From assembly GCA_021373255.1 (NCBI GenBank), contig JAJFTD010000199.1, positions 611 through 64,610 of the forward strand: a DNA stretch of 64,000 nucleotides, written 5' to 3'. Each line of letters begins with the position of its first letter. Positions within the stretch are counted from its first letter, which is position 1. Positions 1 through 64,000 of this stretch are shown here, in pieces. The notes under the pieces were generated by a model, which saw only the letters and a program-made list of their open reading frames with translations, searched no databases and was not told the DNA's origin. Made by a program: the position numbers and the translations under genes. This DNA is from a bacterium (GTDB taxonomy: Bacteria > Armatimonadota > UBA5829).

Positions 1-11
1 TCAATCCCGAG

Positions 12-200
12 ATGACCGCGAGGATTCGCGAGCACTGCCTCGAGAAGAACATGGATATGCTGGGCGAAATCCATTACGATACGGCAGTCACCCGGGCTCA
101 GATAGAAGGTAAGAGTGTTATCGAACACGACAACAGCATTGCGGCACAGGATATCAGAAGCCTGTGGAATACCGTAAGCACAAAACTCAATGACTCATAA
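12..200 (+). CDS. hypothetical protein, probably the 3' end of a gene running off the left edge of the window
   Basis: The reading frame stays open back to position 3 with no upstream stop. I recognised no motif. Confidence 0.3.
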   Translation: MTARIREHCLEKNMDMLGEIHYDTAVTRAQIEGKSVIEHDNSIAAQDIRSLWNTVSTKLNDS

Positions 201-224
201 ATGAAAGGATAACTGAACAAGATC

Positions 225-563
225 ATGAAAATCGCTATTCCAACCTCAAATGGCCTGCTTTGCCCCCACTTTGGGCATTGCGACGAGTTTACAATCGTCG
301 ACGTAAACCCGGAGAGCAAGAAGATCACGAACACAGAGGCGATCCCCGCGCCTGAGCACGAACCTGGGCTGCTTCCGAGGTGGCTGCACGAGATGGGAGC
401 CACCGTCATTATAGCCGGAGGAATGGGTGGTCGCGCACAGGGGTTGTTCGCACAGAACGGAATTCAGGTGTGTATAGGCGCTCCGGTTGCTCCTCCCGCC
501 GAGATAGTGGCTGCATATCTTAGTGGAACGTTGGAAACAGGAGCCAACCTTTGCGATCACTAG
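225..563 (+). CDS. NifX/NifB-like dinitrogenase FeMo-cofactor-family protein (DUF134-like)
   Basis: The N-terminus 'MKIAIPTSNGLLCPHFGHCDEF...VIIAGGMG' is typical of the NifX/NifB C-terminal family. Length is 112 aa. Confidence 0.55.
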   Translation: MKIAIPTSNGLLCPHFGHCDEFTIVDVNPESKKITNTEAIPAPEHEPGLLPRWLHEMGATVIIAGGMGGRAQGLFAQNGIQVCIGAPVAPPAEIVAAYLSGTLETGANLCDH

Positions 564-1021
564 GACAGGCGCAAGCTGCGAAGCAGTTGTATGCGGAGGA
601 TACCGGCAGTGCCGCCGGTCTTCACCGTGACTGCTTCGCCTGCGGGCATGGTGAAGACGGTCTGGGGCTGGTGTTCGACCTAAGTGGCGTCGATGCTGTC
701 TCGGCTGAGTGGTTTTGCGAAGAGAGATTCCAGAGCTATCCGGGAATCATACACGGCGGCATCATAGCTACTGTCCTCGACTGTGCCATGACAAATTGCC
801 TTTTAATTAAGGACATACCAGCGGTAACCGCGGACATGCATATCGAATACATAGAACCCCTGTGGGTCGGCAGCGTGGTGACGGTGAGTGCATCGTTGGT
901 GCGTTCTCGTTCGCCTCTTTTTATGCTTGACGCCAAGGTCGTTCAGAACGGCCGGGTGAGCGCGAGGGCTTCAGCAAAGTTCATGCGCGCGGATATATGG
1001 TCGGATACGAGCCATGTATAA
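551..1021 (+). CDS. PaaI/4HBT-type hotdog-fold thioesterase
   Basis: The motif 'IIHGGIIATVLDCAM' is present. There is an N-terminal CxxC...H pair of the kind seen in some PaaI-like proteins. The true start is probably internal to this ORF. Confidence 0.5.
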   Translation: MRSLGQAQAAKQLYAEDTGSAAGLHRDCFACGHGEDGLGLVFDLSGVDAVSAEWFCEERFQSYPGIIHGGIIATVLDCAMTNCLLIKDIPAVTADMHIEYIEPLWVGSVVTVSASLVRSRSPLFMLDAKVVQNGRVSARASAKFMRADIWSDTSHV

Positions 1022-1424
1022 TGAGATCATTATAGACCACTTTATGAACCCCAGATGTGTCGGTGAACTTGCCGACGCTAACGGCACGGGGACCATCGGA
1101 GACCCTGACTGCGGTGATTTCCTTCGGATTTGCGTCCGCGTCGAGGATGACGCGATACGCGACATCTCTTTCCTGTGCCAGGGCTGTCCCGCCGCAATCG
1201 CAAGCGGCAGCGCGACTTGCGAAATGGCTCTCGGCAAGACTATTCGTGAAGCGGCGCATATAACTGAGGAAGGCGTTTCAGAGTATCTTGGCGGATTGCC
1301 CGGAGAGAAAGTGCACTGCTCGAATCTGGGTGTGGGTGCGTTGAGGTATGCTGTGGCAGACTATCTCGGCATTCGCACAGACTGTCGGCGACAATGTGAT
1401 AATCCTGTCATACTGCTCGGTTGA
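1014..1424 (+). CDS. NifU/IscU/SufU-like Fe-S cluster assembly scaffold (N-terminal domain type)
   Basis: Conserved Cys residues lie in 'DPDCGDFLRI', 'LCQGCPAAIAS' and 'HCSNLG'. Length is about 136 aa. Confidence 0.65.
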   Translation: MYNEIIIDHFMNPRCVGELADANGTGTIGDPDCGDFLRICVRVEDDAIRDISFLCQGCPAAIASGSATCEMALGKTIREAAHITEEGVSEYLGGLPGEKVHCSNLGVGALRYAVADYLGIRTDCRRQCDNPVILLG

Positions 1425-1553
1425 TGAATTCGAACTGCCGGGCTTCAGTCTGACTATGGTTTTTGTCGATGAGCAGAACAATATACTGTAACAATGCGTC
1501 AACTCACCGGTTCTTGGGAACCTAACATCTAGTTCCGATAAGGAGGAAACGTT

Positions 1554-2108
1554 ATGAGAATCAAGTTACTTGTTACGCTGTTAATCTCTGCGCTGGTGCT
1601 CACTGCTGGAACAGTAATCGCTCAACGTGGGCGCGGTGGACCGGGACAAGGAATGGGGATGGGCGCGGGGATGCCCGGCTCATGCGGACTGGGTTTGGGG
1701 CTGGGCATGGGGCCCGCAGCCATAAGCGAGTTGAACCTGAGCAATGATCAGGTCGCCCAACTTCAGAAGATAACAAACCAGTTCATATCCGATACTCAAC
1801 AACTTCGCACTCAACTGCAGACTGAGCTGAGCGAGCTTGCCAAGCTATGGACTGCTGAGAAACCAGACGAGTCCGGCATTCGAAGCAAGATAGCGGAAGT
1901 GGATAGTATCCGAACACGAATCCGGAACGCGATGGTGGACAGGACTTTCGCAGTAATGAGAGTCCTGACGTCGGCGCAGAAGGCCAAATTGCGTAGCCTT
2001 GTAAAGAACCGACCAGGATTCGGAGTAGGTATGGGTTATAGGCTCGGACTGGGATGCGGTATGGGTGGTCCAGGCGGCCAGGGCTATCGCGGAGGCAAAG
2101 GCAACTGA
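1554..2108 (+). CDS. Spy/CpxP/ZraP-family periplasmic protein with LTXXQ motifs and a signal peptide
   Basis: The N-terminal segment 'LLVTLLISALVLTAGTVIA' is hydrophobic. The motifs 'LSNDQ' and 'LTSAQ' are present, and both termini are Gly-rich. A strong RBS 'AAGGAGG' sits 8 nt upstream. Confidence 0.6.
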   Translation: MRIKLLVTLLISALVLTAGTVIAQRGRGGPGQGMGMGAGMPGSCGLGLGLGMGPAAISELNLSNDQVAQLQKITNQFISDTQQLRTQLQTELSELAKLWTAEKPDESGIRSKIAEVDSIRTRIRNAMVDRTFAVMRVLTSAQKAKLRSLVKNRPGFGVGMGYRLGLGCGMGGPGGQGYRGGKGN

Positions 2109-2186
2109 ACACAAGACTAACTGCAGTTTACACTTATCACCCGGCGAGCATAAACATAGTCAGGAAAGAACTGGAGGACTGTGATT

Positions 2187-2882
2187 ATGCTCGCCGCGTT
2201 TGTGACAGGACCTGTTGCAGGTATTCTTAACACTCCACACTGCCTGGGCATGTGTGGAGGTTTTCTGCTGCACCTTGCCAAGTCATCGAAAAAGAGCAAG
2301 GCTACTTTTCGGCAGTTGCTCTTCGTGACAGGCAAGACATTTACCTACATCTTCCTCGGAGCAATAGCCGGAGCCTTGGGCGTCGTAGTGTTTAAGGACT
2401 CATCTATTGCATCATTTGCCCCCGTCCTGCGCGTGGTTGCGGGGCTTATCACCATCACGTTTGGACTCCTAATGATGGGTGTCAGGCTGCCATCCATCAA
2501 AGCGCTTCAAGGAATATCCGAGGCCGGATTTGTTCGCGGCCTATTCGGAGGGCTTTTTTCCAGCCCGAGCCCGGCAGCGGCATTCACCCTCGGTCTTGGC
2601 GTAGGGTTCCTGCCATGTCCGCTGCCCATGGGACTGCTTACCATCGCGGCGCTCTCCCACAACGTGGCTCACGGAATGGCGCTCATGGCGGGAATGGGTG
2701 TTGGCACTGCCCCGGGTTTGCTGGCTGTCGGGCTCTTTGGCGTGGGACTCGACCGCAGGTTCGCGAAAGTCGGGATGAGAGCAGCCGGAGTCGTCCTTGT
2801 CGCGATAGGATTGATCACTCTCGGCAAAGTAGCGGGAGTGGTGCCGGTACCACATCCGGCTATCGGGGGAATGCATCGCTGA
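2187..2882 (+). CDS. DsbD_2/UreH-like polytopic membrane protein, a putative metal or sulfite transporter
   Basis: The motif 'HCLGMCGGF' lies in the first TM helix, followed by several hydrophobic segments. The start could instead be the GTG at 2181. An RBS 'GGAGGA' precedes the ATG at 2187. Confidence 0.45.
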
Positions 2883-3556
2883 TGACCAAGAGCCGAATCT
2901 GCGACTACTGTGGCCTGCCGTTTACGGGCAACGGTTACTCTCCCGATGGTGAGCGCCACTACTGCTGCTATGGATGCCATCTTGTCCATCAGATAGTCCA
3001 TGCCAAGTGTGAGGAAGGATTCGCTACTTGGCTTCTTCTCCGCTTAGGTATCGGCGCGTTCCTCGCAATGAACGTGATGATGCTGAGCCTTGTGCTCTAC
3101 ACCACTTCCGAAGCGGATCTTGGCGTAGCAGAAGTTCAGGGGATCCGCTGGGCGATGTTTATCCTTTCTACCCAAGTTCTAGTCATTCTCGGAAGCCCTT
3201 TCATTCTTGGCGGGCTAAGAGAACTCAGGCGAGGTCGGATCGGAATGGATATGGCCGGCGACGGTATAAACGACGCGCCAGCGCTTGCCGATGCTGATGT
3301 AGGCATAGCTATCGGAGGTGGGACCGATCTTGCCAGACAATCGAGTGATGTTACGCTGATGGGTGACGATATATCCCGCATCCCCGAGATGCTCGCGCTT
3401 TCCAGATTCACTTATCGAGTGATCAGGCAGAACCTGTTGTGGGCATTTGGTTATAACAGCGTATACTACTGGTCAGAAGTGCGGGCGTTTGCTGAGGTCT
3501 TCTACAAGCCGCTCTCCCAGCAGAACCCAAGCGACCATGCGCGCATGGCGGCTTAA
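2882..3556 (+). pseudogene. heavy-metal P-type ATPase (CopA/ZntA-like) remnant with an internal deletion of the whole catalytic core
   Basis: A Cys-rich N-terminus 'CDYCGLPF...HYCCYGCH' is followed by 2 TM helices ending '...RRGRIGMDM'. The reading frame then jumps directly to the hinge motif '[19 protein letters not shown]' and '[12 protein letters not shown]'. The DKTGT phosphorylation domain and the other domains are absent, about 450 aa in all. The start codon overlaps the upstream stop (TGATG). Confidence 0.6.
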
Positions 3557-4580
3557 GGAGAGACTCGGATACAGGCTTATAGCTGATAGACTGACTGAAC
3601 TTGAAATTCCTACTCCGTCAGGCAAGATGGGCTGGTCAGCATCCACTGTTTATTCTCTCATTGGCGAAAAGGATAAGCTTCTACAATATGCTGGCTACAG
3701 CATCTGGAACAGAAGAAATTGCCAGGACGAGGACGGCGTAGTCAGACGTAGCACTTCCGAGTGGGTTGTCACCCAAGAAGCTCATCCAGCAATCATAAGT
3801 AAAGAAGAATGTGAAGACCTTATTGCATTGGCAAGACAAGTAGACCCCCAGCGCAAGGCAACAAAACCTATTTCACGTTTTGCCCTCTCAAGTGGGCCTA
3901 TGGTGTGTGCTCATTGCGGAAGCAGATATGCAGGGGCAAAGCGCCATGGTGGAGATTATTATGCTTGTGGGGCACACCTCTACAGACGTGGGGCAGGTTG
4001 TGGCAGATCCTGGTATATTCCAAAGGAACAGTTCGAGACACTTATCTTTGAGAAGCTCCTAAGCAGGCTTTCGGATGATAATGGAGATCTTTCACGCTGG
4101 ATTGATGAGGTTAATCAAGAGATAGATGCTGAGTGGGAGAAGTTTGCTGCTACCTCAGCTGAAAGAAGGAAGCAAATAGCCGATCTCGAGAAGCAGATGA
4201 GCAATCTTCTAGATCTTGCTGCATCCGGCACTCTTGTCCCTGAGATGGAGCAGAAGATAAAGGAGATATCAGATGTTATTGCCAGACTAAAGCGTCTGGA
4301 GTCGGTTCCAAGGCCAAGCAGGGTTACGGTTGAGGAGATACGGGAAAGCAGGGATACAATCGTTGCTTCCTTTAGGTCGGCTAAGCCTGGAAGACGAAAG
4401 GCAGTTCTTTCTCAGTATGTGGTTAGGATCAGCGTGGATTCCAATGCTCGTGTCGTTGAGGCCCAGTTGGTAGACCCGAGATGCCCTAAAAAGCAGCGAG
4501 GGTCGTCGGAGTTAACCGACGACCCTCATATACAGTTCAATGGTAGCCCCGAAGGGATTCGAGGGAATGGCCACATTTGA
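3447..4580 (+). pseudogene. large serine recombinase, N-terminally truncated: recombinase domain and zinc ribbon are present, the catalytic resolvase domain is missing
   Basis: Homology to the full recombinase at 22209-23906 begins near 3540 ('[16 protein letters not shown]...PTPSG...LLQYAGYSIWNRR' against 'WRLGEKAGPDVIAKRL...PTPRG...LLQYAGVGIWNRR'). The zinc ribbon 'CAHCGSRY...YYACG' is present. No Y-x-R-V-S catalytic region is found. Confidence 0.65.
4541..4561. repeat. 21-bp direct repeat TGGTAGCCCCGAAGGGATTCG, left copy, putative attL core
   Basis: It is an exact match to 23860-23880. It overlaps the last codons of the truncated recombinase. Confidence 0.7.
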
Positions 4581-4610
4581 AATCGTGTTCGGTGACAAAC
4601 GCCGATATCG

Positions 4611-4631
4611 CGTCAGGCTCGCTGCCTGACG
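4611..4631 (+). terminator. hairpin CGTCAGGC-tcgct-GCCTGACG downstream of the recombinase remnant
   Basis: An 8-bp perfect stem 30 nt after the stop codon. There is no U-tract, so its function as a terminator is uncertain. Confidence 0.2.
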
Positions 4632-4945
4632 AAGGTTGCAGGTCGCACACGGAACGGCCGCCCTACCAGAGAACTCTGTCACTCAGTGGGGAATGCTGTC
4701 GCCTGATTCTAATACACTCACGCACTTCCCCTGCGAGCGCGCCGTAGCGTTTCTTATTGAAAGATGCACTAGTCCGCGTGTTTGAAGAACTGACAAGAAC
4801 GCACGTCGTTCGACTGTCTGCGCAGGAAACTCATTCTGTAAGGTAGAACGCTACATTGTCGGGCTGAAGTTGTGCTCGGTGGAAATCAGACACCCGGTTA
4901 CCTTTCCAAGACCGGGCAGCCACACTAATGGTGGGACGCTGAGCA

Positions 4946-7711
4946 ATGCTTGAGAAGGACACTCGCCAACTACTAATAGACAGACGACTGCATCAGGCTG
5001 CATGGGGCGTGGATGACTCGTCCCGCGTCAGCCAGGAACTGCTTGTCCGCTATTCCCCGGAAGCTCTGCTCAGTAGCACCAACCACGGCTTCTGCGACTA
5101 TGTTCTCCTCGACAGGACAGGGACACCCATCGCGTTAGTAGAGGCGAAGAAGACAGCGCGGGACGCTTTGGTCGGCAAACAACAGGCCTCTGACTATGCT
5201 GATGCCATTCTGCGGGAGACTGGCCGAGAGCCATTCATTTTTATGACCAATGGCCCTGAGATCTGGTTCTGGGATCGGAGTTGGGCGGGTCCCAGACCTG
5301 TGCAGGGCTTTCTGAGCTTGGATGATCTTGAGGCCAGGCAATTCCAGAATGCAAATCGCCTATCTCTCCGCGCGACAGAAATTGACAACTCAATAGTCGA
5401 CCGGGACTACCAGATCGAAGCGATCAGGAGGGTTTACGAGAGGCTTGAGGCCAAGCGCCGGAAGTTTCTGCTTGTGCTAGCCACCGGCACCGGTAAGACT
5501 CGCATAGCAATGGCATTCATTGATGGGCTCATGAGAGCCAATTGGGTGAAGCGTGTGCTCTTCCTGGTTGACCGCCGAGCGCTGGCTGACCAGGCTATGG
5601 ACGACCTCAAGGAGCATCTGCCGTCGATTACTCGGGCTCGGATTGAAGCCGGTGAGATCGACACGGGCGCTCGGGCTTTTGTTACCACATACCCGTCTAT
5701 GATGCAGGCGATGGACAGCGTGTCAGTGGGCTTCTTTGACCTCGTGATCTGCGATGAGTCACATCGATCCATCTACAACCGCTACAAAAGACTGCTCGAT
5801 TACTTCGATGCATATCAGCTCGGGCTCACCGCCACCCCGGTAGACTTCATAGAGCGTAACACGTTCAGTCTCTTCGAATGTGACACCAGGCTTCCCACAT
5901 TCTCCTATCCGTTCGAGGATGCCGTCAACAACACGCCGCCGTATCTGACCGACTATAAAGTCTATTCCGCGCAGACGCGTTTCCAGCTCAGGGGGATTAA
6001 GGCCCACGATCTCCCGCCGGAGATTAAGCAACAGGTTGAGGCCCAAGGGATTACGCTTGATGAAATTGACTTCGAGGGCACCGACCTTGAGCGCCGAGTG
6101 ACCAACGCCGGCACTGACGAAGCTCTGGTTCAAGAGTTCATGGATATCTGCATCAAGGATTCCACCGGCACTCTGCCCGGTAAGAGCATCATCTTCGCCA
6201 TATCTCACCGGCACGCCATGAACCTCTATAAGGCCTTTGAAAGGCTTTACCCAGAGTACAGAGGGCGCTTGGTGGAAGTTATCGATTCCCACATGGAAGG
6301 CGCTGAGCGGATGCTCAAGCGCTTCAAGAACGAGAACTACCCGCGCGTGGCGATATCGGTGGACATGTTGGACACCGGCGTCGATATCCGGGAAGTGGTT
6401 AACCTCGTCTTTGCAAAGCCGGTCTACAGCCGCGTGAAGTTCTGGCAGATGATCGGGCGCGGAACCCGCCTGCTAGAACCGAGTAATATGAAACCCTGGT
6501 GCAAAGAGAAACCGCACTTCCTGATTATCGATCACTGGGATAACTTCACCTACTTCGAGATGACCCCGGAAGGGCACACACCGGACGCCAGCGAGGCCCT
6601 GCCTGTGCGCAGGTTCAGGACCCAGATCGATCTAATGGAACTGCTTCAGGGCTTGGGAGAAAGCGACAAGGCATTTCAACTCGGTCGCGAGCTGCGGGCG
6701 ACCATTGAGCTTCTGCCATCAGGTTTTGCCGAAATCAGTGCAGCCCACGCCGATATCGAGCAAGCAGCGCAACCGACATTCTGGGCTTGGCCGGGGGCGC
6801 CCGAACTGACTCACTTGCGTGCGAAGATCGCCCCTCTGTGCCGCTTCCTGATGGATGTCGACGAAGCCGCTATGGTGTTTGCCCTCAAGACCGAGCGCCT
6901 CGCTTTGGGACACCTGCAAAATGATGAGGCTGAGATAGAGCGGCAGAAAGAGCGAATCCGGGCAGACCTCAGACTTTTGCCCACAAACCTGCGAGAGGTC
7001 AAGGTCCACGAACGTGAGCTTATGGACGCAATTGCGGAGCCGTTCTGGGCCACACTCGACTATGATCGGATACTGAAGCTCCGGGACACGTTCGCGCCGC
7101 TGATGCGCTACCGGCGGGCGAATGGGCGGTCACTGATTGAGTTGAATCTGGAAGATACGGTCATTGATCGCCGGTGGATTGCTTTTGGCCCGGGCGGTGA
7201 GGGCGCATATGTGGAGAGCTACCGCGAGGAAGTGGAGGCACGGATTCGCGAACTGGCGGAATCCGACCCCACGATGCAGAAGATCAAGCGCGGCGAGCCC
7301 ATAACTGAGCAGGACCTGCACAATCTCGCTGAAACGCTGGATCAGGCTGATCTGTTCATCACCGAACAGAACTTGAAAGCAACCTATGGCGTGGATAGGG
7401 CTGGGCTGGTAGACTTCGTGCGGCACGCGCTGAATCTGGCTCAGCTAAAGACACAGGCCGATGAGATCGGAGAGGCATTCGACAGGTTCATTGCGGAACA
7501 TCAGAGCTACAGCGCCGATCAGATTCTGTTTATCAGGGTGGTGCGTTCGGTAATCGTTCACGAAGCTGAACTTGACCGACCTGCCAGGCTGACATACAAT
7601 GACTTGTTTGAGCCGCCGTTCACTCGCTTTGGCCGCAATGCAGTTGAGCGGCTCTTTACTCAGGAACAACTCGATGAGCTACTCGGATTTGTGGAACGGC
7701 TTGTTGCATAA
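4946..7711 (+). CDS. hsdR: type I restriction enzyme R subunit (HsdR)
   Basis: The N-terminal nuclease region 'DYVLLDRTGTPIALVEAKK' is present. Helicase motifs are 'LVLATGTGKT', 'VICDESHR' and 'QMIGRGTR'. Length is 921 aa. Confidence 0.85.
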   Translation: MLEKDTRQLLIDRRLHQAAWGVDDSSRVSQELLVRYSPEALLSSTNHGFCDYVLLDRTGTPIALVEAKKTARDALVGKQQASDYADAILRETGREPFIFMTNGPEIWFWDRSWAGPRPVQGFLSLDDLEARQFQNANRLSLRATEIDNSIVDRDYQIEAIRRVYERLEAKRRKFLLVLATGTGKTRIAMAFIDGLMRANWVKRVLFLVDRRALADQAMDDLKEHLPSITRARIEAGEIDTGARAFVTTYPSMMQAMDSVSVGFFDLVICDESHRSIYNRYKRLLDYFDAYQLGLTATPVDFIERNTFSLFECDTRLPTFSYPFEDAVNNTPPYLTDYKVYSAQTRFQLRGIKAHDLPPEIKQQVEAQGITLDEIDFEGTDLERRVTNAGTDEALVQEFMDICIKDSTGTLPGKSIIFAISHRHAMNLYKAFERLYPEYRGRLVEVIDSHMEGAERMLKRFKNENYPRVAISVDMLDTGVDIREVVNLVFAKPVYSRVKFWQMIGRGTRLLEPSNMKPWCKEKPHFLIIDHWDNFTYFEMTPEGHTPDASEALPVRRFRTQIDLMELLQGLGESDKAFQLGRELRATIELLPSGFAEISAAHADIEQAAQPTFWAWPGAPELTHLRAKIAPLCRFLMDVDEAAMVFALKTERLALGHLQNDEAEIERQKERIRADLRLLPTNLREVKVHERELMDAIAEPFWATLDYDRILKLRDTFAPLMRYRRANGRSLIELNLEDTVIDRRWIAFGPGGEGAYVESYREEVEARIRELAESDPTMQKIKRGEPITEQDLHNLAETLDQADLFITEQNLKATYGVDRAGLVDFVRHALNLAQLKTQADEIGEAFDRFIAEHQSYSADQILFIRVVRSVIVHEAELDRPARLTYNDLFEPPFTRFGRNAVERLFTQEQLDELLGFVERLVA

Positions 7712-7723
7712 AGAGGACTACCA

Positions 7724-9244
7724 ATGGCAAGGGAAGACTGGAAAGCAAAGATCGACCGGCTGTGGAACCTGTTCTGGTCGGGAGGCATAGCAAACCCGCT
7801 TTCGGCGATAGAACAGATATCCTATCTGATCTTCCTGAAGCGCCTCTCTGACCTCGACGACCAGGAGATAAAGGACAAGAAGCGTACGGTGTCCAGGTTC
7901 GAGGGGAACGAGCACTGCAAGTGGTCGTACATAAAAGACCTGAGTTCGGCGGATGAGGCGCTGCGAATCGTCCGTGATGAAGTCTTTCCATTCCTCAGAA
8001 GCCCTAAGGTAGGCGATGAGCTCTTCGCGCGAGCGATGCGGGATGCAGTTTTTATCATCCCTAAGCCCTCCCTTCTGCAGGGCGCGATAGACATCATCAA
8101 CGATATCGATATTACCGGGCTCGATGTGGACACTCAGGGCGAGATCTACGAGACTCTACTAGGAGAACTGAGCCAGTCCGGCAAGAACGGCCAGTTCCTG
8201 ACCAAGCGCCATATCGTGCGGACAATTGTGGAACTGGTAGACCCACAGCCTACCGAATACATCTGCGACCCAGCCGCAGGCACTGGTGGCTTCCCTATTG
8301 CTGCGTTCCAGCACATGGCTTACGAACGGACGCCGGGGGACGTGAGGATCAAGCTTCCCGATGGGACTCCACACAATCTGTTTCCGGTCTGGGACGACAA
8401 ACCATCCTGCGCGCAGTTCGTTGGCTACGACTTCGATACCACAATGGCCCGCCTCGGAATGATGAACATGATGCTCCACGGAATCGAGCATCCTTACTTC
8501 CTGTATCAGGATACTCTGTCCAAGACATTCATGCCGGAGCGCTCTAGCTTCGATATAATTCTTACGAATCCACCTTTCACGGGCAGCGTAGATATATCTG
8601 ATGTAAACGAAGACCGAATGCCGATCAAGACGCGAAAGACAGAGCTGCTATTCATTCAGCTCTGCTTGTCCCTGCTCGATATCGGCGGGCGTTGTGCGAT
8701 TATTGTGCCCGAGGGCGTCCTATTCGGCTCAAGCACTGCTCACAAGGATCTCCGCGAAAGACTTGTGAATGAAAATCAGATCGAGGCCGTGATCTCACTC
8801 CCTGCAGGATGCTTCAAGCCGTACACCGGCGTAAAGACTTCCATCCTGTATTTCACGAAGGGCGGCAGCACAGATAGAGTCTGGTTCTACGAGGTTACCG
8901 GCGATGGCTTTACTCTCGACGACAAACGAAATGATGACCCCTCGAACAACGATCTCAAGTACGTGCCCAATGCCTACCGATGCTTTGCGAAAGGTGAGTC
9001 AATTGATTGGAAGTCCGAGGAGGACAAGGCGAAAGCCGAGGCCCGGCAGTGGTGGGGGGAGTTGGAGCAGATCGTTGAAAGAGGTTACAATCTGACCGCT
9101 GGGGCTTATGCGCCAGTGATCCACGTCGCAGCGGAGCACGACAAACCGCGAGATATTATCCAACGCATAAGGAGTCTTGAGGCAGATATATCGGATAGAC
9201 TGGATCAGATTGACGTAGCCATTCTGGAGGCTACAGCCGAATGA
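7724..9244 (+). CDS. hsdM: type I RM N6-adenine DNA methyltransferase (HsdM)
   Basis: Carries the SAM motif 'CDPAAGTGGF' and the catalytic 'NPPF' motif. It lies immediately downstream of hsdR. Confidence 0.85.
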   Translation: MAREDWKAKIDRLWNLFWSGGIANPLSAIEQISYLIFLKRLSDLDDQEIKDKKRTVSRFEGNEHCKWSYIKDLSSADEALRIVRDEVFPFLRSPKVGDELFARAMRDAVFIIPKPSLLQGAIDIINDIDITGLDVDTQGEIYETLLGELSQSGKNGQFLTKRHIVRTIVELVDPQPTEYICDPAAGTGGFPIAAFQHMAYERTPGDVRIKLPDGTPHNLFPVWDDKPSCAQFVGYDFDTTMARLGMMNMMLHGIEHPYFLYQDTLSKTFMPERSSFDIILTNPPFTGSVDISDVNEDRMPIKTRKTELLFIQLCLSLLDIGGRCAIIVPEGVLFGSSTAHKDLRERLVNENQIEAVISLPAGCFKPYTGVKTSILYFTKGGSTDRVWFYEVTGDGFTLDDKRNDDPSNNDLKYVPNAYRCFAKGESIDWKSEEDKAKAEARQWWGELEQIVERGYNLTAGAYAPVIHVAAEHDKPRDIIQRIRSLEADISDRLDQIDVAILEATAE

Positions 9245-11148
9245 TCTCAAACCCTTGGGAGCAGAAGCCCGTCCGTGAAGTATGTGAGTTCATCCGTGGC
9301 TTAACATTTAGTCCGTCCGATGTAACAACATACCAGTCTGATAACAACATTGCGTGTATGCGCACGAAGAATGTTCAGAGCCGACTTGACCTATCTGACA
9401 CCATTTATGTACCAAGAGAGCTAGTTCGGGATCCAAAACAGATGCTTCGGCGTGGGGACATGCTCATATCCGTCGCTAACAGCAGTGAGCAAGTCGGTAA
9501 GTGTTGCCTCGTTGAGGAGTTGCCTTTTGAAGCTACACTTGGTGGATTCATTGCGGCCGCAAGAGCTGATGAAGCCTTGATGGCACCGCGTTTCCTCTAC
9601 TACTGGCTGAGTTCGCCGTGGATTCAGGCAAAGCTACGGCGGACGGCTCGAAAAACAACTAACATAGCGAACCTGCCATTGAGCGATGTTCAACGCTTGA
9701 TTATGCCTGTACCTCCCCTTGCGGAACAGCACAGCATCGTCGATATCCTCGATGCCGCCGATGAAGCCCGCCGCCTACGCGCTGAAGCTGATGGGGAGAT
9801 GAAGAGACTCATCCCGGCGCTGTTTGATGAGATGTTTGGAGACCCGGGTGTAACTTCGAAACAACGCGAACTAATCGAATGCGCGCATTTTGTTAGCGGA
9901 GGCACTCCTTCGAAGACCGAACCACGCTACTGGTCCGGCAATGTGCCTTGGGTATCACCCAAAGACATGAAGGTCGAGGAGCTTTGGGATGCGCAGGACC
10001 ACATCAATGCAGAAGCGGTTCAGTCTGCTGGACTCAAAGTGATTCCACAAGATAGCGTCTTGATCGTCGTGAGAGGTATGATACTGGCACATACGTTGCC
10101 GATTGGACTGAACAGAGTTCCAGTTACTATCAATCAAGATATGAAAGGCCTAATGCCTCGCTCGAATGTGAGTCCAGAGTTTCTGCAGTGGGCACTGCTT
10201 GCCCAGCGTGCGGAGATACTACGAAGCGTGCGCACCGCAGCCCACGGAACTAAGCGGTTGGAAACTGATTGGCTCACCAGTATCCGTTTGCACATTCCCC
10301 CGCGCCCGCTCCAGCGCCAGTTTGCTGCTCATGTCACAGAAATCCGCGCCATCCAAGACCAGCAGGCAAAGAGCCGTGAGGAACTGGACGCGCTATTCGA
10401 GTCTCTATTGCATCGAGCACTTGCGGGAGAGCTGACCGGAGGGACGGCCGAGACACAGACGTGGGCCGGGGCAGATATGCACGGACGTGACTTGACGAAT
10501 TTCACTCTCACAGGCAAAACCATGCGAAGAGCCAACTTGAAAGGCAGCAGATTGTGCGGAGCAATGCTTGCTTCAGCCGATCTTACCGAAGCAGTTCTGG
10601 AACACGCCGATCTTTCTGGTGCAAACTTGGCGGATGCCCAGTTGGGCTGGACAAAACTTAGGGGCGTGAACTTGCAAGATGCTAATCTTGAGAATGCCAG
10701 TCTAATCGGTGCCGACCTGCGGGATTCCAGCTTGGTTGGATGTAAGCTTTCTGGCGCTAATCTGACGTTGGCAAGGTTGGATAACCTTGATCTTTCCATG
10801 CTTGACCTAACGAATGTCAATCTGCGCGGTTCCAGTCGCGACGGATGCAAGATAGGCGATCTACACTTGGCAAGCGCTAAGCGTCGCCCTATTTGGTGGA
10901 GACTTTCAGATAGCCAGCGTTCAGTATGGAGCGCTATCATGCTTATCAAAGGGATATTCGAGGTGAAAGATGTGCTGGACGAACTTCGCTATTATCCTGG
11001 AGACTGGTCCAATAGCGAGCATATTCGTGGCACGCTCGATCTACTGGTGAGCCTGGCTGTACTGATAAAGGTGGACCGACGCGAAGCGTTTGGCTGGCGT
11101 AGATTCGATCCGGACACAGACCAGGAGGTAGTCATTGAGGATATATAA
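9241..11148 (+). CDS. hsdS: type I RM specificity subunit (HsdS) fused to a C-terminal pentapeptide-repeat domain
   Basis: Two target-recognition domains are separated by the conserved 'LPPLAEQHSIVDILD...' region and followed by 'LPPRPLQRQFAAHV...'. Then come 17 consecutive A(D/N)LXX pentapeptides (about 10573-10830) and roughly 105 aa of unknown sequence. The start overlaps the hsdM stop (ATGA). Confidence 0.75.
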   Translation: MISNPWEQKPVREVCEFIRGLTFSPSDVTTYQSDNNIACMRTKNVQSRLDLSDTIYVPRELVRDPKQMLRRGDMLISVANSSEQVGKCCLVEELPFEATLGGFIAAARADEALMAPRFLYYWLSSPWIQAKLRRTARKTTNIANLPLSDVQRLIMPVPPLAEQHSIVDILDAADEARRLRAEADGEMKRLIPALFDEMFGDPGVTSKQRELIECAHFVSGGTPSKTEPRYWSGNVPWVSPKDMKVEELWDAQDHINAEAVQSAGLKVIPQDSVLIVVRGMILAHTLPIGLNRVPVTINQDMKGLMPRSNVSPEFLQWALLAQRAEILRSVRTAAHGTKRLETDWLTSIRLHIPPRPLQRQFAAHVTEIRAIQDQQAKSREELDALFESLLHRALAGELTGGTAETQTWAGADMHGRDLTNFTLTGKTMRRANLKGSRLCGAMLASADLTEAVLEHADLSGANLADAQLGWTKLRGVNLQDANLENASLIGADLRDSSLVGCKLSGANLTLARLDNLDLSMLDLTNVNLRGSSRDGCKIGDLHLASAKRRPIWWRLSDSQRSVWSAIMLIKGIFEVKDVLDELRYYPGDWSNSEHIRGTLDLLVSLAVLIKVDRREAFGWRRFDPDTDQEVVIEDI

Positions 11149-12724
11149 GTTGTGGTTAGAGGACTACTACAACCTCAAGGATTGCACCATCCGCTTCAGG
11201 GACTGCGACTCGATATATGGGTCCGCCAGTATAAGGTTTTTTGTTGGGCTTAATGGGTCAGGGAAATCGCGAGCACTTGAGGCCATCGGCCTCATATTCA
11301 GCCACCTCTCCGCTGACCGCTGTCCTGGGATCGGTTTCGAAATAGATTATGAGCTGAATGGAAGGCAGATCCGCGTTTCTACTCGCAAGGGAAAGATCCT
11401 TGACAGGATCGGCGTTGCACTGATGACTCGAGAGTCGGCAGACGCCGAATGGGAGGATCAGGAAGTTTGGGCTTCGTCCGGCACCGGCATTGTGCCCACC
11501 CTAGTGGTAGGCTACTCTACGGGTCCGACAACGGGTCTGCCCTGGACAATGGTCCAGTCAATCGACAAACGCGCGAAGGACATCCGCGAACCAGAGTCCA
11601 GATCTGGAGGCGATTACTCCACTGAGGAACTGGCTGAGGATCAGCAGAAATCTGCCGACCAACAAGATGTCTACTATGCCGAGTCCAACACGATCTTCTT
11701 GGGTGGCGATGACGCGCTATGTGCAGTGATACCTCTACTTGCCCACGATGGGGTCGCGCCGGAAGAGGTAAAGCGTTACAAGCGTCGACGTAATGGCGTG
11801 ATGGATCGGGTCGGGCTTGACCGCGATGAGCCGCTTCAGGCCTTTTCCCTGCTAGTTGCGGGAGACTGGAGAACAAAGCTCTCCCCACGGCGGAGGACAG
11901 CGCTTAGTCGCCTGTTGCGTCGAGCGCACGGCATAGTCCCGGTTGACGTAGATTCTACTGATAGCGTGCCTCGAACTTCAGACAGCGAGGAAGCACTATC
12001 TGACTTCTGCGCGGCATTCGACATTGACCCGGAATTTCAGGACGTGGTCCTGAAGAAGCTCTATCCAAGACCTCTGGCATTCTTTCGTGAGCTGCTAGCT
12101 TGGAAACGCCAAGGCGCGCTTAGGGAGATCCACTTGGTGCTAAAGAAAAGCGACCCGACCGTCAGGGCACTCTTGCCGGAAAACGCCCTCTCGGACGGCG
12201 AGTACTTATACCTTGGCAGGAACGCCTTGCTGCTGATGGTGCGTGAGACGCCCGAGAGTCTGGTCCTGTTCGACGAACCGGATACACATTACAATGACCA
12301 GTGGAAGAAGGAGATGGTTCAGGACATTAGGCGTTGCCTTAGGGATGTAGACCCCGGATACTCCAAGAGCAGCTATCTGACTGAGGTCTTGGTAGCTACT
12401 CACTCCGACCTAACTCTGACTGATGCCGACCCGAGACAAGTTTACTACTTCGATAAGGGCCAGGTGCGCCCGTCGGTCCCAATCCTCTCATTTGCTGCCG
12501 ACAGAGATCAGGTATCGAAAGCTCTTTCAAATTCCGATGGATCGGTGCGCAGCTACTCGGAGCTGATGGTGGAACGCGCTCTAAGAGGAAAGAGCGAAGA
12601 GCGTGTAAGGGAACTACTGGATATTACCGGCCCTGGATTCACGCGCTACTTGCTCCGCAGGAAACTGGCTAGTCTAACTGGCGATAGCAATTCCGGAGGC
12701 GAAGATGCTTCTTCGTCTGAATAG
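11135..12724 (+). CDS. AAA_15/AAA_21-type ABC-like ATPase, Septu PtuA-like
   Basis: Walker A is 'GLNGSGKS'. Walker B and the D-loop are 'LVLFDEPDTH...VATHS'. The start is TTG, with an RBS 'AGGAGG' 6 nt upstream. The gene is followed by an overlapping HNH gene. Confidence 0.55.
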   Translation: MRIYKLWLEDYYNLKDCTIRFRDCDSIYGSASIRFFVGLNGSGKSRALEAIGLIFSHLSADRCPGIGFEIDYELNGRQIRVSTRKGKILDRIGVALMTRESADAEWEDQEVWASSGTGIVPTLVVGYSTGPTTGLPWTMVQSIDKRAKDIREPESRSGGDYSTEELAEDQQKSADQQDVYYAESNTIFLGGDDALCAVIPLLAHDGVAPEEVKRYKRRRNGVMDRVGLDRDEPLQAFSLLVAGDWRTKLSPRRRTALSRLLRRAHGIVPVDVDSTDSVPRTSDSEEALSDFCAAFDIDPEFQDVVLKKLYPRPLAFFRELLAWKRQGALREIHLVLKKSDPTVRALLPENALSDGEYLYLGRNALLLMVRETPESLVLFDEPDTHYNDQWKKEMVQDIRRCLRDVDPGYSKSSYLTEVLVATHSDLTLTDADPRQVYYFDKGQVRPSVPILSFAADRDQVSKALSNSDGSVRSYSELMVERALRGKSEERVRELLDITGPGFTRYLLRRKLASLTGDSNSGGEDASSSE

Positions 12725-13769
12725 ACCAACTTGCCAGCATGAGTTACGGTGCGTCTCTTGCATGCTCAGTCAGGTATTTGGCTATCTGGCAGAGCAGGAG
12801 AGCACAGCTCTTGACAAAGATGATCTAGAGAAAGCGGTCCACGTGTCAGCGGTCTTGCTTGGCCGGCCGAAGTTCATTGAATATCTCAATACGATTTTGC
12901 AGGAGAGCATGGATGATCGAAAGTGCCTTTGGAACGCCTTTCTCCACGATGTCGACTACCTGAGTCAGAGGACCAGCGCGGAGTTCACACTGGCGTTCGA
13001 CACGTTGCCGGAGAGCATACGTGCCACCACGCGCGAGCTGCTGGGTTGGCTCTATGACGATGTGTTTGTAGATGGATGTTTTCGTGGACTGCCCACCGCT
13101 AATGGGAAGGACCTTAACCGTGCTGTCTATTTCGATTCGCACGAAAAGGCCAACCCCCGGGCATCCAAGATCTGCCCGGTGTGCCTGCAGCCTATCAACG
13201 AGCTAGCCAACGCTGAATGCGATCACTTTCTACCGAGAAACCATTATCCTGCCCTGGCGATCCATCCCGATAATCTGGCCTTTGCCTGCGGCGGATGTAA
13301 TGGCAAATATAAACTAGCGCAGGACCCTCTCAGGGAGGGAACTACAGGGAGTCGGTGTCTTCTTGATAGCTACCTACCATATGAGCGCCCGGCTGAGGAC
13401 GAAGTTGATCTGCAGTTTCAAGTGGACAGCACGTTTCGCACTGCCACGCTGTTTGTGGCGCATCCGCAAGATGACGGACACGCAAGTGAGCGCCTAGGGA
13501 ATCTCGAAAGGCTCTACAGACTATCTAGGAGATTCAGCAGTTTCTTACCTGACACGTACTGCGAGCTTGCGGATCAGATACGGATCGCCATAGGTGAGGG
13601 GCGCGAAAGGGACGTGGTGCTAGGCCAACTGCAGAGCATAGGCAGATCACGCCTGCCGGACTACTACCTGAAGAGCCGGCTGGCGAGGTGGATTGCTGGC
13701 ACTGATTTTGACCAGTTCTATCAGTGCTACCTAGATCCCGACTGGATAGTCTCCTGGAGGCGAAGATGA
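12705..13769 (+). CDS. HNH endonuclease, Septu PtuB-like
   Basis: The HNH signature is 'CPVCLQPINELANAECDHFLP...HPDNLAFACGGCN'. The gene overlaps the ATPase gene by 20 nt. Confidence 0.55.
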   Translation: MLLRLNRPTCQHELRCVSCMLSQVFGYLAEQESTALDKDDLEKAVHVSAVLLGRPKFIEYLNTILQESMDDRKCLWNAFLHDVDYLSQRTSAEFTLAFDTLPESIRATTRELLGWLYDDVFVDGCFRGLPTANGKDLNRAVYFDSHEKANPRASKICPVCLQPINELANAECDHFLPRNHYPALAIHPDNLAFACGGCNGKYKLAQDPLREGTTGSRCLLDSYLPYERPAEDEVDLQFQVDSTFRTATLFVAHPQDDGHASERLGNLERLYRLSRRFSSFLPDTYCELADQIRIAIGEGRERDVVLGQLQSIGRSRLPDYYLKSRLARWIAGTDFDQFYQCYLDPDWIVSWRRR

Positions 13770-14671
13770 GCGATATCAAGCTATTCCGCATGGACAAGAA
13801 CTCCGTAACTGAGATCAAAGGCACATCGGTGGCTTTGGAGAAATCCCTGCAAGTCCTGATAGAGGAGCACCTTGAGGAGTTCTTGGGAGTCCGGTTCCTG
13901 GCAAGTGAGTTCACGACTGGCCCCAAACACGGCGGCCGCATCGACACATTAGGCATCGACGAAAACGGCTGCCCGGTGATTATCGAATATAAGCGGGCTA
14001 TCAACGAGAACGTTATCAATCAGGGCCTGTTCTATCTCGATTGGCTGCTGGATCATACGGGCGAGTTCACCTTACTCGTAATGAACAAGCTGGGGAAGGA
14101 CGTTGCCGATTCTATCGCTTGGAACATACCAAGGCTGCTGTGCATTGCCGGTGATTTCACCAAGTATGACGAGCACGCAGTCCAGCAGATCGGCCGCAAC
14201 ATCGAGCTCATTCGTTACCGGCACTATGGCGACCTGTTGCTACTCGACTTGGTAAACGCGGCCCGCACAGAATCCGTCCAGGAGTCAGCGCAACCCAGTG
14301 GGGGGAAGCAGAAGACCTGGGATAAGACCGTGTCTGAGCAGTTGGAGCAGGCCGACCAAGGCACAAAAGACCGCTTTGAGAGTATCAAGGCTTACCTGCT
14401 GGCCTTGGGCGACGACGTCCAGATGAACACGCTCAAGCTCTATGTGGCGTTCAAGAAGATCAAGAATTTCGTGTGCGTGCAGGTCCAGCCAAAAGTCATC
14501 ACGCTGTATCTCAGGCTAGACCCTGCGTCGGTTGAGATAGAAGACGGCTTCACAAGAGACGTCAGCAAGATTGGACACTGGGGCACTGGCGACTTGGAAG
14601 TGGTCATTCGCTCTGACGATGACTTTGAGAAAGCACAACCCTTATTGGCGAAGGCCTACGAGTTAAGCTAG
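13766..14671 (+). CDS. PD-(D/E)xK nuclease-fold protein with a C-terminal domain that resembles DUF5655 from memory
   Basis: The core 'GGRIDTLGIDENGCPVIIEYKR' gives D...E-x-K. The RBS and start context 'GGAGGCGAAGATG' is identical to that of the HNH gene. Confidence 0.45.
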   Translation: MSDIKLFRMDKNSVTEIKGTSVALEKSLQVLIEEHLEEFLGVRFLASEFTTGPKHGGRIDTLGIDENGCPVIIEYKRAINENVINQGLFYLDWLLDHTGEFTLLVMNKLGKDVADSIAWNIPRLLCIAGDFTKYDEHAVQQIGRNIELIRYRHYGDLLLLDLVNAARTESVQESAQPSGGKQKTWDKTVSEQLEQADQGTKDRFESIKAYLLALGDDVQMNTLKLYVAFKKIKNFVCVQVQPKVITLYLRLDPASVEIEDGFTRDVSKIGHWGTGDLEVVIRSDDDFEKAQPLLAKAYELS

Positions 14672-14699
14672 CATCCCGCAGGCAAGGAGAACCGAACAG

Positions 14700-15578
14700 A
14701 TGGGCCAGTTGAACTACCGCAAACACGAGCCGTTATCGCTGAAGAATCACCCAGATTTCGACGAGAAACGGCTCCAGGGCGTAATCGAAGAAGACCCCTC
14801 CATACTTGGACTCGGCGATCTGGAGGTCAGGGACGTAGAGCGAATCCAGCCCAAGGCGGGGCGGCTCGATCTGCTGCTCCGAGATCCCGAGACGGGGAAG
14901 CGCTACGAGGTCGAGATCATGCTCGGCGCGACTGACGAAAGCCACATCATCAGAACCATTGAATACTGGGACATCGAGCGAAAGCGTTACCCCCAGTATG
15001 ATCACTGCGCTGTGATCGTGGCCGAATGTGTCAATTCCAGATTCCTCAACGTGATCGGTCTCTTCAACAGTGCCATTCCAGTCATCGCAATACAACTCAA
15101 TGCCCTGAAGCTCGGTGATGACATAGTTCTCAGTTTCACGAAGGTCATTGACGAGGCCGCCTTGGGACTGGACGACGAAGACGAAGGCTCTGGCGGTAAG
15201 AGTGTCGACCGAGCTTACTGGGAGACAAAGGGCTCGAAGAAGTCGGTGGCGATTGTCGATGAATGCCTGGAGATCCTTCGAGAAGTTGATCCCCAATTGG
15301 GGCTAAATTACAACAAGAACTACATTGGCTTGGCCAATAGGCACGGCGTTAACAACTTTGTAGTGTTCCGCGCCAAGAAGAACTTCATCCGCACCGAGGC
15401 TAGGGTGCCCGACCAAGAGTCCTGGAAGATTCGGCTTGAGGAGGCTGGTATTGTGGTGCTGCCTGGCGTCACGATTCGAGAGAGGCTGCATTTCCGCTTG
15501 ACCAGCAAAGACATCAAAGCGAATCGCGAAATGCTGAAGGAGCTCTTCCAGACGGCGTACGCCAAAGATCAGGAATAG
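14700..15578 (+). CDS. paralogous nuclease-like protein ('GRLDLLLRD...YEVEI') with a similar C-terminal domain
   Basis: Its architecture parallels the preceding gene. An RBS 'AAGGAG' is present. Confidence 0.4.
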   Translation: MGQLNYRKHEPLSLKNHPDFDEKRLQGVIEEDPSILGLGDLEVRDVERIQPKAGRLDLLLRDPETGKRYEVEIMLGATDESHIIRTIEYWDIERKRYPQYDHCAVIVAECVNSRFLNVIGLFNSAIPVIAIQLNALKLGDDIVLSFTKVIDEAALGLDDEDEGSGGKSVDRAYWETKGSKKSVAIVDECLEILREVDPQLGLNYNKNYIGLANRHGVNNFVVFRAKKNFIRTEARVPDQESWKIRLEEAGIVVLPGVTIRERLHFRLTSKDIKANREMLKELFQTAYAKDQE

Positions 15579-15644
15579 CATTGCAGCGCATGCACATCGA
15601 CTCTGCGGCCAAGCGAACTGTGTCTGAGCGCTCGCTCACGAGAA

Positions 15645-15977
15645 GTGAAACAGAAGCAAGTCATGAACGTCGACCGACCGACATTGACCTTACACGAGGC
15701 GATGGTACAGATACTCAGCAAGTGCGCCGACCAGACGGCTGAACATGTATACCTGGCTTCGGAGATAAGGCGGCAGACTCTCTACTGGCAGAATGACGGC
15801 AGCGCGGCCCCTTCTGGCCAGATTGCCGTAAGAGCCAGGAATTACCCGGACCTGTTCGAGAAAATTCTGGCTGATCAAGTTAGAGGCCAGAGGGCAAAGA
15901 TAAGGCTCAGGTATGGGTCTGACAGCACTGGCACCGACGTGTGGACCCGTGATCATTGCACAAGAGAACTGGAGTGA
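15645..15977 (+). CDS. hypothetical small protein
   Basis: ORF only. No motif recognised. Confidence 0.3.
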   Translation: MKQKQVMNVDRPTLTLHEAMVQILSKCADQTAEHVYLASEIRRQTLYWQNDGSAAPSGQIAVRARNYPDLFEKILADQVRGQRAKIRLRYGSDSTGTDVWTRDHCTRELE

Positions 15978-16009
15978 ACTCAAGTAGCCGCGCTCATTGA
16001 GGCGGGTGA

Positions 16010-17773
16010 ATGACAACTATGGAAACCCCGGACCTTGGTGAACAAATGGACTATGCCAAGACAATAGGAGAACTGGGCGATGTAGTCATGCTTGCGGCCC
16101 ACTCAATGCATGCTAAGCTCGACATCAGCGTTATTCCGCCAATGCGTCGCGTAGCTTGGCCTGCTTGGGATGGCTTTCTGCCCTGGCGATATCCTGACGA
16201 AGCTTATGAAAGCATGGCTGTGTTAGTACGAACAGCGGGCCGGTCGGATGACTGGCTCAGGATGGGGTTCACCGGTCAATCGGGAGCGTCCTCCTACGCG
16301 GCGGAAGAGCACCTGCGCACGTGGAACACCCGTCGCAGCAAGGACCCGGACAAGGCAGCATTTGCCGACGATGTGTGCCGCAACCGATGGCCGCTTGTGG
16401 GTATTGACGAGCTGGCTAACCGTGTGGACGGGCTCGCACGGTATCTTGAAAAGAATGCACCATCGCTGCAGCTTACTGGGTTTCCAGAAACGAGATACCA
16501 GGACTCATTCTGGTTTCATGCCGGATTTGCCACAGTCTATCCAACAAGACTCCCCGTGTACGTTCTGCATCATGCAAGCCCCGCAGACACCTACACGTAC
16601 TTGTGGCCCCGCCAGCCGGCTGCCAGTCTTGACGTCGGTGAGTTGCGGACTCTATTACCTACCGCATTTGGTGAGGGTCCCGGGTTCTGGTATGGTTCGG
16701 GCTTTCGCGCTTACACCTGTGACTGTGAGTTGGTGCAGTGTGTTCCGTACCCTCAGTCGGCTCTATTGGAGTGTTTTACGAGCGCAGATGAGTTGTTGAT
16801 CCCGCGTCTGCGGACGAAGGTCATTGAAATCGGTCGTGCGATTCTTGCGGAACTGTCTAGTTCTCTAACCTCAAGAAACCCGCAGAGCCTTAGACATCGA
16901 TGCGTATCGATACTGACCGAAAGCCTTGATGCGAATGAGTTCGACAGTCTGGCGCTGGCGGATTATGGGATGACCCACAGCCTGGGGCTTGGTTACTCCG
17001 CACTGGGGTGCTACAATCTGGTTCACGGGGGTTTCCTCAGCAACCTCATCACGCTGATTGGCCATTGCGAGGAAGAACTTGCGGTCGGCCGCCTCTGGCA
17101 GACTCGACAGGCTATTGCCGGCGCTTTCTCCAGTGCCATTGCATTCGATGGTTTCGCTCCCGTGCGGTTCTGGTATGACGAAATTGATGGAACAGAGGAT
17201 CAGATCGCTGTCGACCGGGCATATGAAGTGTTCCACTCTCGCGCAAGCCAAGAGAGGGCATTCTGGGACTCATTCCGCCGTTGGATGATTGGGGTTCGGG
17301 ATGAGTTCTACACAGAGATATTTGGGGAGCGAGTCAGACGCCGCAACCAGCCCGAGTTTGAGGCCTATATGCGACAGATGGCAAGACTGGCAGCGAGTTC
17401 CGTAGAACTGACAGGCCAGCTTCCACAGAGCCGGGTCTTTCTGGAAGGTCAAGCTGATACTTGCACTTCTGTCCAGCCCACCATTAACCAGCCTGACCAA
17501 GGCGGCTCGAGGCACCAGTTCCGCCACTGGGACAACTATCGCCAAGTCGAGCGAGATGGCGTCACATATTCCCTTTCCCCCGCGCAGGCTCAGGCCGTCA
17601 GAGTACTTCTCGAAGCACGCGAGGCAGGAGAACAAACCTTATCGGCAGCCACGCTTCTTTCCCGTATGGGGGAACTTGCTCCACTAAGAATTAGCGAGAT
17701 ATTCAGAAGCAATGATCCTCGTAAAGCATTGGTCAAACGGATCGCCAAAGACTCCTATGAGCTGAATATCTGA
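16010..17773 (+). CDS. hypothetical protein of 587 aa, function unknown
   Basis: A long ORF in the same orientation as the element cargo. No recognisable motif. Confidence 0.5.
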   Translation: MTTMETPDLGEQMDYAKTIGELGDVVMLAAHSMHAKLDISVIPPMRRVAWPAWDGFLPWRYPDEAYESMAVLVRTAGRSDDWLRMGFTGQSGASSYAAEEHLRTWNTRRSKDPDKAAFADDVCRNRWPLVGIDELANRVDGLARYLEKNAPSLQLTGFPETRYQDSFWFHAGFATVYPTRLPVYVLHHASPADTYTYLWPRQPAASLDVGELRTLLPTAFGEGPGFWYGSGFRAYTCDCELVQCVPYPQSALLECFTSADELLIPRLRTKVIEIGRAILAELSSSLTSRNPQSLRHRCVSILTESLDANEFDSLALADYGMTHSLGLGYSALGCYNLVHGGFLSNLITLIGHCEEELAVGRLWQTRQAIAGAFSSAIAFDGFAPVRFWYDEIDGTEDQIAVDRAYEVFHSRASQERAFWDSFRRWMIGVRDEFYTEIFGERVRRRNQPEFEAYMRQMARLAASSVELTGQLPQSRVFLEGQADTCTSVQPTINQPDQGGSRHQFRHWDNYRQVERDGVTYSLSPAQAQAVRVLLEAREAGEQTLSAATLLSRMGELAPLRISEIFRSNDPRKALVKRIAKDSYELNI

Positions 17774-17902
17774 TCTCCGAAGCAGTTACGCCTCAATTAC
17801 GCTCCAATAACGCCCGACCTACGCCTAATGACTCCTGCTTTGCCGCTATGCTGAAGATGTGCATGGCCCGGCAAGAGTCCACGCATACAATCTCCTCCTG
17901 AA

Positions 17903-18277
17903 TTGGGAGGATTAGAAGCCCTGAGAGAGCCTTGCCGGGCCTGCCTCTCGGGGCTTTTCTACTTCTCTGTAAGGCGATTAACGATGTGTGGTAAGCATCA
18001 GGAAATCAAAGTGATCATGGAGTTGGCGGATTCCGCAATCCCGTCGGATGCGGACACTGTCGCTGACGCGCTCGCCCTCGACTTGCAGTCGGACGTCGTG
18101 ACGCGCTGGAGCGACGAAGTCCGGGAGGCCATCGCTTGCTCCAAGCGCATTGCAAATCCACTGAGCCCGGTGCAGGCCAACTTGGCTGCGCAGAGAAGAG
18201 ACGAGATTCAAGCCAGGATCACCTTACTAGAGAGGGAGTTGCTGGAACTAAGGAGCGTAGACTATGAGCATAAATAG
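17903..18277 (+). CDS. hypothetical small protein
   Basis: The ORF ends by overlapping the start of the primase gene. Confidence 0.3.
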   Translation: MGGLEALREPCRACLSGLFYFSVRRLTMCGKHQEIKVIMELADSAIPSDADTVADALALDLQSDVVTRWSDEVREAIACSKRIANPLSPVQANLAAQRRDEIQARITLLERELLELRSVDYEHK

Positions 18278-20993
18278 AGAAGTGGTTACGGCAGTCGAAG
18301 CGGCGCTCACGGCTATCACTGAGTCTGGACAGGTAGTCGAACTGCGAGTCCTCGACTACATGCGGCCAGGCTCAAGCTACCCCTGCACGATGTCGGGCTA
18401 CTTTGATGACTACCGGGCAATGGCCGAAGAGGCCGCTAAGCTCACGCCGCACGCTTCGGGAGTTTACTTCACCCCGAACCCCGTGAAGCCTGAACTGCTT
18501 GCCCGCGTCTGTAACAAGACGCGGGCTATGGGAAAGGGTGACAGCACAACTTCTGACAAGGATGTCATCCGGCGAAGGTGGTTCCTTATCGACTGTGACG
18601 CTGCACGAGTAAGCGGCATATCCGCAAGCGATGAAGAACACGCGGCGGCCATCAGCAGAGCTGAGACTATCCGGACGGCCTTGAGCGGGGAAGGATGGCC
18701 GGAACCGATACTTGCGGATTCGGGGAATGGCGGACACCTGATGTATCGCGTTGACATTCCGACAGATGATAAAGGGCTTGTGAAAGCGTGTCTTGAGGCT
18801 TTGGCGCAGCGTTTCAACAGCGACGGGGTACACGTGGACACCGCTGTGTTCAATCCCGCCCGAATCTGGAAGTTGCCCGGCACGCTTGCCCGCAAAGGCG
18901 AAGACATGCCCGGCAGACCCCATAGGTTAGCTAAGCTGTTGAACGTGCCCGAACCACTGGAAGTGGTTGCCGCTGGGCTGCTTCAAACACTTGCTGAGAC
19001 AGCCAATGCCGAAGTGCCTGCCATCGAGCATCCGATTGCCGGCGGGTTTGATCTTGTGTCTTGGATATCAAGCCATCTGGGCGCAGCTTCGCATAAGCGA
19101 ACAGCAGAGGGCGAAGTATGGACAATCGAGGTGTGCCCATTCAATCCAGAGCACCGCCGGGGTGAGGCGTTCATCATCCGCCGCGTCGATGGCACGATCG
19201 GCGCGGGCTGCAAGCACAACTCCTGCGAATGGGGGTGGCGAGAACTGCGGGAGAGATTCGAGCCAGGCTGCTATGATCGAGCACCGGAGATTTCCGCACG
19301 CACCGAAACGGAGTTCCGAAGACCAGACTTCCCTCAAAGCGACTTGGACAACGCGGAGTACTTCGTCACGCGGCACGGACGTAACGTGCGGTTCAACGTC
19401 GATACCGCGCAGTGGCACGTCTGGAATGAAGGGCTGTGGGACGTCGACGGCAAGGGCAACGTGAAGCGACTTGTGGCTGAGTCCGTGCGGTCGATGCACG
19501 CTCTTCTGCCCAACATTACCAACTTCAAGCAACGCGAGGCGCTCTTCCGCCACATCCATACATCGGAAAGCCGTTCCCGGCTTGAGGCTATTGAGAGCTT
19601 GGCACAGAGCAGGGATGGCATTCCTATCCAGAGCGCCGAGCTTAACTGTGACCCGATGCTTCTGAACGTCAGGAACGGCACAATCGACCTGAGAACAGGC
19701 GAGCTGAAACAGCATCAACGTGGTGACTTGATCTCGAAGCTCTGTCCTGTTGCGTATGATCGGGAAGCACAGTGTCCGAGGTGGATGCAGTTTCTTGAAG
19801 AAGTGTTTCAGGGCAACGCTGATCTGATCGGGTTTGCGAAGCGTTCAGTAGGCAACTGGCTTACGGGTGACTGCCGTGAGGAAACCGCTTGGGTGCTCTA
19901 TGGCAAGGCTCAGACCGGCAAGAGCAAGTTCCTCGCAGTGATACGCGCGATCCTTGGCGACTACGCGGCGACAGCGGCCATGACGACATTTATGGGATCG
20001 GGGGAACGCAATACGTATGATCTTGCCGACCTTGCAGGAAGGAGGTTCGTGACGGCATCAGAGGCGAGTGACAGCGAAACGTTCAACGAGCCGCTGCTAA
20101 AAGCGCTCACAGGCAGAGACGCTATAAAGTGCAGACCGATCTACGGCCGCCCGATGGAGTATCTGCCACAATTCAAGATCGTGTTCGCGACAAACGAGCT
20201 TCCACGCATCAAGTCTCAGGGCCTGGACATGCGGCGGCGGCTGAAGGTGATACCGTTCCGCCAGCGTTTCTATGACCCGGATGAAGGCAGACAGCCCGTC
20301 AAAGATGACCGATTGCTCGAAAAGCTCACCAAGGAACTGCCCGGGGTACTGCAGTGGGCGGTAGAAGGGTGCCTTGAATGGCAGCGTGAGGGCTTGGGCG
20401 TGCCTGCCTGCGTCAAAGCAGAGATCAAGTCCATATTCGAGCAGCAAGACCCACTTGCCGAGTTTCTTGAGGAGTGCTGCGTTATCGAGCCAGCCGCACT
20501 GGTAAGGACCTCTGACCTCTACCAAGCACTAGGAGAGTGGAGCGAATCGAAGGGCATTGAGCCGCCTTTCAAGAACACGCAGACGCTCAGCCGAAGCCTC
20601 ACCAAGCGCGACGAAATCGACTCGATCCGCGACTGGACGGGCCAGAGGGTGTTTCGAGGAATTGGTCTCTTGTCGCAATTGACGCAACATGGCAATTCCT
20701 GCAAACCCTCTCACGAGGGGGATTCTTGCGAGGGGGTCTGCGCAAACAGCCCAGATGCGTCAATTGCGTCAGACGACGAGAATACCGATGCACTTGTCTA
20801 CGCTTGCGGAGCGTGCAAAGCACAGGTTTGGCTCACCGACTACAAGCCCCAAGTCTACACTTACTCATGCGAGTCGTGTGGTCATGATGGTATAGTGACT
20901 CACTGTGACTACCGGTTTTGGCTAGGTCATCGAAGTGCTGATACGGCAACAGCAGGTGTACAGCAACAAAGCGGGGAATTGCGCGGGAGGTAA
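18264..20993 (+). CDS. bifunctional primase-polymerase fused to a D5/P4-type SF3 helicase, with a C-terminal zinc ribbon
   Basis: The Prim-Pol-like motif is 'SGNGGHLMYRVDIP'. Walker A of the SF3 helicase is 'GKAQTGKSKF'. The C-terminal zinc ribbon is 'CGACKAQVW...CESCGHDG'. Confidence 0.75.
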   Translation: MSINREVVTAVEAALTAITESGQVVELRVLDYMRPGSSYPCTMSGYFDDYRAMAEEAAKLTPHASGVYFTPNPVKPELLARVCNKTRAMGKGDSTTSDKDVIRRRWFLIDCDAARVSGISASDEEHAAAISRAETIRTALSGEGWPEPILADSGNGGHLMYRVDIPTDDKGLVKACLEALAQRFNSDGVHVDTAVFNPARIWKLPGTLARKGEDMPGRPHRLAKLLNVPEPLEVVAAGLLQTLAETANAEVPAIEHPIAGGFDLVSWISSHLGAASHKRTAEGEVWTIEVCPFNPEHRRGEAFIIRRVDGTIGAGCKHNSCEWGWRELRERFEPGCYDRAPEISARTETEFRRPDFPQSDLDNAEYFVTRHGRNVRFNVDTAQWHVWNEGLWDVDGKGNVKRLVAESVRSMHALLPNITNFKQREALFRHIHTSESRSRLEAIESLAQSRDGIPIQSAELNCDPMLLNVRNGTIDLRTGELKQHQRGDLISKLCPVAYDREAQCPRWMQFLEEVFQGNADLIGFAKRSVGNWLTGDCREETAWVLYGKAQTGKSKFLAVIRAILGDYAATAAMTTFMGSGERNTYDLADLAGRRFVTASEASDSETFNEPLLKALTGRDAIKCRPIYGRPMEYLPQFKIVFATNELPRIKSQGLDMRRRLKVIPFRQRFYDPDEGRQPVKDDRLLEKLTKELPGVLQWAVEGCLEWQREGLGVPACVKAEIKSIFEQQDPLAEFLEECCVIEPAALVRTSDLYQALGEWSESKGIEPPFKNTQTLSRSLTKRDEIDSIRDWTGQRVFRGIGLLSQLTQHGNSCKPSHEGDSCEGVCANSPDASIASDDENTDALVYACGACKAQVWLTDYKPQVYTYSCESCGHDGIVTHCDYRFWLGHRSADTATAGVQQQSGELRGR

Positions 20994-21002
20994 CACAACG
21001 CG

Positions 21003-21341
21003 ATGGGCTGGGAAGCTAGACAACGCGGCGGCCGATACTACACACGGTCCAAGAAAGTCGGCGGGCGGGTAGTGCGGGAATACGTGGGAACCGGCATGGC
21101 GGCAGAACTTGCAGCCGAACTTGACACGCTTGAACGGCAGGAACGCGAGCGTGCGCATGCGGCTGTTAAGTCCGAGCGAGACACCGACAAGACACTGGAA
21201 GCGGCCCTACACGATTACTACAAGATCGTTGATGCAATAACGGAGGAGGCCCTGCTTGCAGCAGGGTACCACAAGCACAAAGGACAATGGAGGCGCAGAC
21301 GTGGCAAGAAAGAAGACGATAACCGACCTGGCAAAGCTTGA
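21003..21341 (+). CDS. hypothetical small basic protein
   Basis: ORF only. Confidence 0.3.
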   Translation: MGWEARQRGGRYYTRSKKVGGRVVREYVGTGMAAELAAELDTLERQERERAHAAVKSERDTDKTLEAALHDYYKIVDAITEEALLAAGYHKHKGQWRRRRGKKEDDNRPGKA

Positions 21342-21387
21342 TGATCTTCATCTGTTGAGAGAGGCAGACGGAGGTAGCCAGGAAGCC

Positions 21388-21864
21388 ATGACGTTGTTGC
21401 AGCAGCATTATGACGCCAATCCGGGCGCCTTTCCATGCGCCGACATGCCAAAGACTGTGGCTGGAGCACGCATGGTACAAGCGGGGCTTCCCGCCGGGAC
21501 TAGACTCGCGCTGCAACACACGAGTGACAGACTCCTCGAAGATGTAGCAGGAAAGAACCCCACCCCGCTTGAAAAACTACTCGCCGAACGCATAGTAGCT
21601 TGCTGGCTTGACGTCCAAATCCTTGAGGTACGCTGGGCATCTGCTCAAGAAGTAACGTGCCAAAAAAGTGAATACTTCTCTCGCATGCTTGACCGTGCTC
21701 ATAGCCGCTATTTATCAGCCATAAAGGTTCTGGCACAGGTGCGAAGACTCAACGCGCCGTTGATACAACTCAACGTAGCCGACAAGCAGATCAACGTGCT
21801 CTCTGGCACAGATATGGGCAATGAAGTGGCCGACGCTCAATGTGCGAGCGGGGACGGCGCATAA
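21388..21864 (+). CDS. hypothetical protein
   Basis: The ORF has an RBS 'GGAGG' before the ATG at 21388. The longer ORF call from 21256 overlaps the upstream gene. Confidence 0.35.
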   Translation: MTLLQQHYDANPGAFPCADMPKTVAGARMVQAGLPAGTRLALQHTSDRLLEDVAGKNPTPLEKLLAERIVACWLDVQILEVRWASAQEVTCQKSEYFSRMLDRAHSRYLSAIKVLAQVRRLNAPLIQLNVADKQINVLSGTDMGNEVADAQCASGDGA

Positions 21865-21999
21865 ACTGAACTCCATTGTGCTTCGGATGAATTCTTCAAG
21901 AATCTCCTCCAGATTAGTTGACGCGTTGTCAACTATGGAGTATATTGACATGTAGGCAAGGGTCGGATGAGAGGCCTGCTGTTTGGAACGGAGGAGACC

Positions 22000-22206
22000 A
22001 TGACTGTCACACTGTCAGAAGCTGCAGAAGCGAAGCATATCAGCCGCAATGCTGTCTGGAAGGCGATAAGGCGCGGTGAGCTCACCGCCCGTAAGTCATC
22101 GGGAGGTGTGTGGCTGGTCGAAGAGGACCAGCAGTGGCAGGACTATAGACCCCGCAACTACGTGGGCAAGCGCGGGGAATCGGCATCCCGCGTTGAGGAG
22201 GAGTAA
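22000..22206 (+). CDS. HTH_17/excisionase-family DNA-binding protein, a likely recombination directionality factor
   Basis: The sequence 'MTVTLSEAAEAKHISRNAVWKAIRRGEL' is a helix-turn-helix. It sits directly upstream of the recombinase. An RBS 'GGAGGA' is present. Confidence 0.55.
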   Translation: MTVTLSEAAEAKHISRNAVWKAIRRGELTARKSSGGVWLVEEDQQWQDYRPRNYVGKRGESASRVEEE

Positions 22207-22208
22207 GC

Positions 22209-23906
22209 ATGGCACTACTTGATCTTGTCAACAACTCTGATGTCAGGTCGGCGGAGACAAAGGCACAGCAGAAAGCCCTCGCTTACATCCGCGTTTCGCA
22301 CGAAGATTCGGCTGACAGGGGAGCCAGTCTTGAGACCCAGCGGCGCGACATCGAGTGCTACGCCGCACGTGAAGGTATTGAGGTTGTCGAATGGTTCGAG
22401 GAGCCCGGCAAGTCAGCATTCAAAGACTCAGCAAAACGCCCGGAGTTCCAGCGAGTCATCAGAAATGCCAAGGAGTGTTCCTCTATCTCAATTATCCTCG
22501 TCTGGAAATCCGATAGGTTCAGCCGCGACCGGTATCTGGCTAGTGCGGTAAAGGGCGAACTCCAGAAAGCAGGGGTCCGAGTGCTGTCCGTTACCGAGCC
22601 TTACGATTCGAGAACCACGTCTGGTATCGTGATGGAATCCGTAACCGACGCAATCAACCAAGTGCGGTCTATGGAGATTGGCTTGGTCACGCACCGAAGC
22701 CTTCTGGTAAATTGCGAAATGCGCGACCCGGCAACTGGCTGGGCATACAAGAACGGTGGAATGGCGCAGTTTGGATACCGCAACCTGCGCGTATATGCGG
22801 ACGTAGATCGGAAGTATCAACGTATCAGTCATTGCGTCTGGGAGCTTGACGATGAGATAGTTGCTGGCAAGCCCATACACGAGTGGGCTCGCGTAGTCTT
22901 GCTTGATTGGCGGCTCGGAGAAAAGGCCGGGCCGGACGTCATCGCCAAGCGACTAACACAGGCGGGCGTGCCCACACCGCGCGGTCGAAAGGCCTGGTCT
23001 GACAGCAGCGTCAACTACCTTCTGATGCCGGATAAGCTTCTTCAGTATGCCGGCGTTGGAATATGGAACAGGCGAGACTTTCGCACTGGCGGCAAGTCGT
23101 GGAAGGACAAAGAAGACTGGAAGGTCGTGGAGAATGCCCATCCCGCAATTATCACGATGGAGCAAGCGGAAGCGATACACGCCATCCGTGAGCAGCGCAC
23201 ATGCCGGCCTGGCAAGCGGGGCAAGAAGCCCTCACCATTCGTTCTATCGGGTGGTCTGTTGGTCTGCTCGCATTGCGGTGCGAACTACGCCGGAAGAAAC
23301 AAGCACTCCGTGGACTACTACGTATGCGGTGCTCAAATCTACCGAGACGGAGCCGACTGCGACACTCCCTGGTATATCAGACGTGAAGATGCTGAAAATG
23401 CCGCCTTTGATTGCATACAGAAGGTGCTATCATCCAGCTCAAAGCACACCCTAAGAGCGGTGAACGCATATAACAAGTGGGTGGACTCTCAACTGTCCCT
23501 CTACGGTTCGACCGAAAACGCCAGGCGCACTGAGATCAAGCGTCTGCGGTCGGAGGTCGACAACCTTATGCAATCACTTGCCGCAGGCATAGACCCCAGC
23601 ACAATCAGTGCGGCCATCAATGAGCGCGCGCAGCACATTCAGAAGCTTGAAGCTCTTGGCGACGTGGAACTACCTCAGAAGATCACGACGAAGGAACTGG
23701 ATGCTCAAGCAGCAGAAGTGCGACAGATCGCGGAGAACTGCCCGCCTGATAAGAAGAGGCTGATTCTCAGGAAGTATATTGACTCAATGCGGGTAGTAGC
23801 AGAAGAGCGGACCATCAAAGTGATGATCCGCCCTCTACCCACGATTTGTGGTCATTGGTTGGTAGCCCCGAAGGGATTCGTTGGCCTGACCAAACGTTCA
23901 GATTGA
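22209..23906 (+). CDS. large serine recombinase (integrase), full length
   Basis: Catalytic motif 'YIRVSHEDS...R', followed by a recombinase domain and the zinc ribbon 'CSHCGANY...YYVCG'. The last 15 codons overlap the right copy of the direct repeat. Confidence 0.85.
   Translation: MALLDLVNNSDVRSAETKAQQKALAYIRVSHEDSADRGASLETQRRDIECYAAREGIEVVEWFEEPGKSAFKDSAKRPEFQRVIRNAKECSSISIILVWKSDRFSRDRYLASAVKGELQKAGVRVLSVTEPYDSRTTSGIVMESVTDAINQVRSMEIGLVTHRSLLVNCEMRDPATGWAYKNGGMAQFGYRNLRVYADVDRKYQRISHCVWELDDEIVAGKPIHEWARVVLLDWRLGEKAGPDVIAKRLTQAGVPTPRGRKAWSDSSVNYLLMPDKLLQYAGVGIWNRRDFRTGGKSWKDKEDWKVVENAHPAIITMEQAEAIHAIREQRTCRPGKRGKKPSPFVLSGGLLVCSHCGANYAGRNKHSVDYYVCGAQIYRDGADCDTPWYIRREDAENAAFDCIQKVLSSSSKHTLRAVNAYNKWVDSQLSLYGSTENARRTEIKRLRSEVDNLMQSLAAGIDPSTISAAINERAQHIQKLEALGDVELPQKITTKELDAQAAEVRQIAENCPPDKKRLILRKYIDSMRVVAEERTIKVMIRPLPTICGHWLVAPKGFVGLTKRSD
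23860..23880. repeat. 21-bp direct repeat TGGTAGCCCCGAAGGGATTCG, right copy, putative attR core
   Basis: It is an exact match to 4541-4561. Here it is translated in a different frame ('VAPKGFV' against 'GSPEGIR'). Confidence 0.7.
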
Positions 23907-23947
23907 GCTGGCGGAACAGGGTATTTGAGCGTGAATTGATCGAGGCG
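23902..23947. repeat. flank sequence immediately right of attR, copy 1
   Basis: It matches 27909-27960 with an 8-nt indel. Read in the frame of the truncated recombinase after the core, it encodes '...WRNRVFERELIEA*'. Confidence 0.55.
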
Positions 23948-24253
23948 TGAACCACAACCGATGAGTTATGCGGCAGCGGATACTCGTCAATTGGCCGTGC
24001 AGTCTGCTCATCGCCCAACCCACTGATGAGCCGATAGTCCCACGATATACCCGAAGTAACATGCTAGAGGCTGGCCAGTATATCCCATGCGCAGTGTCTG
24101 GAACAGCTTGCTTATGCTGTGCCATTCGTGGAAGGCACAACACTGCTTATCCGACTCCAGGAGTGTAGCGGAAGACCAGCTAAGTGCAGTTCTGCCCGAA
24201 AACGAGAGCCGCGTCTTGTTCGGCGGAGACGCAGCGGCGAGGCATCAGTTGGC

Positions 24254-25546
24254 TCAGCGCAGTTGGCCCAGCCACCACTGGCGGCTTCTACGTATGTGCA
24301 GCGACTGGTTCTTCCGCGCGGCGATACTTGGATATGCAATGCGCAGGAATTGCAGAGTATAGTCTATGACTGTAATATCGTCTGATACAGACAGTGTGTG
24401 TGCGGCTAATTCGCAATAGTGTGGCTCAAAGTGTCCCCGCGTACGCAGCCAGTATAGATCCACAGCCTGCAGAGTTTCAGACGCTTCCAGAATAGTGGCC
24501 GCATTGCCGGAATCAAGCTGCTGCAACCTCTGGCCCCAGCCCGATCCCACAATGAACAGCTCTTCCGAAGGTGTCATAGACGGCTTTGCAGCCAGTTCGT
24601 CGAGCCTTTGCCATAGTGGGTTCTGATCTCGTTTGGTGCACAAGGCGACCCATATGCGGTGACCGACAGACTGGCACCCAAGCCATGGTTGCCAGCGCCC
24701 GTTCGGTAGATCGACCACAAGCTCACCACCGGCAGTACTTGCTTCAATATTGGCGGTGCCAGCCAGCGCAGCTATCCCCAAAAGCTCCGCATTGTCTTCT
24801 GTGAAGATGTCCACGCAGTGGACATAGGCTATCTGAAGGTTAGGGATTTCCTCCGTATCCGATGTGAACTGAGCAAACTCGCCTTCGGTAACATATCCGC
24901 AAGCGCCATAGCCCGTTGGTCTTTGAATGTAGAAGTCCTCATCGTCGGGACGGGAAATGCGTAGCAGGTCCGGTGCGGCTTGGGGTGACTTCCTGCCATT
25001 AACCACGGCGACGATATAGACGTCTATGGTCTCACCACTGATGCCGTCGGTTGCCGCAGTCAAGGCTTGCACGATGCGTCGGACCGCGTTGCCTACCCCT
25101 GTCGTGTCAATGCACAGTACCTTGAGCTTATCCTCCGCTTTCGCATTGGCCGCTAGCAGCGCTTCCATCTCGGAGACTGCATAATCAAAGCAAGTAGCAC
25201 CGTGTAGCTTCTGAGGCCAGTTCAGGCCAGGAAGCATGTGGAACACATTCTCAAAGGCCCGAGTGTGCAGTCTGCCAGGCAGATATTGTATGGTCGGGAG
25301 TGCGATGGCTAAGCCCCCACTTGCGAAGAAGAAAACCAAATCTGGCTGCACTGCTGCTATATGGTCAGCCACTCCACTCACGACCGAATAAAGACTGTCG
25401 AACGATGAGTAAGGAATGTGGTATATGTTGCTCAGAGCATTATCAATCTCTTCAGATAATACTGCTGCAAGTTCGTTTTCGGAAGGATGAGCTGTATAAC
25501 TCTGGATTCTTCTGAATACGCGCTCGCCACCGCACATGGTCAGCAC
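24254..25546 (-). CDS. hypothetical protein of 430 aa, with a possible PRTase-like signature
   Basis: The motifs 'LKVLCIDTTGVGNAV' and 'LVFFFASGGLAI' are reminiscent of phosphoribosyltransferase motifs. This is a weak call. Confidence 0.45.
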   Translation of the reverse strand: MLTMCGGERVFRRIQSYTAHPSENELAAVLSEEIDNALSNIYHIPYSSFDSLYSVVSGVADHIAAVQPDLVFFFASGGLAIALPTIQYLPGRLHTRAFENVFHMLPGLNWPQKLHGATCFDYAVSEMEALLAANAKAEDKLKVLCIDTTGVGNAVRRIVQALTAATDGISGETIDVYIVAVVNGRKSPQAAPDLLRISRPDDEDFYIQRPTGYGACGYVTEGEFAQFTSDTEEIPNLQIAYVHCVDIFTEDNAELLGIAALAGTANIEASTAGGELVVDLPNGRWQPWLGCQSVGHRIWVALCTKRDQNPLWQRLDELAAKPSMTPSEELFIVGSGWGQRLQQLDSGNAATILEASETLQAVDLYWLRTRGHFEPHYCELAAHTLSVSDDITVIDYTLQFLRIAYPSIAARKNQSLHIRRSRQWWLGQLR

Positions 25547-26215
25547 CTCCTACGATGATGTGAAAACTGTTGTGATACGACTGATAGCTAGGCAGGCATT
25601 ATGTTAGCATGCCGGTGTTGTCGCCAGGTGACTCCTTTTCGACAAGCGAAATGCCAGACAGCTGCTGACACACATCCCCTGTTGCAGGCTGAACCTTGCA
25701 CTCCAATTCGCGTGCTGCTCTTCAGACTGCCCCTTTAGCATTCCTGCTGGCCTTTCAAGTAAAAGCTCAGTCATCGGCGCTCTTACCTGCAACGGGATTG
25801 GGAGCAACTACATCGGTGAGAAGAAGAAAGCTACGACTTGGAGAGTCTGCGCGTTTTGCGCTGCACTTGTCGCATGATTCATTCACCCGTTCGTTGCTGC
25901 AGGCAGGCCTATAGCCGGACTTACCGGTCTTCGGGCTCTCCCAGCGGCGGGCATACACGTCGTCACGCCCTCGTAAGAGACTGCGGATGAGCGATCTTCT
26001 CTTCTGGAGGCGAGCCGTTCGTCATAGGCGCATCGGCAAATGATGGTGCCGAACATGCTGACTCTCTCTCTCCCGCGCGGCTTGATCCTGGAGTTTGCTC
26101 AGCTCCCGAGTTAATTCAGCACGCTCTGCATCGAGCACTTTCAGTCGCTGTTCAATCTCAATTATTCTGCTTTCGATGTCAAATATCCGGCTGTTCATGC
26201 TTGGCCAAATCCGCG

Positions 26216-27184
26216 TTAGTGAGCCTTTTCACTGTGCCACGGTCCCGGGGCGATCCAGTTTGAGGCAAAAGCTTCACCGGAACATAATGCGACTACTACT
26301 GGGGCAAGAAAGTCTCTCACTGCCGATGTGATCTCGCTAAATTCCACCGGTAAATCTTCTACCTGAAGTCGTTTTCGAAAAGCCACCCATTGTACCTGTT
26401 TCTCGGATGTGAAATCCTCGGAAAACGCCACAATCTCGGCAGGCAGATCCGTATTTCGGTTGCTGAATGTCTGCCTGATAGCTTCGGAAAGCACTGCACC
26501 ATCAAAATCGAACTGGCGAGACAGCAGCCAGATATCGTGGAAATCCTTCATCCGGCTGTTTAACTCACGCAATTTTACCATCGCCTCGAACTTCTCCGCA
26601 ATTGCACTCTCGCGACTATAGCACAGCAATCGCGGCGCCGGAAAATCCAGAATTGTTGGCAGTTCAAATATCTCTGGCTCCGGATGCACAACATCTCCAA
26701 ATCCGATATCGATTTGCATATTGACTCTAGCCGAATCCAGCAGTCCTTGAAAGCGAACTCGTATTCCTTTATAATCTGCCTCTTCCGTGATCTGCTCAGT
26801 CTGGATTGTCTGAAGATCAAAGATGAGCCCGCCCGGCTCGATATCTACTTGCAGCGCATCTCGGAACTGAGCAACGATATCTGACTCACTGTTGCTTGTT
26901 CTGCCCAACATGTCGATATCCATTGTTGGGCGGGTTTCGGGAGAGTTCCAGACGCGCAACAGCAGAGCACCCTTTAGGACGAACCTGCTCGCATGCTTTG
27001 ATTGTGATAAGCGATACAAAAAGCGCTCCATCGCGTAATACTGCAGCAGTTCAGCGAATGGTCGCTTATCAGCCTTGGCTTTATTGAGAAGGCGCTGCCG
27101 GATTGAAGCAGGAAGATTCTTGATAGATCTGGTATTCACAGCATCGCCTCGATATAAGGCCTCATAACGTTTTCGACCCTGCAT
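26216..27184 (-). CDS. AbiEii-type nucleotidyltransferase toxin (DUF1814 family)
   Basis: The hallmark 'LKGALLL...TMDIDM' is present. The gene overlaps the upstream AbiEi-like gene. Confidence 0.7.
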   Translation of the reverse strand: MQGRKRYEALYRGDAVNTRSIKNLPASIRQRLLNKAKADKRPFAELLQYYAMERFLYRLSQSKHASRFVLKGALLLRVWNSPETRPTMDIDMLGRTSNSESDIVAQFRDALQVDIEPGGLIFDLQTIQTEQITEEADYKGIRVRFQGLLDSARVNMQIDIGFGDVVHPEPEIFELPTILDFPAPRLLCYSRESAIAEKFEAMVKLRELNSRMKDFHDIWLLSRQFDFDGAVLSEAIRQTFSNRNTDLPAEIVAFSEDFTSEKQVQWVAFRKRLQVEDLPVEFSEITSAVRDFLAPVVVALCSGEAFASNWIAPGPWHSEKAH

Positions 27185-27756
27185 ATTTTGGCATACTTCA
27201 GCAGCTCGCCGACACTGAATGGTTTCCTTGCCCTATAAAGTCTAAGCGCCTCCAAAACAACATCCATACCGAGCTTGTTTCTGAACCTGAAACAATCCGC
27301 CAGCGTTTTCTCCGGACTGTATACCCTCACCCCAACGTCATCCACTGTATGCTCCTGAATCCCCTGAGTGAGGGCATCGCCAGAGAAGCGATGAACAGTG
27401 ATAGGCGGATAGTCCAGCCGTGGCGTCTCAGCACCTTTTTCGAGTGCTATGGAGATGGTGTGAGGAATCTGCATTGTAATATCGTGGAAAGCCAGAGCAG
27501 AAACAAGGCAGATAACCGCCCTGGGAATGCGAGATGCTACAGTCACAATATCAATGTTGGATACTGGCTGCTGATCTGTCAGCCGATATACACCGCGCGA
27601 TATCTGAACTAGTTCTCCAGCATCACGAAGTTCGTACAGGGTGCGCGGGTGGACACCCGCCTGAATGGCTTCAGCAGTCCGGATAACCCCGCTTTTCTCT
27701 CTTATCAGACGTTTCGCATCTTCTCTTGCGGAAGCGGTTGGGCCACGTTTTCTCAT
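27136..27756 (-). CDS. AbiEi-family antitoxin or transcriptional regulator
   Basis: The N-terminal region 'GVIRTAEAIQAGVHPRTLYELRDAGELVQISRGVYRL' is characteristic of AbiEi. Confidence 0.7.
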   Translation of the reverse strand: MRKRGPTASAREDAKRLIREKSGVIRTAEAIQAGVHPRTLYELRDAGELVQISRGVYRLTDQQPVSNIDIVTVASRIPRAVICLVSALAFHDITMQIPHTISIALEKGAETPRLDYPPITVHRFSGDALTQGIQEHTVDDVGVRVYSPEKTLADCFRFRNKLGMDVVLEALRLYRARKPFSVGELLKYAKICRVENVMRPYIEAML

Positions 27757-27908
27757 GGATAGAATTACCTACGTTTATTGTTGACTATAGGTATTATTAT
27801 CCATGTAGCAAGAAAAAGCAAGTGCCTTCTTTCTAGTTGCCAGCATAGTTGCTATGGATACCCTGGTAGATACGAGTCCTCGGTTCCACGTTTCATATAT
27901 TGCCCTGT

Positions 27909-27960
27909 ATTGAGCTCAAAACTTGGCAAAACAGGGCATTTGAGCGTGAATTAGTAGAGG
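27909..27960. repeat. diverged second copy of the attR right flank, a scar of the 3' end of a third recombinase
   Basis: It encodes '...TWQNRAFERELVEV*', which is conserved at the protein level with copy 1. The upstream recombinase body is absent: there is an in-frame stop at about 27867. Confidence 0.5.
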
Positions 27961-28068
27961 TCTGAGGGGTCGTGTATAGCTTACTAATCATCTTCTGTCG
28001 ATGCATGCACTACGCGATAAGAAAATACTACTCGAGTAGTTGGTAACAGGTACCTGAGATACAGCGTT

Positions 28069-29094
28069 TCAGCCTAAGCCTTTGTGCTGCCGGACGTTTT
28101 GCGCCTTCCACTGAAGCATAGGCTGCAAAGCAATAATGTCCATCATTTCCGTTTCCGTCGTCAGCAGTGAAGGCACAATTTCTCCACGATCCATTACCTG
28201 ATCCAGGAACTCCGTCTCGTTGCCACTCAGCGGCAGGATGGCATCTAACGCCGACCGGCACTCTTCCACGAGCGACTGCGCCCAGGCGTCAAAATCTCCG
28301 ACCGTGCCCAGAAAGTCAGTTCGTAGCACAGGAAGGAGCATCTCTCTCAGCTCCTGCGGATCGAAGCCAACGTCGTCAATGGAGACTGTGCGCCAGTCCT
28401 TGCGGTTCATTGCGCCGTATACTACGAATGCTAGCCGCAGTTTCTCCCTTTCCAACATACCGGCGGTCAGAAGCCGATGTGCATCAAAAAGGTCCCTCCC
28501 TGCGTGCCTAGATAGCAGCGCAGCCAGTTTTCCGGCAGCTAACTCGTGTATGTCCAGCACCGGAACACCGTGAGCACCGTAGCCGCCGACCAATCTGGAA
28601 TCGAGCCTTTGAATCGGCCACATTGGCCGCCTCAACATGAGATTCAAGTCTACTTCCAGATTAGCTCCCTGGGTAGCGGATGTCTGATAACGGAGACGCC
28701 ACTTGCCTCCAGCATGTTCCGCTGGCACTCGTTGAATGCCAAACTCCAGCCTACCGCAAGTAGCAGAGATGGCTTGCTCCAAATCGGGGCGCTCAGCTAG
28801 CATTACTTCCCGGTCATGCGATCCTACGTAGTTTAGGTCGATGTCCACGGAGAGCCTGGGCAAGTCGAATACGAAGAGGTTCAGCGCCGTGCCTCCCTTG
28901 AGGACTAGGCGATGTCTGAGATATGGGTGCTCCACGAACTCTCTGAGAATGGTAAGAAGCTGTGCGACCTTTTCCACAATCTCGGCACGATAACCGGTTG
29001 AAGCGGTCAGTTCATTCAGTCGCTGCGTCGAAATCCTCAAGCTGGTTCCTCCCAAGAGCGATTCAGGATGTCTTGAGGGACAATCAAGTTCCAC
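28069..29094 (-). CDS. AbiEii-like nucleotidyltransferase (DUF1814), second copy
   Basis: The hallmark motif is 'LKGGTALNLF...RLSVDIDL'. Confidence 0.7.
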   Translation of the reverse strand: MELDCPSRHPESLLGGTSLRISTQRLNELTASTGYRAEIVEKVAQLLTILREFVEHPYLRHRLVLKGGTALNLFVFDLPRLSVDIDLNYVGSHDREVMLAERPDLEQAISATCGRLEFGIQRVPAEHAGGKWRLRYQTSATQGANLEVDLNLMLRRPMWPIQRLDSRLVGGYGAHGVPVLDIHELAAGKLAALLSRHAGRDLFDAHRLLTAGMLEREKLRLAFVVYGAMNRKDWRTVSIDDVGFDPQELREMLLPVLRTDFLGTVGDFDAWAQSLVEECRSALDAILPLSGNETEFLDQVMDRGEIVPSLLTTETEMMDIIALQPMLQWKAQNVRQHKGLG

Positions 29095-29840
29095 GAGTCT
29101 ACCAATCGCCCTTGTCCTCTCAGTCTATCCACATAGCGGCGCTGTCGTGGGATAGCCGATCTCAGCCGCTCCAAGTGCTCGGTTGTGACCATGAGCGCAT
29201 CGGCATGTTGTTCCAGGAAGAAACCGACCTTCGCTATCGTAGTGGCGTTGCCTAGAAGTAGGGCATACTCCACTACCTTGTCCAGATGGAAGTACTCAAC
29301 CTGCTCCAGCGACCTCCATATTTCCTCCCAGCCCCCAGATAGGTCGGGACGATCAAGCACATCCACGAGCGTCCTTTCAAAGCTGGCAATCCGCACATCC
29401 AGCCCCGCAATTTCCAATGTCTCTATGCCAAATCCCTGCTGCGACTCTTCCGCAAGCTGTTTCGGGTATGGCACAGCCCGATATTGGCTTCCCCGAAAGG
29501 TGAATGGACGCACCTTGTCGTCCGTTAGGAGTGTGAACGTATTGAAGACCGAATATGCCCGGCCCCGGAACTGCAGCGCCGTGTGATATGCCAATGCTGC
29601 ATCAGGGGCGAGACGGGATGCTACGAGATAGGGGTCGGGGTCAGTTGTTTCCGGTGTTTGTCCGGGAGGCACGCTGGCATATAGCCCACGCCTGATTCTC
29701 ATGATCTGACCGTTGCCGGTATATCGCCTCAAAGCGGCAGTGAGTGTATTAACGTTACCCGAACCGTGCGTGGCTGCGAACGCAGCGAACTCATCGTAGG
29801 TAAACACCGGGTGGGTGGCGAAGAATGTTGTAGTCTTCAT
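29037..29840 (-). CDS. AbiEi-like antitoxin, second copy
   Basis: The N-terminus '...QIMRIRRGLYASVP' matches the AbiEi pattern. The gene overlaps its toxin partner. Confidence 0.65.
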   Translation of the reverse strand: MKTTTFFATHPVFTYDEFAAFAATHGSGNVNTLTAALRRYTGNGQIMRIRRGLYASVPPGQTPETTDPDPYLVASRLAPDAALAYHTALQFRGRAYSVFNTFTLLTDDKVRPFTFRGSQYRAVPYPKQLAEESQQGFGIETLEIAGLDVRIASFERTLVDVLDRPDLSGGWEEIWRSLEQVEYFHLDKVVEYALLLGNATTIAKVGFFLEQHADALMVTTEHLERLRSAIPRQRRYVDRLRGQGRLVDSWNLIVPQDILNRSWEEPA

Positions 29841-30218
29841 CTGTGGCCTGCCTGATGTTGCGTATCAACGCCCGTAGTTGGTAATGGCCAGCAATACCAT
29901 TACAAATAGTAATGGTATTGAGCTGTTTTGTCAACTCGCATGGTATCCTGCTGGGGACATTGTAGACTGTCGGGCACTGCGACGCATCCAACTGCAAACT
30001 CAGTTGGGCCAGCCGTTGATCGTACAATTCGTCGGTATATATCGATAACTACCGACACTTTGTACAAGGAAGCTGAGCGATGTCGGAACTCGCTACCAAT
30101 GAATTGGTGGTTGCCTCCAATATCTATCCTGCTACAAATGCCGCGCGTTCATAGCAAGATTTGTCGGGATGGACCGGCTCGCAACTGCCATTTTCATTGC
30201 GCAGGAAAAGTAGCGAAT

Positions 30219-31394
30219 TCAGCGAGACTTACGAAGCCCGTCACCCTCCAGTGTATCATCATCTTCATCGCTGTCATCGTACCGCTTGCCCAGTATTGGA
30301 TCTTCGCGAGCCACAAGAGGATCGAGCCAGGCGATCTTTTCCCTAGCCCATGCTATGTAGTTCAGCAGCCTGTCCCGCTTTCCAGTATCAGTTTCATTCT
30401 GAGCCTGCTTTTCCAACTCTCCTACATACTGCTCAATTACACGTGCCTTTTGCCAATCGAGAGCGTTTTCTTCCAGAGACTGGAATCGCTCCATTTCTTC
30501 TCTCTGTCGCTCTTCTCGTTCCCGTCGTTCCTGCTCTCGCTGCCATCGGAGTTGTTCTTCGCGGCGACGCTCTTCACGTAATGTCCGCAGAGCATGCGCA
30601 CATTCCAGAAGACCAATCACAAAAGAACCCGCTTCGCTCTCTAACTGCTTTGTTTTTGCATCGCGCCAGTTCTTTCGAGGTGCGTGGTAGTCGTCAATCA
30701 TCAAAGCCAAGTCGTGCTCTTTGCTCCTCAGCCGGATTCGCATCGGCTCTCCCAGCCAGACAATCTGTGTGTGCCTTTCCTTCTCATCTAGCTTGACTGA
30801 ACCACCGAGTTCCTCAACCACATGGAATATGGCATTGAGCAGGCGGTAGGCGCGAGTCATATCATCAGGCTGCACATTAATGTCCAGTATTTTCTTATAC
30901 CAGGTGGACCAATAGTTGTGGTCTGAGTTGTAGTTGCTGTCCAAATAGTTGAAGGGTTTCCTTTCCCGTTCTTTGCGTTTGTGCTCTGCTCGGACTTCTT
31001 GATCCTGCTTGATCAACGGGTGCGGATTTGTAAGTCGGTCCTTCACCTGCAGATTGTCGCAAAGCTGCAGCACCTTAGTCCGCTCATCTTCCTCCAGGAA
31101 TACCAGCCGCTCCCCTGACTTGGCCGGAGTAGTTGGTCGGGGTCGATCCGATGATAGTGATATCCGGCGTATCCTCTTGGGGCCATCGTAAGGCGGTAGT
31201 GGCTCACGTGCAACACTTTGCCCGGCACTCAGCTTCGCCCAATATCCTCGCGGCGGCACAGGCACTTGAAGTCGCTTACATGCCTTGTGAATGGCAACAT
31301 CAGAGACACCATATCGTTTGGCGACCGTAGTAACCGGCTCCGACCAGACCTCCTCATACAGCTTGCCGCGCTCATAACTATTGTCAGTTATCAA
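30219..31394 (-). CDS. hypothetical protein with an N-terminal HTH-like region and a highly charged coiled coil
   Basis: The N-terminal region is 'VAKRYGVSDVAIHKACKRLQVPVPPRGYW'. The coiled-coil stretch is 'RREEQLRWQREQERREREERQREEMERF'. Confidence 0.45.
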   Translation of the reverse strand: MITDNSYERGKLYEEVWSEPVTTVAKRYGVSDVAIHKACKRLQVPVPPRGYWAKLSAGQSVAREPLPPYDGPKRIRRISLSSDRPRPTTPAKSGERLVFLEEDERTKVLQLCDNLQVKDRLTNPHPLIKQDQEVRAEHKRKERERKPFNYLDSNYNSDHNYWSTWYKKILDINVQPDDMTRAYRLLNAIFHVVEELGGSVKLDEKERHTQIVWLGEPMRIRLRSKEHDLALMIDDYHAPRKNWRDAKTKQLESEAGSFVIGLLECAHALRTLREERRREEQLRWQREQERREREERQREEMERFQSLEENALDWQKARVIEQYVGELEKQAQNETDTGKRDRLLNYIAWAREKIAWLDPLVAREDPILGKRYDDSDEDDDTLEGDGLRKSR

Positions 31395-31438
31395 TACCTT
31401 ACCTCATCAAATGGATCAACGACAGACACCAACGTACC

Positions 31439-32323
31439 TCAAACACAAGAGCCGCCTAGTTTCTCCACATCTCTAAGCTGTGCCAGCGCTCGGAACCACT
31501 GGAGCCTGGTTTTGCCATCAAGAAGAACGTCCGCATTAACCCGCCCGGAGGTGGACGGGACAACGAACACCTTGGACGACCCGATGCTTATCCCTGCCAA
31601 TCCATAATGATGATGTCCGGAACCAGCAATGGCAGTGTATGCGGTCTTGCCATTAAAGCAGACGATCTTGGGACTGAAGGCGATTATCTTCTTCTTGAGT
31701 GATGGCGCGCCACCCGATAGTTCTGATCTCGACAGATTGGAATCATCCCCTGCATGCCTATTCTTTACCATGTCGGTCAGACCGACGCCGTATTCGGGGA
31801 GCCTCCAATCATCTTCTAGTCCCAACGGCACTGGGACAATGCCAGCTTGAAATATGCATTTGTAGAATGCATTGTTGTATCCAGAATAGTAGTGTTTCCT
31901 GACCGCAGAGACATCGCTGGCAGCCGTGCCGACAAATACGATGTCGAGCCCGTCTCTAAGATAATCCGGCAACACATGTGGCTGATCGGTTTCCACCTGC
32001 TGGATAGGTATCTCAGGTTTTGCAGGCTCAGCCTGGGCAATGGGTTCGTGGCGGTCATGACCGCACGCTCTGATATACCACCTACCATTGGGTTCTTGAT
32101 GCTGGCCACGAACCTGGCCCTTACGTAACAGATTGCGCAACGGCAGACCGGGCCTACTCGCCGAATCTTTGAGCAGATCTGCCTGGTGCAACCACAGCGC
32201 TGCCTGTATAGCAGTGACTTTGTAGAGGCTCTCACGCTTCAGTCGGTCCTGAAGATATCGGTTGATGGTATTCATATCAGCCACGTAATCATTTCCTCCC
32301 CAAGTGAAAGACCACCGCCTCAT
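31439..32323 (-). CDS. uracil-DNA glycosylase superfamily-like protein with an N-terminal extension
   Basis: The segments 'IVFVGTAASD', 'KIVCFNGKTAY' and 'VFVVPSTSGRVN' resemble the UDG/Mug fold. The family was not resolved. Confidence 0.4.
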   Translation of the reverse strand: MRRWSFTWGGNDYVADMNTINRYLQDRLKRESLYKVTAIQAALWLHQADLLKDSASRPGLPLRNLLRKGQVRGQHQEPNGRWYIRACGHDRHEPIAQAEPAKPEIPIQQVETDQPHVLPDYLRDGLDIVFVGTAASDVSAVRKHYYSGYNNAFYKCIFQAGIVPVPLGLEDDWRLPEYGVGLTDMVKNRHAGDDSNLSRSELSGGAPSLKKKIIAFSPKIVCFNGKTAYTAIAGSGHHHYGLAGISIGSSKVFVVPSTSGRVNADVLLDGKTRLQWFRALAQLRDVEKLGGSCV

Positions 32324-33440
32324 TTAGCAACGTCCGCTTCCTTACCTTGAATCGTCGCTCGAACAGGTCATCAGACTCCCGTTCAATCTCCACCAACCCC
32401 AGGAACTCAGCAAACCCTTTGATACAGCGCGAGGAATAGCAATTGCGCACCGTTTGTTCCGGCGTGCTATACGATAATGAAGGCACCTCTTTCATCACGA
32501 CTGGAAATGCCCGCAGAAAGGTGTCTTCATAGAAACTGTTCGGTCGCCACTCATCACCATAGAGGTCGAGCAGGTAGAGTGTGAACAGGAACGAGTGTTG
32601 AATGAAATCGATCTCTGGATAGCCATCGCGGTAACCCCAATTGAACTGTTCGGCATAGGTACGCAGCAGTCGAGGATATATGCCGGCCAAGCCATGCTCG
32701 CTCAGCAGCTTGCGGCACTCGCGACCCAGGATGAACCTGCCCTTGTACTTGCGCACCAGCCCGTAAAGCTCGGCAACAATCCGGGTGGCGTGCATATCAT
32801 AGAAGTCAGGCTCGGTGTAGATATTGCTGATCTCGGTATGCTTCTTGTATCCCTCTTCGCCCCAGTATGCCAGCCCAGCCTCGCGCAAGAACCTCTGCGG
32901 CAGGTTGCCGGTTGCGGTTGGTTTGAGCCCCTGGTCGCCGATAGCCTTCGCGAGCAATTGGAACAGCATCACAATAGGCGCGGACGGCGGCACATCGAGA
33001 CAGGACGGGAATGTGACCAGTTCCGGGGAATCAAATGGATGATATAGGATCCCGCCCATCTGATCCGATGACAGCCCGTGGAACTCGTCCCTTGGCGCAC
33101 TATTACGCTGTCGCATAAAGCCGTCCAGAAAAACCTGGGCCTCTTCCCGTGAGGTGAACTCCTCGCCCTGCATTGCTTGGCGCACGTCCGCAAATAGCTC
33201 TTCATGCAGGCCCGACGTTGAAGATGCCTCTTCCCGCCCAAGGCAGCATTTCTTGTATTTCAGACCACTGCCACACGGGCAGGGATCATTTCTTCCCACG
33301 CTATACATAGTCTCGCACCCTGTATTCCATAATCCTCTGAACAGCAGCAATTCCTCAATTGTAGCATAGCCAGCGTCCTGAAGTATTAGATGATTCAAGG
33401 CAAGGTCGATGTGGATGCTGCGCCAGATATTGGGAAGCAA
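32289..33440 (-). CDS. SEC-C motif (zinc-binding) domain protein
   Basis: The SEC-C signature 'NDPCPCGSGLKYKKCC' lies near the N-terminus. The true start may be at 'MYSVGRND'. Confidence 0.5.
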   Translation of the reverse strand: MLPNIWRSIHIDLALNHLILQDAGYATIEELLLFRGLWNTGCETMYSVGRNDPCPCGSGLKYKKCCLGREEASSTSGLHEELFADVRQAMQGEEFTSREEAQVFLDGFMRQRNSAPRDEFHGLSSDQMGGILYHPFDSPELVTFPSCLDVPPSAPIVMLFQLLAKAIGDQGLKPTATGNLPQRFLREAGLAYWGEEGYKKHTEISNIYTEPDFYDMHATRIVAELYGLVRKYKGRFILGRECRKLLSEHGLAGIYPRLLRTYAEQFNWGYRDGYPEIDFIQHSFLFTLYLLDLYGDEWRPNSFYEDTFLRAFPVVMKEVPSLSYSTPEQTVRNCYSSRCIKGFAEFLGLVEIERESDDLFERRFKVRKRTLLNEAVVFHLGRK

Positions 33441-34411
33441 GAGCCCTAGGATCCATTGGCAGACAATTCACATCACAGCTCGAAAGCTCCAACACTACGG
33501 ACTTTGCGGCCTCTGCCTGGTCAATTGGGAGTAGTCCGTTTAGGTTACCGCCATTTTGATTCGATCTCACCCTTTGGTGGATTTTTGCATTTTCTTACTG
33601 CGACCGCGGATGCTCTGCAGGTCCAGGTAGACTCGAATTGGTGAAGCAGCACATGCACCGTCAATAGGTCGAGAGCCGTAGGAAACATTTCGGCCACATA
33701 GAGAGTTGAAGCCGACGATCACACCGCTTGCTTACTTGAGAACTCAGGGCTTCCACAAACGGATTCTTCTCTACCGCAGTCTTTGCATATGCAGGCTAAA
33801 AGTTGGAGCGGCAGTTACCGGCAAGGTCCATGTATCTAATGTTTCTCCAAACACAGATATAAGCGGATCACGGAGATATCATAGCTACGAAGATGCCGTG
33901 CATTTGGGAGGTCGCTAATCATTTAGTCGATCTGACTCATAGCATCTCTTGGGATATAGCTGCCCGCTAGATCTGACCTCTATTGACAGGGCGATCTCAT
34001 CTGTGGACATCTTCAGCTTGACGAGCAGATCTAGTCATCGTCCTTCGATAGCGAATCTCGTCTGACATCTTGCATCTGGACCAGAGTTGTCTGTGTAAGC
34101 AAAAGCAAAGACCAACAATGAGCAGGTTTTCCTGTCTACACTTGGTAGGGCAAGAAATCACTGACAAGACTTGTAACTCAGCTTGAGAATGGGGTCGGAG
34201 TTAACTGAATCGATGGCGGAGGAGATCAGCCGTGAGCTAACCTTTTGCCACGGGTTTACCGACAGTGTCAAGTTTGCAGATTTCATCGGCTCGGATAGGA
34301 GACTGCCCGGTATCAGGATGGGCACAGCGTACCCGGGTTATCATCGTTATGCTCGCAGATCGGCAGCGCACTCCTCACCAACCACTACTGAGCTTCTCCT
34401 GCACAGCTCTA

Positions 34412-34933
34412 TCAAATCCAGCTCTCGATCACTACAGCCATCACCAACGCCAGAACAGCCAGAAGTAGAAGAGCAAGCGACCCAACGAACACACGATACT
34501 TCCGCACAGCAATCTGCGAGTTCTGGATGATCTGCTCAGCGTACAGATATTCCTCGTTCCGCCGTGAGGGTGGTTCCGAACCGCAAACACTGTGGAGAGC
34601 ATCCAAATATTTATTTGCGCGGCCGTATTTTGCTATATCCCCCCAGAAAAGCAGGTTATCACCCGTTCTGGGGGTCCCGTAGCCACGCAATAGGCCTATC
34701 CCGCATTTCGGCCACATGGACAGTAAGGCAAGGATAAGGCTAAGCGAGCTTAACGCGGCGGAACAGAGAAGGCAAACTTTGGACGTGTAAGCGAACTTGG
34801 TTGAGTCCTTCAGCAGGGACAAGACTGCGACTGCGGCAGCACCATTCAAAGCCACCAAGGCAGCGTTCTTTGCCTCTGCAAACTTGAGCCACTCATTAAT
34901 ATTGTTGAAGACGAATCTTAGTCTTTCTTCCAT
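34412..34933 (-). CDS. small integral membrane protein with about 3 TM helices
   Basis: Hydrophobic segments are 'AALVALNGAAAVAVLSLL', 'VCLLCSAALSSLSLILALL' and 'FVGSLALLLLAVLALVMAVVI'. Confidence 0.45.
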   Translation of the reverse strand: MEERLRFVFNNINEWLKFAEAKNAALVALNGAAAVAVLSLLKDSTKFAYTSKVCLLCSAALSSLSLILALLSMWPKCGIGLLRGYGTPRTGDNLLFWGDIAKYGRANKYLDALHSVCGSEPPSRRNEEYLYAEQIIQNSQIAVRKYRVFVGSLALLLLAVLALVMAVVIESWI

Positions 34934-35127
34934 ACGTCACTCCTTTGAACTCGCCAATCCTGCAACTGCCACGATCAATCTGACTCGGGAGACCCCTCAA
35001 CCCCAACTTTAGCTCAACGCGTTCCACGAGTGGGGAACGCAGACAGTTGATGATAGCTGTCGCAGATCTGGTAGCACCTAATCTTGTCTGCTTGTCTGGG
35101 CCAGCGCTCTTGGTTGGGCGAATGCTA

Positions 35128-35757
35128 CTAAACCTTGAAGGCTTTAGATCGGAGTACCTCAACGATCTCTGTTCTCGAAAGCAAGGCTAGCGTGTTGTCG
35201 ACAACCGGAACATCGTTCAGAACCCCGACAGCTAAAAGCTGATCCAAATCCTGATGCTCCAGAGAAATCAGGGCATACTCAACGTTAGCATCGGTGAGTT
35301 GTCGCGGTTTCTGGATTCTGTTGATGCAGAAGAATTCGATCCGGTACACGGTCCAGGCGCTTTGCGTCTTCGAGTACTTCAACCAATACTCCGGTTCAAT
35401 GATAGGCGCTGGCTCGATTTCTATTCCGCCGCAGGCATAGAGTGCATCAAACTCTGATGCGGCTTTGGTCAGTCTAGACTCCAGAGGGCACTTAACAACC
35501 TTGTCAAATTCGCTCAGGAGATCGCCGTAGCGCTCTGCTCGAAAGGCATAAATGTCGTTGGTAGTGGAAAAGAACGGCATCCATTCGTTCCACCGAGTCG
35601 GCTCATAGTTGATTACTACCAGTCCGCCTTGATGTGTCGTTTTGTGGTCAATGGCGTACAGCAAGTTCGTAGAGATGGCGTACCTGCTAGGCCTTGCGTC
35701 GACGGGGATGGGTTCATTACTGCCAGCCATTGCGTTCGTAATGCTGATATTGGTCAT
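35128..35757 (-). CDS. hypothetical cytosolic protein upstream of the membrane protein
   Basis: ORF only. It sits in the same orientation as 34412-34933, separated by a 194-nt gap. Confidence 0.4.
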   Translation of the reverse strand: MTNISITNAMAGSNEPIPVDARPSRYAISTNLLYAIDHKTTHQGGLVVINYEPTRWNEWMPFFSTTNDIYAFRAERYGDLLSEFDKVVKCPLESRLTKAASEFDALYACGGIEIEPAPIIEPEYWLKYSKTQSAWTVYRIEFFCINRIQKPRQLTDANVEYALISLEHQDLDQLLAVGVLNDVPVVDNTLALLSRTEIVEVLRSKAFKV

Positions 35758-35802
35758 CTTTCAGGCTCCTTTGGTTTATCAGATTGCCGCTCAATCTCGA
35801 CT

Positions 35803-37152
35803 CTATGGTTGATGCTCCAGTATGCGTAGCTGAATCAGAGACTCCTTCTCCTGTTGCTCATAGGTGTCTACGCAAGCAAACCTATGTTGATCGAATATCT
35901 CTTTATGCCGCTCATAAAAGTCAGGCAATACGGCAAAGTATATTAAGCTCGTTGGCTCTTGTCCTCGTTCTTCCACCCATCTCCGAAGCACACTTTGAAT
36001 CCGCGACAGTGTTATCAGGGCTTTGCCCGTATGGCCACCGGTTTCGCTGTGAAGCCCGCCAGTTTTGCCATATGTGTAATCATCGAGCATTAAAGCACAT
36101 CTTGAACTGAACGAGGCCTCGCTCGCAGTTATTGCATTGTTTACCTTAGCCATAACTGTGATAACAAGTCTCAGCGTTCGGTCGAGTTGGTTAGCAACCT
36201 TTTCCTCTGGCTTGAGGTAGCCGACCTGCTGCCTGAGGGGGGAGGTGGCCAAGAATCCGTCACCTTCAATGACACGCTGGTAATAGCCAAACTTATCCAA
36301 GCTCTGTCTAAAAACGGACGACAGTACCAGCAACAACTCGTGCGCTATCTCCTGACCGCTTTCTGTAAGGGACCTGAATTCATCGTGAACCCTGTAATAG
36401 AACTTCCCGAACGAGACCAGGTCGAAAGATAAGATCAGGCCGTATTCGCTGTACACTAACTCCTGTTCAGATATGTCAATAGGATGACTGCATAATAGCT
36501 GTATCTCATTGGCGAAGAAAGGGTAAGCAACGTTTGTCGATAGGGGCTTGCCTCTAAAAAACATCTTCTCAGGATCATCGCCCGGAATCTCCAGAACCTC
36601 GTTCAAATCCTCGATGCATAGGAACTCAAAGCCCCTAATACACTCCGGATCCGCGACATTCAACTTGCCCAAAGTCTCCAATTCCGTTACGAGGCTCCGC
36701 TTTACGAAGTAACACTTCCACTTGTCTGGCTCCCTCGTGGATCGCTTGAACTCCAGTATGTCATCCATAGGGATTAGACGCCCAGGAGACACTCCCATAT
36801 GGTAGAAGTTGTACGCTATCCTTTCTGCTATCGACGCGGAATGTCGTTCAGTCTCTTCGCGGAAGAACTGCCGGATATGCCCGACTTGATGGTACTTGTT
36901 CGGCCCGCTCTCTACCTTATAGGCTATGTAGGGTGTGGACCAGATACACTCTCTGACGCCCCCGTTCTGGGGCAATCGCCTGGAGTAGCTTGGATACTGC
37001 AAGACAAGATAGTGTTGGCCCCCGTTCCTCAGCACATATATGAAGAGATGGAGAAACCAGAATTCGGACGGTGAGGGGTCTAGTTCATAGGTATCTGGCA
37101 CCATCGTCAAGTCACGCCAGTCATTCGAGTACATATCTCGAGCAGTATTCAT
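35803..37152 (-). CDS. hypothetical protein of 449 aa
   Basis: A long ORF. Its start overlaps the stop of the upstream radical SAM gene by 4 nt. Confidence 0.45.
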   Translation of the reverse strand: MNTARDMYSNDWRDLTMVPDTYELDPSPSEFWFLHLFIYVLRNGGQHYLVLQYPSYSRRLPQNGGVRECIWSTPYIAYKVESGPNKYHQVGHIRQFFREETERHSASIAERIAYNFYHMGVSPGRLIPMDDILEFKRSTREPDKWKCYFVKRSLVTELETLGKLNVADPECIRGFEFLCIEDLNEVLEIPGDDPEKMFFRGKPLSTNVAYPFFANEIQLLCSHPIDISEQELVYSEYGLILSFDLVSFGKFYYRVHDEFRSLTESGQEIAHELLLVLSSVFRQSLDKFGYYQRVIEGDGFLATSPLRQQVGYLKPEEKVANQLDRTLRLVITVMAKVNNAITASEASFSSRCALMLDDYTYGKTGGLHSETGGHTGKALITLSRIQSVLRRWVEERGQEPTSLIYFAVLPDFYERHKEIFDQHRFACVDTYEQQEKESLIQLRILEHQP

Positions 37153-38702
37153 TGAGCACCTACCCTATTATCTAGCCGCCGAGTCATATCCAAGAAGAGC
37201 TTGCGCAGGCGTTTGCCTAGATCTCGAGAGTCCTTCTCCGCTTCACTGCAGCACGCACGCAGCAATTCATAGTCGTGCCTTCTTAAGATGGCTAGTTCAA
37301 GCTTTAAGCCATCGATTCTCTGACTGTCATTAAGATCGCTCCGAATCCTGCTCTGCAGGTCGTATGCCATAGAAATAGAACGTTCTTCCCACCGCGAGTA
37401 GGTATCATATATCAACGCGATATCCTCTGATTGGAAGACAACTTCTACCTCTACACTATCCATGTTCACCCCACTAGTGATCCAGTCTCCATCTTCGTAA
37501 TACTTGAACAAGGACGTGTTAGGTACCGTCCGTAACCGCTTACCAAATCGTGAGTAGTGGCTCAGGAGGCCACTGCGTTCCAGGAAGTCCAGGTTGTCGC
37601 GCAGGTCATGGAGAGTCATCTCAGGATCAAACATAATGAAGCCGGCATCGACATCAAGATCACAACGGGACAGCAGATCTAGTGCCCACATGTTATCATC
37701 GACCGTGACTCCCTTGTTATACCGCGCCAACTGATTGGGATTCCCCGACTCCACACCAAGGAAAAAGCCCAAGAAACCGGCGGTCCTCATAGTCGTCAAT
37801 AGCTCAGTGTTCTCCAACTCGTCATAGCTACCGATAACCGACCGAGTACTCGTGCTAGCATAGAACTTCAAACTAGCATCTATCACTTTATTCCTTTTCA
37901 ACTCTAGGATTTCATTGCACAGGTAGAACATTCGCTGCCTATCAGGCCCGATGAAGTCCTCGTCCGTGAAATAAACTATCCCAGTGCCTGCTTGCGAAAC
38001 TTCAATGATCTCCGAGAGAACTTTCTGCACAGGAAATGGTCTCCAGAGACTCTGGCCGTATTTCCACGGAATTATGCAGAAACTGCATTGGCTCCAGGGG
38101 CAACCTCGGCTTCCTTCAATTCGGATCACCCCATGATTATCTAGTATGCTTTTCACATATGGGCGAAAGGGCTTAACGTAGAAATTCCGGCAGTCTATTG
38201 CGCTTCTGATCGTACACACTACAGTACCCTGACAGTTAATAGCCAGATTAGGGACAGCCCCCTCGACCAATCGTTCTCTAAAAACGTCCGATGCAGTCGG
38301 ACCAAGCGCAAGTGATTGCTCTACTATTGCAGTAATGGCCTCTTCGCCTTCTCCAATCACACAGATCACATCTTCATATCTGGATAGCACATCCGAATAA
38401 GCCATGGTAGGTAAGCTATCACCCAGTATCACAACTGGTACCGGATCCATTTTTAGTATCTCATCTTGCACAAACCGAAGGGTTTCAAACGAACCGATCT
38501 TGCAAGAAATGCCGACAATATCTGGGCGAAAGCTGCCTAGCAGGACTCCAACAGTAGGATGAGCCAACTTGAGGTAGGCTAGTTCTATACGCACGTCCTC
38601 CTCGAAACGCGCTAACAGCGCACCGGCAAGTGCCTCTATACCTAGCGGTTCGTTTAGCTCTTCCCGTGGATAGCCTATATCAATTAACAGAATCTTTAAC
38701 AT
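37149..38702 (-). CDS. B12-binding domain radical SAM protein
   Basis: The N-terminus 'MLKILLIDIGYP...' looks like a B12-binding fold. The Cys cluster is 'GSRGCPWSQCSFC'. The ORF call extends to 38780, but the likely start is at 38702, where 'AAGTGG' precedes the ATG. Confidence 0.65.
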   Translation of the reverse strand: MLKILLIDIGYPREELNEPLGIEALAGALLARFEEDVRIELAYLKLAHPTVGVLLGSFRPDIVGISCKIGSFETLRFVQDEILKMDPVPVVILGDSLPTMAYSDVLSRYEDVICVIGEGEEAITAIVEQSLALGPTASDVFRERLVEGAVPNLAINCQGTVVCTIRSAIDCRNFYVKPFRPYVKSILDNHGVIRIEGSRGCPWSQCSFCIIPWKYGQSLWRPFPVQKVLSEIIEVSQAGTGIVYFTDEDFIGPDRQRMFYLCNEILELKRNKVIDASLKFYASTSTRSVIGSYDELENTELLTTMRTAGFLGFFLGVESGNPNQLARYNKGVTVDDNMWALDLLSRCDLDVDAGFIMFDPEMTLHDLRDNLDFLERSGLLSHYSRFGKRLRTVPNTSLFKYYEDGDWITSGVNMDSVEVEVVFQSEDIALIYDTYSRWEERSISMAYDLQSRIRSDLNDSQRIDGLKLELAILRRHDYELLRACCSEAEKDSRDLGKRLRKLFLDMTRRLDNRVGAQ

Positions 38703-39393
38703 TAAGTGGCCTTTGCTCAGATGCAATGTTGTCGTTTCTTTTGCATTGCTTAAGCGACAGCATTCTAGATAGAATCTCATTGTCGGTTAGTGTGGAACTG
38801 GCACCTGCCAGCCATACGTTAGGACCATTGAAAACCTTAGTATAACCAGTGAGTCCTTCGGGATTGAAACAGATAAAATTCTCGGATGCCGGCTTCTGAA
38901 CAGACTGGCGCTCCACAAATCCCCACTGGTTCACAACTCCCGGTAACGGCACTGTCACACCATCGACAGCCACTGCGATAATGCCCTCGCATTCTCGTCT
39001 ACGGACCGAGAAAACCCGGTGCGTTCCATCACACAGGACAAGTTGCGATTGCCTGCGTTCGATTATGGGAGGAGATACTAGCTGCACGAGATCCTGCTCA
39101 TAGCGGACCAGTATAGGCTCAAACAAACCTATACAGTGAGCACCGTACAGGTCAATAAGCCTTTCAGCAGTCTCTATTCGCCTTTCGTAGACATATCTGG
39201 TTAGGGGAACGATGTTGGCGACACGAATGCGTTCCAGTGTGTAAGTTGCATTAGAATGGCAGGTAAGCCTGCGCAGCAGAAAATCCAGAAAGCAGGTTCT
39301 ATCTACGGGCTTGACGGACTGTATTTGCAGTTGACGCGAATAGTACGGATTAGCCATGGTGCGCCTGACCTCGAGTAATGAAGAAAGGCTCAT
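38680..39393 (-). CDS. ParB/Srx-fold (DGxHR-type) domain protein
   Basis: The segment 'QLVLCDGTHRVFSV' resembles the ParB/sulfiredoxin/DndB 'DGxHR' box. Confidence 0.4.
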   Translation of the reverse strand: MSLSSLLEVRRTMANPYYSRQLQIQSVKPVDRTCFLDFLLRRLTCHSNATYTLERIRVANIVPLTRYVYERRIETAERLIDLYGAHCIGLFEPILVRYEQDLVQLVSPPIIERRQSQLVLCDGTHRVFSVRRRECEGIIAVAVDGVTVPLPGVVNQWGFVERQSVQKPASENFICFNPEGLTGYTKVFNGPNVWLAGASSTLTDNEILSRMLSLKQCKRNDNIASEQRPLNVKDSVN

Positions 39394-39552
39394 CTCGCAA
39401 CATCACCAGGAGTGCCAATGTTGGTGCCCAACGTGGAGTCCGGCAGGGGATGTTCTGGGCATCAGTTGGGCCGCCATAGATGTCTATCCGAGCTGCGTCG
39501 AACTTGCCCATTGATACTACGCAGTGGAAAAAGCTTATGCTCATCCCCGATG

Positions 39553-40791
39553 TCAGCACTCCTCTCGTGCTTCAGTGTTATGTATAATCTCGCAGTAACT
39601 GGAGATTACAGAGTCCCTGTGAAAAACTCTCCTGGCGTGTGCACTAGCATTCTTGCTCATTCGCCTTCTAAGCCTTTCCGAGTTCACTAGAGTCAGTACG
39701 CAGTTGACCGCAGATTCGAAGTCGAAAGAACACCGATTCTTGCCGTCTGAACTGCGAACACAGGAGAACAGCAATCCACACTCGGAGGCGAGAATCTCCT
39801 GGCCGATTCCCACTACATCCGTCGATACGCAAGGCACCCCGCAGGCCATAGCCTCAGCAAGGCTCAGGTTGAATGAGTCGTGAAAGCTGCAATTGAGCTC
39901 GACATCAGCCGCACGCAGCACTTCTTCGACCCTATCAACGACTCCTGTCTGGATCAGACGGAAGTTGCGGCTCCGCTTTCGGGTAGGGAATGCAATCTTC
40001 GGTCCAACCATAGCCAGCGTGATCTGCCTGTCCGTGCGTTCAGCTACTGCGGCGGCGATATCAATCACAGCCTCTGGCATTTTCACAGGTCTCATATTGG
40101 AGTGGGACGATATAAGTAATTCACTCTCGCGCACCTGCAAAACCTTTCTAGCTTGAGCACGTTCTGCGGCCGAGGCTGCATGGAATCTTGAGAAATCGAG
40201 GATAGGGTAGGCAGTAACGAACGGACGGTTCAGTTCGTACATTGTAGTGATCTCGTCCGCAAACTGCCTGGTGTAGGTGATCAGAACAGATACTTCTGAA
40301 CTGCCGAGGATTCCTTTTGTCGTGTTCCGAACCTGCGGTCCAATCTCCCACATATCAGATCCGGCAGGAGTGAGCCAAAGGTCAGCAGGAAGACCCATTT
40401 CGGTTAGGGTGCGCTTACTGAGCCAGGCGGCATGTCCGTACGGAAACATGTATACGCCCCATAGTATAAGCCTGGAACCTGTACTGTGTAGCTTGATGGC
40501 AAGGTCAGTCATTTGCTCAGCTATGGTAAATACGGCAAGGACATCGCTGCTTTTGATTGGTTTTAGATCGCCTATTGCACCTGAACTAATGTCTTTGACT
40601 GTGTGAAAAGCAATCTGATCCGCATCATTAGTTCGGAAACGGAAGGGTCTTTCAAACCCAATGTAGTGGACGCATAGGCCTTCCCTTGAGAGTTCGTATA
40701 TGATGCCACTCATTATTTGTTGGGCACCCGAGAACCCGTGCGGACCAGTTACGATCAAAGCTACATCGTCAGTCGTTGTCGTCATCGTCAT
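39553..40791 (-). CDS. GT4-family (GT-B) glycosyltransferase
   Basis: The C-terminal motif is 'FHDSFNLSLAEAMACGVPCVSTDVVGI'. Length is 412 aa. Confidence 0.75.
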   Translation of the reverse strand: MTMTTTTDDVALIVTGPHGFSGAQQIMSGIIYELSREGLCVHYIGFERPFRFRTNDADQIAFHTVKDISSGAIGDLKPIKSSDVLAVFTIAEQMTDLAIKLHSTGSRLILWGVYMFPYGHAAWLSKRTLTEMGLPADLWLTPAGSDMWEIGPQVRNTTKGILGSSEVSVLITYTRQFADEITTMYELNRPFVTAYPILDFSRFHAASAAERAQARKVLQVRESELLISSHSNMRPVKMPEAVIDIAAAVAERTDRQITLAMVGPKIAFPTRKRSRNFRLIQTGVVDRVEEVLRAADVELNCSFHDSFNLSLAEAMACGVPCVSTDVVGIGQEILASECGLLFSCVRSSDGKNRCSFDFESAVNCVLTLVNSERLRRRMSKNASAHARRVFHRDSVISSYCEIIHNTEAREEC

Positions 40792-41623
40792 GTCTGGTCC
40801 TCATTGGCACTAGAATAGTATGGAGCGAATGTGCGATGCTCTGAGCTGTCCAGTGCTCTTTTTCAAAGTCTATCCCAGCAGCACTTGCATATATCTCGGT
40901 ATCTTGTAAGAATCGATCTATGCAAAAAAGAAGCGAATCAATTATGGAATCAGCATCGTAACGTGGCAACGTGTCGCCCAACGAACCTGCAAGTTCCGTC
41001 CCAAGATCAGTCTCAAACTTCTTTGATGGCAGCCGAAAATCCAATCCCGGCGGGGGTGAGTGCCGCAGAAGCCGGTTGGCAATCAGCAATTGGTCTCTAA
41101 CGTCCGATAGGTGACGTATGGCCAACCAAAGATGACCACGCTGAATATCCTTACACGTTGCCAGAGATCGTAACCAGAAGTAAGTATACGCCGACATGAA
41201 CACCTCGTGGTTGTCGACAGACAAGTCCTGGTTGGCCATGAGGAACGATGTATAGAACCCAGTGTGATCCCAAAGCACGTGGTCGTCTACTTGCATTGGA
41301 GTGGGAATGAGCGTGTCCCTAGTATTGATATTGAGTTGGCACACAAACGATGGAGAGAACAGAACAGTGAAGGAATACCCGTAACCATCAACTAAGACAG
41401 GTCCTCGGAACATGAGTATTTCGCCCAATTGCGACATGATGTCCCGTACGCCAAGCCGAAGAAATGCGTGGAGATCGCAACTGCTGGCGAGAGCGAAAAG
41501 GTCAAGGTCTGAATACCGATCCATCTGCCCCCTGCTAGCAGACCCACCTATAGCAAGCGCCTCCAGGTGCACTGCGCTTTCGTGATGTTGCAGATCTATA
41601 CATCTACTGATAAACTTATCCAT
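40769..41623 (-). CDS. pol-beta superfamily nucleotidyltransferase (KNTase/Lnu/ANT-like)
   Basis: The NTase signature is 'IGGSASRGQMDRYSDLDLFAL'. The gene overlaps the GT gene by 23 nt. Confidence 0.55.
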   Translation of the reverse strand: MDKFISRCIDLQHHESAVHLEALAIGGSASRGQMDRYSDLDLFALASSCDLHAFLRLGVRDIMSQLGEILMFRGPVLVDGYGYSFTVLFSPSFVCQLNINTRDTLIPTPMQVDDHVLWDHTGFYTSFLMANQDLSVDNHEVFMSAYTYFWLRSLATCKDIQRGHLWLAIRHLSDVRDQLLIANRLLRHSPPPGLDFRLPSKKFETDLGTELAGSLGDTLPRYDADSIIDSLLFCIDRFLQDTEIYASAAGIDFEKEHWTAQSIAHSLHTILVPMRTRHDDDDND

Positions 41624-42407
41624 ATCTCAATAACCTTGTCACTGCATCCTGCACAGTGCCTCGTGAGCCAGGCTCAGTTAAACAATACAGCGGATTAATG
41701 TTGATGGAGCATAGCGTGCATTCTGAGAACTTGGCGGATTCTGCCGGCTCAGAATCACTCTCTGCCACCTTGCTTACACCAACATTTCGAGCGCAACGAA
41801 CTTATCAAGACAAGGGCCTTGCATCAAGTTTTTATGGTCTAGGACACAGACGTCTAGCATCGACATTCTCGACAGAAATGCACCCATTCATTGGCAACTT
41901 CCGACTTGTCTGTCCAGCAACGTCAAATGCGATGCACGTATGGAACAAACCTAACTAAAGTCGATGATTCTGATGCCTCTATTGTGTCACCATTGTGACG
42001 TCAGTCGCACGCAGCTTAACAATATGCATGTTCGTCACATGGTGGAAAATGTCCTTCCGAATCATATAAAACTCATTACTGTTGAGTTCTAATGTTGAAA
42101 CGCCACTTTGGTGGTTCACAGGCCGATTCTAGTGGCAGTATGGTAGCCCTGACTCATATCCTGTCCAAACGTACTTCAGCGGTAGATGCTACTCCGCTGC
42201 TGACTACCCTAAAGAGTAATACGAGGAGTGCCTCACAGGTACGACGCAGCATATGACCTACCTCTGTGATTTATGAAAACTCAGAGCTAGCTTGAGAGGG
42301 TCCCGGAAACGGAGAAGTCGGCGGTAGTTAACGAACAACTATTGGGTATTGGTCATTGGAGGTCGGCCTAGGATGACCAATGCCGGCAGGAGAGGAGTGA
42401 AACTCAG

Positions 42408-42930
42408 ATGTCGACCACCAGCAGGGAGCTTAGCCAATCGTTCAGGGCAGACCTCATGAACGGCTTGCTAACGCCCGTCCTGCACCTGGTAAGGGCTGAC
42501 CATACACTTAGCCTTAACATCCGGAATGAGTATATGAACATCTGTTACAGGGGGGGTAACCTGGCTAAGATCAGCAGAGAGAATGGTGGTGGCTATACGT
42601 TCGAGTTCGACCAAATTACGGGAATGTGAGCCGCAAAGGACTTGGTGCATTGCCGCTCCTGAATATAGATGATCTCCCTCGCCATGTGCGACCCGATGGC
42701 AACAGCGACATCGATCAATGGATTGCTTCCGTGCCGTTGCTGAAGTGTACGATGAATCTATGGCTGCGACAGCAGAAGAACAACTTGGAGAGGAATTCCA
42801 GCAACTCGTGGAGCGCGCAAACAACGAGAACTCGGTCAGTGTATCCAATTGCAATATACCCCTGAGCCTTATTCGCCTTATCCAGCGGCGCGGCGGTTGT
42901 CTGGCACCATTACACAGGCTCTCAAGGTGA
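42408..42930 (+). pseudogene. possible frameshifted gene remnant (three short ORFs in different frames)
   Basis: The ORFs 42408-42629, 42626-42865 and 42718-42930 tile the region in shifting frames. No motif was recognised. Confidence 0.2.
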
Positions 42931-45900
42931 TCAAAATCCGAACTCGCTCAACGGCTCGCGCATTCGAGACTTGAGAGATGACAGAGTCTCGAATGTGTCC
43001 GCTACGGGCAAGTGTTCGCCAAGCATACTGTAGAGCCTGTGGCACTCGACTCTTGTCATTCCTCCTACTGCAGCATAGAGCGCGAGCTTCTCTGGCAAAT
43101 CAAAGCCTTCCTTGATACAAGCAGCAAGCACCCCTAGTGTTAACGGCATCTGCTCATCAGTTGAATTGCTCTCTATACATCGGCGGTGGAGCAACGTGAC
43201 CAGACCAACTGCATAGCTGAGTTCGGGAACAACCCGGAGGGCAAACTTACGACCGCGCTCAGCATAACGAGTTTTCGAGTTCAACCCCGTCTCAAGTTGC
43301 TTGATCGTAGCGCCGGAAATCCAAGATCGAGCAACCGAAAACAAAGCCTGGACCAGAGCAGCTTTCTCATCTACTGTGGCTTTCTCTGGTTCTTTAGAGT
43401 TCTTGAGCTTAACGAGCTTGCTAAATGCACCTGAAATAGTTTGGGGCCTAAGTATTCCGAACAGCCAATCCGGGTGCTTCTGAAGCCACTCACAAAACCA
43501 TATTAGCCAATCAGACACAGTCCACATCGGTAACGTTCCGATCTCACGCAACGCACAATGCAGACTCGAGACGATTGCAGGGTCAACTCCACTGTCGTTT
43601 GCTGCCCGCGCGAGCCACAGTGGAACGCTCATATCTGTCTCAACACGGCTTTTGAACTGTGAGAACCGCTGAATCCTCTCCTTAAACTCCGCAGATTGCC
43701 CCCGAATATCTGCATAATAAGCAGATAGGCTCCGATTAAGGAACGAGATGTCAACAATACCAGCATCGTCAACCGGCACGCGGTTTACAAAATACGTAAG
43801 GTCTGGATCATAGTTGCCACCGGCATTCTGTATCTTGTCCAAACACAGGTTTATGGGATCCTCTATTTCAACGCACTGATCACTTTGCGAAAAGACCTGT
43901 CGTTGCAAGTCAAACCATCGAGGATGAATAGCATTCTTCCCTTCGTCAAAGTCCACCACAGAACCGGGAATGATCACCACCATTCCTTGAGGGCAATACC
44001 CAGCTCTGCCGGCGCGACCAGCAGCATTTAGCAACTCGTGTGCCTCAAGAGATCGGGCATGCCCTGAATTTATATCGAACCGGTCATCCCCTGCGATAAT
44101 GACAGCTTCCGCTGGCAAGTTCATTCCTTGTGCTAGGGTGTTCGTAGCCGCGATAAGCTGTATGCCATCGCGTCTGCGAAATGCCTCTTCATTAAGCAAC
44201 CTTTCAGAGGGAAGCATCAAGGCGTGGTGACATCCTGCTAACCCGTCAAACGGACTGTAGACGCAAGCTGCATCGCCCATCTCAACTGCCGCGTTTTCGA
44301 TGAGTTCGAGTTCCCGAGAGGAAGGCACAGCCGACTGTATACTATCCTTTAGCTCCCTGGATGCCTCGCGGGCAAGTGACACAGTGTGAGTAGTGTTCTG
44401 TAGAAAGACCAGAGTCTTCATTCCAGCTTTTGCCATGCGAACGCCAATTGAGCGTGCCACCTCCACACGATTGGGAGTCAACGACCACCAAGCATTTGCC
44501 GACAATGGAACAGCGTCACCAAAGCCTAATAGAGCATAGTCCTTACGATCTGTGGTATTCCAAGTCTGATGTAAGCAAAAGAAACCATGTGGTTCTGCGC
44601 TCAGCTGTCTCACCACGTCCTTGCTGGGTGGCTTTGGTTTCTCACCTCGAGCACGAGCAACACGAAGTATCTGGGCTCTCCCTGCTCCGTTGAGCTGCTT
44701 GTATAGATCACCTATCTGATTAGATGGGTAGACAACACAACCACGTGCCTGACGTGTTGGCTTCCACGGCAGATGGATTGACAAACACATCTTGCCACAG
44801 CGTCCGCTGAGCCATTCAGCTAGCTTGTCTGGGTTCTGCATCATTGCAGATAACAGCAAGACATCTGCGCCCGGAGCAGCAGCCATTACGTGTAATAGAC
44901 ACATCGTAGCATCAATGCTACGTCTTGCCGAATTCGCGTCGTTTTCTGAGTAATGAATCAAGTGGCATTCATCGAAGACTACCAATCCACACGATGTGTA
45001 GGACTCCGGTGCAAAGCGAACTTCTGTCAGACATCGCTCAGGAGTCATTACGGCTACTACTGGGCTTTCAAATGACGGTCTTTCATCAGTTTCGGAATAT
45101 TCCCCGCCTCCTGAAAGATAAGTCAGCACTCGATGCGCAGGGAAAGCTTTTCGTAAGTCACTGATAACCTGACTTACCAGAGCGTGGGTCGGCACAAGGA
45201 ACACTACGCTCTGGCCACGGAGTAGTGCCGTAGCGATTTTCAGTTCTGCAAGAGCTGATTTTCCCGCGCCGGTTGGAAAGCTTACCGCGGCCGAGTGACC
45301 CGGAATCAAGTACCCTTTTCGGATCGCCTCCCAGTGATTTTCCCAAAGATAAGGTCTTCTGGTTGCCAGCCCCCTTACGTAGTGTCTCCATTCTTCTTGG
45401 TCAATCCCCATGGGTGCGCTCAAGGCTATGGCGGACACTTGCATCAAGCGATCTGTAGCTATTGAGAGCAGGGATGCTAGATGATGAGGGCCTCCGAACA
45501 ACTCACAGGCTGAATCAAGATATTCGAGGGGTGCGCCAATCTTTTCTCTGAACTCCGGTGGTGGTTGAAACTGCACAACTGCATCTTTGCGCACGTTGCT
45601 GAACAATCCGTATGGATCAACAGATGGCTTGTCACCAAGTAGCATTTGTGATACTGCCCGAACTCCAGCGTAAAGCCGATTCCACAACACTCGACAGGCA
45701 ATTACGTAGAGATCGTCGGACTCCGGATATGAGCTAGTAACATCCGGCGATAATCTGGCAATTCCGGCCAAGTCACCCTTGGCAAGCCCGGATATCGCAT
45801 TTATGAGTGCAGATTCTATGGTGGATTCAGTTTCAGCATTGACCTTATTGGCGACTGCACTTGCATCGGATGGGTAGCCAGCGATTATAAACAGCAGGAT

Positions 45901-46380
45901 TGCAGATAAGTCAGAGGAAATTGCGTCAGCACGCAGGTAACTAGTGAGGTTCTCATCTCGCCGAATCGACTCGGCAAGGTGAAGCAAATGGCGGGCAGAT
46001 GCGGCTACAAACGCGGCACTTCTTGTCTGGGGATTGTCGGGCTGTACTACAACCAAAGACTCATACGTGTTCGCCAATCGCTTGAGTTTGTCTAGGACCA
46101 TGCTTAACTCGTCTTCTGACGGAGCCGCGTCGTTGGCAAGGGATAGTCGCAAGGATACTATAGTCGCATAGGCCTCTGTCATTTCCTCAGGCAAGCTATC
46201 CAGATCCAATTGGTCCAGAGAAGGGGCTTGCGTAATTAGCAGTCGCGTCGTCGCATCAAACATCGGCTGCCTCGAGAAGTGTTTTGATCTCATCAGAGAC
46301 AGACTTGCAGAAGTTGTCCATCCAAGTGCGCATATCTGAAAAAGCGACTGTTTCAGCTCTGCGGCGCGAGATATTGCCAC
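42931..46380 (-). CDS. SF2 DEAD/DEAH-like helicase of 1149 aa, Hachiman HamB-like
   Basis: Helicase motifs are 'FPTGAGKSALAE', 'VVFDECHLI', 'LLSAMMQ' and 'LNAAGRAGRAG'. It has a large C-terminal extension. Its start overlaps the upstream HamA-like gene. Confidence 0.6.
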   Translation of the reverse strand: MAISRAAELKQSLFQICALGWTTSASLSLMRSKHFSRQPMFDATTRLLITQAPSLDQLDLDSLPEEMTEAYATIVSLRLSLANDAAPSEDELSMVLDKLKRLANTYESLVVVQPDNPQTRSAAFVAASARHLLHLAESIRRDENLTSYLRADAISSDLSAILLFIIAGYPSDASAVANKVNAETESTIESALINAISGLAKGDLAGIARLSPDVTSSYPESDDLYVIACRVLWNRLYAGVRAVSQMLLGDKPSVDPYGLFSNVRKDAVVQFQPPPEFREKIGAPLEYLDSACELFGGPHHLASLLSIATDRLMQVSAIALSAPMGIDQEEWRHYVRGLATRRPYLWENHWEAIRKGYLIPGHSAAVSFPTGAGKSALAELKIATALLRGQSVVFLVPTHALVSQVISDLRKAFPAHRVLTYLSGGGEYSETDERPSFESPVVAVMTPERCLTEVRFAPESYTSCGLVVFDECHLIHYSENDANSARRSIDATMCLLHVMAAAPGADVLLLSAMMQNPDKLAEWLSGRCGKMCLSIHLPWKPTRQARGCVVYPSNQIGDLYKQLNGAGRAQILRVARARGEKPKPPSKDVVRQLSAEPHGFFCLHQTWNTTDRKDYALLGFGDAVPLSANAWWSLTPNRVEVARSIGVRMAKAGMKTLVFLQNTTHTVSLAREASRELKDSIQSAVPSSRELELIENAAVEMGDAACVYSPFDGLAGCHHALMLPSERLLNEEAFRRRDGIQLIAATNTLAQGMNLPAEAVIIAGDDRFDINSGHARSLEAHELLNAAGRAGRAGYCPQGMVVIIPGSVVDFDEGKNAIHPRWFDLQRQVFSQSDQCVEIEDPINLCLDKIQNAGGNYDPDLTYFVNRVPVDDAGIVDISFLNRSLSAYYADIRGQSAEFKERIQRFSQFKSRVETDMSVPLWLARAANDSGVDPAIVSSLHCALREIGTLPMWTVSDWLIWFCEWLQKHPDWLFGILRPQTISGAFSKLVKLKNSKEPEKATVDEKAALVQALFSVARSWISGATIKQLETGLNSKTRYAERGRKFALRVVPELSYAVGLVTLLHRRCIESNSTDEQMPLTLGVLAACIKEGFDLPEKLALYAAVGGMTRVECHRLYSMLGEHLPVADTFETLSSLKSRMREPLSEFGF

Positions 46381-47053
46381 TCACAACCATATCGTACCCT
46401 TTGAACAGAAGTGCGTGGGAGACTGCCGGCTTAACTGTAACGCAAACCCGATACTGCTGATGTTTGTTCCAAAACACATCAGCCACTATATCTTCAGCCT
46501 GCTCTACTCCTTTGGCTGCCAGTATAGTAGACACTTCAGCCATCAGTTCATTGTCGCGTTCACCACGTTCATAGGCTGCAAACTCTGGCCAAACCTTATC
46601 TCTAACCTCATCCCGACTATTGTCAGTGGCCTTATCTTCGCAAATAGTAATCCCCCTCAGTCCACTAACACTATCGTTGAGGTGGACAATGAGCCCATCC
46701 TGTCCCTTCTCCGCTGGTTGCATTTGTGGTCTGCGCAGTATGACTAGGGAATCAGTTGACTGCTTAGCAGCAAGCCAGGAGATCAACTGGAACACCCAAC
46801 CATCGCGATGCCAACGTAGACCATCAGAGGCAGGAGGAGAAAGGTGCTTTAGGGCCGCCTGCGCTGCGTTCACGACCATTTTGGGAGACTTGTGTTGCTC
46901 TCCCTCAAGTATCTTCGCTATGTGGATGTGATAGCCTAGAGCAAGCCACGCAACGTACTGAGCAAGAAGCTCGGCGTCATGGATGGTCCACGTGGCACCA
47001 TGACACAGATTCTCGATGGTATAAGGCTGCAACTGAATAGGCATCGTCGTCAT
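46256..47053 (-). CDS. DUF1837-like PD-(D/E)xK protein, Hachiman HamA-like
   Basis: The D-x(n)-E-D-K arrangement is seen in 'GLIVHLND...ITICEDKATD'. The likely start is 'MTTMPIQ', with an RBS 'AAGGA' 4 nt upstream. The ORF call extends to 47212. Confidence 0.5.
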   Translation of the reverse strand: MTTMPIQLQPYTIENLCHGATWTIHDAELLAQYVAWLALGYHIHIAKILEGEQHKSPKMVVNAAQAALKHLSPPASDGLRWHRDGWVFQLISWLAAKQSTDSLVILRRPQMQPAEKGQDGLIVHLNDSVSGLRGITICEDKATDNSRDEVRDKVWPEFAAYERGERDNELMAEVSTILAAKGVEQAEDIVADVFWNKHQQYRVCVTVKPAVSHALLFKGYDMVVSGNISRRRAETVAFSDMRTWMDNFCKSVSDEIKTLLEAADV

Positions 47054-47181
47054 CCTTACGCAGACACATCCATTGAATACCGAGCCAGCATTCACCAGAC
47101 TGATCGCTGCGACAGCGCCGTTACTAATCGTAACACTTATATCATTCGCTACCAGGCAGACATTTACCTGCCAAACTCGGG

Positions 47182-47229
47182 CGTGTCGCCTCCACACTAG
47201 CGCTGAGTGCAAGGTGTGGAGGCGACACG
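47182..47229. other. 16-bp perfect-stem hairpin with a 16-nt loop, between the DUF4238 and HamA-like genes
   Basis: The stem is CGTGTCGCCTCCACAC...GTGTGGAGGCGACACG. It lies about 130 nt upstream of the HamA-like start, on the minus strand. Confidence 0.4.
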
Positions 47230-47438
47230 GGCTTCCGGCAGCAAGACTGCACCGAGGTTCGCGGCTATCCTATTCAAGGACAGTTGATGTTCCTTCCAGG
47301 TTACTATCCGCAGCATTTCTCCCTAATTGCGGGCTCAGGGCACGAGTGGAGTGTTTGATGATAGGCCGCAATTATGACCCTGTCTGTGTCGGCCACAGCT
47401 GCAGGCAACGCGAACAACGGAGCTCAGTTTGAACATTC

Positions 47439-48377
47439 TTATTCTCTGATCGAATCGGCGGCCGTGATCATTTCCTGGCATACGATGTCTGGATGCCGTG
47501 ACGAGATCATATAGCGATCTGCATTCTGCCACAGCAGAATATTGAAGAATCTCTCATTGTTGGCGGCCAATGGGTAATACTGACATGACGGTTCGTTGCG
47601 CATATCATCCATTGTGAGCAGTCGAGTTGGACTCAACGTAAAAAGAACAACTGTGTGTTTTGTCTTCAGTCCAAATGTGCCTTTAGCCAGGTCACTATTC
47701 GTATAGGTTACCGGATTGTCAGTTGTAATAAATACCGGCTCATCAGCAACGATGACCGACCACCGCTTTTCAAGCAGCACAGTCGCGATTTCTCCGACTG
47801 AGTACTTTATGTGGTCCACAAATATCCTCTGGAGTTCGTTGCCAGAAGCAGACTTGTATGTATTATATGAGGTTGCACCGAACGACATTGCCCGTCCTCG
47901 AAACACAATCTCGCCTATCCTCGGGTTTTCTAGACTATCTTTGGGAAGCGTTTCATAAAAAGAGACCAACTCATCATGTATCTTTTTCGTTTGCTCAAGC
48001 ATTGCGGGAGTTCGCACAAGCATGATGGATGTCAGGAGTGCGATGCCCTTTCTAAGTGATGGGGAACTCAAATCGACAAATCCAGTGGCCAACTGCGGCC
48101 ATATTCGTGAGAGCAATGCCTCAGCTTGTGCGAATCGGCTCTCCATTTCGAATGAATGCTTCCCATCGATATCTGCTGGTGAGTAGAGATGGTTTTGAGC
48201 GCATATATCATTGACTCCTGCAAGAACAGGATCACCATCATGTCGGTGAAAGATCCACACTCGAGGCTTTGGCGTGTTTACTGTCTCAGGTGTGGCAAAG
48301 TACTTGAGATAAAACCTTGGAACCCAATGCTGCTTGACTGGATCGTTCATCTTCTCAGTGCATTCCTCTCTTCTCAT
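47439..48377 (-). CDS. DUF4238 family protein
   Basis: The N-terminus 'QHWVPRFYLKYF' is a hallmark I recall for DUF4238. Confidence 0.5.
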   Translation of the reverse strand: MRREECTEKMNDPVKQHWVPRFYLKYFATPETVNTPKPRVWIFHRHDGDPVLAGVNDICAQNHLYSPADIDGKHSFEMESRFAQAEALLSRIWPQLATGFVDLSSPSLRKGIALLTSIMLVRTPAMLEQTKKIHDELVSFYETLPKDSLENPRIGEIVFRGRAMSFGATSYNTYKSASGNELQRIFVDHIKYSVGEIATVLLEKRWSVIVADEPVFITTDNPVTYTNSDLAKGTFGLKTKHTVVLFTLSPTRLLTMDDMRNEPSCQYYPLAANNERFFNILLWQNADRYMISSRHPDIVCQEMITAADSIRE

Positions 48378-48875
48378 CAGTAGGCAGCAGATTACCGCTG
48401 ATTGTCCATCGCAACGGAAGATCCTGATGAGAAAGCGAGCGATATTTGAGAGCGACTACACTAATGCTCATCACTCATCTACCTCTGCGCATACGAAACG
48501 GCAATCAAAAGCATCCTAGACGCAAACGTTACGGTGCGACGTTGACGGGTTTTCGATGCGCTTCGGCTTCGCTATGACTCCCTTATCCTTCGCCATCTGA
48601 TGTCAATCGTCCACAAGACCGGAACACATACAAAACATTGCCAGTGTCATTATTGCAAGGAACCTGAGCATGATGAGTACCCTCTCAATGTTAGCCAGTA
48701 GCCTTAATAATATTCGGCGATTCTTGTTCTTCGGCCTTCTTGAGAATGGAGGTTGCCTTGGCTAAGCAGCCGCTAATTTGGTAAGATGGTAGCAATTCTA
48801 TCACTATAGATTCACGACTCGTGTGCGCCTGGTAGCATCGAAACCGAGCCTAAATGCCGCGAGTAGGGAAATCCG

Positions 48876-50282
48876 ATGCTCTTAACTATTACTACAACTC
48901 ACAAGCCAGCTACTGATCTCGGTTACCTTCTGCACAAGAATCCGGCGCGGGCGCAAGTATTTGAGCTTGCGTTCGGTCAGGCGCACGTCTTCTATCCGAA
49001 GGCGACGGAGGGTCGCTGCACGGCGGCATTGCTGCTCGATGTTGATCCGGTGGCTCTCGTGCGCGGTAGAAAGAGCGGACCGGAGAGCTTTGCGCTTGGC
49101 CAGTATGTGAACGAGCGACCGTATGTGGTGTCGTCATTTATGAGCAACGCGATCTCGCGAGTCTTTGGCACTGCGATGGGCGGCAGGTGCTCCGGCAAAC
49201 CCGAACTTGCTGACCTGGAGATTCCGCTTGTAGCGAAGCTGTCGGTTGTTCCCTGTCGGGGCGGTGAGGATCTGCTGCGGCGTCTGTTTGAGCCGCTGGG
49301 TTACTCGGTGGCGGCTGAGGGGTACCCGCTTGATGACAAGTTCCCGGACTGGGGCGAGAGCGCGTTCTTCACGGTCAGCCTGAAGAAGACCTGCCGATTG
49401 AGCGAGTTGCTCACGCATCTGTATGTACTGATTCCTGTCCTGGATGACGAGAAGCACTACTGGGTCGGGGAGGACGAAGTCGAAAAGCTCCTCAAGCATG
49501 GCGAGGACTGGCTTTCCTCTCACCCGGAAAAGGACCTGATCGTGAAGCGCTACCTTAGGCACCGCCGAAACCTGATGAGCCAGGCAATGGCGCAGCTAAT
49601 GGAGGAGGATTCGTCTGACCCGGATGAAGTCCAGAAAGTGGCCTCTCAGGAAGAGTGGGTGATAGAGGAACGGATCAGCCTCAACGAACAGAGGATGGGC
49701 GCGGTTGTTGCGGCGCTCCGGGCAATTGGCGCAAAGCGTATTCTGGATCTTGGCTGCGGTGAAGGAAAGCTGATCGGGTCACTCCTCAAAGACAAGGAGT
49801 TTGTCGAGATAGTAGGTGTGGACGTATCGTACCGGACTCTTGAGAGGGCCCAGGACAGGCTGCGCGTTGAACAGATGGCGCCTATGCAGCGGGAGCGCAT
49901 TAAGCTCCTGCACGGGTCCCTGATCTATCGCGACAAGCGGCTGGAGGATTACGACGCAGCTGCGGTGGTCGAGGTGATCGAGCACATGGATCTGGCGCGC
50001 CTGGCTGCGTTCGAGCGGGTTCTTTTCGAGTTCGCAAGGCCTGGGACGGTGGTCCTGACGACCCCCAACTCGGAGTATAACGTGAAGTGGGAGAGCCTGC
50101 CTGCGGGGAAGATGCGGCATCGTGACCACCGGTTCGAGTGGACACGCGAGGAGTTCCAGAACTGGGCAAACGGCATTGGTGAGCGATTTGGCTACAGCGT
50201 GCGTTTCCTGCCCGTTGGGCCGGAGGATGCGGAAGTCGGGGCTCCGACACAAATGGCGGTGTTTGAGAGGGATGCGCGGTAA
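48876..50282 (+). CDS. hen1: bacterial Hen1 RNA 3'-terminal ribose 2'-O-methyltransferase
   Basis: About 260 aa of Hen1-specific N-terminal domain are followed by a methyltransferase domain with SAM motif I 'ILDLGCGEGKL'. Length is 468 aa. Pnkp is encoded in the same locus. Confidence 0.75.
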   Translation: MLLTITTTHKPATDLGYLLHKNPARAQVFELAFGQAHVFYPKATEGRCTAALLLDVDPVALVRGRKSGPESFALGQYVNERPYVVSSFMSNAISRVFGTAMGGRCSGKPELADLEIPLVAKLSVVPCRGGEDLLRRLFEPLGYSVAAEGYPLDDKFPDWGESAFFTVSLKKTCRLSELLTHLYVLIPVLDDEKHYWVGEDEVEKLLKHGEDWLSSHPEKDLIVKRYLRHRRNLMSQAMAQLMEEDSSDPDEVQKVASQEEWVIEERISLNEQRMGAVVAALRAIGAKRILDLGCGEGKLIGSLLKDKEFVEIVGVDVSYRTLERAQDRLRVEQMAPMQRERIKLLHGSLIYRDKRLEDYDAAAVVEVIEHMDLARLAAFERVLFEFARPGTVVLTTPNSEYNVKWESLPAGKMRHRDHRFEWTREEFQNWANGIGERFGYSVRFLPVGPEDAEVGAPTQMAVFERDAR

Positions 50283-50497
50283 TGTCGAGAAGCATCCATA
50301 CCAACCGCAAGGACATCATCGAACTTGCCCAGTGGAAATACGCCGATCCCGAAGTTCGACGAGCTAAGGCTCAAGAACTATGGGCAGATATTCGCCGAAA
50401 GCGAAGGGCAAAGCGACAGGTGAAAGGCGAACGTGCCACCGAAGATGCGATGGTTGCATCCGCAGAGGTCGAGGCCGTGCCCTATATCAGTGCATGA
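50282..50497 (+). CDS. small basic ORF, possibly a frameshifted N-terminus of the following gene
   Basis: It starts in TAATG overlap with the hen1 stop. It overlaps the 50433 ORF in a different frame. Confidence 0.25.
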   Translation: MSRSIHTNRKDIIELAQWKYADPEVRRAKAQELWADIRRKRRAKRQVKGERATEDAMVASAEVEAVPYISA

Positions 50498-52511
50498 CGC
50501 TGGACAATTCGTGCATTTCCCTGCCTCCCCTGATGACATCCGAAATGTCATGCGCCTCCTGCCGGGCGGATCGCTGGACGGGCTCGCCGGAATCGAGCTG
50601 TGCCTGGGAACCGAATACCAGAAAGATCCCTCGGTATACGACCCAGAAGACGGCTACGAACCAGATCCGCTCGTGGGACGCATCGGTGATGAGATGCTTC
50701 CCGGTATCTACAGGGGACACTGCCTGGGTTACTACAGCCGGCCGCACTCAGCAATCCGTGTCTTCGCCTATGTGCACGATCCTGAAAAGGTGGACGTCCG
50801 CCTGTGGGAAATCTACCTGAAGCTGCAAATGCTCGCAACCGTTGTCCACGAGATAGCGCACTCAGTTGATCTTACGACTCGGGTGGCCAAGGATCGCTGG
50901 CTGGCTGATGACAAGTCAAAGGTCGAGATGTATGCCGAGAAGCTGGAATACTCATGGCTGATGGATTGCGTGGTACCTTACTTGGAGATGACATATCCTG
51001 AACAGGTGAAGGCTTTGCTCGATTGGATAGAGCATTACGGCGGTGACCGTATCAGTCTCGCTCTACTTGCGGGAGAACCGCGTCGCACTGGAGCGAAAGG
51101 TATAACGCGCCTTGTTACAGATGCTTCAGAAGCTCTGCACGATCTGGCCCGATCGGTTGCGGATGGTAAGGATCTGAGGGAATCAAGGCTGGACTTCGCC
51201 AGGTATCTTCATAATGCCGAGTTGAATGGTGAGGCGTTGCGGATACTGGATCGGTTGCTGGCCGAGGATCAGAACGACGCTGAAGTGTTTGCACTGAAAG
51301 CTGATGTGTTCTATGATCTTGAGGATTACGAACAGAGCCGGGTAGCCGCCGAGCGGGCGATCTCGTTGGACGCTGATTCCGAAGATGCATGGATCCATCT
51401 TTCCTACGCTCACACGGAGCTTGGGAATTGGGATGACGCAATTCGAGTGACCACCCATCTGCTCGATCACTTCGACTTGCGCAAGCCTCGGAAAGCTAGC
51501 ATGCTGGTTAGTCGCGCGCACGCCAAGCTGAATACGGGCGACATACGGGGAATGAAGTGTGACCTGGGACTTGCGCTGCAGGAAAACGACAAGCCACCTG
51601 TTCGCTGGCAAGTTGCTACTGTTCGAGCACTGCATGAAGCAAGGTTAGACATGGACGGGACTAGAAAGATGAGCGAGACTGCCGGAGAGAATGAGCGCCC
51701 AGCGTCAGAGTTGATCGAGAAAGCTCTGGAGTCGCTGCCGGACCGTGAGGATGTCTACTGGGGCGCTGTCAGGGCATTGTGGACGCGTGGGAGCAAGGAT
51801 GTCTTTGAAGAGGCAAAGCGCCTGTGCTCAAGTGAGAACGCGTTAGAGAGGCGGTTGGGAGTGGATGTCCTCGGACAATTGGATGCTCCGGAGCGCAAGT
51901 TTGCGGGCGAGTCTGTTCTCATCCTTACCGGGATGCTGCGGAGACAGGGCCTGGTCCGCAAGGAGCAGGATCCGAACGTGCTCTACTCAATCGGTATCGC
52001 ACTCGGACATCTTGGCGATCCGAAAGCAACAAAGCCGCTTGCCGGTATGTCCGAGCATCCATCCGCTGCGGTGCGCTATGGCGTCGCCTTCGGCCTGTGT
52101 GGGCACACGAACAAACAGGCCGTGAAGGTCCTGATCGAGCTGTCATCGGACCCATACGCGTTCGTGCGGAACTGGGCCACATTTGGGCTGGCACAGCAGA
52201 TCGACTTGGATACTCCTGCGATCCGTGAGGCATTATTCCAGCGGGTCGATGACGAGGATGATGATACTCGCGCTGAAGCCTTGTTGGGACTTGCTATCAG
52301 AAAAGATGAGAGGGTAATTGAGCCGCTGACCAGCGAACTGAGCCGAGACGATGTGTCAGCACTTGCCATTGAAGCGGCGGAGAAGATGGCTGACCAGAGG
52401 CTGTATCCAGCGTTGCTTGCATTGAGCCAAGATTGGACCGGCGACGATGAGGCACTGGCATCCGCGATTGCCGCTTGTGAACAAGCTACCGGGAGGCCCG
52501 ACCGTGAGTGA
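50433..52511 (+). CDS. putative HExxH zinc-metallopeptidase-like protein with TPR and HEAT/PBS-lyase-like repeats
   Basis: The motif 'VVHEIAHSVD' is present. TPR-like repeats cover about aa 250-380. HEAT-like repeats include 'AVRYGVAFGL' and 'FVRNWATFGL'. The start is uncertain. Confidence 0.45.
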   Translation: MPPKMRWLHPQRSRPCPISVHDAGQFVHFPASPDDIRNVMRLLPGGSLDGLAGIELCLGTEYQKDPSVYDPEDGYEPDPLVGRIGDEMLPGIYRGHCLGYYSRPHSAIRVFAYVHDPEKVDVRLWEIYLKLQMLATVVHEIAHSVDLTTRVAKDRWLADDKSKVEMYAEKLEYSWLMDCVVPYLEMTYPEQVKALLDWIEHYGGDRISLALLAGEPRRTGAKGITRLVTDASEALHDLARSVADGKDLRESRLDFARYLHNAELNGEALRILDRLLAEDQNDAEVFALKADVFYDLEDYEQSRVAAERAISLDADSEDAWIHLSYAHTELGNWDDAIRVTTHLLDHFDLRKPRKASMLVSRAHAKLNTGDIRGMKCDLGLALQENDKPPVRWQVATVRALHEARLDMDGTRKMSETAGENERPASELIEKALESLPDREDVYWGAVRALWTRGSKDVFEEAKRLCSSENALERRLGVDVLGQLDAPERKFAGESVLILTGMLRRQGLVRKEQDPNVLYSIGIALGHLGDPKATKPLAGMSEHPSAAVRYGVAFGLCGHTNKQAVKVLIELSSDPYAFVRNWATFGLAQQIDLDTPAIREALFQRVDDEDDDTRAEALLGLAIRKDERVIEPLTSELSRDDVSALAIEAAEKMADQRLYPALLALSQDWTGDDEALASAIAACEQATGRPDRE

Positions 52512-53442
52512 TGGAGATCAATTCCAATCTCTTGTCCCCACTGGCACCGAGATTGTTACGCGCGCAGTCGCAGGTGAACACCCTGTAGGTTCCGTTGGAG
52601 TCATAACTGCATCGCCGGCGGATAACACGCACTCGTATCAAATCCACCTGGTGGACGGCGCCGAGATCAGCTTGCGGCGAGAGGAGTTTGCGATCTTGAA
52701 GCACTTCCAGCGCCATGGGATCGACGAGCCGGGAGCAGTGCTTGCGGAGTATGATCTGTATGACTGCGTGATCTATCGGTGCGTGGTCGGGTCGCGGGCG
52801 TACGGGCTGGACGGCGATGAGTCGGATATTGATAGGAGAGGGATCTATCTGCCACCGGCTGATCTGCAGTGGTCGCTTTACGGGGTGCCCGAACAGCTTG
52901 AGAACAAGGAGACTGACGAGGCCTATTGGGAGCTAAGGAAGTTCCTGATCCTGGCGCTGAAGGCCAATCCAAATATTCTGGAGTGTCTGCACACGCCTAT
53001 TGTGGAGATGGTGACACCTCTTGCCCAGGAACTGCTCGATATGCGGGAGGCGTTTCTATCGAAGCTGGTCTACCAAACCTACAATGGCTATGTGATATCC
53101 CAGTTCAAGAAGCTGGAGCAGGACCTGCGCACGCGCGGAGAGATTCGCTGGAAGCACGCGATGCACCTGATCCGGCTGCTCCTGTCGGGGATCACGGCGC
53201 TGCGCGAGCGCTATGTGCCGGTAAGCGTGGAGGAGCATCGGGACCGGCTTCTTGCGATCCGGCGGGGCGAAGTGCCGTGGGAGGAGATCGACGCGTGGCG
53301 GCTGGAGTTGCACAAGGAGTTCGATGCGGCGTATGAGAAGACGTCACTGCCGGAGAGGCCGGATTATGCCGGGGCGAATGAATTTCTGATAAAAGCGAGG
53401 AAGATGAGAGCTTTCGAGAATGGGTGCGATGGACATGGATAG
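52504..53442 (+). CDS. pol-beta superfamily nucleotidyltransferase, RlaP-like, associated with an RNA-repair operon
   Basis: The NTase motif is 'VGSRAYGLDGDESDIDRRGIY'. A likely GTG start overlaps the upstream stop. The full ORF call begins at 52447. Confidence 0.5.
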   Translation: MSDGDQFQSLVPTGTEIVTRAVAGEHPVGSVGVITASPADNTHSYQIHLVDGAEISLRREEFAILKHFQRHGIDEPGAVLAEYDLYDCVIYRCVVGSRAYGLDGDESDIDRRGIYLPPADLQWSLYGVPEQLENKETDEAYWELRKFLILALKANPNILECLHTPIVEMVTPLAQELLDMREAFLSKLVYQTYNGYVISQFKKLEQDLRTRGEIRWKHAMHLIRLLLSGITALRERYVPVSVEEHRDRLLAIRRGEVPWEEIDAWRLELHKEFDAAYEKTSLPERPDYAGANEFLIKARKMRAFENGCDGHG

Positions 53443-54409
53443 CAGGCTCACTAAGGTAATCGAGGAACACCCATACCCGCTGCTGTTCGCAACGATCAGC
53501 GGGGCGCATCTCTACGGGTTTCCGTCGCCGGATTCCGACTACGACCTGCGCGGTGTGCACATGCTGCCGGCCAAGGAAGTGGTAGGGCTGGAGCCCGGGC
53601 GGGAGACGATAGAACTGTCGGAAATGCGTGACGGCCTTGAAATCGACCTGGTGACGCACGACATCCGCAAGTTCTTCCTGCTCCTATTGAAGAACAACGG
53701 CTACGTGCTGGAGCAGTTATACTCGCCACTGGTTGTCCATACGACGCCGGAGCACGAGGAACTGAAGCAGATCGCAAGGGGCTGCATTACTCGCCACCAT
53801 GCCCACCACTACATGGGCTTTGCAGAGACTCAGTGGAAGCTCTTCGAGAAAGAACAGCCGCGCCGGGTGAAGCCGCTGCTATATACATTCCGGGTGCTGC
53901 TGACTGGTATCCACCTGATGCGCACGGGTCAGATCGAGGCCAATCTGCCTCGGCTGAATGAAGAGGCGAAGCTGTCCTATATCGATGATCTCATAACCAT
54001 GAAGGTGTCGGGGGCGGAGCAGTCGGCGCTGGATGATGCCAACGTATCATTCTACCTATCGGAGTATGATCGACTGCGGTATGATCTGGAAAACGCTTTC
54101 GGAAAGAGCACGCTGCCGGAGCGACCTCTTCGCCGAGGTGCTCTCAATGATCTCCTTGTCCGGGTGCGCCTGGGTCAAATCGGGGTTACGCCCGGAACTA
54201 CATGCCCCGTATGTGGACTGGAAGATGCATTTGATGAGCCGGGTGGCTATGATATCTGCGAACGATGTGGTTGGGAAGATGATCCCGTCCAGTCCGCCAA
54301 TCCCGATCCTTCCGGTGGAGCGAACAAGGAATCACTGAACGAGGCGCGGAAGCACAGTGAGGAAATGATTGCCCGATGGCAGCGTGTGAGGAGAGCGCAT
54401 GGCAACTGA
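53420..54409 (+). CDS. second RlaP-like pol-beta nucleotidyltransferase (paralogue)
   Basis: The NTase motif is 'SGAHLYGFPSPDSDYDLRGVH'. The C-terminal zinc ribbon is 'CPVCG...CERCGWEDD'. Confidence 0.5.
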   Translation: MGAMDMDSRLTKVIEEHPYPLLFATISGAHLYGFPSPDSDYDLRGVHMLPAKEVVGLEPGRETIELSEMRDGLEIDLVTHDIRKFFLLLLKNNGYVLEQLYSPLVVHTTPEHEELKQIARGCITRHHAHHYMGFAETQWKLFEKEQPRRVKPLLYTFRVLLTGIHLMRTGQIEANLPRLNEEAKLSYIDDLITMKVSGAEQSALDDANVSFYLSEYDRLRYDLENAFGKSTLPERPLRRGALNDLLVRVRLGQIGVTPGTTCPVCGLEDAFDEPGGYDICERCGWEDDPVQSANPDPSGGANKESLNEARKHSEEMIARWQRVRRAHGN

Positions 54410-54635
54410 GAAGATCTACATTCAACTGCTCAATGAGGGCACAGTTGTCTATCGCCCGACGCTTGGTGTAGTAGTGTCGGAAGGAGTATATCGCGTTCTG
54501 CCCACTGAAAACTATGATCCCGAAGACGAGGTGTGGGAGTTTCTGCCAGGTGACACTGTAAAGTGCACAGCAGAGGTGAAATCTGGAGCGCAAGGCGAGG
54601 AGACCGTGCTGGTTGCCAAAGAGAGAGTCGGCTGA
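54399..54635 (+). CDS. hypothetical 78-aa protein
   Basis: An RBS 'AGGAGAG' is present. The gene overlaps the end of the upstream gene. Confidence 0.35.
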   Translation: MATEKIYIQLLNEGTVVYRPTLGVVVSEGVYRVLPTENYDPEDEVWEFLPGDTVKCTAEVKSGAQGEETVLVAKERVG

Positions 54636-54667
54636 GCACACGAGCTACGCCCCCCGATGGAGAAACA

Positions 54668-57220
54668 ATGAAACTAACAATCCCTGAACTTGCCCTGGTG
54701 GTCCTGATCGGCCCATCGGGTTGTGGAAAATCGAGCTTTGCGCGGGCGCAGTTCAAGCCGACGGAGGTTCTATCCTCGGACTTTTACCGCGCGCTGGTTT
54801 CTGACGACGAGAACGATCAGGCGGCGACCAAAGATGCGTTCGAGATCCTGCACTTTATCGCGGCCAAAAGGCTTGCAGCCGGGAAGCTGACTGTGGTGGA
54901 TGCCACGAACGTCCAGCCGGAGGCCCGTAAGCCCCTGGTTGCACTTGCGCGGGAGTATCACTGCCTGCCGGTGGTGATAGTGCTCAACATCAATGAGAGG
55001 ATCTGCCATGATCGCAATCGGGAGCGCCCCGACCGCGACTTCGGCCCGCACGTCATTCGCCAGCAGAGCGCGCAGCTCAAGAAGTCCCTGGGTTACCTCA
55101 AGCGGGAGGGATTCCGGCACGTATTTGAGCTAAGATCGCCTGAGGAGGTTGCCGAGGTCGAGATAGAGCGGCAGCCTCTATGGAACAACAAGCGAGATGA
55201 GCATGGCCCATTCGATATCATCGGAGATGTTCACGGTTGCTTTGACGAGCTTTCCACGCTGATTGCCCATCTCGGTTATGAGGTCTCGGAGAACGTGGCC
55301 AGGCACCCGGAAGGGCGCAAGCTCGTGTTCCTCGGAGACGTCGTTGACCGGGGGCCTGGAATAGTCGAAACGCTGCGGCTGGTGATGGGGTCAGTTGCGG
55401 CGGGTACGGCGCTGTGTGTGCCCGGAAACCACGATATAAAGCTGTTGCGCAAGCTCTCGGGCCGGGACGTGCAAATCACCCACGGTCTTGAGGACTCACT
55501 CTCACAGCTCGCAGATGAGCCTGATGAGTTCAGGGAGCAGGTAAAGTTATTCATCGATGGCCTCGTGAGCCATTATGTGCTTGATGACGACAAACTCGTG
55601 GTAGCGCATGCAGGGATGAAAGAGGAGATGCAGGGGCGAGGCTCCGGCAAGGTCCGTGACTTCGCCTACTACGGCGAGACCACAGGTGAAACCGATGAGT
55701 TCGGTCTGCCGGTCCGTTACAACTGGGCGGCGGAGTATCGGGGAAAGGCCACCGTCGTCTACGGCCACACACCGGTGCCCGAAGCCGATTGGCTGAACCG
55801 CACTATCAATATTGACACCGGCTGCGTGTTCGGCGGGAGCCTCACGGCGCTGCGTTATCCTGAGAAAGAACTCGTGTCGGTTCCGGCAGCCCGGATCTAC
55901 GCAGAGCCCGCTAAGCCATTCGAGCCCAACGCGGACGCGCAGGCACTTTCCGCCCAGCAGGAGCATGATGATATCTTGGATATCGACGATGTCATTGGCA
56001 AGCGGATCGTGTCAACCCGCCTGAACCGCACCGTCACTATCCGGGAAGAGAATGCGACTGCCGCTCTCGAAGTTATGAGCCGGTTTGCCGCCAATCATAG
56101 GTGGCTGATCTACCTGCCGCCGACTATGTCTCCGTGCGAGACAAGTCGCAGACCCGATCTGCTGGAGCACCCCGAAGAGGCATTTTCATACTACCGGCAC
56201 GAGGGAGTATCGCGCGTGGTCTGCGAGCAGAAGCACATGGGCTCGCGGGCAGTTGTGATTGTCTGCCGAGACGAGGACGCCGCTCGCAAGCGCTTTGGTG
56301 TCGTGAGTGAAGGCATCGGCGTCTGCTACACCCGCACGGGCCGTCGGTTCTTCAACGACCTGGAGCTTGAGAAACAAATGTTGGAGGGAGTCCACTCGGC
56401 GCTGGATTCATCCGGCTTCTGGGACGAGTTCGCCACCGACTGGGTCTGCCTGGACTGTGAGCTTATGCCGTGGTCGGCAAAGGCTTATGAGTTGCTAAAG
56501 TCGCAGTATTCCGCCGTCGGGGCGGCATCAAAGGCTTCGCTGAGTGAGGCTGTCGCGGTCCTGGAGACTGCTGTCGGTAATGGCGCCGATGTGTCCGAGC
56601 TTCTTGGAAGATTCCAGAGCCGCAGGGTGATGGTAGGACAATATGTGGATGCGTACCGCCAATACTGCTGGCCTGTGGCTGGAATATCAGACTACAAACT
56701 CGCGCCGTTCCACATCCTGGCGACGGAGAGCGGAGTCCATGTAGACAAAGATCACATCTGGCACATGGATACTCTGGCGAAGATCTGCCGCGCTCTCGAT
56801 GGCGGCGACTCTTTGTTTCTTTCCACCCCGTATAAGGTAGTCGATGTAACCGACCCCGCAAGCCAGGAAGATGGAGTCCGCTGGTGGGAGGAGCTCACTG
56901 GCTCCGGCGGCGAGGGGATGGTTGTCAAGCCAATGGACTTCGTCACCAGGGGCCGCAAGGGCCTTTCGCAGCCAGCGGTGAAATGCCGTGGCCGGGAGTA
57001 CCTGCGTATCATCTACGGACCGGAATATACTGCGCCGGAGAACCTGGAACGACTGCGCTCGCGCGCTCTGGCTGGGAAACGGTCGCTTGCGATACGTGAG
57101 TTCGCCCTCGGAGTGGAGGGCTTGGAGCGGTTCGTTCGCAAGGAGCCGCTCAGACGGGTGCATGAGTGCGTGTTCGGCGTCCTTGCGCTCGAAAGTGAGC
57201 CGGTGGACCCGAGGCTTTAG
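54668..57220 (+). CDS. pnkp: polynucleotide kinase-phosphatase-ligase (bacterial Pnkp)
   Basis: The kinase P-loop is 'GPSGCGKSS'. The calcineurin-like phosphatase motifs are 'DIIGDVHGCFDEL', 'GDVVDRGP' and 'GNHD'. The adenylyltransferase/ligase motifs are 'KHMGSR' and 'GEGMVVKP'. The protein is 850 aa from the ATG at 54668. Confidence 0.8.
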   Translation: MKLTIPELALVVLIGPSGCGKSSFARAQFKPTEVLSSDFYRALVSDDENDQAATKDAFEILHFIAAKRLAAGKLTVVDATNVQPEARKPLVALAREYHCLPVVIVLNINERICHDRNRERPDRDFGPHVIRQQSAQLKKSLGYLKREGFRHVFELRSPEEVAEVEIERQPLWNNKRDEHGPFDIIGDVHGCFDELSTLIAHLGYEVSENVARHPEGRKLVFLGDVVDRGPGIVETLRLVMGSVAAGTALCVPGNHDIKLLRKLSGRDVQITHGLEDSLSQLADEPDEFREQVKLFIDGLVSHYVLDDDKLVVAHAGMKEEMQGRGSGKVRDFAYYGETTGETDEFGLPVRYNWAAEYRGKATVVYGHTPVPEADWLNRTINIDTGCVFGGSLTALRYPEKELVSVPAARIYAEPAKPFEPNADAQALSAQQEHDDILDIDDVIGKRIVSTRLNRTVTIREENATAALEVMSRFAANHRWLIYLPPTMSPCETSRRPDLLEHPEEAFSYYRHEGVSRVVCEQKHMGSRAVVIVCRDEDAARKRFGVVSEGIGVCYTRTGRRFFNDLELEKQMLEGVHSALDSSGFWDEFATDWVCLDCELMPWSAKAYELLKSQYSAVGAASKASLSEAVAVLETAVGNGADVSELLGRFQSRRVMVGQYVDAYRQYCWPVAGISDYKLAPFHILATESGVHVDKDHIWHMDTLAKICRALDGGDSLFLSTPYKVVDVTDPASQEDGVRWWEELTGSGGEGMVVKPMDFVTRGRKGLSQPAVKCRGREYLRIIYGPEYTAPENLERLRSRALAGKRSLAIREFALGVEGLERFVRKEPLRRVHECVFGVLALESEPVDPRL

Positions 57221-57482
57221 TGCTCGGAATACACAAGATCAACTGCCGATCAAGCAGATACACTTTGTAGCTGGGCATAGTGAGGGTGATGCCATTTGTC
57301 CTGTCTGCAGTCTCAAGACTGGCAGTATTGCCAAAGATCGGGACTGTCGCGTTCGTGTAGAAGTGGATTGTCTGTGGCAGTGTCTTGCGGCCATATAGAA
57401 AAGATTCTTTCTCCTATTATGTCCGGAGACCGGAACTGACGGAGGCTGATCCATCTGCTCTATTGTCAACCAGCAGCACACG

Positions 57483-60400
57483 CTATCGCACTCGCGGGCG
57501 CTTGGGAGGAGACAGATCGATTCGATATTGAACGAGTATGTCCTCGCCCGGATCGCTTCCGAGCTTCTGCCTAAGAAACTCTACCAGATCTTCTTGACGC
57601 GGCTGTCCGAATGCCAATCTGTATAGCGCCATGCTGCTCTTCAGGTTCTGTAAGCGTCGTTCGTCTCGGCTCAGTGGCAGTATAGGCACGTGGCGCTCAA
57701 TGCAGTATCCGCCGTTTGCCTCGCATATCCAGAACGGAACCAGATCATTGTCGCCTTTATGTCTTGCAGCAACAGCACGACTAAAGAGAGTTTTCCATGG
57801 GTCCGAGAATGGCTTCCACTCGCGGCACAAACCTCCCAAACCATACGTCTTCGCCAGATTCCGGCGAATAACATGTCCTTTGTAACGGTGGATTCTCCCT
57901 TCACGCTGTTCCATATCTACTGGGTTGGATGGCAGGTTCCAGTGGTATATCCTGTGGCAATACTGGTGGAAGTCCAGTCCTTCCTGCCCGATGGACGTCG
58001 ATGCGAGGATGAATGGTCTGAACGGTGAGTTGAATGCCGACCTAACCTGGTCCTCACGTGTCACATCTTCACCCTCCTCGTTTTTGCCTTCGCCAAACGC
58101 AAGGGCGAAGCGGCATCGGATGCTCCGCTTGACAAGGGGTGTTGTAACCAGCCTGCTAGTCGGATCCAAGCTGATCTCATCGAAGTCTAATCGTGTAGTA
58201 CGGATGGCAACAGCATCATGGATCACCTCTGCAATACCTGGCGCCGCTTTCTCAGGCGATGAGCCCAGTAGACCCAACGATTCGTTTAAGACGTGGACGT
58301 ACTCGTCCATCACTGATTGGATGTTCCCATCGATGCAATAGTCAAGAACCTGCTCCCAGAAAGGCTTTCCCTCACTACTACCTCTAATCAATGCTATGGA
58401 CTCAGGTAGGTTGAACATACTTCGAAAACCCATCGCAATGCGGGCGGCAGCAGTGAGAACTTCCGGCATGGACGTAACATTGTGTCCTGGCCACAGTCTG
58501 CAAAGTGCCCGTAGCGCAGTGACCGCGGGAGACGCAACTGCCAACTTGGATACGAGCTTGACTACTGCCTCGGGCACGCTTCCCAAGTCCTTGGGATTGT
58601 GGAACCACTCGCGGAATAGGTTCAAGTGATCAGCAAAGGAGGTCTGATCCTCATCGTCAACCCGTGTCTTAAGTGTACTCTTCCAGCCGATGGTGTCCGA
58701 ATTGCAGTCCAGCCAGCTTCCGGCTTCATTCTCGGCAAATGCCTTGTCGAGCAAGGCTACAGAAGACCACGCCCATCTATCGTCAAAGCCGTCGTCTCTC
58801 CGCATTCTCTTGTCTGTTGCTTTGCGCAGTAATGCACTGACCTGCTGCTCAATGGCCGATAGGACAAGCTCCTTTGTTGGGGCGATCCCATCTTTAGCCA
58901 AGCGTTTGGATATGGCCAGTGGGTCTATCCCGGTAGCCAAAGACACACATGGGTAGAGCAAGGGTAAGACTGCCATTCCAGTAAGGCGTCCCTCGCTTCT
59001 GGCAAACCTGAGGAGAGGACCGCGCTTTCGTCTCAGTTCGGTATAGTCCGTGCCTAAGTTCCCCAAACTTACCATCTGACGCTCCGCCTCATAGCTGCAT
59101 AGCGCTGCGATGACTTTGGATACCACTTTCCACGATGAAAAGATCAGACTCTTGGTTACATCCTGGACGCCGGCATCCGCAAATACACCGTCGGATTCGT
59201 AGTAGGGAAGTGACGGCGGCACCCATAGTAGCTTCCACGCGCCAGTGTCGAGATATTGCTGCATCAGCGCACGAAGCTTCGCGTTCTGAGCTTTGATCGG
59301 CCTATACTCTAAGAACGTATCCCATGTCAGCACGTAATCCGGATTTGAGATGATCACATCGCTCACGCGTCTGTTGCCGGTCTGGGAGGCCAACTCACGT
59401 TCGAATTGCTTCTTTATCTGGTAGCTGTCCATGAAGTTCAACAGGTACGGGCTTGACTTCCAATACTCGATCTGGTCGCAGGTCTGGAGCCCACGCGCGA
59501 TGCTATCGACGGCTGCATACCCCCGGATATCGTCGCTCTCCAACGTACAAGTTCCGGCCGCACGGTGCACGTCCTGGACCATGCCATTTCTATTGCTGCT
59601 TACCGCCAGGCGTTCCGTCCGAACCATAACACTGCGCAGCATCTCCTCAACTCTGCACTTGATAGTCCTGAGGCCTTTGGTGTCGTCTACACTTGTTCTT
59701 TGGAGTTGCCTTCTATACTGCTCCATCAACACTGCGAACTGAGCCGATTTCTCTTCATCGTCGAGAAGAAACCTAACAGTTCCAAGGAAGTCCCTGTAGT
59801 GATCCTCTTCGGTTCCCTCTTGGCTAAGAGTATACATTTTGTAGGGAGTTGCCGAGAGTAGCACTACCTTGGCATCTTTATACTGGAAGAGTGCTTGTGC
59901 GAGCTGGCTGGCTTCATCATCACCATTCAGAAGGTGCCTGAATCGCTGGAATTCGTCGAGAATTATCAGGTCAGGCTCAAGAGCATTAACGCAGCTTTTT
60001 GCAAGGATGCTCCTTAGCTCGCCAACAACCGCGTTCCTATCCCGTCGATCTTGCGCGGGGACGTTCTTGTAATGCTGCCTGCGACGCTGGAAGCTGGTGC
60101 AGACGTCATCAAACCGATGGCGAACTTCAGGATGCTCCTCCAGATCGCACAGAAAAAGCGCCTGTAGCCTTTTGTCGATGTCTTCTGGGTCAATTCCATG
60201 GTTACACCACCAATCCCAAGAAGTCGAGCTGACGTTCCCTTGGAACACGTTAGCCGCCGCTGTCCCTCGGAATCCCCAGCCGTCTCTAAGCATATGGTAG
60301 ATAAGGGCTCTTTCCTGCATCATCCCCAGATTGGATCCCAAGTCCAGCGAAGTGGCAGGAGTGAACGAAATGAAGTTGAGCTTCTTATCCGTCAAGTCTT

Positions 60401-60743
60401 TGAGACGGAGCGGTAGAAGAGTCAACCGTGAAGCAAGCGGGAAGTGATCTACTCCGACGCTCAGCCGATTTAGATTTTGGCGCGCGATATCTGCATTGGA
60501 GCACACATAGACTACATCGATGCGTTTGGTCGTGTCCCAGAGGCGGTCGACTGCTTTGGCTATGAGGCCACGGGCGACCATTGTCTTACCCAGCCCCACC
60601 TCATCGGCTACGAGGAACCGCTTAGTGGGGTTTTCGCCCTCATACAGCCTTTGGTATACGAAGTCCACTGTATTGCGCTGGAAGTCCTTCAGAGTGTTCA
60701 TGACCTCATCTGGATTAGGACGATTACTGCTCGAATCACTCAT
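57483..60743 (-). CDS. SNF2/RapA-like SF2 helicase of 1086 aa
   Basis: Helicase motifs are 'ADEVGLGKT', 'LIILDEFQRF', 'LLSATP' and 'QREGRIHRYKG'. Confidence 0.75.
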   Translation of the reverse strand: MSDSSSNRPNPDEVMNTLKDFQRNTVDFVYQRLYEGENPTKRFLVADEVGLGKTMVARGLIAKAVDRLWDTTKRIDVVYVCSNADIARQNLNRLSVGVDHFPLASRLTLLPLRLKDLTDKKLNFISFTPATSLDLGSNLGMMQERALIYHMLRDGWGFRGTAAANVFQGNVSSTSWDWWCNHGIDPEDIDKRLQALFLCDLEEHPEVRHRFDDVCTSFQRRRQHYKNVPAQDRRDRNAVVGELRSILAKSCVNALEPDLIILDEFQRFRHLLNGDDEASQLAQALFQYKDAKVVLLSATPYKMYTLSQEGTEEDHYRDFLGTVRFLLDDEEKSAQFAVLMEQYRRQLQRTSVDDTKGLRTIKCRVEEMLRSVMVRTERLAVSSNRNGMVQDVHRAAGTCTLESDDIRGYAAVDSIARGLQTCDQIEYWKSSPYLLNFMDSYQIKKQFERELASQTGNRRVSDVIISNPDYVLTWDTFLEYRPIKAQNAKLRALMQQYLDTGAWKLLWVPPSLPYYESDGVFADAGVQDVTKSLIFSSWKVVSKVIAALCSYEAERQMVSLGNLGTDYTELRRKRGPLLRFARSEGRLTGMAVLPLLYPCVSLATGIDPLAISKRLAKDGIAPTKELVLSAIEQQVSALLRKATDKRMRRDDGFDDRWAWSSVALLDKAFAENEAGSWLDCNSDTIGWKSTLKTRVDDEDQTSFADHLNLFREWFHNPKDLGSVPEAVVKLVSKLAVASPAVTALRALCRLWPGHNVTSMPEVLTAAARIAMGFRSMFNLPESIALIRGSSEGKPFWEQVLDYCIDGNIQSVMDEYVHVLNESLGLLGSSPEKAAPGIAEVIHDAVAIRTTRLDFDEISLDPTSRLVTTPLVKRSIRCRFALAFGEGKNEEGEDVTREDQVRSAFNSPFRPFILASTSIGQEGLDFHQYCHRIYHWNLPSNPVDMEQREGRIHRYKGHVIRRNLAKTYGLGGLCREWKPFSDPWKTLFSRAVAARHKGDNDLVPFWICEANGGYCIERHVPILPLSRDERRLQNLKSSMALYRLAFGQPRQEDLVEFLRQKLGSDPGEDILVQYRIDLSPPKRPRVR

Positions 60744-62577
60744 CTTTACTCCTCCGGATCAGCTCTTCCTCAAATGGTCGCCATATGTCTGCGAATCCGT
60801 GGGGCAGAACCTCATCAGCTCTAGGGTTCTTTTGTATCTCTTTAACCATGGAAGCGATGCGGCCCATCTTATCGGGGTAGCGAGAGAATGCCCTAACCAG
60901 CTCCTCCAGTAGAGGCACGCTCGATAGCCAATTCTCCCAGCTACCAATTCCAGCAATATGACCGGCTATGCGCAATGCAGTTGCGGCGTCATCATCTTCG
61001 CTCTCCGATAGTAAAAACAGCAGATATCGGATGAACCTGTCCTTGTTGCAGATGATCTCCTGTAACACTCGCTCACTTCTCCCGTCTGGCATGCCGGTAA
61101 CAGGCAAGTTAAGCACAAATCGCACAGAATCACAGGTTGTCGCTCCGTCATCGGCCGTAACCTCAAAGGCAACGAAGCTGGTTAACGCCGCAAAAGAGAC
61201 ATTTCCGAACCCAAGCCGACCGCACTCCCACAAACAACTGGCGTCCACAGCCCGCGATTCGTTCAGTGTCACTGGCCAGCATTTTACCTTTAGATCACTA
61301 TGCAATGAGTCTGAGTCCTCCGACTTCAGCAAGGCGAGGTTGTACGTGTCATCTTCGCCACACTCCACCTGCAATCTCAGTCCTGCAATCGAGATTGCTT
61401 CACGTGCCGACTCTACAAGTTGCTGGAGCCTTACCAGCACTGGATCCTGCGCACTTGCTTTGTTTGGTTCCTGGTATTCACAGAGTAGGTGAAGCAACGA
61501 CGAGTCGCTGTCCTGCTGCAGTAGTGCATCGATACCTACCTGACTGCGTTTTCCACTCATCTTTACCAGAAACTCGATATTGTTGCGGAAGGCCGCATTT
61601 GTGGCGTTCGCTGACCCGGTCCACAGATCGGCGTTCCACCCATTCTCTGTGATATACAGCTTTGCATGGAGACCTCTGTTGCTATTAGCTAAAGATGCAT
61701 CTTCAGTTCCATCTTGTTCTTCCGGTTCATCTCCAGTTTCCTCGATGGTGTAAATTCTGCTGAAGTGTTTGCGAGTTTCAGGGTCGAGCTGGTCCAAGCT
61801 CTCAACGCGGGAGACGATTATGGTAGTGTCCGCACTGTTCGCAATCTGTATTGAGACTCGATCTGATACGAATGGAGACACTACGAGCAGCCGCTTGTAA
61901 CCTCCCGGAAATGGGAAAATGCGTCGTCGGCTCATTCCCAGAGGCAAGAACTCCATATCTTCGAATGGAGACGGTGGAACGAAGTCCACGTAACGGATCT
62001 CTTCTGCCATTTCATCAATATCGCTGAGAACGCGCTCGTCGGGGGTTGTGACTGCTATCGTCGGCAGAAATCGCAAGAAGTCAGCTAGCGGTCGGTTCTT
62101 GCCTCGTGGACGTGTCGAAACGCCCCCGTCAATGGTGAGCACAGTATCCCAAGACCGGTCGAAAGTGAGGTTTCGGCTGAGGCAGAGCAGTCTGTAGATC
62201 GGCGCATCTTGCTCGTGAATAAACCGAAGGAACCACAGCTTTGGGTGAAAGACACCCGACCCGGCGGGCTGTACTTCAACCACCATCTTCTCAAGATAGC
62301 TATACAGAAGATTGTCAGGGCTGGGGACCGAGATTCTTCCTCGTTGGCAAAAGACAGATATCCGCTCCGACGTTCTGCGCAGTGCCTCAAGTATAGCCAC
62401 TGGCTCTCGCAACGCTTCGGCTTGGTCATTGATGTCAAAAAGCGAGAAGGACATAGGAGCGACGAGCAGAGCCATGAGGTCCAGAGAGAATGTGGTGGTA
62501 ATGGCTCGGTCAAACCTGTAACCAACGGGTGGCTTCAGTGCATCAAGGTAGACTTGACGGCTGTTCGCATCAAGCAT
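60736..62577 (-). CDS. PLD-family nuclease with two HKD motifs
   Basis: The two HKD motifs are 'FHPKLWFLRF' and 'LHAKLYITENGWNADLWTGSANATN'. Its end overlaps the start of the SNF2 gene by 8 nt. Confidence 0.7.
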   Translation of the reverse strand: MLDANSRQVYLDALKPPVGYRFDRAITTTFSLDLMALLVAPMSFSLFDINDQAEALREPVAILEALRRTSERISVFCQRGRISVPSPDNLLYSYLEKMVVEVQPAGSGVFHPKLWFLRFIHEQDAPIYRLLCLSRNLTFDRSWDTVLTIDGGVSTRPRGKNRPLADFLRFLPTIAVTTPDERVLSDIDEMAEEIRYVDFVPPSPFEDMEFLPLGMSRRRIFPFPGGYKRLLVVSPFVSDRVSIQIANSADTTIIVSRVESLDQLDPETRKHFSRIYTIEETGDEPEEQDGTEDASLANSNRGLHAKLYITENGWNADLWTGSANATNAAFRNNIEFLVKMSGKRSQVGIDALLQQDSDSSLLHLLCEYQEPNKASAQDPVLVRLQQLVESAREAISIAGLRLQVECGEDDTYNLALLKSEDSDSLHSDLKVKCWPVTLNESRAVDASCLWECGRLGFGNVSFAALTSFVAFEVTADDGATTCDSVRFVLNLPVTGMPDGRSERVLQEIICNKDRFIRYLLFLLSESEDDDAATALRIAGHIAGIGSWENWLSSVPLLEELVRAFSRYPDKMGRIASMVKEIQKNPRADEVLPHGFADIWRPFEEELIRRSKDE

Positions 62578-63835
62578 CTGATGCCTCCTTGCTTTTCAGC
62601 CCAGTAAGGATATCGTTCAGTAGCCTGGCAACCACGTTCCAGCGATAGTCGAGCTGGGCAGTTCCAGATGCACCGTTCCAAAGCTCCAGTGCGCGAGTAT
62701 TGACTAATCGTGCTCTGGCGTGTTTCAGCTCGAACTCTCGCCTGCATACCAGATCGCGAGCCATGCTGCGGTCTGCCAGATCCCGCAGATCATCTGAGGT
62801 CATCACAAGCCGTATCCATTCGCTAATGAATCGTTGAGCTCTTGCCGGAATCCTCCTCCAAGAGGATTGCACCACTTCCCAAAACTCAGTCACGTCCCAA
62901 TCCTCCAGTTGCTGCCACCGCCCCTCGATAGCAGCTGTCCAATCTTCAATTGTATGCCGGTAATGCTCAATCCACTCGGTATGGCCACACTTTTCAGCGA
63001 GTAGGAGGTTATAGAGCAGGGCTGATCCACGGATGATCTCAGAGAAGCATCTGGCATGTTCTATCTGAGTTTTTAGACTGGTTGGGAACTTGGAGAGGTC
63101 CGGATGCATCCAGACAAACGGCACGCCTCTGGTCGGCTTTGTATGGTCAACAAGATGGGCAAGGAGTGTTCCTGAACAGCTCATCATCATTCTTTCTTGA
63201 AGATACGAGGCTTGCGCTTTGCTCAGTGCCAGGTTGGCCTTGTTGGGGAAGTCACTCTCCATGGATGGGATACCTGGATCCCAATTACAGGCAACGGTAT
63301 CAAGTATCAACTCGCCGTCGTCTCCCCGGATCTGCCGCTTGTTGATCGCGTAGTAAGTATTCAGGTAACGATGATATTGGTCTTGGGAGCCGGGAAATCT
63401 GAGGATTCCCCAAGTACGTAGTCCGTTCCAGTAGATGCTGCTTGGCGCTCGAACTGGCAGAGCTTTCAGTCGCCTCCCGATTACTCCCTCGAGATCATCC
63501 GACCTGAGCAATGCTCTTACCAAGGCCTCTTCATCCCTGCGCACCTTGCCCCGGATCTCGTGCGACGGTGTCTTACGATCTTCGTGTCGCCTGTATATGC
63601 AAGGAATAAACAGAATGTACTTGGCACGGGTCTGAATGGTGCTGGTGCCTGGGAACATGAGGTCCGCCAGCGCATCACGAACAGGTCCGATGCCGAGCTC
63701 GTCCAGAGTATCAGGCTCCCGAAATGACCTGATGATCTCGAGCATCTTATGTCTATCCTGTTCTGAGAAATCTACCCAACCAAAAGAAGATGGCACTGTT
63801 TGACTCTCCAGTTTACTCATATTGCGGCAGTCCAT
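62570..63835 (-). CDS. hypothetical protein of 421 aa, first gene of the PLD/SNF2 operon
   Basis: A long ORF overlapping the PLD gene by 8 nt. No motif recognised. Confidence 0.45.
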   Translation of the reverse strand: MDCRNMSKLESQTVPSSFGWVDFSEQDRHKMLEIIRSFREPDTLDELGIGPVRDALADLMFPGTSTIQTRAKYILFIPCIYRRHEDRKTPSHEIRGKVRRDEEALVRALLRSDDLEGVIGRRLKALPVRAPSSIYWNGLRTWGILRFPGSQDQYHRYLNTYYAINKRQIRGDDGELILDTVACNWDPGIPSMESDFPNKANLALSKAQASYLQERMMMSCSGTLLAHLVDHTKPTRGVPFVWMHPDLSKFPTSLKTQIEHARCFSEIIRGSALLYNLLLAEKCGHTEWIEHYRHTIEDWTAAIEGRWQQLEDWDVTEFWEVVQSSWRRIPARAQRFISEWIRLVMTSDDLRDLADRSMARDLVCRREFELKHARARLVNTRALELWNGASGTAQLDYRWNVVARLLNDILTGLKSKEASDA

Positions 63836-64000
63836 CAGCCACTTTCACGCTCTTGCAATCGCACTCACGTCTACCCGAACCAACAGATATAGTCGCTAAG
63901 GTTCATGGCAATTTTCGGTGGATTTGAGCTGCATTTGCGCAGAAGATCAGGATTGCCTTACCCACTTATCTGAGAGACCTCTGGCTTAGGATACACGCGT

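Follow-up and report, generated by a model that had tools for sequence, protein, structure and literature searches.

Serine integrases are workhorses of genome engineering, because short sites suffice and no host factors are needed, and the prevailing view is that in nature they insert mainly into protein-coding genes. In SCC cassettes, large serine recombinases (CcrAB/CcrC) act at rlmH, every unit is bounded by short direct repeats, and the cassettes can build up at a single site in tandem or composite arrays. Tandem arrays of tRNA islands show repeated tRNA fragments. Serine integrases are rarely seen using tRNA genes: in the TIGER survey 14 of 297 S-Int islands lay in t(m)RNA genes, and experimental proof was called for (PMC7192596). 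Group 1 proviruses of the Thermotogota, such as MPV1, encode a serine recombinase and adjoin tRNA-Glu (bioRxiv 10.1101/2020.11.07.368316). Among the tycheposons of Prochlorococcus, 27 of 937 use a large serine recombinase. In mycobacteriophages BPs and Brujita, attP lies inside an ORF, so integration changes the C-terminus of the protein, and the outcome depends on degradation tags at the C-termini of Rep and Int (PMC3694055).

We analysed a stretch of 64,000 nucleotides (the window), in which a 19.3-kb segment is a real mobile element with anti-phage genes. We put a probability of roughly 0.8 on the reading that positions 4562-23880 are one serine-integrase-type integrative element, E2, in the middle of a tandem stack at a tRNA-Glu-derived site. 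The features are as follows (P and P', element arms; O, core).

3447-4580 (remnant 3537..4580), + strand: E1 remnant, an N-terminally truncated large serine recombinase (Recombinase and Zn_ribbon_recom, no Resolvase)
4497..4528, - strand: terminator-like hairpin from a terminator scan, a 13-bp stem then a T-run, 13 nt downstream of the tRNA 3'-end fragment on the tRNA strand
4541..4561, unstranded: left core copy (O), reverse complement of tRNA-Glu(CUC) 56-76, in the junction E1 P arm - O - E2 P' arm
4562..4631, + strand: E2 P' arm, with the outer inverted-repeat arm AATGGCCACA (4566-4575) and native C-tail codons
4946..11148, + strand: type I RM cargo (Pfam), hsdR 4946-7711, hsdM 7724-9244, hsdS 9241-11148
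11135..13769, + strand: Septu-like pair, a PtuA-like ABC/AAA ATPase (11135-12724) and an HNH nuclease (12705-13769)
13724..14671, + strand: PDC-S18 candidate defence protein (PADLOC PDC-S18, 9e-148; Pfam DUF5655)
14700..17773, + strand: three genes of 292, 110 and 587 aa, called in the NCBI assembly
18264..20993, + strand: D5-type primase-helicase, 909 aa, the replication module (Pfam D5_N, DUF5906, Pox_D5)
21967..22206, + strand: HTH_17/excisionase-like 79-aa ORF, stopping 3 nt before the recombinase start codon
22209..23906, + strand: intact large serine recombinase of E2, 565 aa (Resolvase, Recombinase, Zn_ribbon_recom)
23847..23856, + strand: outer inverted-repeat arm of the E2 P arm, TGTGGTCATT, within conserved codons reading ICGH
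23860..23880, unstranded: right core copy (O), in the junction E2 P arm - O - E3 P' arm
23881..23950, + strand: E3 left end (P' arm), with 94-99% identity to the sequence that follows this core at four further loci (L064, L123, L124 and L125)

An earlier note, made from the sequence of the window, had described a discrete 19.3-kb integrative element between repeats, with an integrase, an RDF-like HTH gene, a primase-helicase and a purely defensive cargo. Profile searches agreed on each point: Pfam and PHROG for the mobility genes, Pfam and PADLOC for the cargo. PADLOC matched the RM genes as REase_I (1e-157), MTase_I (2e-142) and Specificity_I (1e-53); hsdS has a C-terminal pentapeptide-repeat extension. 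The PtuA-like ATPase matched PADLOC PtuA (1.5e-32) and Pfam AAA_21/AAA_15, and its HNH partner (Pfam HNH) matched PDC-M01B (4e-13) better than PtuB (2.5e-7). The three genes at 14700..17773 gave no Pfam, PADLOC or PHROG match, and no PHROG structural or packaging match was found among the unassigned genes of E2, which has a tRNA-directed integrase, a primase/helicase and cargo, without virion or conjugation genes. The primase-helicase matched PHROG DNA primase at 1e-108. The 79-aa HTH protein is a candidate recombination directionality factor, as its weak PHROG HTH matches (recombination directionality factor, 3e-6; excisionase, 2e-4) suggest; HTH_17 (weak) is also recorded for the corresponding called gene in the NCBI contig, and an HTH_17 gene occupies the equivalent position in the recombinase relative P0001. 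Directionality factors of serine integrases are diverse. The intact recombinase has PF00239, PF07508 and PF13408, an RVS motif visible in its translation, and a PHROG integrase match at 1.5e-71; its C-terminus reads LVAPKGFVGLTKRSD before the stop, the last codons crossing the right core into E3. It is the sole integrase of E2, and there is no tyrosine integrase, the usual catalyst of tRNA islands.

The 21-mer bounding the element, TGGTAGCCCCGAAGGGATTCG, has just two copies in the window, 4541-4561 and 23860-23880, both on the + strand; no third copy was found in the window with up to 3 mismatches allowed, and 100 shuffles gave 0 matches. It is the reverse complement of positions 56-76 of tRNA-Glu(CUC). 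Base 4562 extends the tRNA match of the left copy by one, and against tRNA-Glu of Armatimonadota the window matches over positions 56-77 and 57-77. In 117 of 118 genome matches (Actinomycetota and Armatimonadota) the 21-mer lay at the 3' end of a tRNA-Glu gene, the Armatimonadota version being called tRNA-Glu(ctc) by ARAGORN. The two serine-recombinase genes read the repeats in different frames, and their proteins are 35% identical over 310 aa; the identity of the repeats is, therefore, that of a DNA site and not of conserved coding sequence. The earlier note had claimed as much, along with the perfect 21-bp match and the placing of the left copy in the end of a truncated recombinase and the right copy in that of an intact one, and the ORFs and domains confirm it. 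The repeats are attachment-site cores derived from the tail of tRNA-Glu, the true insertion target. Each end repeat of E2 matches the 3' portion of a tRNA gene exactly, as in tRNA-gene-targeting islands, and, as in serine-integrase elements, direct repeats (here perfect over 21 bp) that contain the predicted crossover bound the element.

The two outer arms supply the rest of the site. The P' arm of E2 encodes a native recombinase tail, EGMATFEIVFGDKRRYRVRLAA, with its stop at 4629 (ORF 4540-4629), homologous to the tails of relatives P0017/L001 and P0027, and the same 15 nt of the P arm (CGATTTGTGGTCATT) are found in the L001 attP. Joining 23880 to 4562 restored the recombinase tail, which then ends in GMATFEIVFGDKRRYRVRLAA and a stop; of 21 codons aligned with L001, 8 were identical and 3 synonymous (two of them CGA/AGG arginine swaps). 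Once joined, the ends also form an inverted repeat that pairs at 9/10 and has its centre at tRNA position 65/66, exactly where the attP dyads of L001, L126 and L127 have theirs. Random arm pairs reached 9/10 in 0.35% of trials. The dyad was rebuilt only by joining 4562..4631 to 23811-23880: the actual left junction scored 5/10, the right junction (E2 P arm with E3 P' arm) a partial 7/10, and P1-O-P3', the P arm of the truncated gene with the flank at 23881, 4/10. Since joining the ends rebuilds both the native tail and the 9/10 dyad, 4562-23880 reads as one serine-integrase element and, as judged from its sequence, its two ends belong together. Imperfect inverted half-sites, which the earlier note had expected at the att regions, are present once the ends are joined. 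The predicted attP is ~48 bp long: the inverted repeat TGTGGTCATT / AATGGCCACA stands on either side of an inner 21 bp that match the tRNA exactly, its arms lie 14 bp from a centre at core position 11|12, and the site spans the last codons of the integrase gene.

By symmetry only, strand exchange would take place at the dyad centre, with dinucleotide GA, at the junction of acceptor stem and T-stem (tRNA 66/65). The attP carries tRNA positions 56-76, so that integration rebuilds the tRNA. Integration would also cut off the ~22-codon tail of the integrase (ending RYRVRLAA), and sequence beyond the core, normally antisense tRNA as in a 92% identical relative, would replace it. Excision would use the integrase and the adjacent HTH/RDF-like protein, and the primase-helicase would replicate the excised circle.

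Relatives of the recombinase point to the same target. Among 84 full-length homologues, 39 have tRNA-antisense C-terminal peptides. P0001 (92% identical to the E2 recombinase) and P0025 have tails that exactly match tRNA-Glu(CUC) translated in antisense frame 1, and the tail of P0020 follows frame 2 over 19 residues; P0022 and P0023 have near-identical versions. An overlap between tRNA-Glu(UUC) and the 3' end of the recombinase gene is seen in L002 (a 5.37-Mb contig), L003 and L004, and an intact tRNA is present at the integrase end in these three and, by translation, in P0001, which comes from another metagenome and has the upstream gene order of E2. The pattern recurs in more distant relatives. 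L126 and L127 are phage genomes in the attP form, in which the recombinase has its native tail and perfect or near-perfect inverted repeats surround a tRNA-like core. These comparisons place the attP core of the whole recombinase family inside the recombinase gene, at its 3' end, and show tRNA genes to be the family's integration target.

E2 resembles the serine-integrase prophages found by tRNAs in having a serine recombinase at the element end beside a tRNA, tRNA-Glu being a recurrent target. The prophage and TIGER reports argue from adjacency only, whereas for E2 the att architecture is resolved: a 21-bp core, a dyad at tRNA 65/66 and attP in int. MPV1-type elements are phages and E2 is a replicative defence island; the likeness is one of description. 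The tyrosine-integrase tRNA islands (Islander/Williams; PMC4383910) share with E2 a tRNA 3' end as restored target, fragment repeats that mark the ends, and a tRNA-proximal int. E2, however, has a large serine recombinase with a short symmetric attP in place of a tyrosine integrase with arm sites, and an intact tRNA stands at neither of its junctions in the window. Tycheposons also target tRNAs with a site-specific integrase, many with a primase/helicase module and some with ecologically relevant cargo; the likeness is one of features, and E2 differs in its Armatimonadota host and purely defensive cargo. With SCC cassettes E2 shares a large serine recombinase, short repeats bounding the units and a tandem array, but its target is a tRNA and not rlmH, a single recombinase gene spans attP, and it has a replication module. 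No rlmH (orfX), the site of Ccr integration in SCC, was found at E2, and likeness of its recombinase to Ccr is assumed at superfamily level only. What E2 has in common with BPs and Brujita is an attP inside an ORF; there a repressor is split and the integrase is of the tyrosine type, whereas here the integrase's own tail is swapped, and a degron role for its RLAA ending is putative.

Both flanks of E2 belong to other elements. The E1 recombinase ends in NGSPEGIRGNGHI and a stop, and shares 100% identity with P0090, an Armatimonadota MAG protein that bears the NCBI annotation 'recombinase family protein'; the last 30 nt before the left core are homologous to the 3' end of an intact relative, P0032 (L131). 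The 3' end of the E1 gene is the P arm of the left junction, and the hairpin at 4497..4528 would terminate the tRNA-Glu rebuilt beside E1. By its arm sequence, the right flank is the left end of another element, E3. In L064, L123, L124 and L125 the left flanks are unrelated to the window, three other left flanks preceding the core and E3 arm, and L123 and L125 have a terminator-like hairpin there and lack a recombinase. The stretch to the left of E2 would keep just the 3' half of the recombinase gene of an older element, E1, and E3 would begin to the right of E2; both junctions are, therefore, P-O-P' hybrids, neither touching a tRNA body, and the tandem units present arms of three different elements with two identical cores between them. 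Different elements, all directed at this core, may have integrated one after another to build the stack, as a resident's junction would still offer the 21 bp to an unrelated integrase. For a serine integrase, an attL- or attR-like site is not an expected partner of attP, and so the origin of the stack is something we infer. No tRNA gene was found in the window, nor in the 8.5 kb past its right end; therefore, the end of the stack at a tRNA stays a proposal.

It is possible, though on the unlikely side, that E2 is a fossil, its arms and repeats being relics, now fixed in a chromosomal defence island with P-O-P' junctions unusable for excision. Neither junction has a B-type arm or a tRNA body, the neighbour E1 is clearly decayed, and searches of the collections found neither an empty site nor a circular junction, and no other copy of the left arm of E2. 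Against this, the integrase has its full length and its three domains, both the RDF-like gene and the primase-helicase are intact, and the repeats are perfect over 21 bp. In addition, another metagenome has the 92% identical integrase beside a real tRNA-Glu, behind upstream genes in the order seen in E2, so the lineage has been active recently.

Far less probable is the model of the earlier note, in which the att site is intrinsic to integrase-gene 3' ends and E2 entered the integrase gene of a resident, each insertion bringing a fresh target as in SCC. Both repeat copies do lie within the last codons of serine-recombinase genes, the arrangement is tandem, and the frame of the truncated gene, continued into 23881, gives an open tail ending in GIRWPDQTFRLSWRNRVFERELIEA and a stop. 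The core, however, is the 3' end of tRNA-Glu(CUC), and relatives adjoin real tRNA genes; the P arm of the truncated gene and the 23881 flank make no dyad; and that flank stands behind the core with no recombinase to its left in L064, L123, L124 and L125. Nor was a P1-O-P3' site, the empty site in which the truncated-recombinase flank would run straight into 23881, found in the collections searched. A target intrinsic to integrase genes is thus largely refuted, the family integrating into tRNA genes, and of the proposed SCC-like accretion the tandem arrangement with other elements stands and the SCC-style target falls. The repeat stands at the end of both recombinase genes because they belong to elements that share a tRNA target, not through the insertion of one element into the gene of the other as such.

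An assembly artefact, in which the short repeat made a chimeric join and the 19.3 kb is not truly flanked as shown, is very improbable. Near 25.1-27.4 kb the window follows a path across contigs that overlap, and a related MAG contig (L013, 6957 bases, match 6936-6956) seems to stop at the tRNA-Glu 3' end. But JBDKRM010000019.1, from an independent NCBI assembly of the same MAG, carries both junctions on one contig, with one mismatch to the window in 1-14580 and none in 12209-27062, and a 21-bp repeat is below the usual assembly k-mer length. Right of ~27 kb, the window is continuous only by way of two NCBI-assembly contigs that overlap by ~2 kb and differ at 37 positions in 27063-27337. We reject chance, coding-sequence homology or gene conversion between paralogous recombinase genes as the source of the repeats, since, although the two genes are homologous and a 42-nt upstream stretch is 79% identical (family D3), the shuffles, the 35% protein identity with differing frames and the match to a tRNA end all speak against it.

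Returning to E2 as a tRNA-directed element, its attP lies within an ORF, so viral and integrated forms encode different C-termini: relatives in the attP form (L001, L126 and L127) carry native tails, and integrated ones tRNA-antisense tails. In the window the E2 recombinase ends in VGLTKRSD, versus EGMATFEIVFGDKRRYRVRLAA in the predicted attP form. An -AA ending is shared by 11 close-family native tails and the predicted E2 tail; distant relatives showed no enrichment (3/74). It is conceivable, if doubtful, that the attP core sits in the integrase 3' end by design, the conserved ~22-residue ssrA-like tail (LAA or AA at its end) keeping the integrase of the free form short-lived, and integration swapping in a tRNA-antisense tail that alters stability or directionality, which would make an integration-sensing switch; under the same proposal, this clade would give serine integrases ready-made, near-universal places to land in the form of tRNA genes.

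Integrase genes run into antisense tRNA in dozens of independent cases, and unintegrated relatives have a symmetric attP around a tRNA-identical core. At the level of sequence, this pattern strongly suggests that tRNA-directed serine integrases make up a whole clade, and for one member both attP and attB are predicted to the base. tRNA-Glu is conserved across phyla, so such integrases could offer broad-host landing sites. The window indicates that a stack of unrelated elements on one tRNA core can assemble a multi-system defence island in the little-studied Armatimonadota. The stack holds RM, a Septu-like pair, PDC-S18 and AbiE and, if the window is continuous right of ~27 kb, also reaches a Hachiman-like helicase and ZacABC.

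The window of 64 kb holds two exact copies of TGGTAGCCCCGAAGGGATTCG, at 4541-4561 and 23860-23880; with up to three mismatches allowed there are no others, and none was expected by chance. The left copy forms the 3′ end of an ORF (3447-4580) that encodes Recombinase and zinc-ribbon domains without the catalytic Resolvase domain, and the right copy forms the 3′ end of an intact 565-aa recombinase (22209-23906). The encoded proteins share 35% identity, and their genes read the repeat in different frames, as NGSPEGIR in the left copy and LVAPKGF in the right. The identity of the two copies is that of a DNA site, and the earlier note was correct in describing the repeats in these terms. An independent NCBI assembly of the same MAG (Armatimonadota) has both junctions on one contig, which shows the window sequence unchanged across each of them, with one mismatch in 1-14580 and none in 12209-27062.

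The 21-mer (referred to below as the core) is the reverse complement of a tRNA 3′ end, comprising part of the T-loop, the 3′ strands of the T-stem and acceptor stem, the discriminator base and CCA. Among 185,579 species genomes, an exact-match scan found the core at 118 or more loci, and in 117 of the 118 matches listed it continues as a tRNA-Glu gene. Among these listed matches the tRNA-Glu genes come from Actinomycetota and Armatimonadota, the Armatimonadota version being called tRNA-Glu(ctc) by ARAGORN. When the full tRNA-Glu was used as a query (blastn-short), it matched the window with positions 56-77 at the left copy and 57-77 at the right copy, and nowhere else. No tRNA gene or any Rfam family was found in the window, and neither a tRNA nor a recombinase was found in the 8.5 kb past its right end, where the genes are a DUF3427 helicase-nuclease gene and AddAB-like genes. 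The earlier note had placed the site at the 3′ ends of integrase genes and had taken it to be intrinsic to them; both copies do lie there, but the site itself is a tRNA-Glu 3′ end rather than an integrase-intrinsic target.

A tRNA-antisense peptide forms the C-terminus of 39 of the 84 full-length homologues of the intact recombinase (for example ...VAGAGFEPATFGL, ...VAPGGVEPPPRP and ...AAPRGVEPLSRP), and such tails also occur in more distant relatives from a library of 1.8 billion proteins. In the closest relative (P0001, 92% identity), whose tRNA junction is known from the protein tail alone, the tail ...LVAPKGFEPSISWLRTMHPGPLDDGA is the exact frame-1 antisense translation of Armatimonadota tRNA-Glu(CUC). 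A second lineage (P0020 and the near-identical P0022 and P0023) reads the same tRNA in frame 2, which is the frame of the truncated gene in the window. Where DNA was available, in loci L002 (a 5.37-Mb contig), L003 (10-kb flank examined, attL lying beyond it) and L004, the 3′ end of the recombinase gene overlaps a genuine tRNA-Glu(UUC) gene. Other homologues have a ‘native’ tail instead, such as ...RRFRAA or ...GFWGQGAA. Among them are two phage genomes, L126 and L127, in which lysis and tail genes follow the recombinase gene and which are the unintegrated (attP) form. In L127 a tRNA-like core lies between the arms of a perfect 16-bp inverted repeat, and the attP of L126 and that of a further relative, L001, have the same design. 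A search of viral contigs found neither the 21-mer nor the intact attP pattern, and no relative of the integrase. Judging from these sequences, the recombinase family targets tRNA genes and carries attP in the 3′ end of its own gene.

The ends of the 19.3-kb element between the repeats (E2, 4562-23880) fit together in the same way. When 23880 is joined to 4562, the recombinase ORF runs on from ...LVAPKGF into EGMATFEIVFGDKRRYRVRLAA and a stop codon (ORF 4540-4629). The rebuilt tail is homologous to the tails of P0017 in L001 (...GMTTFEIRFKSKHRYSIRVV, then a stop) and of P0027; eight of 21 aligned tail codons are identical and three synonymous, including two CGA/AGG arginine swaps, so the conservation is partly at the protein level. 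The join also rebuilds an inverted repeat, TGTGGTCATT (23847-23856) and AATGGCCACA (4566-4575), which matches at 9/10 positions; its centre falls between positions 11 and 12 of the core, with 14 bp from there to each arm. This centre, at the junction of the acceptor stem and T-stem (tRNA 66/65), coincides to the base with that of L001 (10/10), L127 (10/10) and L126 (9/10). When window segments were paired at random around the core, 9/10 was reached in 0.35% of trials, and the scores were 5/10 for the actual left junction, 7/10 for the actual right junction and 4/10 for the hypothetical ‘empty site’. We take the 23880 and 4562 ends to be the two halves of one attP. This predicted attP covers ~48 bp, with the inner 21 bp identical to attB and the outer arms element-specific, which is the architecture expected for a serine integrase; from symmetry, the crossover dinucleotide would be GA. 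In the L001 attP (within 3650-3790) these same arms, TGTGGTCATT and AATGACCACA, lie 24-26 bp from the centre, not 14 bp, a shift of about one helical turn outward on each side.

To the left of the left core, the last 30 nt are homologous to the 3′ end of the gene for an intact relative (P0032 in L131, 55% identical protein). This stretch is therefore the P arm, or element-specific flank, of an earlier element, E1, that was of the same type; of its recombinase gene, only the 3′ two-thirds survive. The final codons of the truncated recombinase contain a hairpin at 4497-4528 (minus strand), with a 13-bp stem followed by a T-run; it is on the strand of the tRNA, 13 nt downstream of the 3′-end fragment. 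The hairpin and T-run could be read as the native downstream flank of the tRNA, making the left junction a true attL; we rejected this because of the homology of the last 30 nt to the L131 relative. The hairpin, which is missing from the homologous stretch in L131, looks like a terminator supplied by the element for the rebuilt tRNA. An adjacent ORF (2615-3556), without a Pfam match, looks like a heavy-metal P-type ATPase in which a large internal deletion has joined the N-terminal metal-binding portion to the C-terminal portion. It borders the point, at ~3530, where the old recombinase is truncated. The arrangement suggests that a single deletion removed most of E1 together with part of the chromosome.

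To the right of E2, window 23881-23945 recurs immediately after the same core in four further loci (94-99% identity), one in a related MAG (L064) and three in metagenomes (L123, L124 and L125). On their left sides, none of these loci is related to the window: L123 and L125 carry a terminator-like hairpin there and no recombinase, L124 carries ordinary genes of the chromosome, and L064 a third sequence. Together with the P arm of E2, the 23881 flank forms a partial dyad (TGACCAAACG, 7/10). In our reading a third element, E3, begins here with its left (P′) end; it would have entered tRNA-Glu sites in several genomes. Given these identities of the E1 and E3 flanks, the order in the window is E1 remnant, core, E2, core, E3. 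At each junction a P arm, the core and a P′ arm form a hybrid, so that no tRNA body adjoins either core copy. One alternative is that the truncated recombinase and the 23881 flank were formerly a single attP, a reading prompted by the frame, which remains open into a tail containing an ‘RLSW’ motif; it was rejected because this combination has no dyad (4/10) and the flank occurs elsewhere without any recombinase. In the stack of E1, E2 and E3, the 21-bp core is kept at every junction, and an unrelated integrase would see the resident P arm as a mere variant outer flank; we infer that a serine integrase could use a resident junction as its target in this manner.

The earlier view of a real, discrete, defence-loaded serine-integrase element in tandem arrangement was thus borne out. 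The empty site that it anticipated, with the truncated-recombinase flank running directly into 23881, was not found: a search of metagenomes with the core and right flank returned three loci, none with the truncated recombinase on the left. The collections searched also contained no circular junction and no second copy of the E2 left arm.

The genes of E2 are as follows.

Type I RM system: hsdR, hsdM and hsdS, the last (9241-11148) with a ~230-aa C-terminal pentapeptide-repeat extension, unusual for HsdS
PtuA-like ATPase and an HNH partner, which scores higher against PDC-M01B than against PtuB
PDC-S18 / DUF5655 gene
Three genes with no family match
D5-type primase-helicase
Two small ORFs
HTH_17 / RDF-like gene
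Integrase

No virion, packaging or conjugation genes were detected in E2. In gene content it is like the tycheposons, as a replicative, tRNA-directed cargo island; some tycheposons, a minority, rely on large serine recombinases. In Mageeney et al. (PMC7192596), 14 of the 297 S-Int islands were at t(m)RNA genes, so the kind is known in outline. As far as our literature search went, two features appear to be new: the base-level att architecture and, throughout the family, an attP located within the 3′ end of the integrase gene itself. With attP in this position, integration swaps the C-terminal tail of the integrase; in the window the tail is ...VGLTKRSD, and that of the free form would be ...RYRVRLAA. 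The closest parallel is the integration-dependent immunity of mycobacteriophages: their attP sits within the repressor gene, and the decision is driven by degradation tags at the C-termini of Rep and Int (PMC3694055). An Ala-Ala end, suggestive of an ssrA-like tag, is shared by 11 native tails of the close family and by the predicted E2 tail (...RLAA); among distant relatives the trend is absent (3 of 74).

Continuity of the window is less secure to the right of ~27 kb. In the NCBI assembly of the same MAG, JBDKRM010000019.1 ends at window position 27367, with 37 differences that all fall within 27063-27337, and JBDKRM010000055.1 would, by coordinate arithmetic, start near 25100. From these contig ends, the window passes through an overlap of ~2 kb (25100-27367) whose end is variant. 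The following loci lie to the right of E2.

26216-27756 and 28069-29840, minus strand: two adjacent AbiEii/AbiEi toxin-antitoxin pairs
37149-39393, minus strand: gene for a B12-binding radical SAM protein, adjoining a ParB-CE-like gene and glycosyltransferase-like genes
42931-47212: HamB-like DEAD-box helicase of 1149 aa (PADLOC HamB 7e-37), with a 318-aa partner upstream that has no family match
48876-57220, plus strand: segment with G+C of 57-59% versus ~50% around it, starting with a methyltransferase-like ORF (putatively Hen1-like) and ending with a polynucleotide kinase-phosphatase-ligase (AAA_33, Metallophos, PNKP_ligase), with an RlaP-domain (PF10127) gene between them
57483-63835, minus strand: complete ZacA-ZacB-ZacC set (PADLOC E-values 4e-132, 2e-179 and 0)
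Just past the window end (L128): DUF3427 PLD-helicase gene

Just past the first AbiEi/AbiEii pair, 27924-27965 is 81% identical to the P′-like 23909-23950, and the homology of L064 to the window stops at 27875; the region 27864-27965 may be a further, decayed element boundary. The preceding 27864-27884 (TGGTAGATACGAG...) was considered as a third, degenerate core and rejected, as it shares only 9/21 bases with the core and is unlike a tRNA end. Four ORFs in 35803-40791 had no match when scanned against PADLOC models. The HamB-like helicase and its partner may be a Hachiman-like pair, and 48876-57220 looks like an RNA-repair cassette within the defence island.

What the first reader, a model, noticed from the sequence alone, without database searches (positions are those of the whole stretch)
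9241..11148. HsdS specificity subunit with a C-terminal pentapeptide-repeat domain
A canonical two-TRD HsdS of about 400 aa continues without a stop into 17 perfect A(D/N)LXX pentapeptide repeats and then about 105 further residues of unknown sequence.

Pentapeptide-repeat proteins (Qnr, MfpA) are DNA mimics. A DNA-mimic module tethered to the specificity subunit of a type I RM system is unusual. It could modulate DNA binding or act as a decoy against anti-restriction proteins such as Ocr.
Basis: seen in the sequence. Interest (0 to 1): 0.55.

Follow-up and report, generated by a model that had tools for sequence, protein, structure and literature searches.

The report
HsdS with pentapeptide spacer and effector-linked tail
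A restriction-enzyme specificity subunit really is fused to a pentapeptide-repeat domain, but the conserved and probably functional part is a small C-terminal tail that always accompanies a neighbouring ATPase–nuclease pair, so the repeat is best read as a one-off rigid spacer rather than a DNA mimic.

Summary
The 635-aa ORF (9241-11148) is real and uninterrupted in two assemblies. It has three parts: a two-TRD type I HsdS core (aa 1-405), 27 in-register pentapeptide repeats (aa 411-545; only 7 are strict A[D/N]LXX, not 17) and a ~90-aa tail (aa 546-635).

The tail, not the PRP, is the conserved feature. It ends the S protein directly upstream of a distant PtuA-like ABC ATPase + HNH pair in 7 of 7 independent loci with a close ATPase relative. 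In a second clade, which includes Herpetosiphon aurantiacus pHAU02, it ends an extra HsdM-like protein in the same position. It is absent from five control type I loci that lack this ATPase.

Linkers between S core and tail are 17-65 aa, unrelated and low-complexity in the other six S proteins. Only the window lineage has a PRP there. In two loci the M-S(tail)-ATPase-HNH cassette has no HsdR nearby.

Best reading (inferred, not shown): the tail couples the methyltransferase core to a Septu-like effector, and the PRP is a lineage-specific ~34 Å rigid spacer. The DNA-mimic idea is not excluded but lacks support. The tail fold is unresolved (low pLDDT; no Pfam, PDB or Foldseek match). This looks like a new variant of RM-embedded Septu-like defence, of moderate interest.

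The parts
4946..7711 (+). hsdR (921 aa), type I restriction subunit with EcoEI_R_C domain (type IB-like)
   Evidence: Pfam ResIII 2.3e-37 and EcoEI_R_C 9.4e-25. PADLOC REase_I 1e-157. The DESH, GTGKT and D..EAK motifs are intact.
7724..9244 (+). hsdM (506 aa), N6-adenine methyltransferase; overlaps hsdS by 4 nt
   Evidence: Pfam N6_Mtase 1.2e-55 and HsdM_N 4e-14. The NPPF motif is intact.
9241..10455 (+). hsdS core, aa 1-405: two target-recognition domains plus the two conserved helical regions
   Evidence: Pfam Methylase_S. PADLOC Specificity_I up to 1e-53 with full-length coverage. AF2 pLDDT above 95. 46% identical to P0122 and other ~400-aa HsdS proteins.
10471..10875 (+). Pentapeptide-repeat domain, aa 411-545: 27 pentads in one register (about 7 coils, about 34 Å); unique to this lineage
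   Evidence: Pfam Pentapeptide 1.8e-23. Register, strict-repeat count and charge. Closest solved PRPs are Np275/276, All3740 and designed beta1. No DNA-level tandem repeat. GC3 is the same as the S core and tail.
10876..11148 (+). Conserved C-terminal tail, aa 546-635, plus stop codon. Motif: [KR]R.IW..LS..QR.VW ... L.LLV.LG.LIK ... WRR.DP followed by an acidic end. Predicted as three helices plus a beta-hairpin.
   Evidence: 43% identical to the P0122 tail. Tail HMM gives E of 2e-24 or better in 7 independent loci, always at the C-terminus of the protein abutting the ATPase gene. Also present on M-like proteins in L010/L011/L012 and on Haur_5275. No Pfam, PDB or Foldseek match. AF2 pLDDT is only 49-64.
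11122..11127 (+). Shine-Dalgarno AGGAGG for the ATPase gene, embedded in the last codons of the tail
   Evidence: Read directly from the sequence. It lies 7 nt before the TTG start at 11135.
11135..12724 (+). PtuA-like ABC ATPase (529 aa); overlaps the hsdS stop by 14 nt
   Evidence: PADLOC PtuA1 1.5e-32. Pfam AAA_21 and AAA_15. All 11 PDB profile hits are PtuA or retron-PtuA, at 2e-6 to 8e-3. Walker A, Walker B and LSDGE are intact. The N-terminus aligns with homologues.
12705..13769 (+). HNH nuclease partner (354 aa; NCBI aa starting at 12762), PtuB/PDC-M01B-like
   Evidence: PADLOC PDC-M01B 4e-13 and PtuB 2.5e-7. Pfam HNH 9e-4, below the gathering score. The CxxC..DH..N..CxxC motif is intact. 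Homologues follow the ATPase in L001, L003, L004, L005, L010, L031 and others.
13724..14671 (+). DUF5655 / PDC-S18 gene. It belongs to the R-M-S backbone rather than to the tail/ATPase module.
   Evidence: PADLOC PDC-S18 9e-148. It follows a tail-less S directly in L028.

Best explanation
The gene encodes the specificity subunit of an intact type I (IB-like) RM system that is fused, genetically and probably physically, to a Septu-like effector pair.

The protein has three modules:
- an ordinary two-TRD HsdS core;
- a ~34 Å pentapeptide-repeat beta-helix;
- a conserved ~90-aa tail.

Shown: the tail is the family signature. It sits at the C-terminus of whichever methyltransferase-core subunit is encoded immediately upstream of a PtuA-like ABC ATPase + HNH nuclease pair. 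That subunit is S in the window clade and an extra HsdM-like protein in the Herpetosiphon clade. The tail gene end is translationally coupled to the ATPase gene.

Inferred: the tail docks the ATPase-HNH complex onto the M2S (or R2M2S) complex. DNA-recognition or methylation-state sensing, or the integrity of the RM complex, would then control the second nuclease. Precedents are retron RT-msDNA holding PtuAB and EcoprrI holding PrrC.

Inferred: the linker between S core and tail only needs to be a tether. In this lineage a PRP domain was accreted there and acts as a rigid spacer or arm, not as a conserved DNA mimic.
For: - Architecture: ORF and domains.
- Synteny: L001 has the same R-M-S(tail)-ATPase-HNH-DUF5655 order, with a tail but no PRP.
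- Tail HMM: significant (E of 2e-24 or better) in 7 of 7 independent loci with a close ATPase relative (over 500 bits). It is always the C-terminus of the S protein abutting the ATPase start.
- Second clade: in distant ATPase relatives the tail is on an M-like protein in the same position. L012 scores 0.013; L010/L011 score 3e-4 to 2e-3 after one iteration; Haur_5275 scores 0.06, then 5e-4, then 1e-6.
- Controls: five type I loci built around tail-less HsdS relatives (P0130, P0137, P0127, P0129, P0219) have neither the tail nor an ATPase of this family. L028 has the same R-M-S-DUF5655 backbone with both the tail and the ATPase/HNH pair missing.
- Self-contained cassette: in L003 and L004, M-S(tail)-ATPase-HNH is flanked by unrelated genes, with no HsdR homologue within about 7-10 kb.
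- Linkers: 17-65 aa, unrelated and low-complexity elsewhere; the PRP occurs only in the window.
- Coupling: SD inside the tail codons and a 14-nt overlap.
- Activity: all catalytic motifs are intact.
- Precedents: retron Ec78 co-opts PtuAB through acquired PtuA elements (PMC12819146). Septu and PrrC embedding in RM or Hma loci is documented (bioRxiv 10.1101/2024.01.29.577857).
Against: - No direct evidence of a tail-ATPase contact. No multimer prediction was possible, and the tail models have low confidence (pLDDT 49-64).
- The H-H-H-hairpin pattern and the conserved basic/Trp residues would equally fit a DNA-binding winged helix.
- Related loci were retrieved with the ATPase as bait. 'ATPase implies tail' is therefore well supported, but 'tail implies ATPase' is not. 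Tail-baited searches found nothing, and they were insensitive: one search did not even recover its own two input sequences, and one search found no relatives.
- Only about 10 independent loci were examined.
- HsdR may be encoded elsewhere in the L003 and L004 genomes.
- A rigid-spacer role for the PRP is a default reading, not a tested one. A folded 135-aa domain maintained in frame could have its own function.
Confidence: 0.5

Rival explanations
1. First reader's model. The PRP is a tethered DNA mimic that occupies or competes for the DNA-binding groove of the M2S complex (autoinhibition or restriction alleviation), or acts as a decoy for anti-restriction proteins.
For: - PRPs such as QnrB, McbG and MfpA are regarded as DNA-mimic-like (PMC7261183).
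- The domain is a bona fide PRP.
- It is mildly acidic, and QnrB1 itself is only modestly more so.
- It is tethered close to the DNA-binding subunit.
Against: - It is present in only one lineage of the family. Homologous systems have short, disordered, even strongly basic linkers instead.
- It is much closer to non-mimic canonical PRPs than to Qnr, MfpA or McbG.
- It has about 7 coils (about 34 Å), no recognisable PRP dimerisation element and no Qnr-type loops.
- Mimicry by QnrB/McbG is only 'suggested', and they did not affect BREX.
Confidence: 0.15
2. The tail is a winged-helix DNA-binding domain. It adds a DNA contact or autoregulates the operon, and its link to the ATPase/HNH pair is only genetic: both were acquired together on one cassette, with no protein-protein docking.
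For: - Predicted helix-helix-helix-beta-hairpin topology in two independent AF2 runs.
- Conserved basic N-terminal KRR and wing WRR motifs.
- wHTH extensions of methyltransferase-type DNA readers are known, e.g. BrxX (PMC12839542).
Against: - No significant similarity to any HTH family in Pfam or PDB sequences, nor by Foldseek.
- The tail moves between S and M carriers but keeps its position immediately before the ATPase.
- It is absent from closely related RM systems without the ATPase.
Confidence: 0.2
3. The PRP is a sensor or bait surface for a phage-encoded protein. Binding would be transmitted through the tail to activate the ATPase-HNH effector.
For: - Repeat domains are common sensors in defence proteins.
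- PRP-TIR fusions appear among the generic PRP hits (P0089, P0091, P0093).
- The PRP sits between the RM core and the effector-linked tail.
Against: - It occurs in a single lineage.
- No partner is known.
- There is no conservation data, because the two assemblies are 99.99% identical.
Confidence: 0.1
4. Artefact. A frameshift, a missed stop or a chimeric MAG assembly joined hsdS to an unrelated PRP gene.
For: Both sources are metagenome assemblies, and read-level support could not be inspected.
Against: - Two assemblies give the same uninterrupted ORF.
- The PRP is flanked in frame on both sides by segments that belong to one protein family architecture, S core and tail.
- GC3 is uniform across core, PRP and tail.
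- No SD-backed internal start at the junction.
Confidence: 0.02

Closest known systems
Canonical type I RM specificity subunit (HsdS; EcoEI/EcoAI-type IB systems)
   Same: - Two TRDs plus conserved helical regions.
- hsdR-hsdM-hsdS operon with intact catalytic motifs.
- 43-48% identity to many ~400-aa HsdS proteins.
   Different: It carries a 230-aa C-terminal addition (PRP plus tail). None of the other 119 best relatives has the PRP, and only P0122 has the tail.
Septu (PtuA ABC ATPase + PtuB HNH), and retron I-A / Septu type II (Ec78, Ec83), where an upstream RT-msDNA module holds PtuAB
   Same: - An adjacent ABC ATPase + HNH pair.
- The only PDB sequence relatives of the ATPase are PtuA proteins.
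- PADLOC PtuA and PtuB hits.
- An upstream partner module is encoded directly before ptuA, as in retron-Septu.
   Different: - Very distant from characterised PtuA (E 2e-6 at best, core motifs only).
- The HNH protein is about 350 aa and closer to PDC-M01B.
- The partner module is a methyltransferase/specificity complex carrying a dedicated tail, not an RT-msDNA.
PrrC-EcoprrI (and RloC): an ABC-ATPase-type effector embedded in a type I RM locus and kept latent by association with the RM proteins (my knowledge; embedding noted in bioRxiv 10.1101/2024.01.29.577857)
   Same: - A second-line ABC-ATPase effector encoded inside or next to a type I RM operon.
- Proposed physical coupling to the RM complex.
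   Different: - The effector is a two-protein ATPase + HNH pair, not an anticodon nuclease fusion.
- Coupling is proposed to occur through a dedicated domain fused to S or M, which PrrC systems lack.
- The interaction is untested here.
Pentapeptide-repeat proteins: canonical (Np275/Np276, All3740, Rfr) versus topoisomerase-protecting DNA-mimic-like (MfpA, Qnr, McbG/AlbG)
   Same: Tandem A(D/N)LXX-type pentads in one register, with strong sequence matches to solved right-handed quadrilateral beta-helices.
   Different: - Embedded between two other domains of a restriction subunit.
- About 7 coils only.
- Matches the canonical group far better than the Qnr/MfpA group.

Membership tests
Type I RM specificity subunit (HsdS) | Two target-recognition domains separated and followed by conserved helical regions | tested here: met
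   Pfam Methylase_S in 2 stretches. Full-length PADLOC Specificity_I alignments. AF2 pLDDT above 95 with TRD-helix-TRD-helix secondary structure.
Type I RM specificity subunit (HsdS) | Encoded with hsdM and hsdR that carry intact catalytic motifs | tested here: met
   The operon spans 4946-11148. NPPF, DESH, GTGKT and D..EAK are all present.
Type I RM specificity subunit (HsdS) | Directs sequence-specific methylation and restriction | not testable with these tools
   Needs a methylome and restriction assays.
Pentapeptide-repeat protein family (PF00805) | Tandem pentads with a central L/F and an i-2 small residue, in an unbroken register | tested here: met
   27 of 29 pentads in one register have a hydrophobic centre, against 2-7 in the other registers. 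Pfam E = 1.8e-23.
Pentapeptide-repeat protein family (PF00805) | Right-handed quadrilateral beta-helix fold | tested here: inconclusive
   AF2 gave pLDDT below 50 for aa 404-554, because the alignment had no PRP rows. The fold is inferred only from sequence similarity of 1e-28 to solved PRPs.
DNA-mimic-type PRPs (MfpA/Qnr/McbG/AlbG) | Specific sequence relationship to the topoisomerase-protecting clade | tested here: not met
   MfpA 2e-11, Qnr 6e-8, QnrB1 3e-7 and McbG-like 5e-6, against 1e-28 to 1e-24 for canonical or designed PRPs.
DNA-mimic-type PRPs (MfpA/Qnr/McbG/AlbG) | Electronegative rod of DNA-like dimensions formed by dimerisation | tested here: inconclusive
   Net charge is -2 over 136 aa, against -6 over 214 aa for QnrB1. 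The domain is about 34 Å per monomer and no PRP dimerisation element was recognised. No reliable 3D model was obtained.
Septu (PtuA/PtuB) | Adjacent ABC-type ATPase and HNH nuclease genes | tested here: met
   PADLOC PtuA1 1.5e-32 and PtuB 2.5e-7. PDB hits are exclusively PtuA. Motifs are intact.
Septu (PtuA/PtuB) | Stand-alone two-gene system; PtuA6-PtuB2 assembly regulated by ATP | not testable with these tools
   Here the pair is always preceded by an M/S module carrying the tail. The oligomeric state cannot be assessed.
Retron I-A / Septu type II | Reverse transcriptase and ncRNA upstream of ptuA | tested here: not met
   No RT domain in the operon. The upstream genes are hsdR, hsdM and hsdS. 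An ncRNA was not searched for.
PrrC/RloC-type RM-guard effectors | Effector encoded within a type I RM locus | tested here: met
   The ATPase/HNH pair lies between hsdS and the backbone gene DUF5655. Compare L028, which lacks the pair.
PrrC/RloC-type RM-guard effectors | Anticodon-nuclease domain fused to the ABC ATPase; latent complex with RM proteins | tested here: not met
   No PrrC or RloC model appears among the 25 best of 48 PADLOC hits for the ATPase. The nuclease is a separate HNH protein. Complex formation was not testable.

The most novel reading that the evidence does not exclude
The conserved tail is a dedicated docking domain. It physically couples the type I methyltransferase core (through S or through an extra HsdM paralogue) to a PtuA-like ATPase/HNH nuclease complex. 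This would define a previously undescribed hybrid class of RM-Septu systems. In that class the DNA-recognition and methylation-state reader licenses or restrains an ABC-ATPase nuclease. HsdR would be dispensable in some members and a parallel restriction arm in others. In the window lineage a PRP beta-helix would set the geometry of this coupling, or add a phage-protein sensing surface.
Probability: 0.35. Interest if true: 0.75.

Novelty: new variant of a known kind. Interest (0 to 1): 0.5.

Why it matters
Defence systems embedded in RM operons are common. How, or whether, they communicate with the host RM complex is known for very few of them; PrrC-EcoprrI is one.

A small domain fused to the S or M subunit that tracks a Septu-like ATPase/HNH pair would be a concrete, testable physical link between first-line restriction and a second effector. 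It would also give a second example, after retron-Septu, of PtuAB being co-opted by an upstream sensor module.

Cultured carriers (Herpetosiphon aurantiacus DSM 785 pHAU02; Bacillus tropicus and B. mycoides plasmids) make this experimentally accessible.

The PRP insertion by itself is a rare domain-accretion curiosity. It could serve as a natural rigid-linker variant for probing the geometry of the coupling.

Tried and rejected
- Word-index search with PRP+tail. It was swamped by generic PRPs and missed even the self hit, so it is not usable as a negative.
- Exhaustive HMMER search with PRP+tail. The top 150 hits were all giant PRPs, and only the protein itself covered the tail.
- Tail-profile word-index search. 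No hits, not even the two input proteins, so it is uninformative.
- Tail-baited metagenome scan. 139 pattern matches, none confirmed.
- Tail alignment on viral contigs. The alignment was too divergent to build search patterns.
- AF2 with the 2-sequence tail alignment gave pLDDT 49.
- The full-length AF2 model resolved only the HsdS core. I had not included PRP rows in the alignment, so the PRP fold was not modelled.
- Foldseek of the tail model against PDB. Best E = 3.3, which is meaningless.
- Pfam and PDB sequence-profile searches of the tail found nothing significant.
- The ~950-aa ORFs convergent with the L003 and L004 cassettes are unrelated to each other, so they are not part of the system.
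- The charge argument against DNA mimicry was weakened after comparison with QnrB1.
- Internal translation start yielding a free PRP-tail protein: no SD-backed start found.
- DNA-level tandem repeat or recent expansion of the PRP: none.
- Literature searches found no description of an HsdS-PRP fusion or of the tail.


Full report
**1. Observation**

The window has a single uninterrupted ORF at 9241-11148 (+), 635 aa.

- Residues 1-405 are a textbook two-TRD type I specificity subunit. The evidence is Pfam Methylase_S, full-length PADLOC Specificity_I alignments and AlphaFold2 pLDDT above 95 over aa 1-400.
- The ORF continues in frame into a pentapeptide-repeat (PRP) region: Pfam PF00805 at E = 1.8e-23, and phmmer E = 1e-28 to solved PRPs.
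- In one register, 27 of 29 pentads between aa 406 and 550 have a hydrophobic centre. The other four registers have 2-7. The repeat is therefore real and unbroken over aa 411-545, about 7 coils or about 34 Å.
- Only 7 pentads match strict A[D/N]L, so '17 perfect repeats' is overstated.
- There is no DNA-level tandem repeat.
- GC3 of the PRP segment (0.52) equals that of the S core (0.54) and tail (0.52).
- The remaining C-terminal segment is about 90 aa (546-635).

**2. Not an artefact**

- The protein exists in two assemblies: MCE5200734.1 on a 130,878-nt contig, identical to the window, and MEN6582081.1 in Armatimonadota MAG GCA_039683435.1.
- These assemblies differ by one SNP in 7.9 kb (window 9350 T>G, I37S), and both have the intact ORF.
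- The segment after the PRP is, in frame, a domain that is fused to S subunits in other organisms (section 4). This is very hard to obtain by mis-assembly.
- No SD-backed internal start exists at the S/PRP junction.
- Read-level support could not be checked.

**3. Context**

All genes are on the + strand and tightly packed:

| Gene | Coordinates |
|---|---|
| hsdR (EcoEI_R_C, type IB-like) | 4946-7711 |
| hsdM | 7724-9244 |
| hsdS-PRP-tail | 9241-11148 |
| ABC ATPase | 11135-12724 |
| HNH protein | 12705-13769 |
| DUF5655/PDC-S18 | 13724-14671 |

- PADLOC scores the ATPase as PtuA1 (1.5e-32) and the HNH protein as PDC-M01B (4e-13) and PtuB (2.5e-7).
- A profile of the ATPase family hits only PtuA and retron-PtuA chains in the PDB. 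These hits are weak (2e-6 to 8e-3) and cover only core motifs.
- All catalytic motifs of HsdM, HsdR, the ATPase and the HNH protein are intact.
- The ATPase TTG start (11135) lies 14 nt inside hsdS. It is preceded by AGGAGG (11122-11127), which is encoded within the tail's last codons.
- Promoter-like and terminator-like matches within the operon do not exceed the shuffled expectation.
- The operon lies on what looks like an integrative element carrying serine recombinases and a D5-type primase-helicase.

**4. The conserved feature is the tail, not the PRP**

- Among the best 120 of 4,988 HsdS relatives, none but the protein itself has a PRP.
- P0122 (559 aa, S core 46% identical) ends in a tail 43% identical to the window's. 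Its linker is an unrelated 65-aa acidic segment.
- Its locus (L001) has the same R-M-S(tail)-ATPase-HNH-DUF5655 order.

Using the ATPase as bait I retrieved further loci from genomes, metagenomes, viral contigs and plasmids.

- A tail HMM is significant (E of 2e-24 or better) in all 7 independent loci whose ATPase is a close relative (over 500 bits): the window, L001/2, L003, L004, L005/6, L007 and L008.
- In each of these, the tail is the C-terminus of a two-TRD S protein whose gene abuts or overlaps the ATPase start.

A more distant clade has ATPase scores of 143-168 bits.

- There the tail is on an HsdM-like protein in the same position.
- L012 scores E = 0.013, and L010/L011 score 3e-4 to 2e-3 after one iteration.
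- Haur_5275 of Herpetosiphon aurantiacus DSM 785 plasmid pHAU02 scores 0.06, then 5e-4, then 1e-6. Its gene order is R-M-S-M2(tail)-ATPase-hypothetical.
- Bacillus plasmids show the motif only by eye.

Controls come from five type I loci built around tail-less HsdS proteins.

- Four are close relatives (P0130, P0137, P0127, P0129). The fifth (P0219) carries a different extension.
- None of the five has the tail or an ATPase of this family.
- L028 is especially telling. It has the same R-M-S-DUF5655 backbone, with both the tail and the ATPase/HNH pair absent.
- In L003 and L004 the M-S(tail)-ATPase-HNH cassette is flanked by unrelated genes and has no HsdR homologue within about 7-10 kb. The four-gene unit therefore appears self-contained, with HsdR found beside it in some loci and not in others.

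**5. The linker**

Between the S core and the tail, the other six proteins have 17-65 aa of unrelated, low-complexity sequence. The composition varies: acidic in L001, strongly basic in L003 and L008. Only the window lineage has a folded PRP there (149-aa linker, 135 aa of it PRP). Neither linker length nor linker sequence is conserved. The linker behaves as a tether into which a PRP was accreted once.

**6. What the tail is**

- Two AF2 runs agree on three helices followed by a beta-hairpin. Confidence is low: pLDDT 49 for the tail alone and 50-64 in the full-length model.
- Pfam, PDB sequence-profile and Foldseek searches give nothing significant.
- The fold is therefore unassigned. 'Winged-helix-like' is only a hint.

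**7. Mechanism**

Shown:
- the three-module architecture;
- strict positional association of the tail with the ATPase/HNH pair;
- its transfer between S and M carriers;
- translational coupling;
- intact active sites.

Inferred:
- The tail docks the Septu-like ATPase-HNH complex to the methyltransferase core. DNA recognition, methylation state or complex integrity would then control the second nuclease.
- One precedent is retron Ec78, where PtuA acquired elements that bind the upstream RT-msDNA, which sequesters PtuAB (PMC12819146).
- A second is PrrC, which is almost exclusively embedded in type I RM loci (bioRxiv 10.1101/2024.01.29.577857). Its masking by EcoprrI is from my own knowledge.
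- Canonical Septu is a PtuA hexamer that holds PtuB between PtuA C-terminal domains (PMC12065111).
- The PRP is most economically a rigid ~34 Å spacer.

I put about 0.5 on this overall reading. The architecture part is close to certain. The docking step is about even odds.

**8. The DNA-mimic reading**

The arguments against are in the first-reader verdict above. Two points carry most weight.

- The PRP is much closer to canonical or designed PRPs than to MfpA, Qnr or McbG.
- The PRP is dispensable in every homologous system.

The charge argument is weak. QnrB1 (PDB 2xtw, sequence verified) has net charge -6 over 214 aa, against -2 over 136 aa here. The literature treats QnrB/McbG mimicry as 'suggested', and these proteins did not inhibit BREX (PMC7261183). 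I leave this rival at about 0.15.

**9. Caveats**

- Sampling is ATPase-baited. The reverse implication (every tail has an ATPase) is untested, because tail-baited searches were insensitive.
- About ten independent loci is a small sample.
- HsdR could be encoded elsewhere in the R-less genomes.
- No multimer modelling was possible, and my full-length alignment lacked PRP rows, so the PRP fold rests on homology only.

**10. Novelty**

- Embedding of Septu-like and other ABC-ATPase systems in type I RM loci is known.
- I found no description of an HsdS-PRP fusion, nor of a conserved S/M C-terminal domain tracking a PtuA-like/HNH pair.
- I classify this as a new variant of a known kind, of moderate interest. 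It would rise if the tail is shown to be a physical coupler.

Noticed in passing
window 13724-14671 (NCBI start 13766); L028 7182-8111; L001 14349-15254: A DUF5655/PDC-S18 gene follows hsdS directly in a related R-M-S locus that lacks the ATPase/HNH pair. It follows the pair in the window and in L001. It therefore seems to belong to this type IB-like RM backbone as a further accessory gene of unknown role.
   Followed up: partly
window 3447-4580, 18264-20993, 22209-23906, 26216-27184(-): The defence operon is bracketed by serine-recombinase genes, and the upstream one lacks the Resolvase N-terminal domain. The stretch also contains a D5_N/DUF5906 primase-helicase, and an AbiEii toxin gene lies nearby. 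This suggests an integrative mobile element or defence island. Its boundaries were not mapped.
   Followed up: no
window 14700-15578 and 16010-17773: Two sizeable ORFs (292 and 587 aa) immediately downstream of the operon have no Pfam hits. The first also has no PADLOC hits.
   Followed up: partly
P0192, P0205, P0219 (L026 5867-7693): A different conserved C-terminal extension of about 200 aa occurs on other HsdS proteins (motif ...RAALDCYLITALKGD.NLGRTKIEKISHLMEY...). It has no Pfam match, and no ATPase follows it in L026. HsdS C-terminal extensions may be a broader, unexplored phenomenon.
   Followed up: partly
L009 2072-3976: An S subunit with a helical C-terminal extension of about 250 aa ends in a tail-like element (by eye only). 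It lies directly upstream of a distant relative of the ATPase. This is another long-linker variant.
   Followed up: partly
L032 (Herpetosiphon aurantiacus DSM 785 pHAU02, Haur_5278-5273); L031 and L033 (Bacillus tropicus pBEMB20-1, B. mycoides p362): Cultured organisms carry the variant in which an HsdM-like protein carries, or seems to carry, the tail before the ATPase and the HNH-like protein. In the Bacillus plasmids a canonical retron-type PtuA/HNH pair or an ABC-3C system lies a few kb away.
   Followed up: partly
P0089, P0091, P0093: Generic PRP hits of about 400 aa include proteins with TIR domains. Pentapeptide domains therefore do occur in other likely defence proteins.
   Followed up: no
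window 9241-11148 versus flanking genes: The whole hsdS gene (core, PRP and tail) has lower GC3 (0.52-0.54) than hsdR/hsdM (0.65-0.67) and the ATPase/HNH genes (0.60). The tail and ATPase are also much more diverged from L001 (43-44% identity) than HsdR, HsdM and DUF5655 are (66-76%). This hints at modular exchange within the operon.
   Followed up: no

Follow-up and report, generated by a model that had tools for sequence, protein, structure and literature searches.

A Septu-like gene pair linked to type I restriction-modification genes in a predicted composite anti-phage operon of an Armatimonadota bacterium

Downstream of a type I restriction-modification (RM) system, a 64,000-nucleotide stretch of DNA from an Armatimonadota bacterium (called hereafter the window) carries four ORFs at positions 11135–15578 of the plus strand, in the same orientation as hsdRMS. 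They encode an ATPase, an HNH nuclease and two nuclease-like proteins, called here gene 3 and gene 4. Do these genes amount to a Septu system followed by an undescribed module of two paralogous nuclease-like genes, as proposed in an earlier note made from the sequence alone, or do they belong with the RM genes in some other way?

The operon and its island

All four genes were found at the positions, with the starts and the overlaps, that had been reported for them (Table 1). The junctions are tight: hsdM and hsdS overlap by 4 nt, hsdS and the ATPase gene by 14 nt, the ATPase and HNH genes by 20 nt, and the HNH gene and gene 3 by 4 nt (ATGA). Gene 4 follows gene 3 after a gap of 28 nt, with no overlap. 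The block thus has a co-transcribed layout with hsdRMS, in line with the composite defence operon that had been suggested, and profile searches placed none of its genes in a non-defence or housekeeping family.

Table 1. Positions of the features discussed, in window coordinates
Feature	Position	Strand	Support or remark
Left 21-nt direct repeat, TGGTAGCCCCGAAGGGATTCG	4541–4561	+	In 3' end of 5'-truncated serine recombinase gene
hsdR, type I restriction subunit, 921 aa	4946–7711	+	Pfam ResIII 2e-37, EcoEI_R_C 9e-25, HSDR_N, Helicase_C
hsdM, type I N6-adenine methyltransferase, 506 aa	7724–9244	+	Pfam N6_Mtase 1e-55, HsdM_N 4e-14
hsdS, specificity subunit, 635 aa	9241–11148	+	Methylase_S 1.5e-18, Pentapeptide 1.8e-23
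PtuA-like ABC ATPase, 529 aa, TTG start	11135–12724	+	PADLOC PtuA PDLC00293 1.5e-32; top PDB matches PtuA, 7e-13
13-nt start context of HNH gene, GGAGGCGAAGATG	12695–12707	+	Exact-match search
HNH nuclease partner, 354 aa, PtuB-like core extended at both termini	12705–13769	+	PADLOC PDC-M01B 4e-13, PtuB 2.5e-7
13-nt start context of gene 3, identical to that of HNH gene	13756–13768	+	Exact-match search
Gene 3, PDC-S18 family, NucS-like PD-(D/E)xK domain and DUF5655 domain, 301 aa from ATG	13766–14671	+	PADLOC PDLC04946 1.3e-146, Pfam DUF5655 1.4e-12
Gene 4, unannotated family, NucS-like nuclease fold and DUF5655/YjbR-like C-terminal domain, 292 aa	14700–15578	+	AF2 model, pLDDT 85
P4-family primase/helicase of island	18264–20993	+	TIGR01613 8e-74; D5_N 8e-31
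Large serine recombinase of island	22209–23906	+	Resolvase 2e-23, Recombinase, Zn_ribbon_recom; weak CcrB/XisF similarity
Right 21-nt direct repeat	23860–23880	+	In 3' end of intact serine recombinase gene; reading frame differs from left copy

The TTG start of the ATPase gene is preceded, at 6 nt, by a strong ribosome-binding site (AGGAGG). The N-termini of homologues favour the long HNH start at 12705 over the public annotation, which begins 19 codons later (335 aa). Exactly two copies of the 13-nt start context were found, as the earlier note had stated, but the identity is a weaker signal than it seemed, since chance readily produces identical 13-mers (the window contains 66 that are repeated). 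GGAGG-N5-ATG occurs only three times on the plus strand of the window, and two of the occurrences have the 5-nt spacer in common. The shared start context is mildly non-random, and no more than that.

By Pfam, HsdR is complete and includes nuclease and motor domains of its own. HsdS consists of a core, a pentapeptide-repeat insert (about nt 10440–10920) that was found in this protein alone among 49 ATPase-linked HsdS, and a C-terminal tail (about nt 10906–11145) that it has in common with the HsdS of two other loci, L085 and L092. The whole block is carried on an island of 19.3 kb that has 21-nt exact direct repeats at its ends.

A Septu-like pair tied to type I restriction

From its sequence, the ATPase/HNH pair (11135–13769) is classed as PtuA/PtuB-like, that is Septu-like, with intact catalytic motifs. 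Walker A (GLNGSGKS), ABC signature (LSDGE), Walker B (LFDEPD) and H-loop are invariant across the ATPase family, every member of which matches the PADLOC PtuA models, and the HNH protein has the invariant residues C157/C160/H174/N190/C195/C198 (CxxC...H...N...CxxC). Its solved-structure matches were PtuB only (profile E 9e-5, weak), and no NCBIfam model matched it at E ≤ 0.01. In Septu, including the version that serves as effector of retron Ec78/Eco7, an ABC/SMC-type ATPase gene likewise precedes and overlaps an HNH nuclease gene, and in the retron the pair is likewise attached to another system instead of standing alone. Septu is, however, free-standing or retron-linked, whereas the present pair is linked to type I RM, and its HNH protein exceeds PtuB (216–232 aa in the solved chains) by about 140 aa, with additional N-terminal and C-terminal regions that are conserved in the clade. 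The proposed Septu architecture is therefore retained, as the closest solved relatives are PtuA and PtuB, but not as a free-standing system.

The pair also resembles the candidates PDC-M01 and PDC-M62: the ATPase matched PDC-M01A at 7.5e-7, and 19/19 members of the HNH family matched PDC-M62B and PDC-M01B. With NCBIfam TIGR04435, the ATPase scored 87 bits, under the cut-off of 300. These modest scores mark its clade as a sister of TIGR04435 and not as a member. PDC-M01, PDC-M62 and TIGR04435 are likewise ATPase and HNH cassettes that lie within type I RM, BREX or DISARM loci or are attached to them, and a TIGR04435-annotated ATPase on a Kovacikia plasmid has the same layout (hsdR-hsdM-...-ATPase-360-aa protein). 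These families are themselves uncharacterised, and PDC-M01/M62, like PDC-S18 below, are PADLOC candidates predicted solely from their embedding in other systems.

Relatives of the ATPase were inspected in 80 metagenomic loci, the best 80 of 516, picked via one peptide pattern, so the linkage figures apply to this clade and not to PtuA relatives at large. In these best 80 of 516, an HNH gene lay directly downstream of the ATPase in 59/63 cases and hsdS immediately before it in 37/48; hsdM was no more than 8 kb away in 38/40. The median junction on either side of the ATPase gene was a 4-nt overlap. Therefore, hsdR-hsdM-hsdS-ATPase-HNH is a conserved unit, and the pair, in this clade, nearly always follows immediately on hsdS or on a second methylase gene of a type I RM operon. 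The operon of the closest relative among them (L085) stops after the HNH gene. RefSeq plasmids showed the same gene order, one ATPase there being named "restriction system-associated AAA family ATPase".

The upstream proteins have a recurrent extra tail. Of the 49 HsdS directly upstream of the ATPase, 37 are extended at the C-terminus by 90 aa or more. A C-terminal L..L...G-hydrophobic motif, which was defined after the fact on the loci in which it was also counted, ended 33/50 upstream proteins, versus 40/532 other ORFs, and it was present whether the upstream protein was HsdS-like or second methylase-like.

PrrC is the model of a latent effector guarding a restriction enzyme. Like the present pair, PrrC (with EcoprrI) and RloC are ABC ATPase-linked nucleases encoded in type I RM operons; PrrC is, however, one polypeptide with an anticodon-nuclease domain, whereas ATPase and HNH nuclease are here two proteins, and, the ABC fold apart, no sequence relationship of the pair with PrrC was detected. 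According to the literature, PrrC occurs almost only inside type I RM systems (10.1101/2024.01.29.577857), and a retron has recruited PtuAB as an effector that it keeps sequestered (PMC12819146).

Genes 3 and 4

Judged by its profile match, gene 3 is a full-length member of the already catalogued PADLOC single-gene candidate PDC-S18. The D...E-x-K core that had been noticed in it was seen as a putative active site, D60...E74-x-K76, and the suspected DUF5655 domain was detected by Pfam. In gene 4, the D...EVEI motif corresponds to D57...E70-V-E72-I-M74, with E-x-E-x-M in place of E-x-K; it is without the canonical active-site lysine, and may therefore be no nuclease. Gene 4 had no match in PADLOC (including the PDC-S18 models), NCBIfam or PHROG, and stayed under the Pfam DUF5655 threshold (16 versus 24 bits), this domain being weak in 8/22 of its relatives. 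Its homologues number at least 8000 proteins.

The AF2 models gave both proteins the same predicted two-domain build and the same best PDB matches. The N-terminal domains had NucS/EndoMS as best solved match (E about 4e-4 in both). The gene 3 model also matched Shedu SduA, a Shedu nuclease domain and YjbR; the N-terminal domain of gene 4 also matched restriction enzymes, and its C-terminal domain matched YdhG/DUF1801/YjbR. Unlike in NucS/EndoMS and Shedu, the nuclease domain is N-terminal in genes 3 and 4, with the YjbR/DUF1801-like domain after it. NucS was rejected as their identity (17 bits with the equivalog model versus a cut-off of 216, and a different domain order), and DUF4263 was not matched by either protein in profile searches.

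The claim that the two genes are paralogues with a shared C-terminal domain stood for the predicted architecture, but not for the sequences. BLASTP between them gave E 0.35, and hhalign E 0.03–0.13, no better than mismatched-domain controls, which rules them out as demonstrable sequence paralogues; their agreement is limited to predicted folds and secondary-structure order. Nor do they travel together. Of 80 genomes with a gene 4 relative, 1 had a gene 3 relative beside it; of 19 distinct neighbourhoods of gene 3 relatives, none had a gene 4 relative. The two-gene module is therefore not supported, and genes 3 and 4 are independent single-gene add-ons. The closest relatives of each (76–77% identity) are without the other gene. 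Since 771 ORFs neighbouring gene 4 relatives fall into 708 clusters, gene 4 has no conserved partner.

Both families reach 55–77% identity across phyla, which is unusually high for defence genes. Type I RM genes adjoin gene 3 relatives in about 4/18 loci, while one 76%-identical relative adjoins enolase and lipid genes. The commonest recurrent neighbour families of gene 4 relatives are restriction and defence families (MmeI-type, HsdR, Mrr, AbiEii, DruE, DISARM-like), but only about 10% of the genes directly beside them can be recognised as defence genes, and many are housekeeping genes. A 77%-identical gene 4 relative is located in a DISARM-like island.

Alternative readings and the predicted role of the operon

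The pair might be an ordinary, self-sufficient Septu that shares the operon for co-regulation or co-transfer, with no physical or functional coupling to RM. Its closest characterised relatives are indeed PtuA and PtuB, described as a stand-alone pair (PMC12819146), defence genes often cluster, and many embedded systems function outside their hosts too. This reading is nevertheless somewhat unlikely, given the near-obligate linkage and overlaps, the recurrent tail on the upstream protein, and the additional regions of the HNH protein. Alternatively, the pair could be an integral enzymatic part of restriction, for instance an auxiliary nuclease and motor degrading DNA marked by HsdMS recognition of unmethylated sites, as in MADS, whose extra genes are needed for defence. 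The conserved five-gene order and tight coupling would fit, as would a weak match of the ATPase family to mad3 (24/27 members) and a match of HsdS to mad5. However, an extra nuclease is not needed because HsdR is complete, and the MADS-defining mad6–8 were absent among the top matches listed in a PADLOC scan of the ATPase, HNH protein, genes 3 and 4, HsdS and a 587-aa ORF of the window, where mad5, for HsdS, was the only mad model to appear. We consider this quite improbable.

For genes 3 and 4, the dedicated module of recent paralogues is largely refuted and very improbable. Their adjacency, common predicted build, and a Bacteroidales locus (L051) where a distant gene 3 relative adjoins a gene 4 relative in reversed order speak for it; the co-occurrence counts, the partnerless closest relatives and the non-significant similarity weigh against it. 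That one or both are conserved DNA-repair or housekeeping nucleases of NucS type, or mobile-element maintenance genes, present here by chance, is unlikely. The cross-phylum identity, the housekeeping neighbours and the candidate status of PDC-S18 would suit such genes, but the proteins are not NucS, their distribution is patchy, their neighbourhoods are hypervariable, and the neighbours that recur most belong to RM and defence families, as described above.

The locus is thus probably a composite anti-phage operon on an integrative island of an Armatimonadota bacterium, made of an hsdR-hsdM-hsdS-ATPase-HNH unit with a back-up effector, plus autonomous genes 3 and 4. Its anti-phage function, docking and trigger are predictions. 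A complete type I RM system, translationally coupled to the pair, would hold the ATPase-HNH complex tied to its restriction complex as a back-up effector resembling PrrC, probably docked via the extra C-terminal tail of the upstream-encoded protein, here HsdS. The complex would be kept silent as long as restriction works; neutralisation of the type I enzyme by a phage would release it to cut nucleic acid (DNA or tRNA). These docking and guard steps are drawn by analogy, from PrrC with EcoprrI and from PtuAB held by retron Ec78, and from the post hoc motif. Gene 3 would act as an autonomous, Shedu-like single-protein nuclease, its DUF5655 domain being regulatory or nucleic-acid-binding, and gene 4, from a separate and widespread unannotated family with the E-x-E-x-M variant, would likewise be autonomous.

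Gene content of the block and the Septu-like pair

Seven genes are read in the same direction between positions 4946 and 15578, their ends overlapping or nearly abutting; the contig, 130,878 bp long, comes from an Armatimonadota metagenome-assembled genome. HsdR, HsdM and HsdS are all present in the same orientation, with full Pfam signatures. They are followed by an ATPase, an HNH protein and two nuclease-like proteins, called hereafter gene 3 and gene 4; the ATPase gene overlaps hsdS by 14 nt. An earlier note had interpreted this block as a possible composite defence operon, co-oriented with hsdRMS and made of overlapping genes. The operon reading was supported and sharpened; all seven genes are co-oriented, and the overlaps were confirmed save for the gap that separates genes 3 and 4. 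A scan for promoters and terminators inside the block revealed nothing exceeding shuffled expectation.

Genes of the co-oriented block (window positions)
Gene	Position	Strand	Features
hsdR	4946-7711	+	Pfam ResIII/EcoEI_R_C/HSDR_N
hsdM	7724-9244	+	Pfam N6_Mtase/HsdM_N
hsdS	9241-11148	+	Pfam Methylase_S
ATPase	11135-12724	+	TTG start, AGGAGG 6 nt upstream
HNH protein	12705-13769	+	overlaps ATPase gene
gene 3	13766-14671	+	ATG overlaps HNH stop as ATGA
gene 4	14700-15578	+	28-nt gap after gene 3

The ATPase is of the ABC/SMC type, with intact Walker A and B motifs, ABC signature and H-loop, as expected of the PtuA component of Septu, and in an alignment of 27 family members the residues G38-N-G-x-G-K-S45, S353-D-G-E, D380-E381 and H423 were invariant. 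PADLOC models of PtuA matched all 27 members, the best match to the window ATPase being 1.5e-32, with model position 1 at residue 1. When the PDB was searched with the family profile, the top solved relatives were all PtuA chains (Septu 8ee4 and the retron Ec78/I-A effectors), and Rad50, SMC and AriA ranked below them. The family is of modest size: a search of 1.84 billion representatives gave 53 clusters when E ≤ 1e-30 was required, and 965 when the limit was relaxed to E ≤ 1e-3. The window ATPase scored 87.1 bits against TIGR04435, the NCBIfam model of restriction system-associated AAA family ATPases, below its cut-off of 300 bits, and the best stretch covered aa 347-445 only; its genomic context is nevertheless the same as that of a true TIGR04435 member.

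PtuB of Septu is a small HNH nuclease of the TIGR02646/PtuB family, its gene coming directly after that of PtuA. The HNH motif of the window partner is also intact, with C157, C160, H174, N190, C195 and C198 invariant among homologues. Its similarity to PtuB is weak (PADLOC 2.5e-7, PDB profile 9e-5), and PtuB chains are the only solved relatives of its family (9e-5 to 8e-3). Models of PtuB matched 17 of 19 family members, and those of the B components of two PADLOC candidate systems, PDC-M62B and PDC-M01B, matched all 19; NCBIfam gave no match to the HNH protein. Against the PDC-M01 models, the match of the HNH protein to B was partial (4e-13) and that of the ATPase to A weak (7.5e-7); the PDC-M01 cassette is associated with restriction-modification (RM), BREX or DISARM, and the window pair with RM. 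The HNH protein, at 354 aa, exceeds the solved PtuB chains (216–232 aa) by about 140 aa and has clade-conserved flanking regions. The proposal that the pair is Septu-like was checked against profiles and is supported, PtuA and PtuB being the closest solved relatives.

A word-indexed search with the HNH protein returned itself and one weak match only, wrongly suggesting an orphan, whereas phmmer and jackhmmer searches of loci fetched via the ATPase found 43–59 homologues, beside ATPase relatives. A GGAGG site and the N-termini of 18 aligned homologues speak for the start at 12705; the public annotation (335 aa) begins 19 codons downstream, at 12762. An identical 13-nt start context, GGAGGCGAAGATG, had been noticed for the HNH gene and gene 3, and it was found exactly at these two gene starts. 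Repeated 13-mers are common by chance (66 in the window), and GGAGG-N5-ATG occurs at only three sites on the + strand, two of which have the same spacer. The repeat could be a common optimised initiation region, or the trace of a cassette insertion.

Linkage of the pair to type I RM genes

The neighbourhoods of ATPase relatives were inspected in the best 80 of 516 metagenomic loci (23–48% identity), whose ORFs were searched with the window proteins, and only loci whose contig extends far enough were counted. An HNH homologue lay directly downstream of the ATPase in 59 of 63 loci, an hsdS homologue directly upstream in 37 of 48, and an hsdM homologue within 8 kb in 38 of 40. The median overlap was 4 nt at both ATPase junctions. 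In the locus of the closest relative among the 80 (L085, 48% identity), the order is hsdR-hsdM-hsdS-ATPase-HNH, after which the operon ends, and the same order was found on two RefSeq plasmids. On one of these, PGAP gives the ATPase the TIGR04435 name and calls its partner of about 360 aa hypothetical; a literature search on TIGR04435 returned nothing. Most parts belong to known candidate families. The five-gene arrangement can be recognised in existing resources, yet it is uncharacterised. One new element is the near-obligate RM linkage, together with a common tail on the upstream protein.

This tail appears as at least 90 extra C-terminal residues in 37 of 49 HsdS proteins encoded upstream of these ATPases. 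If the directly upstream gene is not hsdS, it encodes a methylase-like protein of 630–690 aa, whose C-terminus resembles the HsdS tails. When the last 75 residues of all 50 upstream proteins were aligned, an L..L...G-hydrophobic segment with an aromatic-basic pair after it came up repeatedly. A regular expression written to describe it matched 33 of the 50 upstream proteins versus 40 of 532 other ORFs, an enrichment that is a lead and not a test, because the pattern was defined after the data had been seen. In the window, the tail corresponds to aa 556–635 of HsdS (10906-11145) and is common to L085 and another of the loci, L092. A jackhmmer search started from it did not spread beyond L085; the motif was seen only through the C-terminus alignment and the regular expression. 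The tail may be an adaptor domain, which makes docking of the ATPase a concrete, testable hypothesis.

The window HsdS (635 aa) also contains a pentapeptide-repeat segment (Pfam 1.8e-23, about 10440-10920) between its specificity core and the C-terminal tail, an insert that is absent from 49 other ATPase-linked HsdS. Pentapeptide-repeat proteins are known DNA mimics, and the role of such a segment in the DNA-recognition subunit is therefore puzzling.

Genes 3 and 4 and the surrounding island

Genes 3 and 4 had been described as paralogues, possibly forming a two-gene module. At the sequence level the paralogy was without support: BLASTP between the two proteins was non-significant (E 0.35), and hhalign, run on 22–24 sequences and then on alignments of 205 and 141 sequences split by domain, gave E values of 0.03–0.13, no better than mismatched-domain controls. 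The nuclease-like core and common C-terminal domain also claimed for them are borne out by the predicted folds, because the two models share their architecture and their solved matches. For gene 3 (pLDDT 76.5) and gene 4 (pLDDT 85.3) alike, AlphaFold predicts two domains joined by a disordered linker, with the secondary-structure elements in identical order. With Foldseek, the top solved match of both N-domains was EndoMS/NucS (about 4e-4), and both C-domains matched YjbR, that of gene 4 matching YdhG/DUF1801-type folds as well. The models thus support a restriction-endonuclease-like, NucS-like fold in both proteins. An identity with the housekeeping mismatch endonuclease NucS/EndoMS was rejected (NF003270, 17.3 bits versus a cut-off of 216); in that enzyme an N-terminal dimerisation domain precedes a C-terminal nuclease domain, whereas the predicted nuclease domain of genes 3 and 4 is N-terminal.

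Gene 3 is a full-length member of PDC-S18, a PADLOC candidate system (PDLC04946, E 1.3e-146, aa 1–299 on model positions 18–321 of 365), with an invariant D60...E74-x-K76. It matches DUF5655 (PF18899) with 48 bits, above the gathering threshold of 24 bits, whereas gene 4 stays below it with 16.3 bits, and weak DUF5655 matches were found in 8 of 22 gene 4 relatives (best 2.8e-4). A literature search gave nothing on PDC-S18 and a single, unrelated genome report for DUF5655. Gene 4 had no match in PADLOC, PDC-S18 models included, nor in NCBIfam or PHROG, and its conserved motif, D57...E70-V-E72-I-M74, is without lysine at the canonical position. Its unannotated family is a new element: at least 8000 members were detected, at 55–77% identity in many phyla, and it is present in at least 561 species-representative genomes. 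A phage origin of the two genes was discarded: relatives of genes 3 and 4 occurred in 18 and 4 of 2.9 million viral contigs, and PHROG gave no match.

The two-gene module was rejected after a co-occurrence check, as relatives of the two genes were rarely together in the loci examined. In 80 genomic loci around relatives of gene 4, the adjacent gene was related to gene 3 just once (L051, 9923-11973, in a Bacteroidales genome); this distant gene 3-like gene (E 1e-25) lies in reverse order. The 771 neighbouring ORFs fell into 708 clusters, and gene 4 is therefore without conserved partner. A 77%-identical relative of gene 4 lies in a DISARM-like island that lacks gene 3, and a 76%-identical relative of gene 3 is alone among housekeeping genes. 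None of 18 further gene 3 loci had gene 4, about four having type I RM genes nearby, and neither gene had relatives in the best 80 of 516 ATPase loci. The paired arrangement is an accident of island assembly, a negative result that matters because the attractive idea of paired paralogues should not be propagated. The commonest families among the 146 genes directly flanking relatives of gene 4 were of restriction or defence type (MmeI-type, HsdR, Mrr, AbiEii, DruE and helicase-MZB), interspersed with housekeeping genes; the association of the gene 4 family with defence is moderate. Genes 3 and 4 would each act as autonomous single-protein nucleases, or, if gene 4 is catalytically inactive, its product would be a nucleic-acid sensor. 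The gene 4 family has thousands of members in many phyla but at present no name in any defence, Pfam or NCBI model, and it is cheap to test, being single-gene.

An exact 21-nt direct repeat, TGGTAGCCCCGAAGGGATTCG, is present at 4541-4561 and 23860-23880. Each copy lies in the 3' end of a serine recombinase gene, which is 5'-truncated at the first position and intact at the second; the copies are read in different frames and their flanks are unrelated. Considered with the recombinase and a P4-type primase, the repeats probably bound an integrative island of 19.3 kb that carries the whole defence block. Outside it, at about 3100-3556, lies the remnant of a heavy-metal P-type ATPase gene, with an internal deletion and truncated after AFGYN, which adjoins a serine recombinase gene without catalytic N-terminal domain; this suggests older, decayed insertions. 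Between gene 4 and the primase (15645-18277) are three co-oriented ORFs of 110 aa (GTG start), 587 aa and 124 aa, with no Pfam or PHROG match and no relatives in the fetched loci; the 587-aa ORF, alone of the three scanned against PADLOC and NCBIfam as well, had no match in these either. The G+C content is 0.56–0.59 from 49000 to 57000, with a strongly positive GC skew, against 0.48–0.52 in the preceding stretch. A scan of the whole window for rRNA, tRNA and Rfam families gave no match.

A possible role of the pair in restriction

PrrC is the classic guard of type I enzymes. By analogy, the PtuAB-like pair would stay on the type I complex as a latent effector, to be released once that complex is disabled, a proposal built on the precedents of PrrC/EcoprrI and of retron Ec78, a different system that keeps PtuAB sequestered (PMC12819146). 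In its fullest form, which we offer tentatively and consider rather unlikely to hold in every part, hsdR-hsdM-hsdS-ATPase-HNH would be one five-component machine, in which a Septu-type ATPase-nuclease, co-opted by type I RM in parallel to retrons and docked on a dedicated C-terminal adaptor domain (of HsdS, or else of the second, methylase-like subunit), would serve as an abortive-infection back-up once anti-restriction proteins of a phage had disabled the restriction complex, and gene 4 would found an unrecognised and very widespread single-gene defence family built like PDC-S18.

Two other explanations compete with a latent effector. The pair could be an independent Septu, linked to the RM genes by co-transcription only; the recurrence of hsdM and hsdS beside the ATPase relatives departs from the stand-alone two-gene system that defines Septu. 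Alternatively, it could belong to restriction itself as an auxiliary nuclease, in the manner of MADS-like systems (mad1-8), an idea favoured by weak matches of the ATPase family to mad3 in 24 of 27 members. Membership in MADS itself requires MAD6, MAD7 and MAD8, which are mandatory, and was rejected, as no mad6-8 was among the matches listed for the six scanned proteins and the only mad match of a window protein was that of HsdS to mad5.

On the whole, the earlier note was largely right, its gene positions, Septu-like pair and composite operon all standing. If the ATPase–HNH pair is wired to the restriction complex, as the latent-effector proposal would have it, it would be the second case, after the retron, in which a different immune system has taken a generic Septu effector into its service, and would match the PrrC guard of type I enzymes with one made of two proteins. 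Such wiring would help to account for the way bacteria penalise phages armed with anti-restriction proteins.
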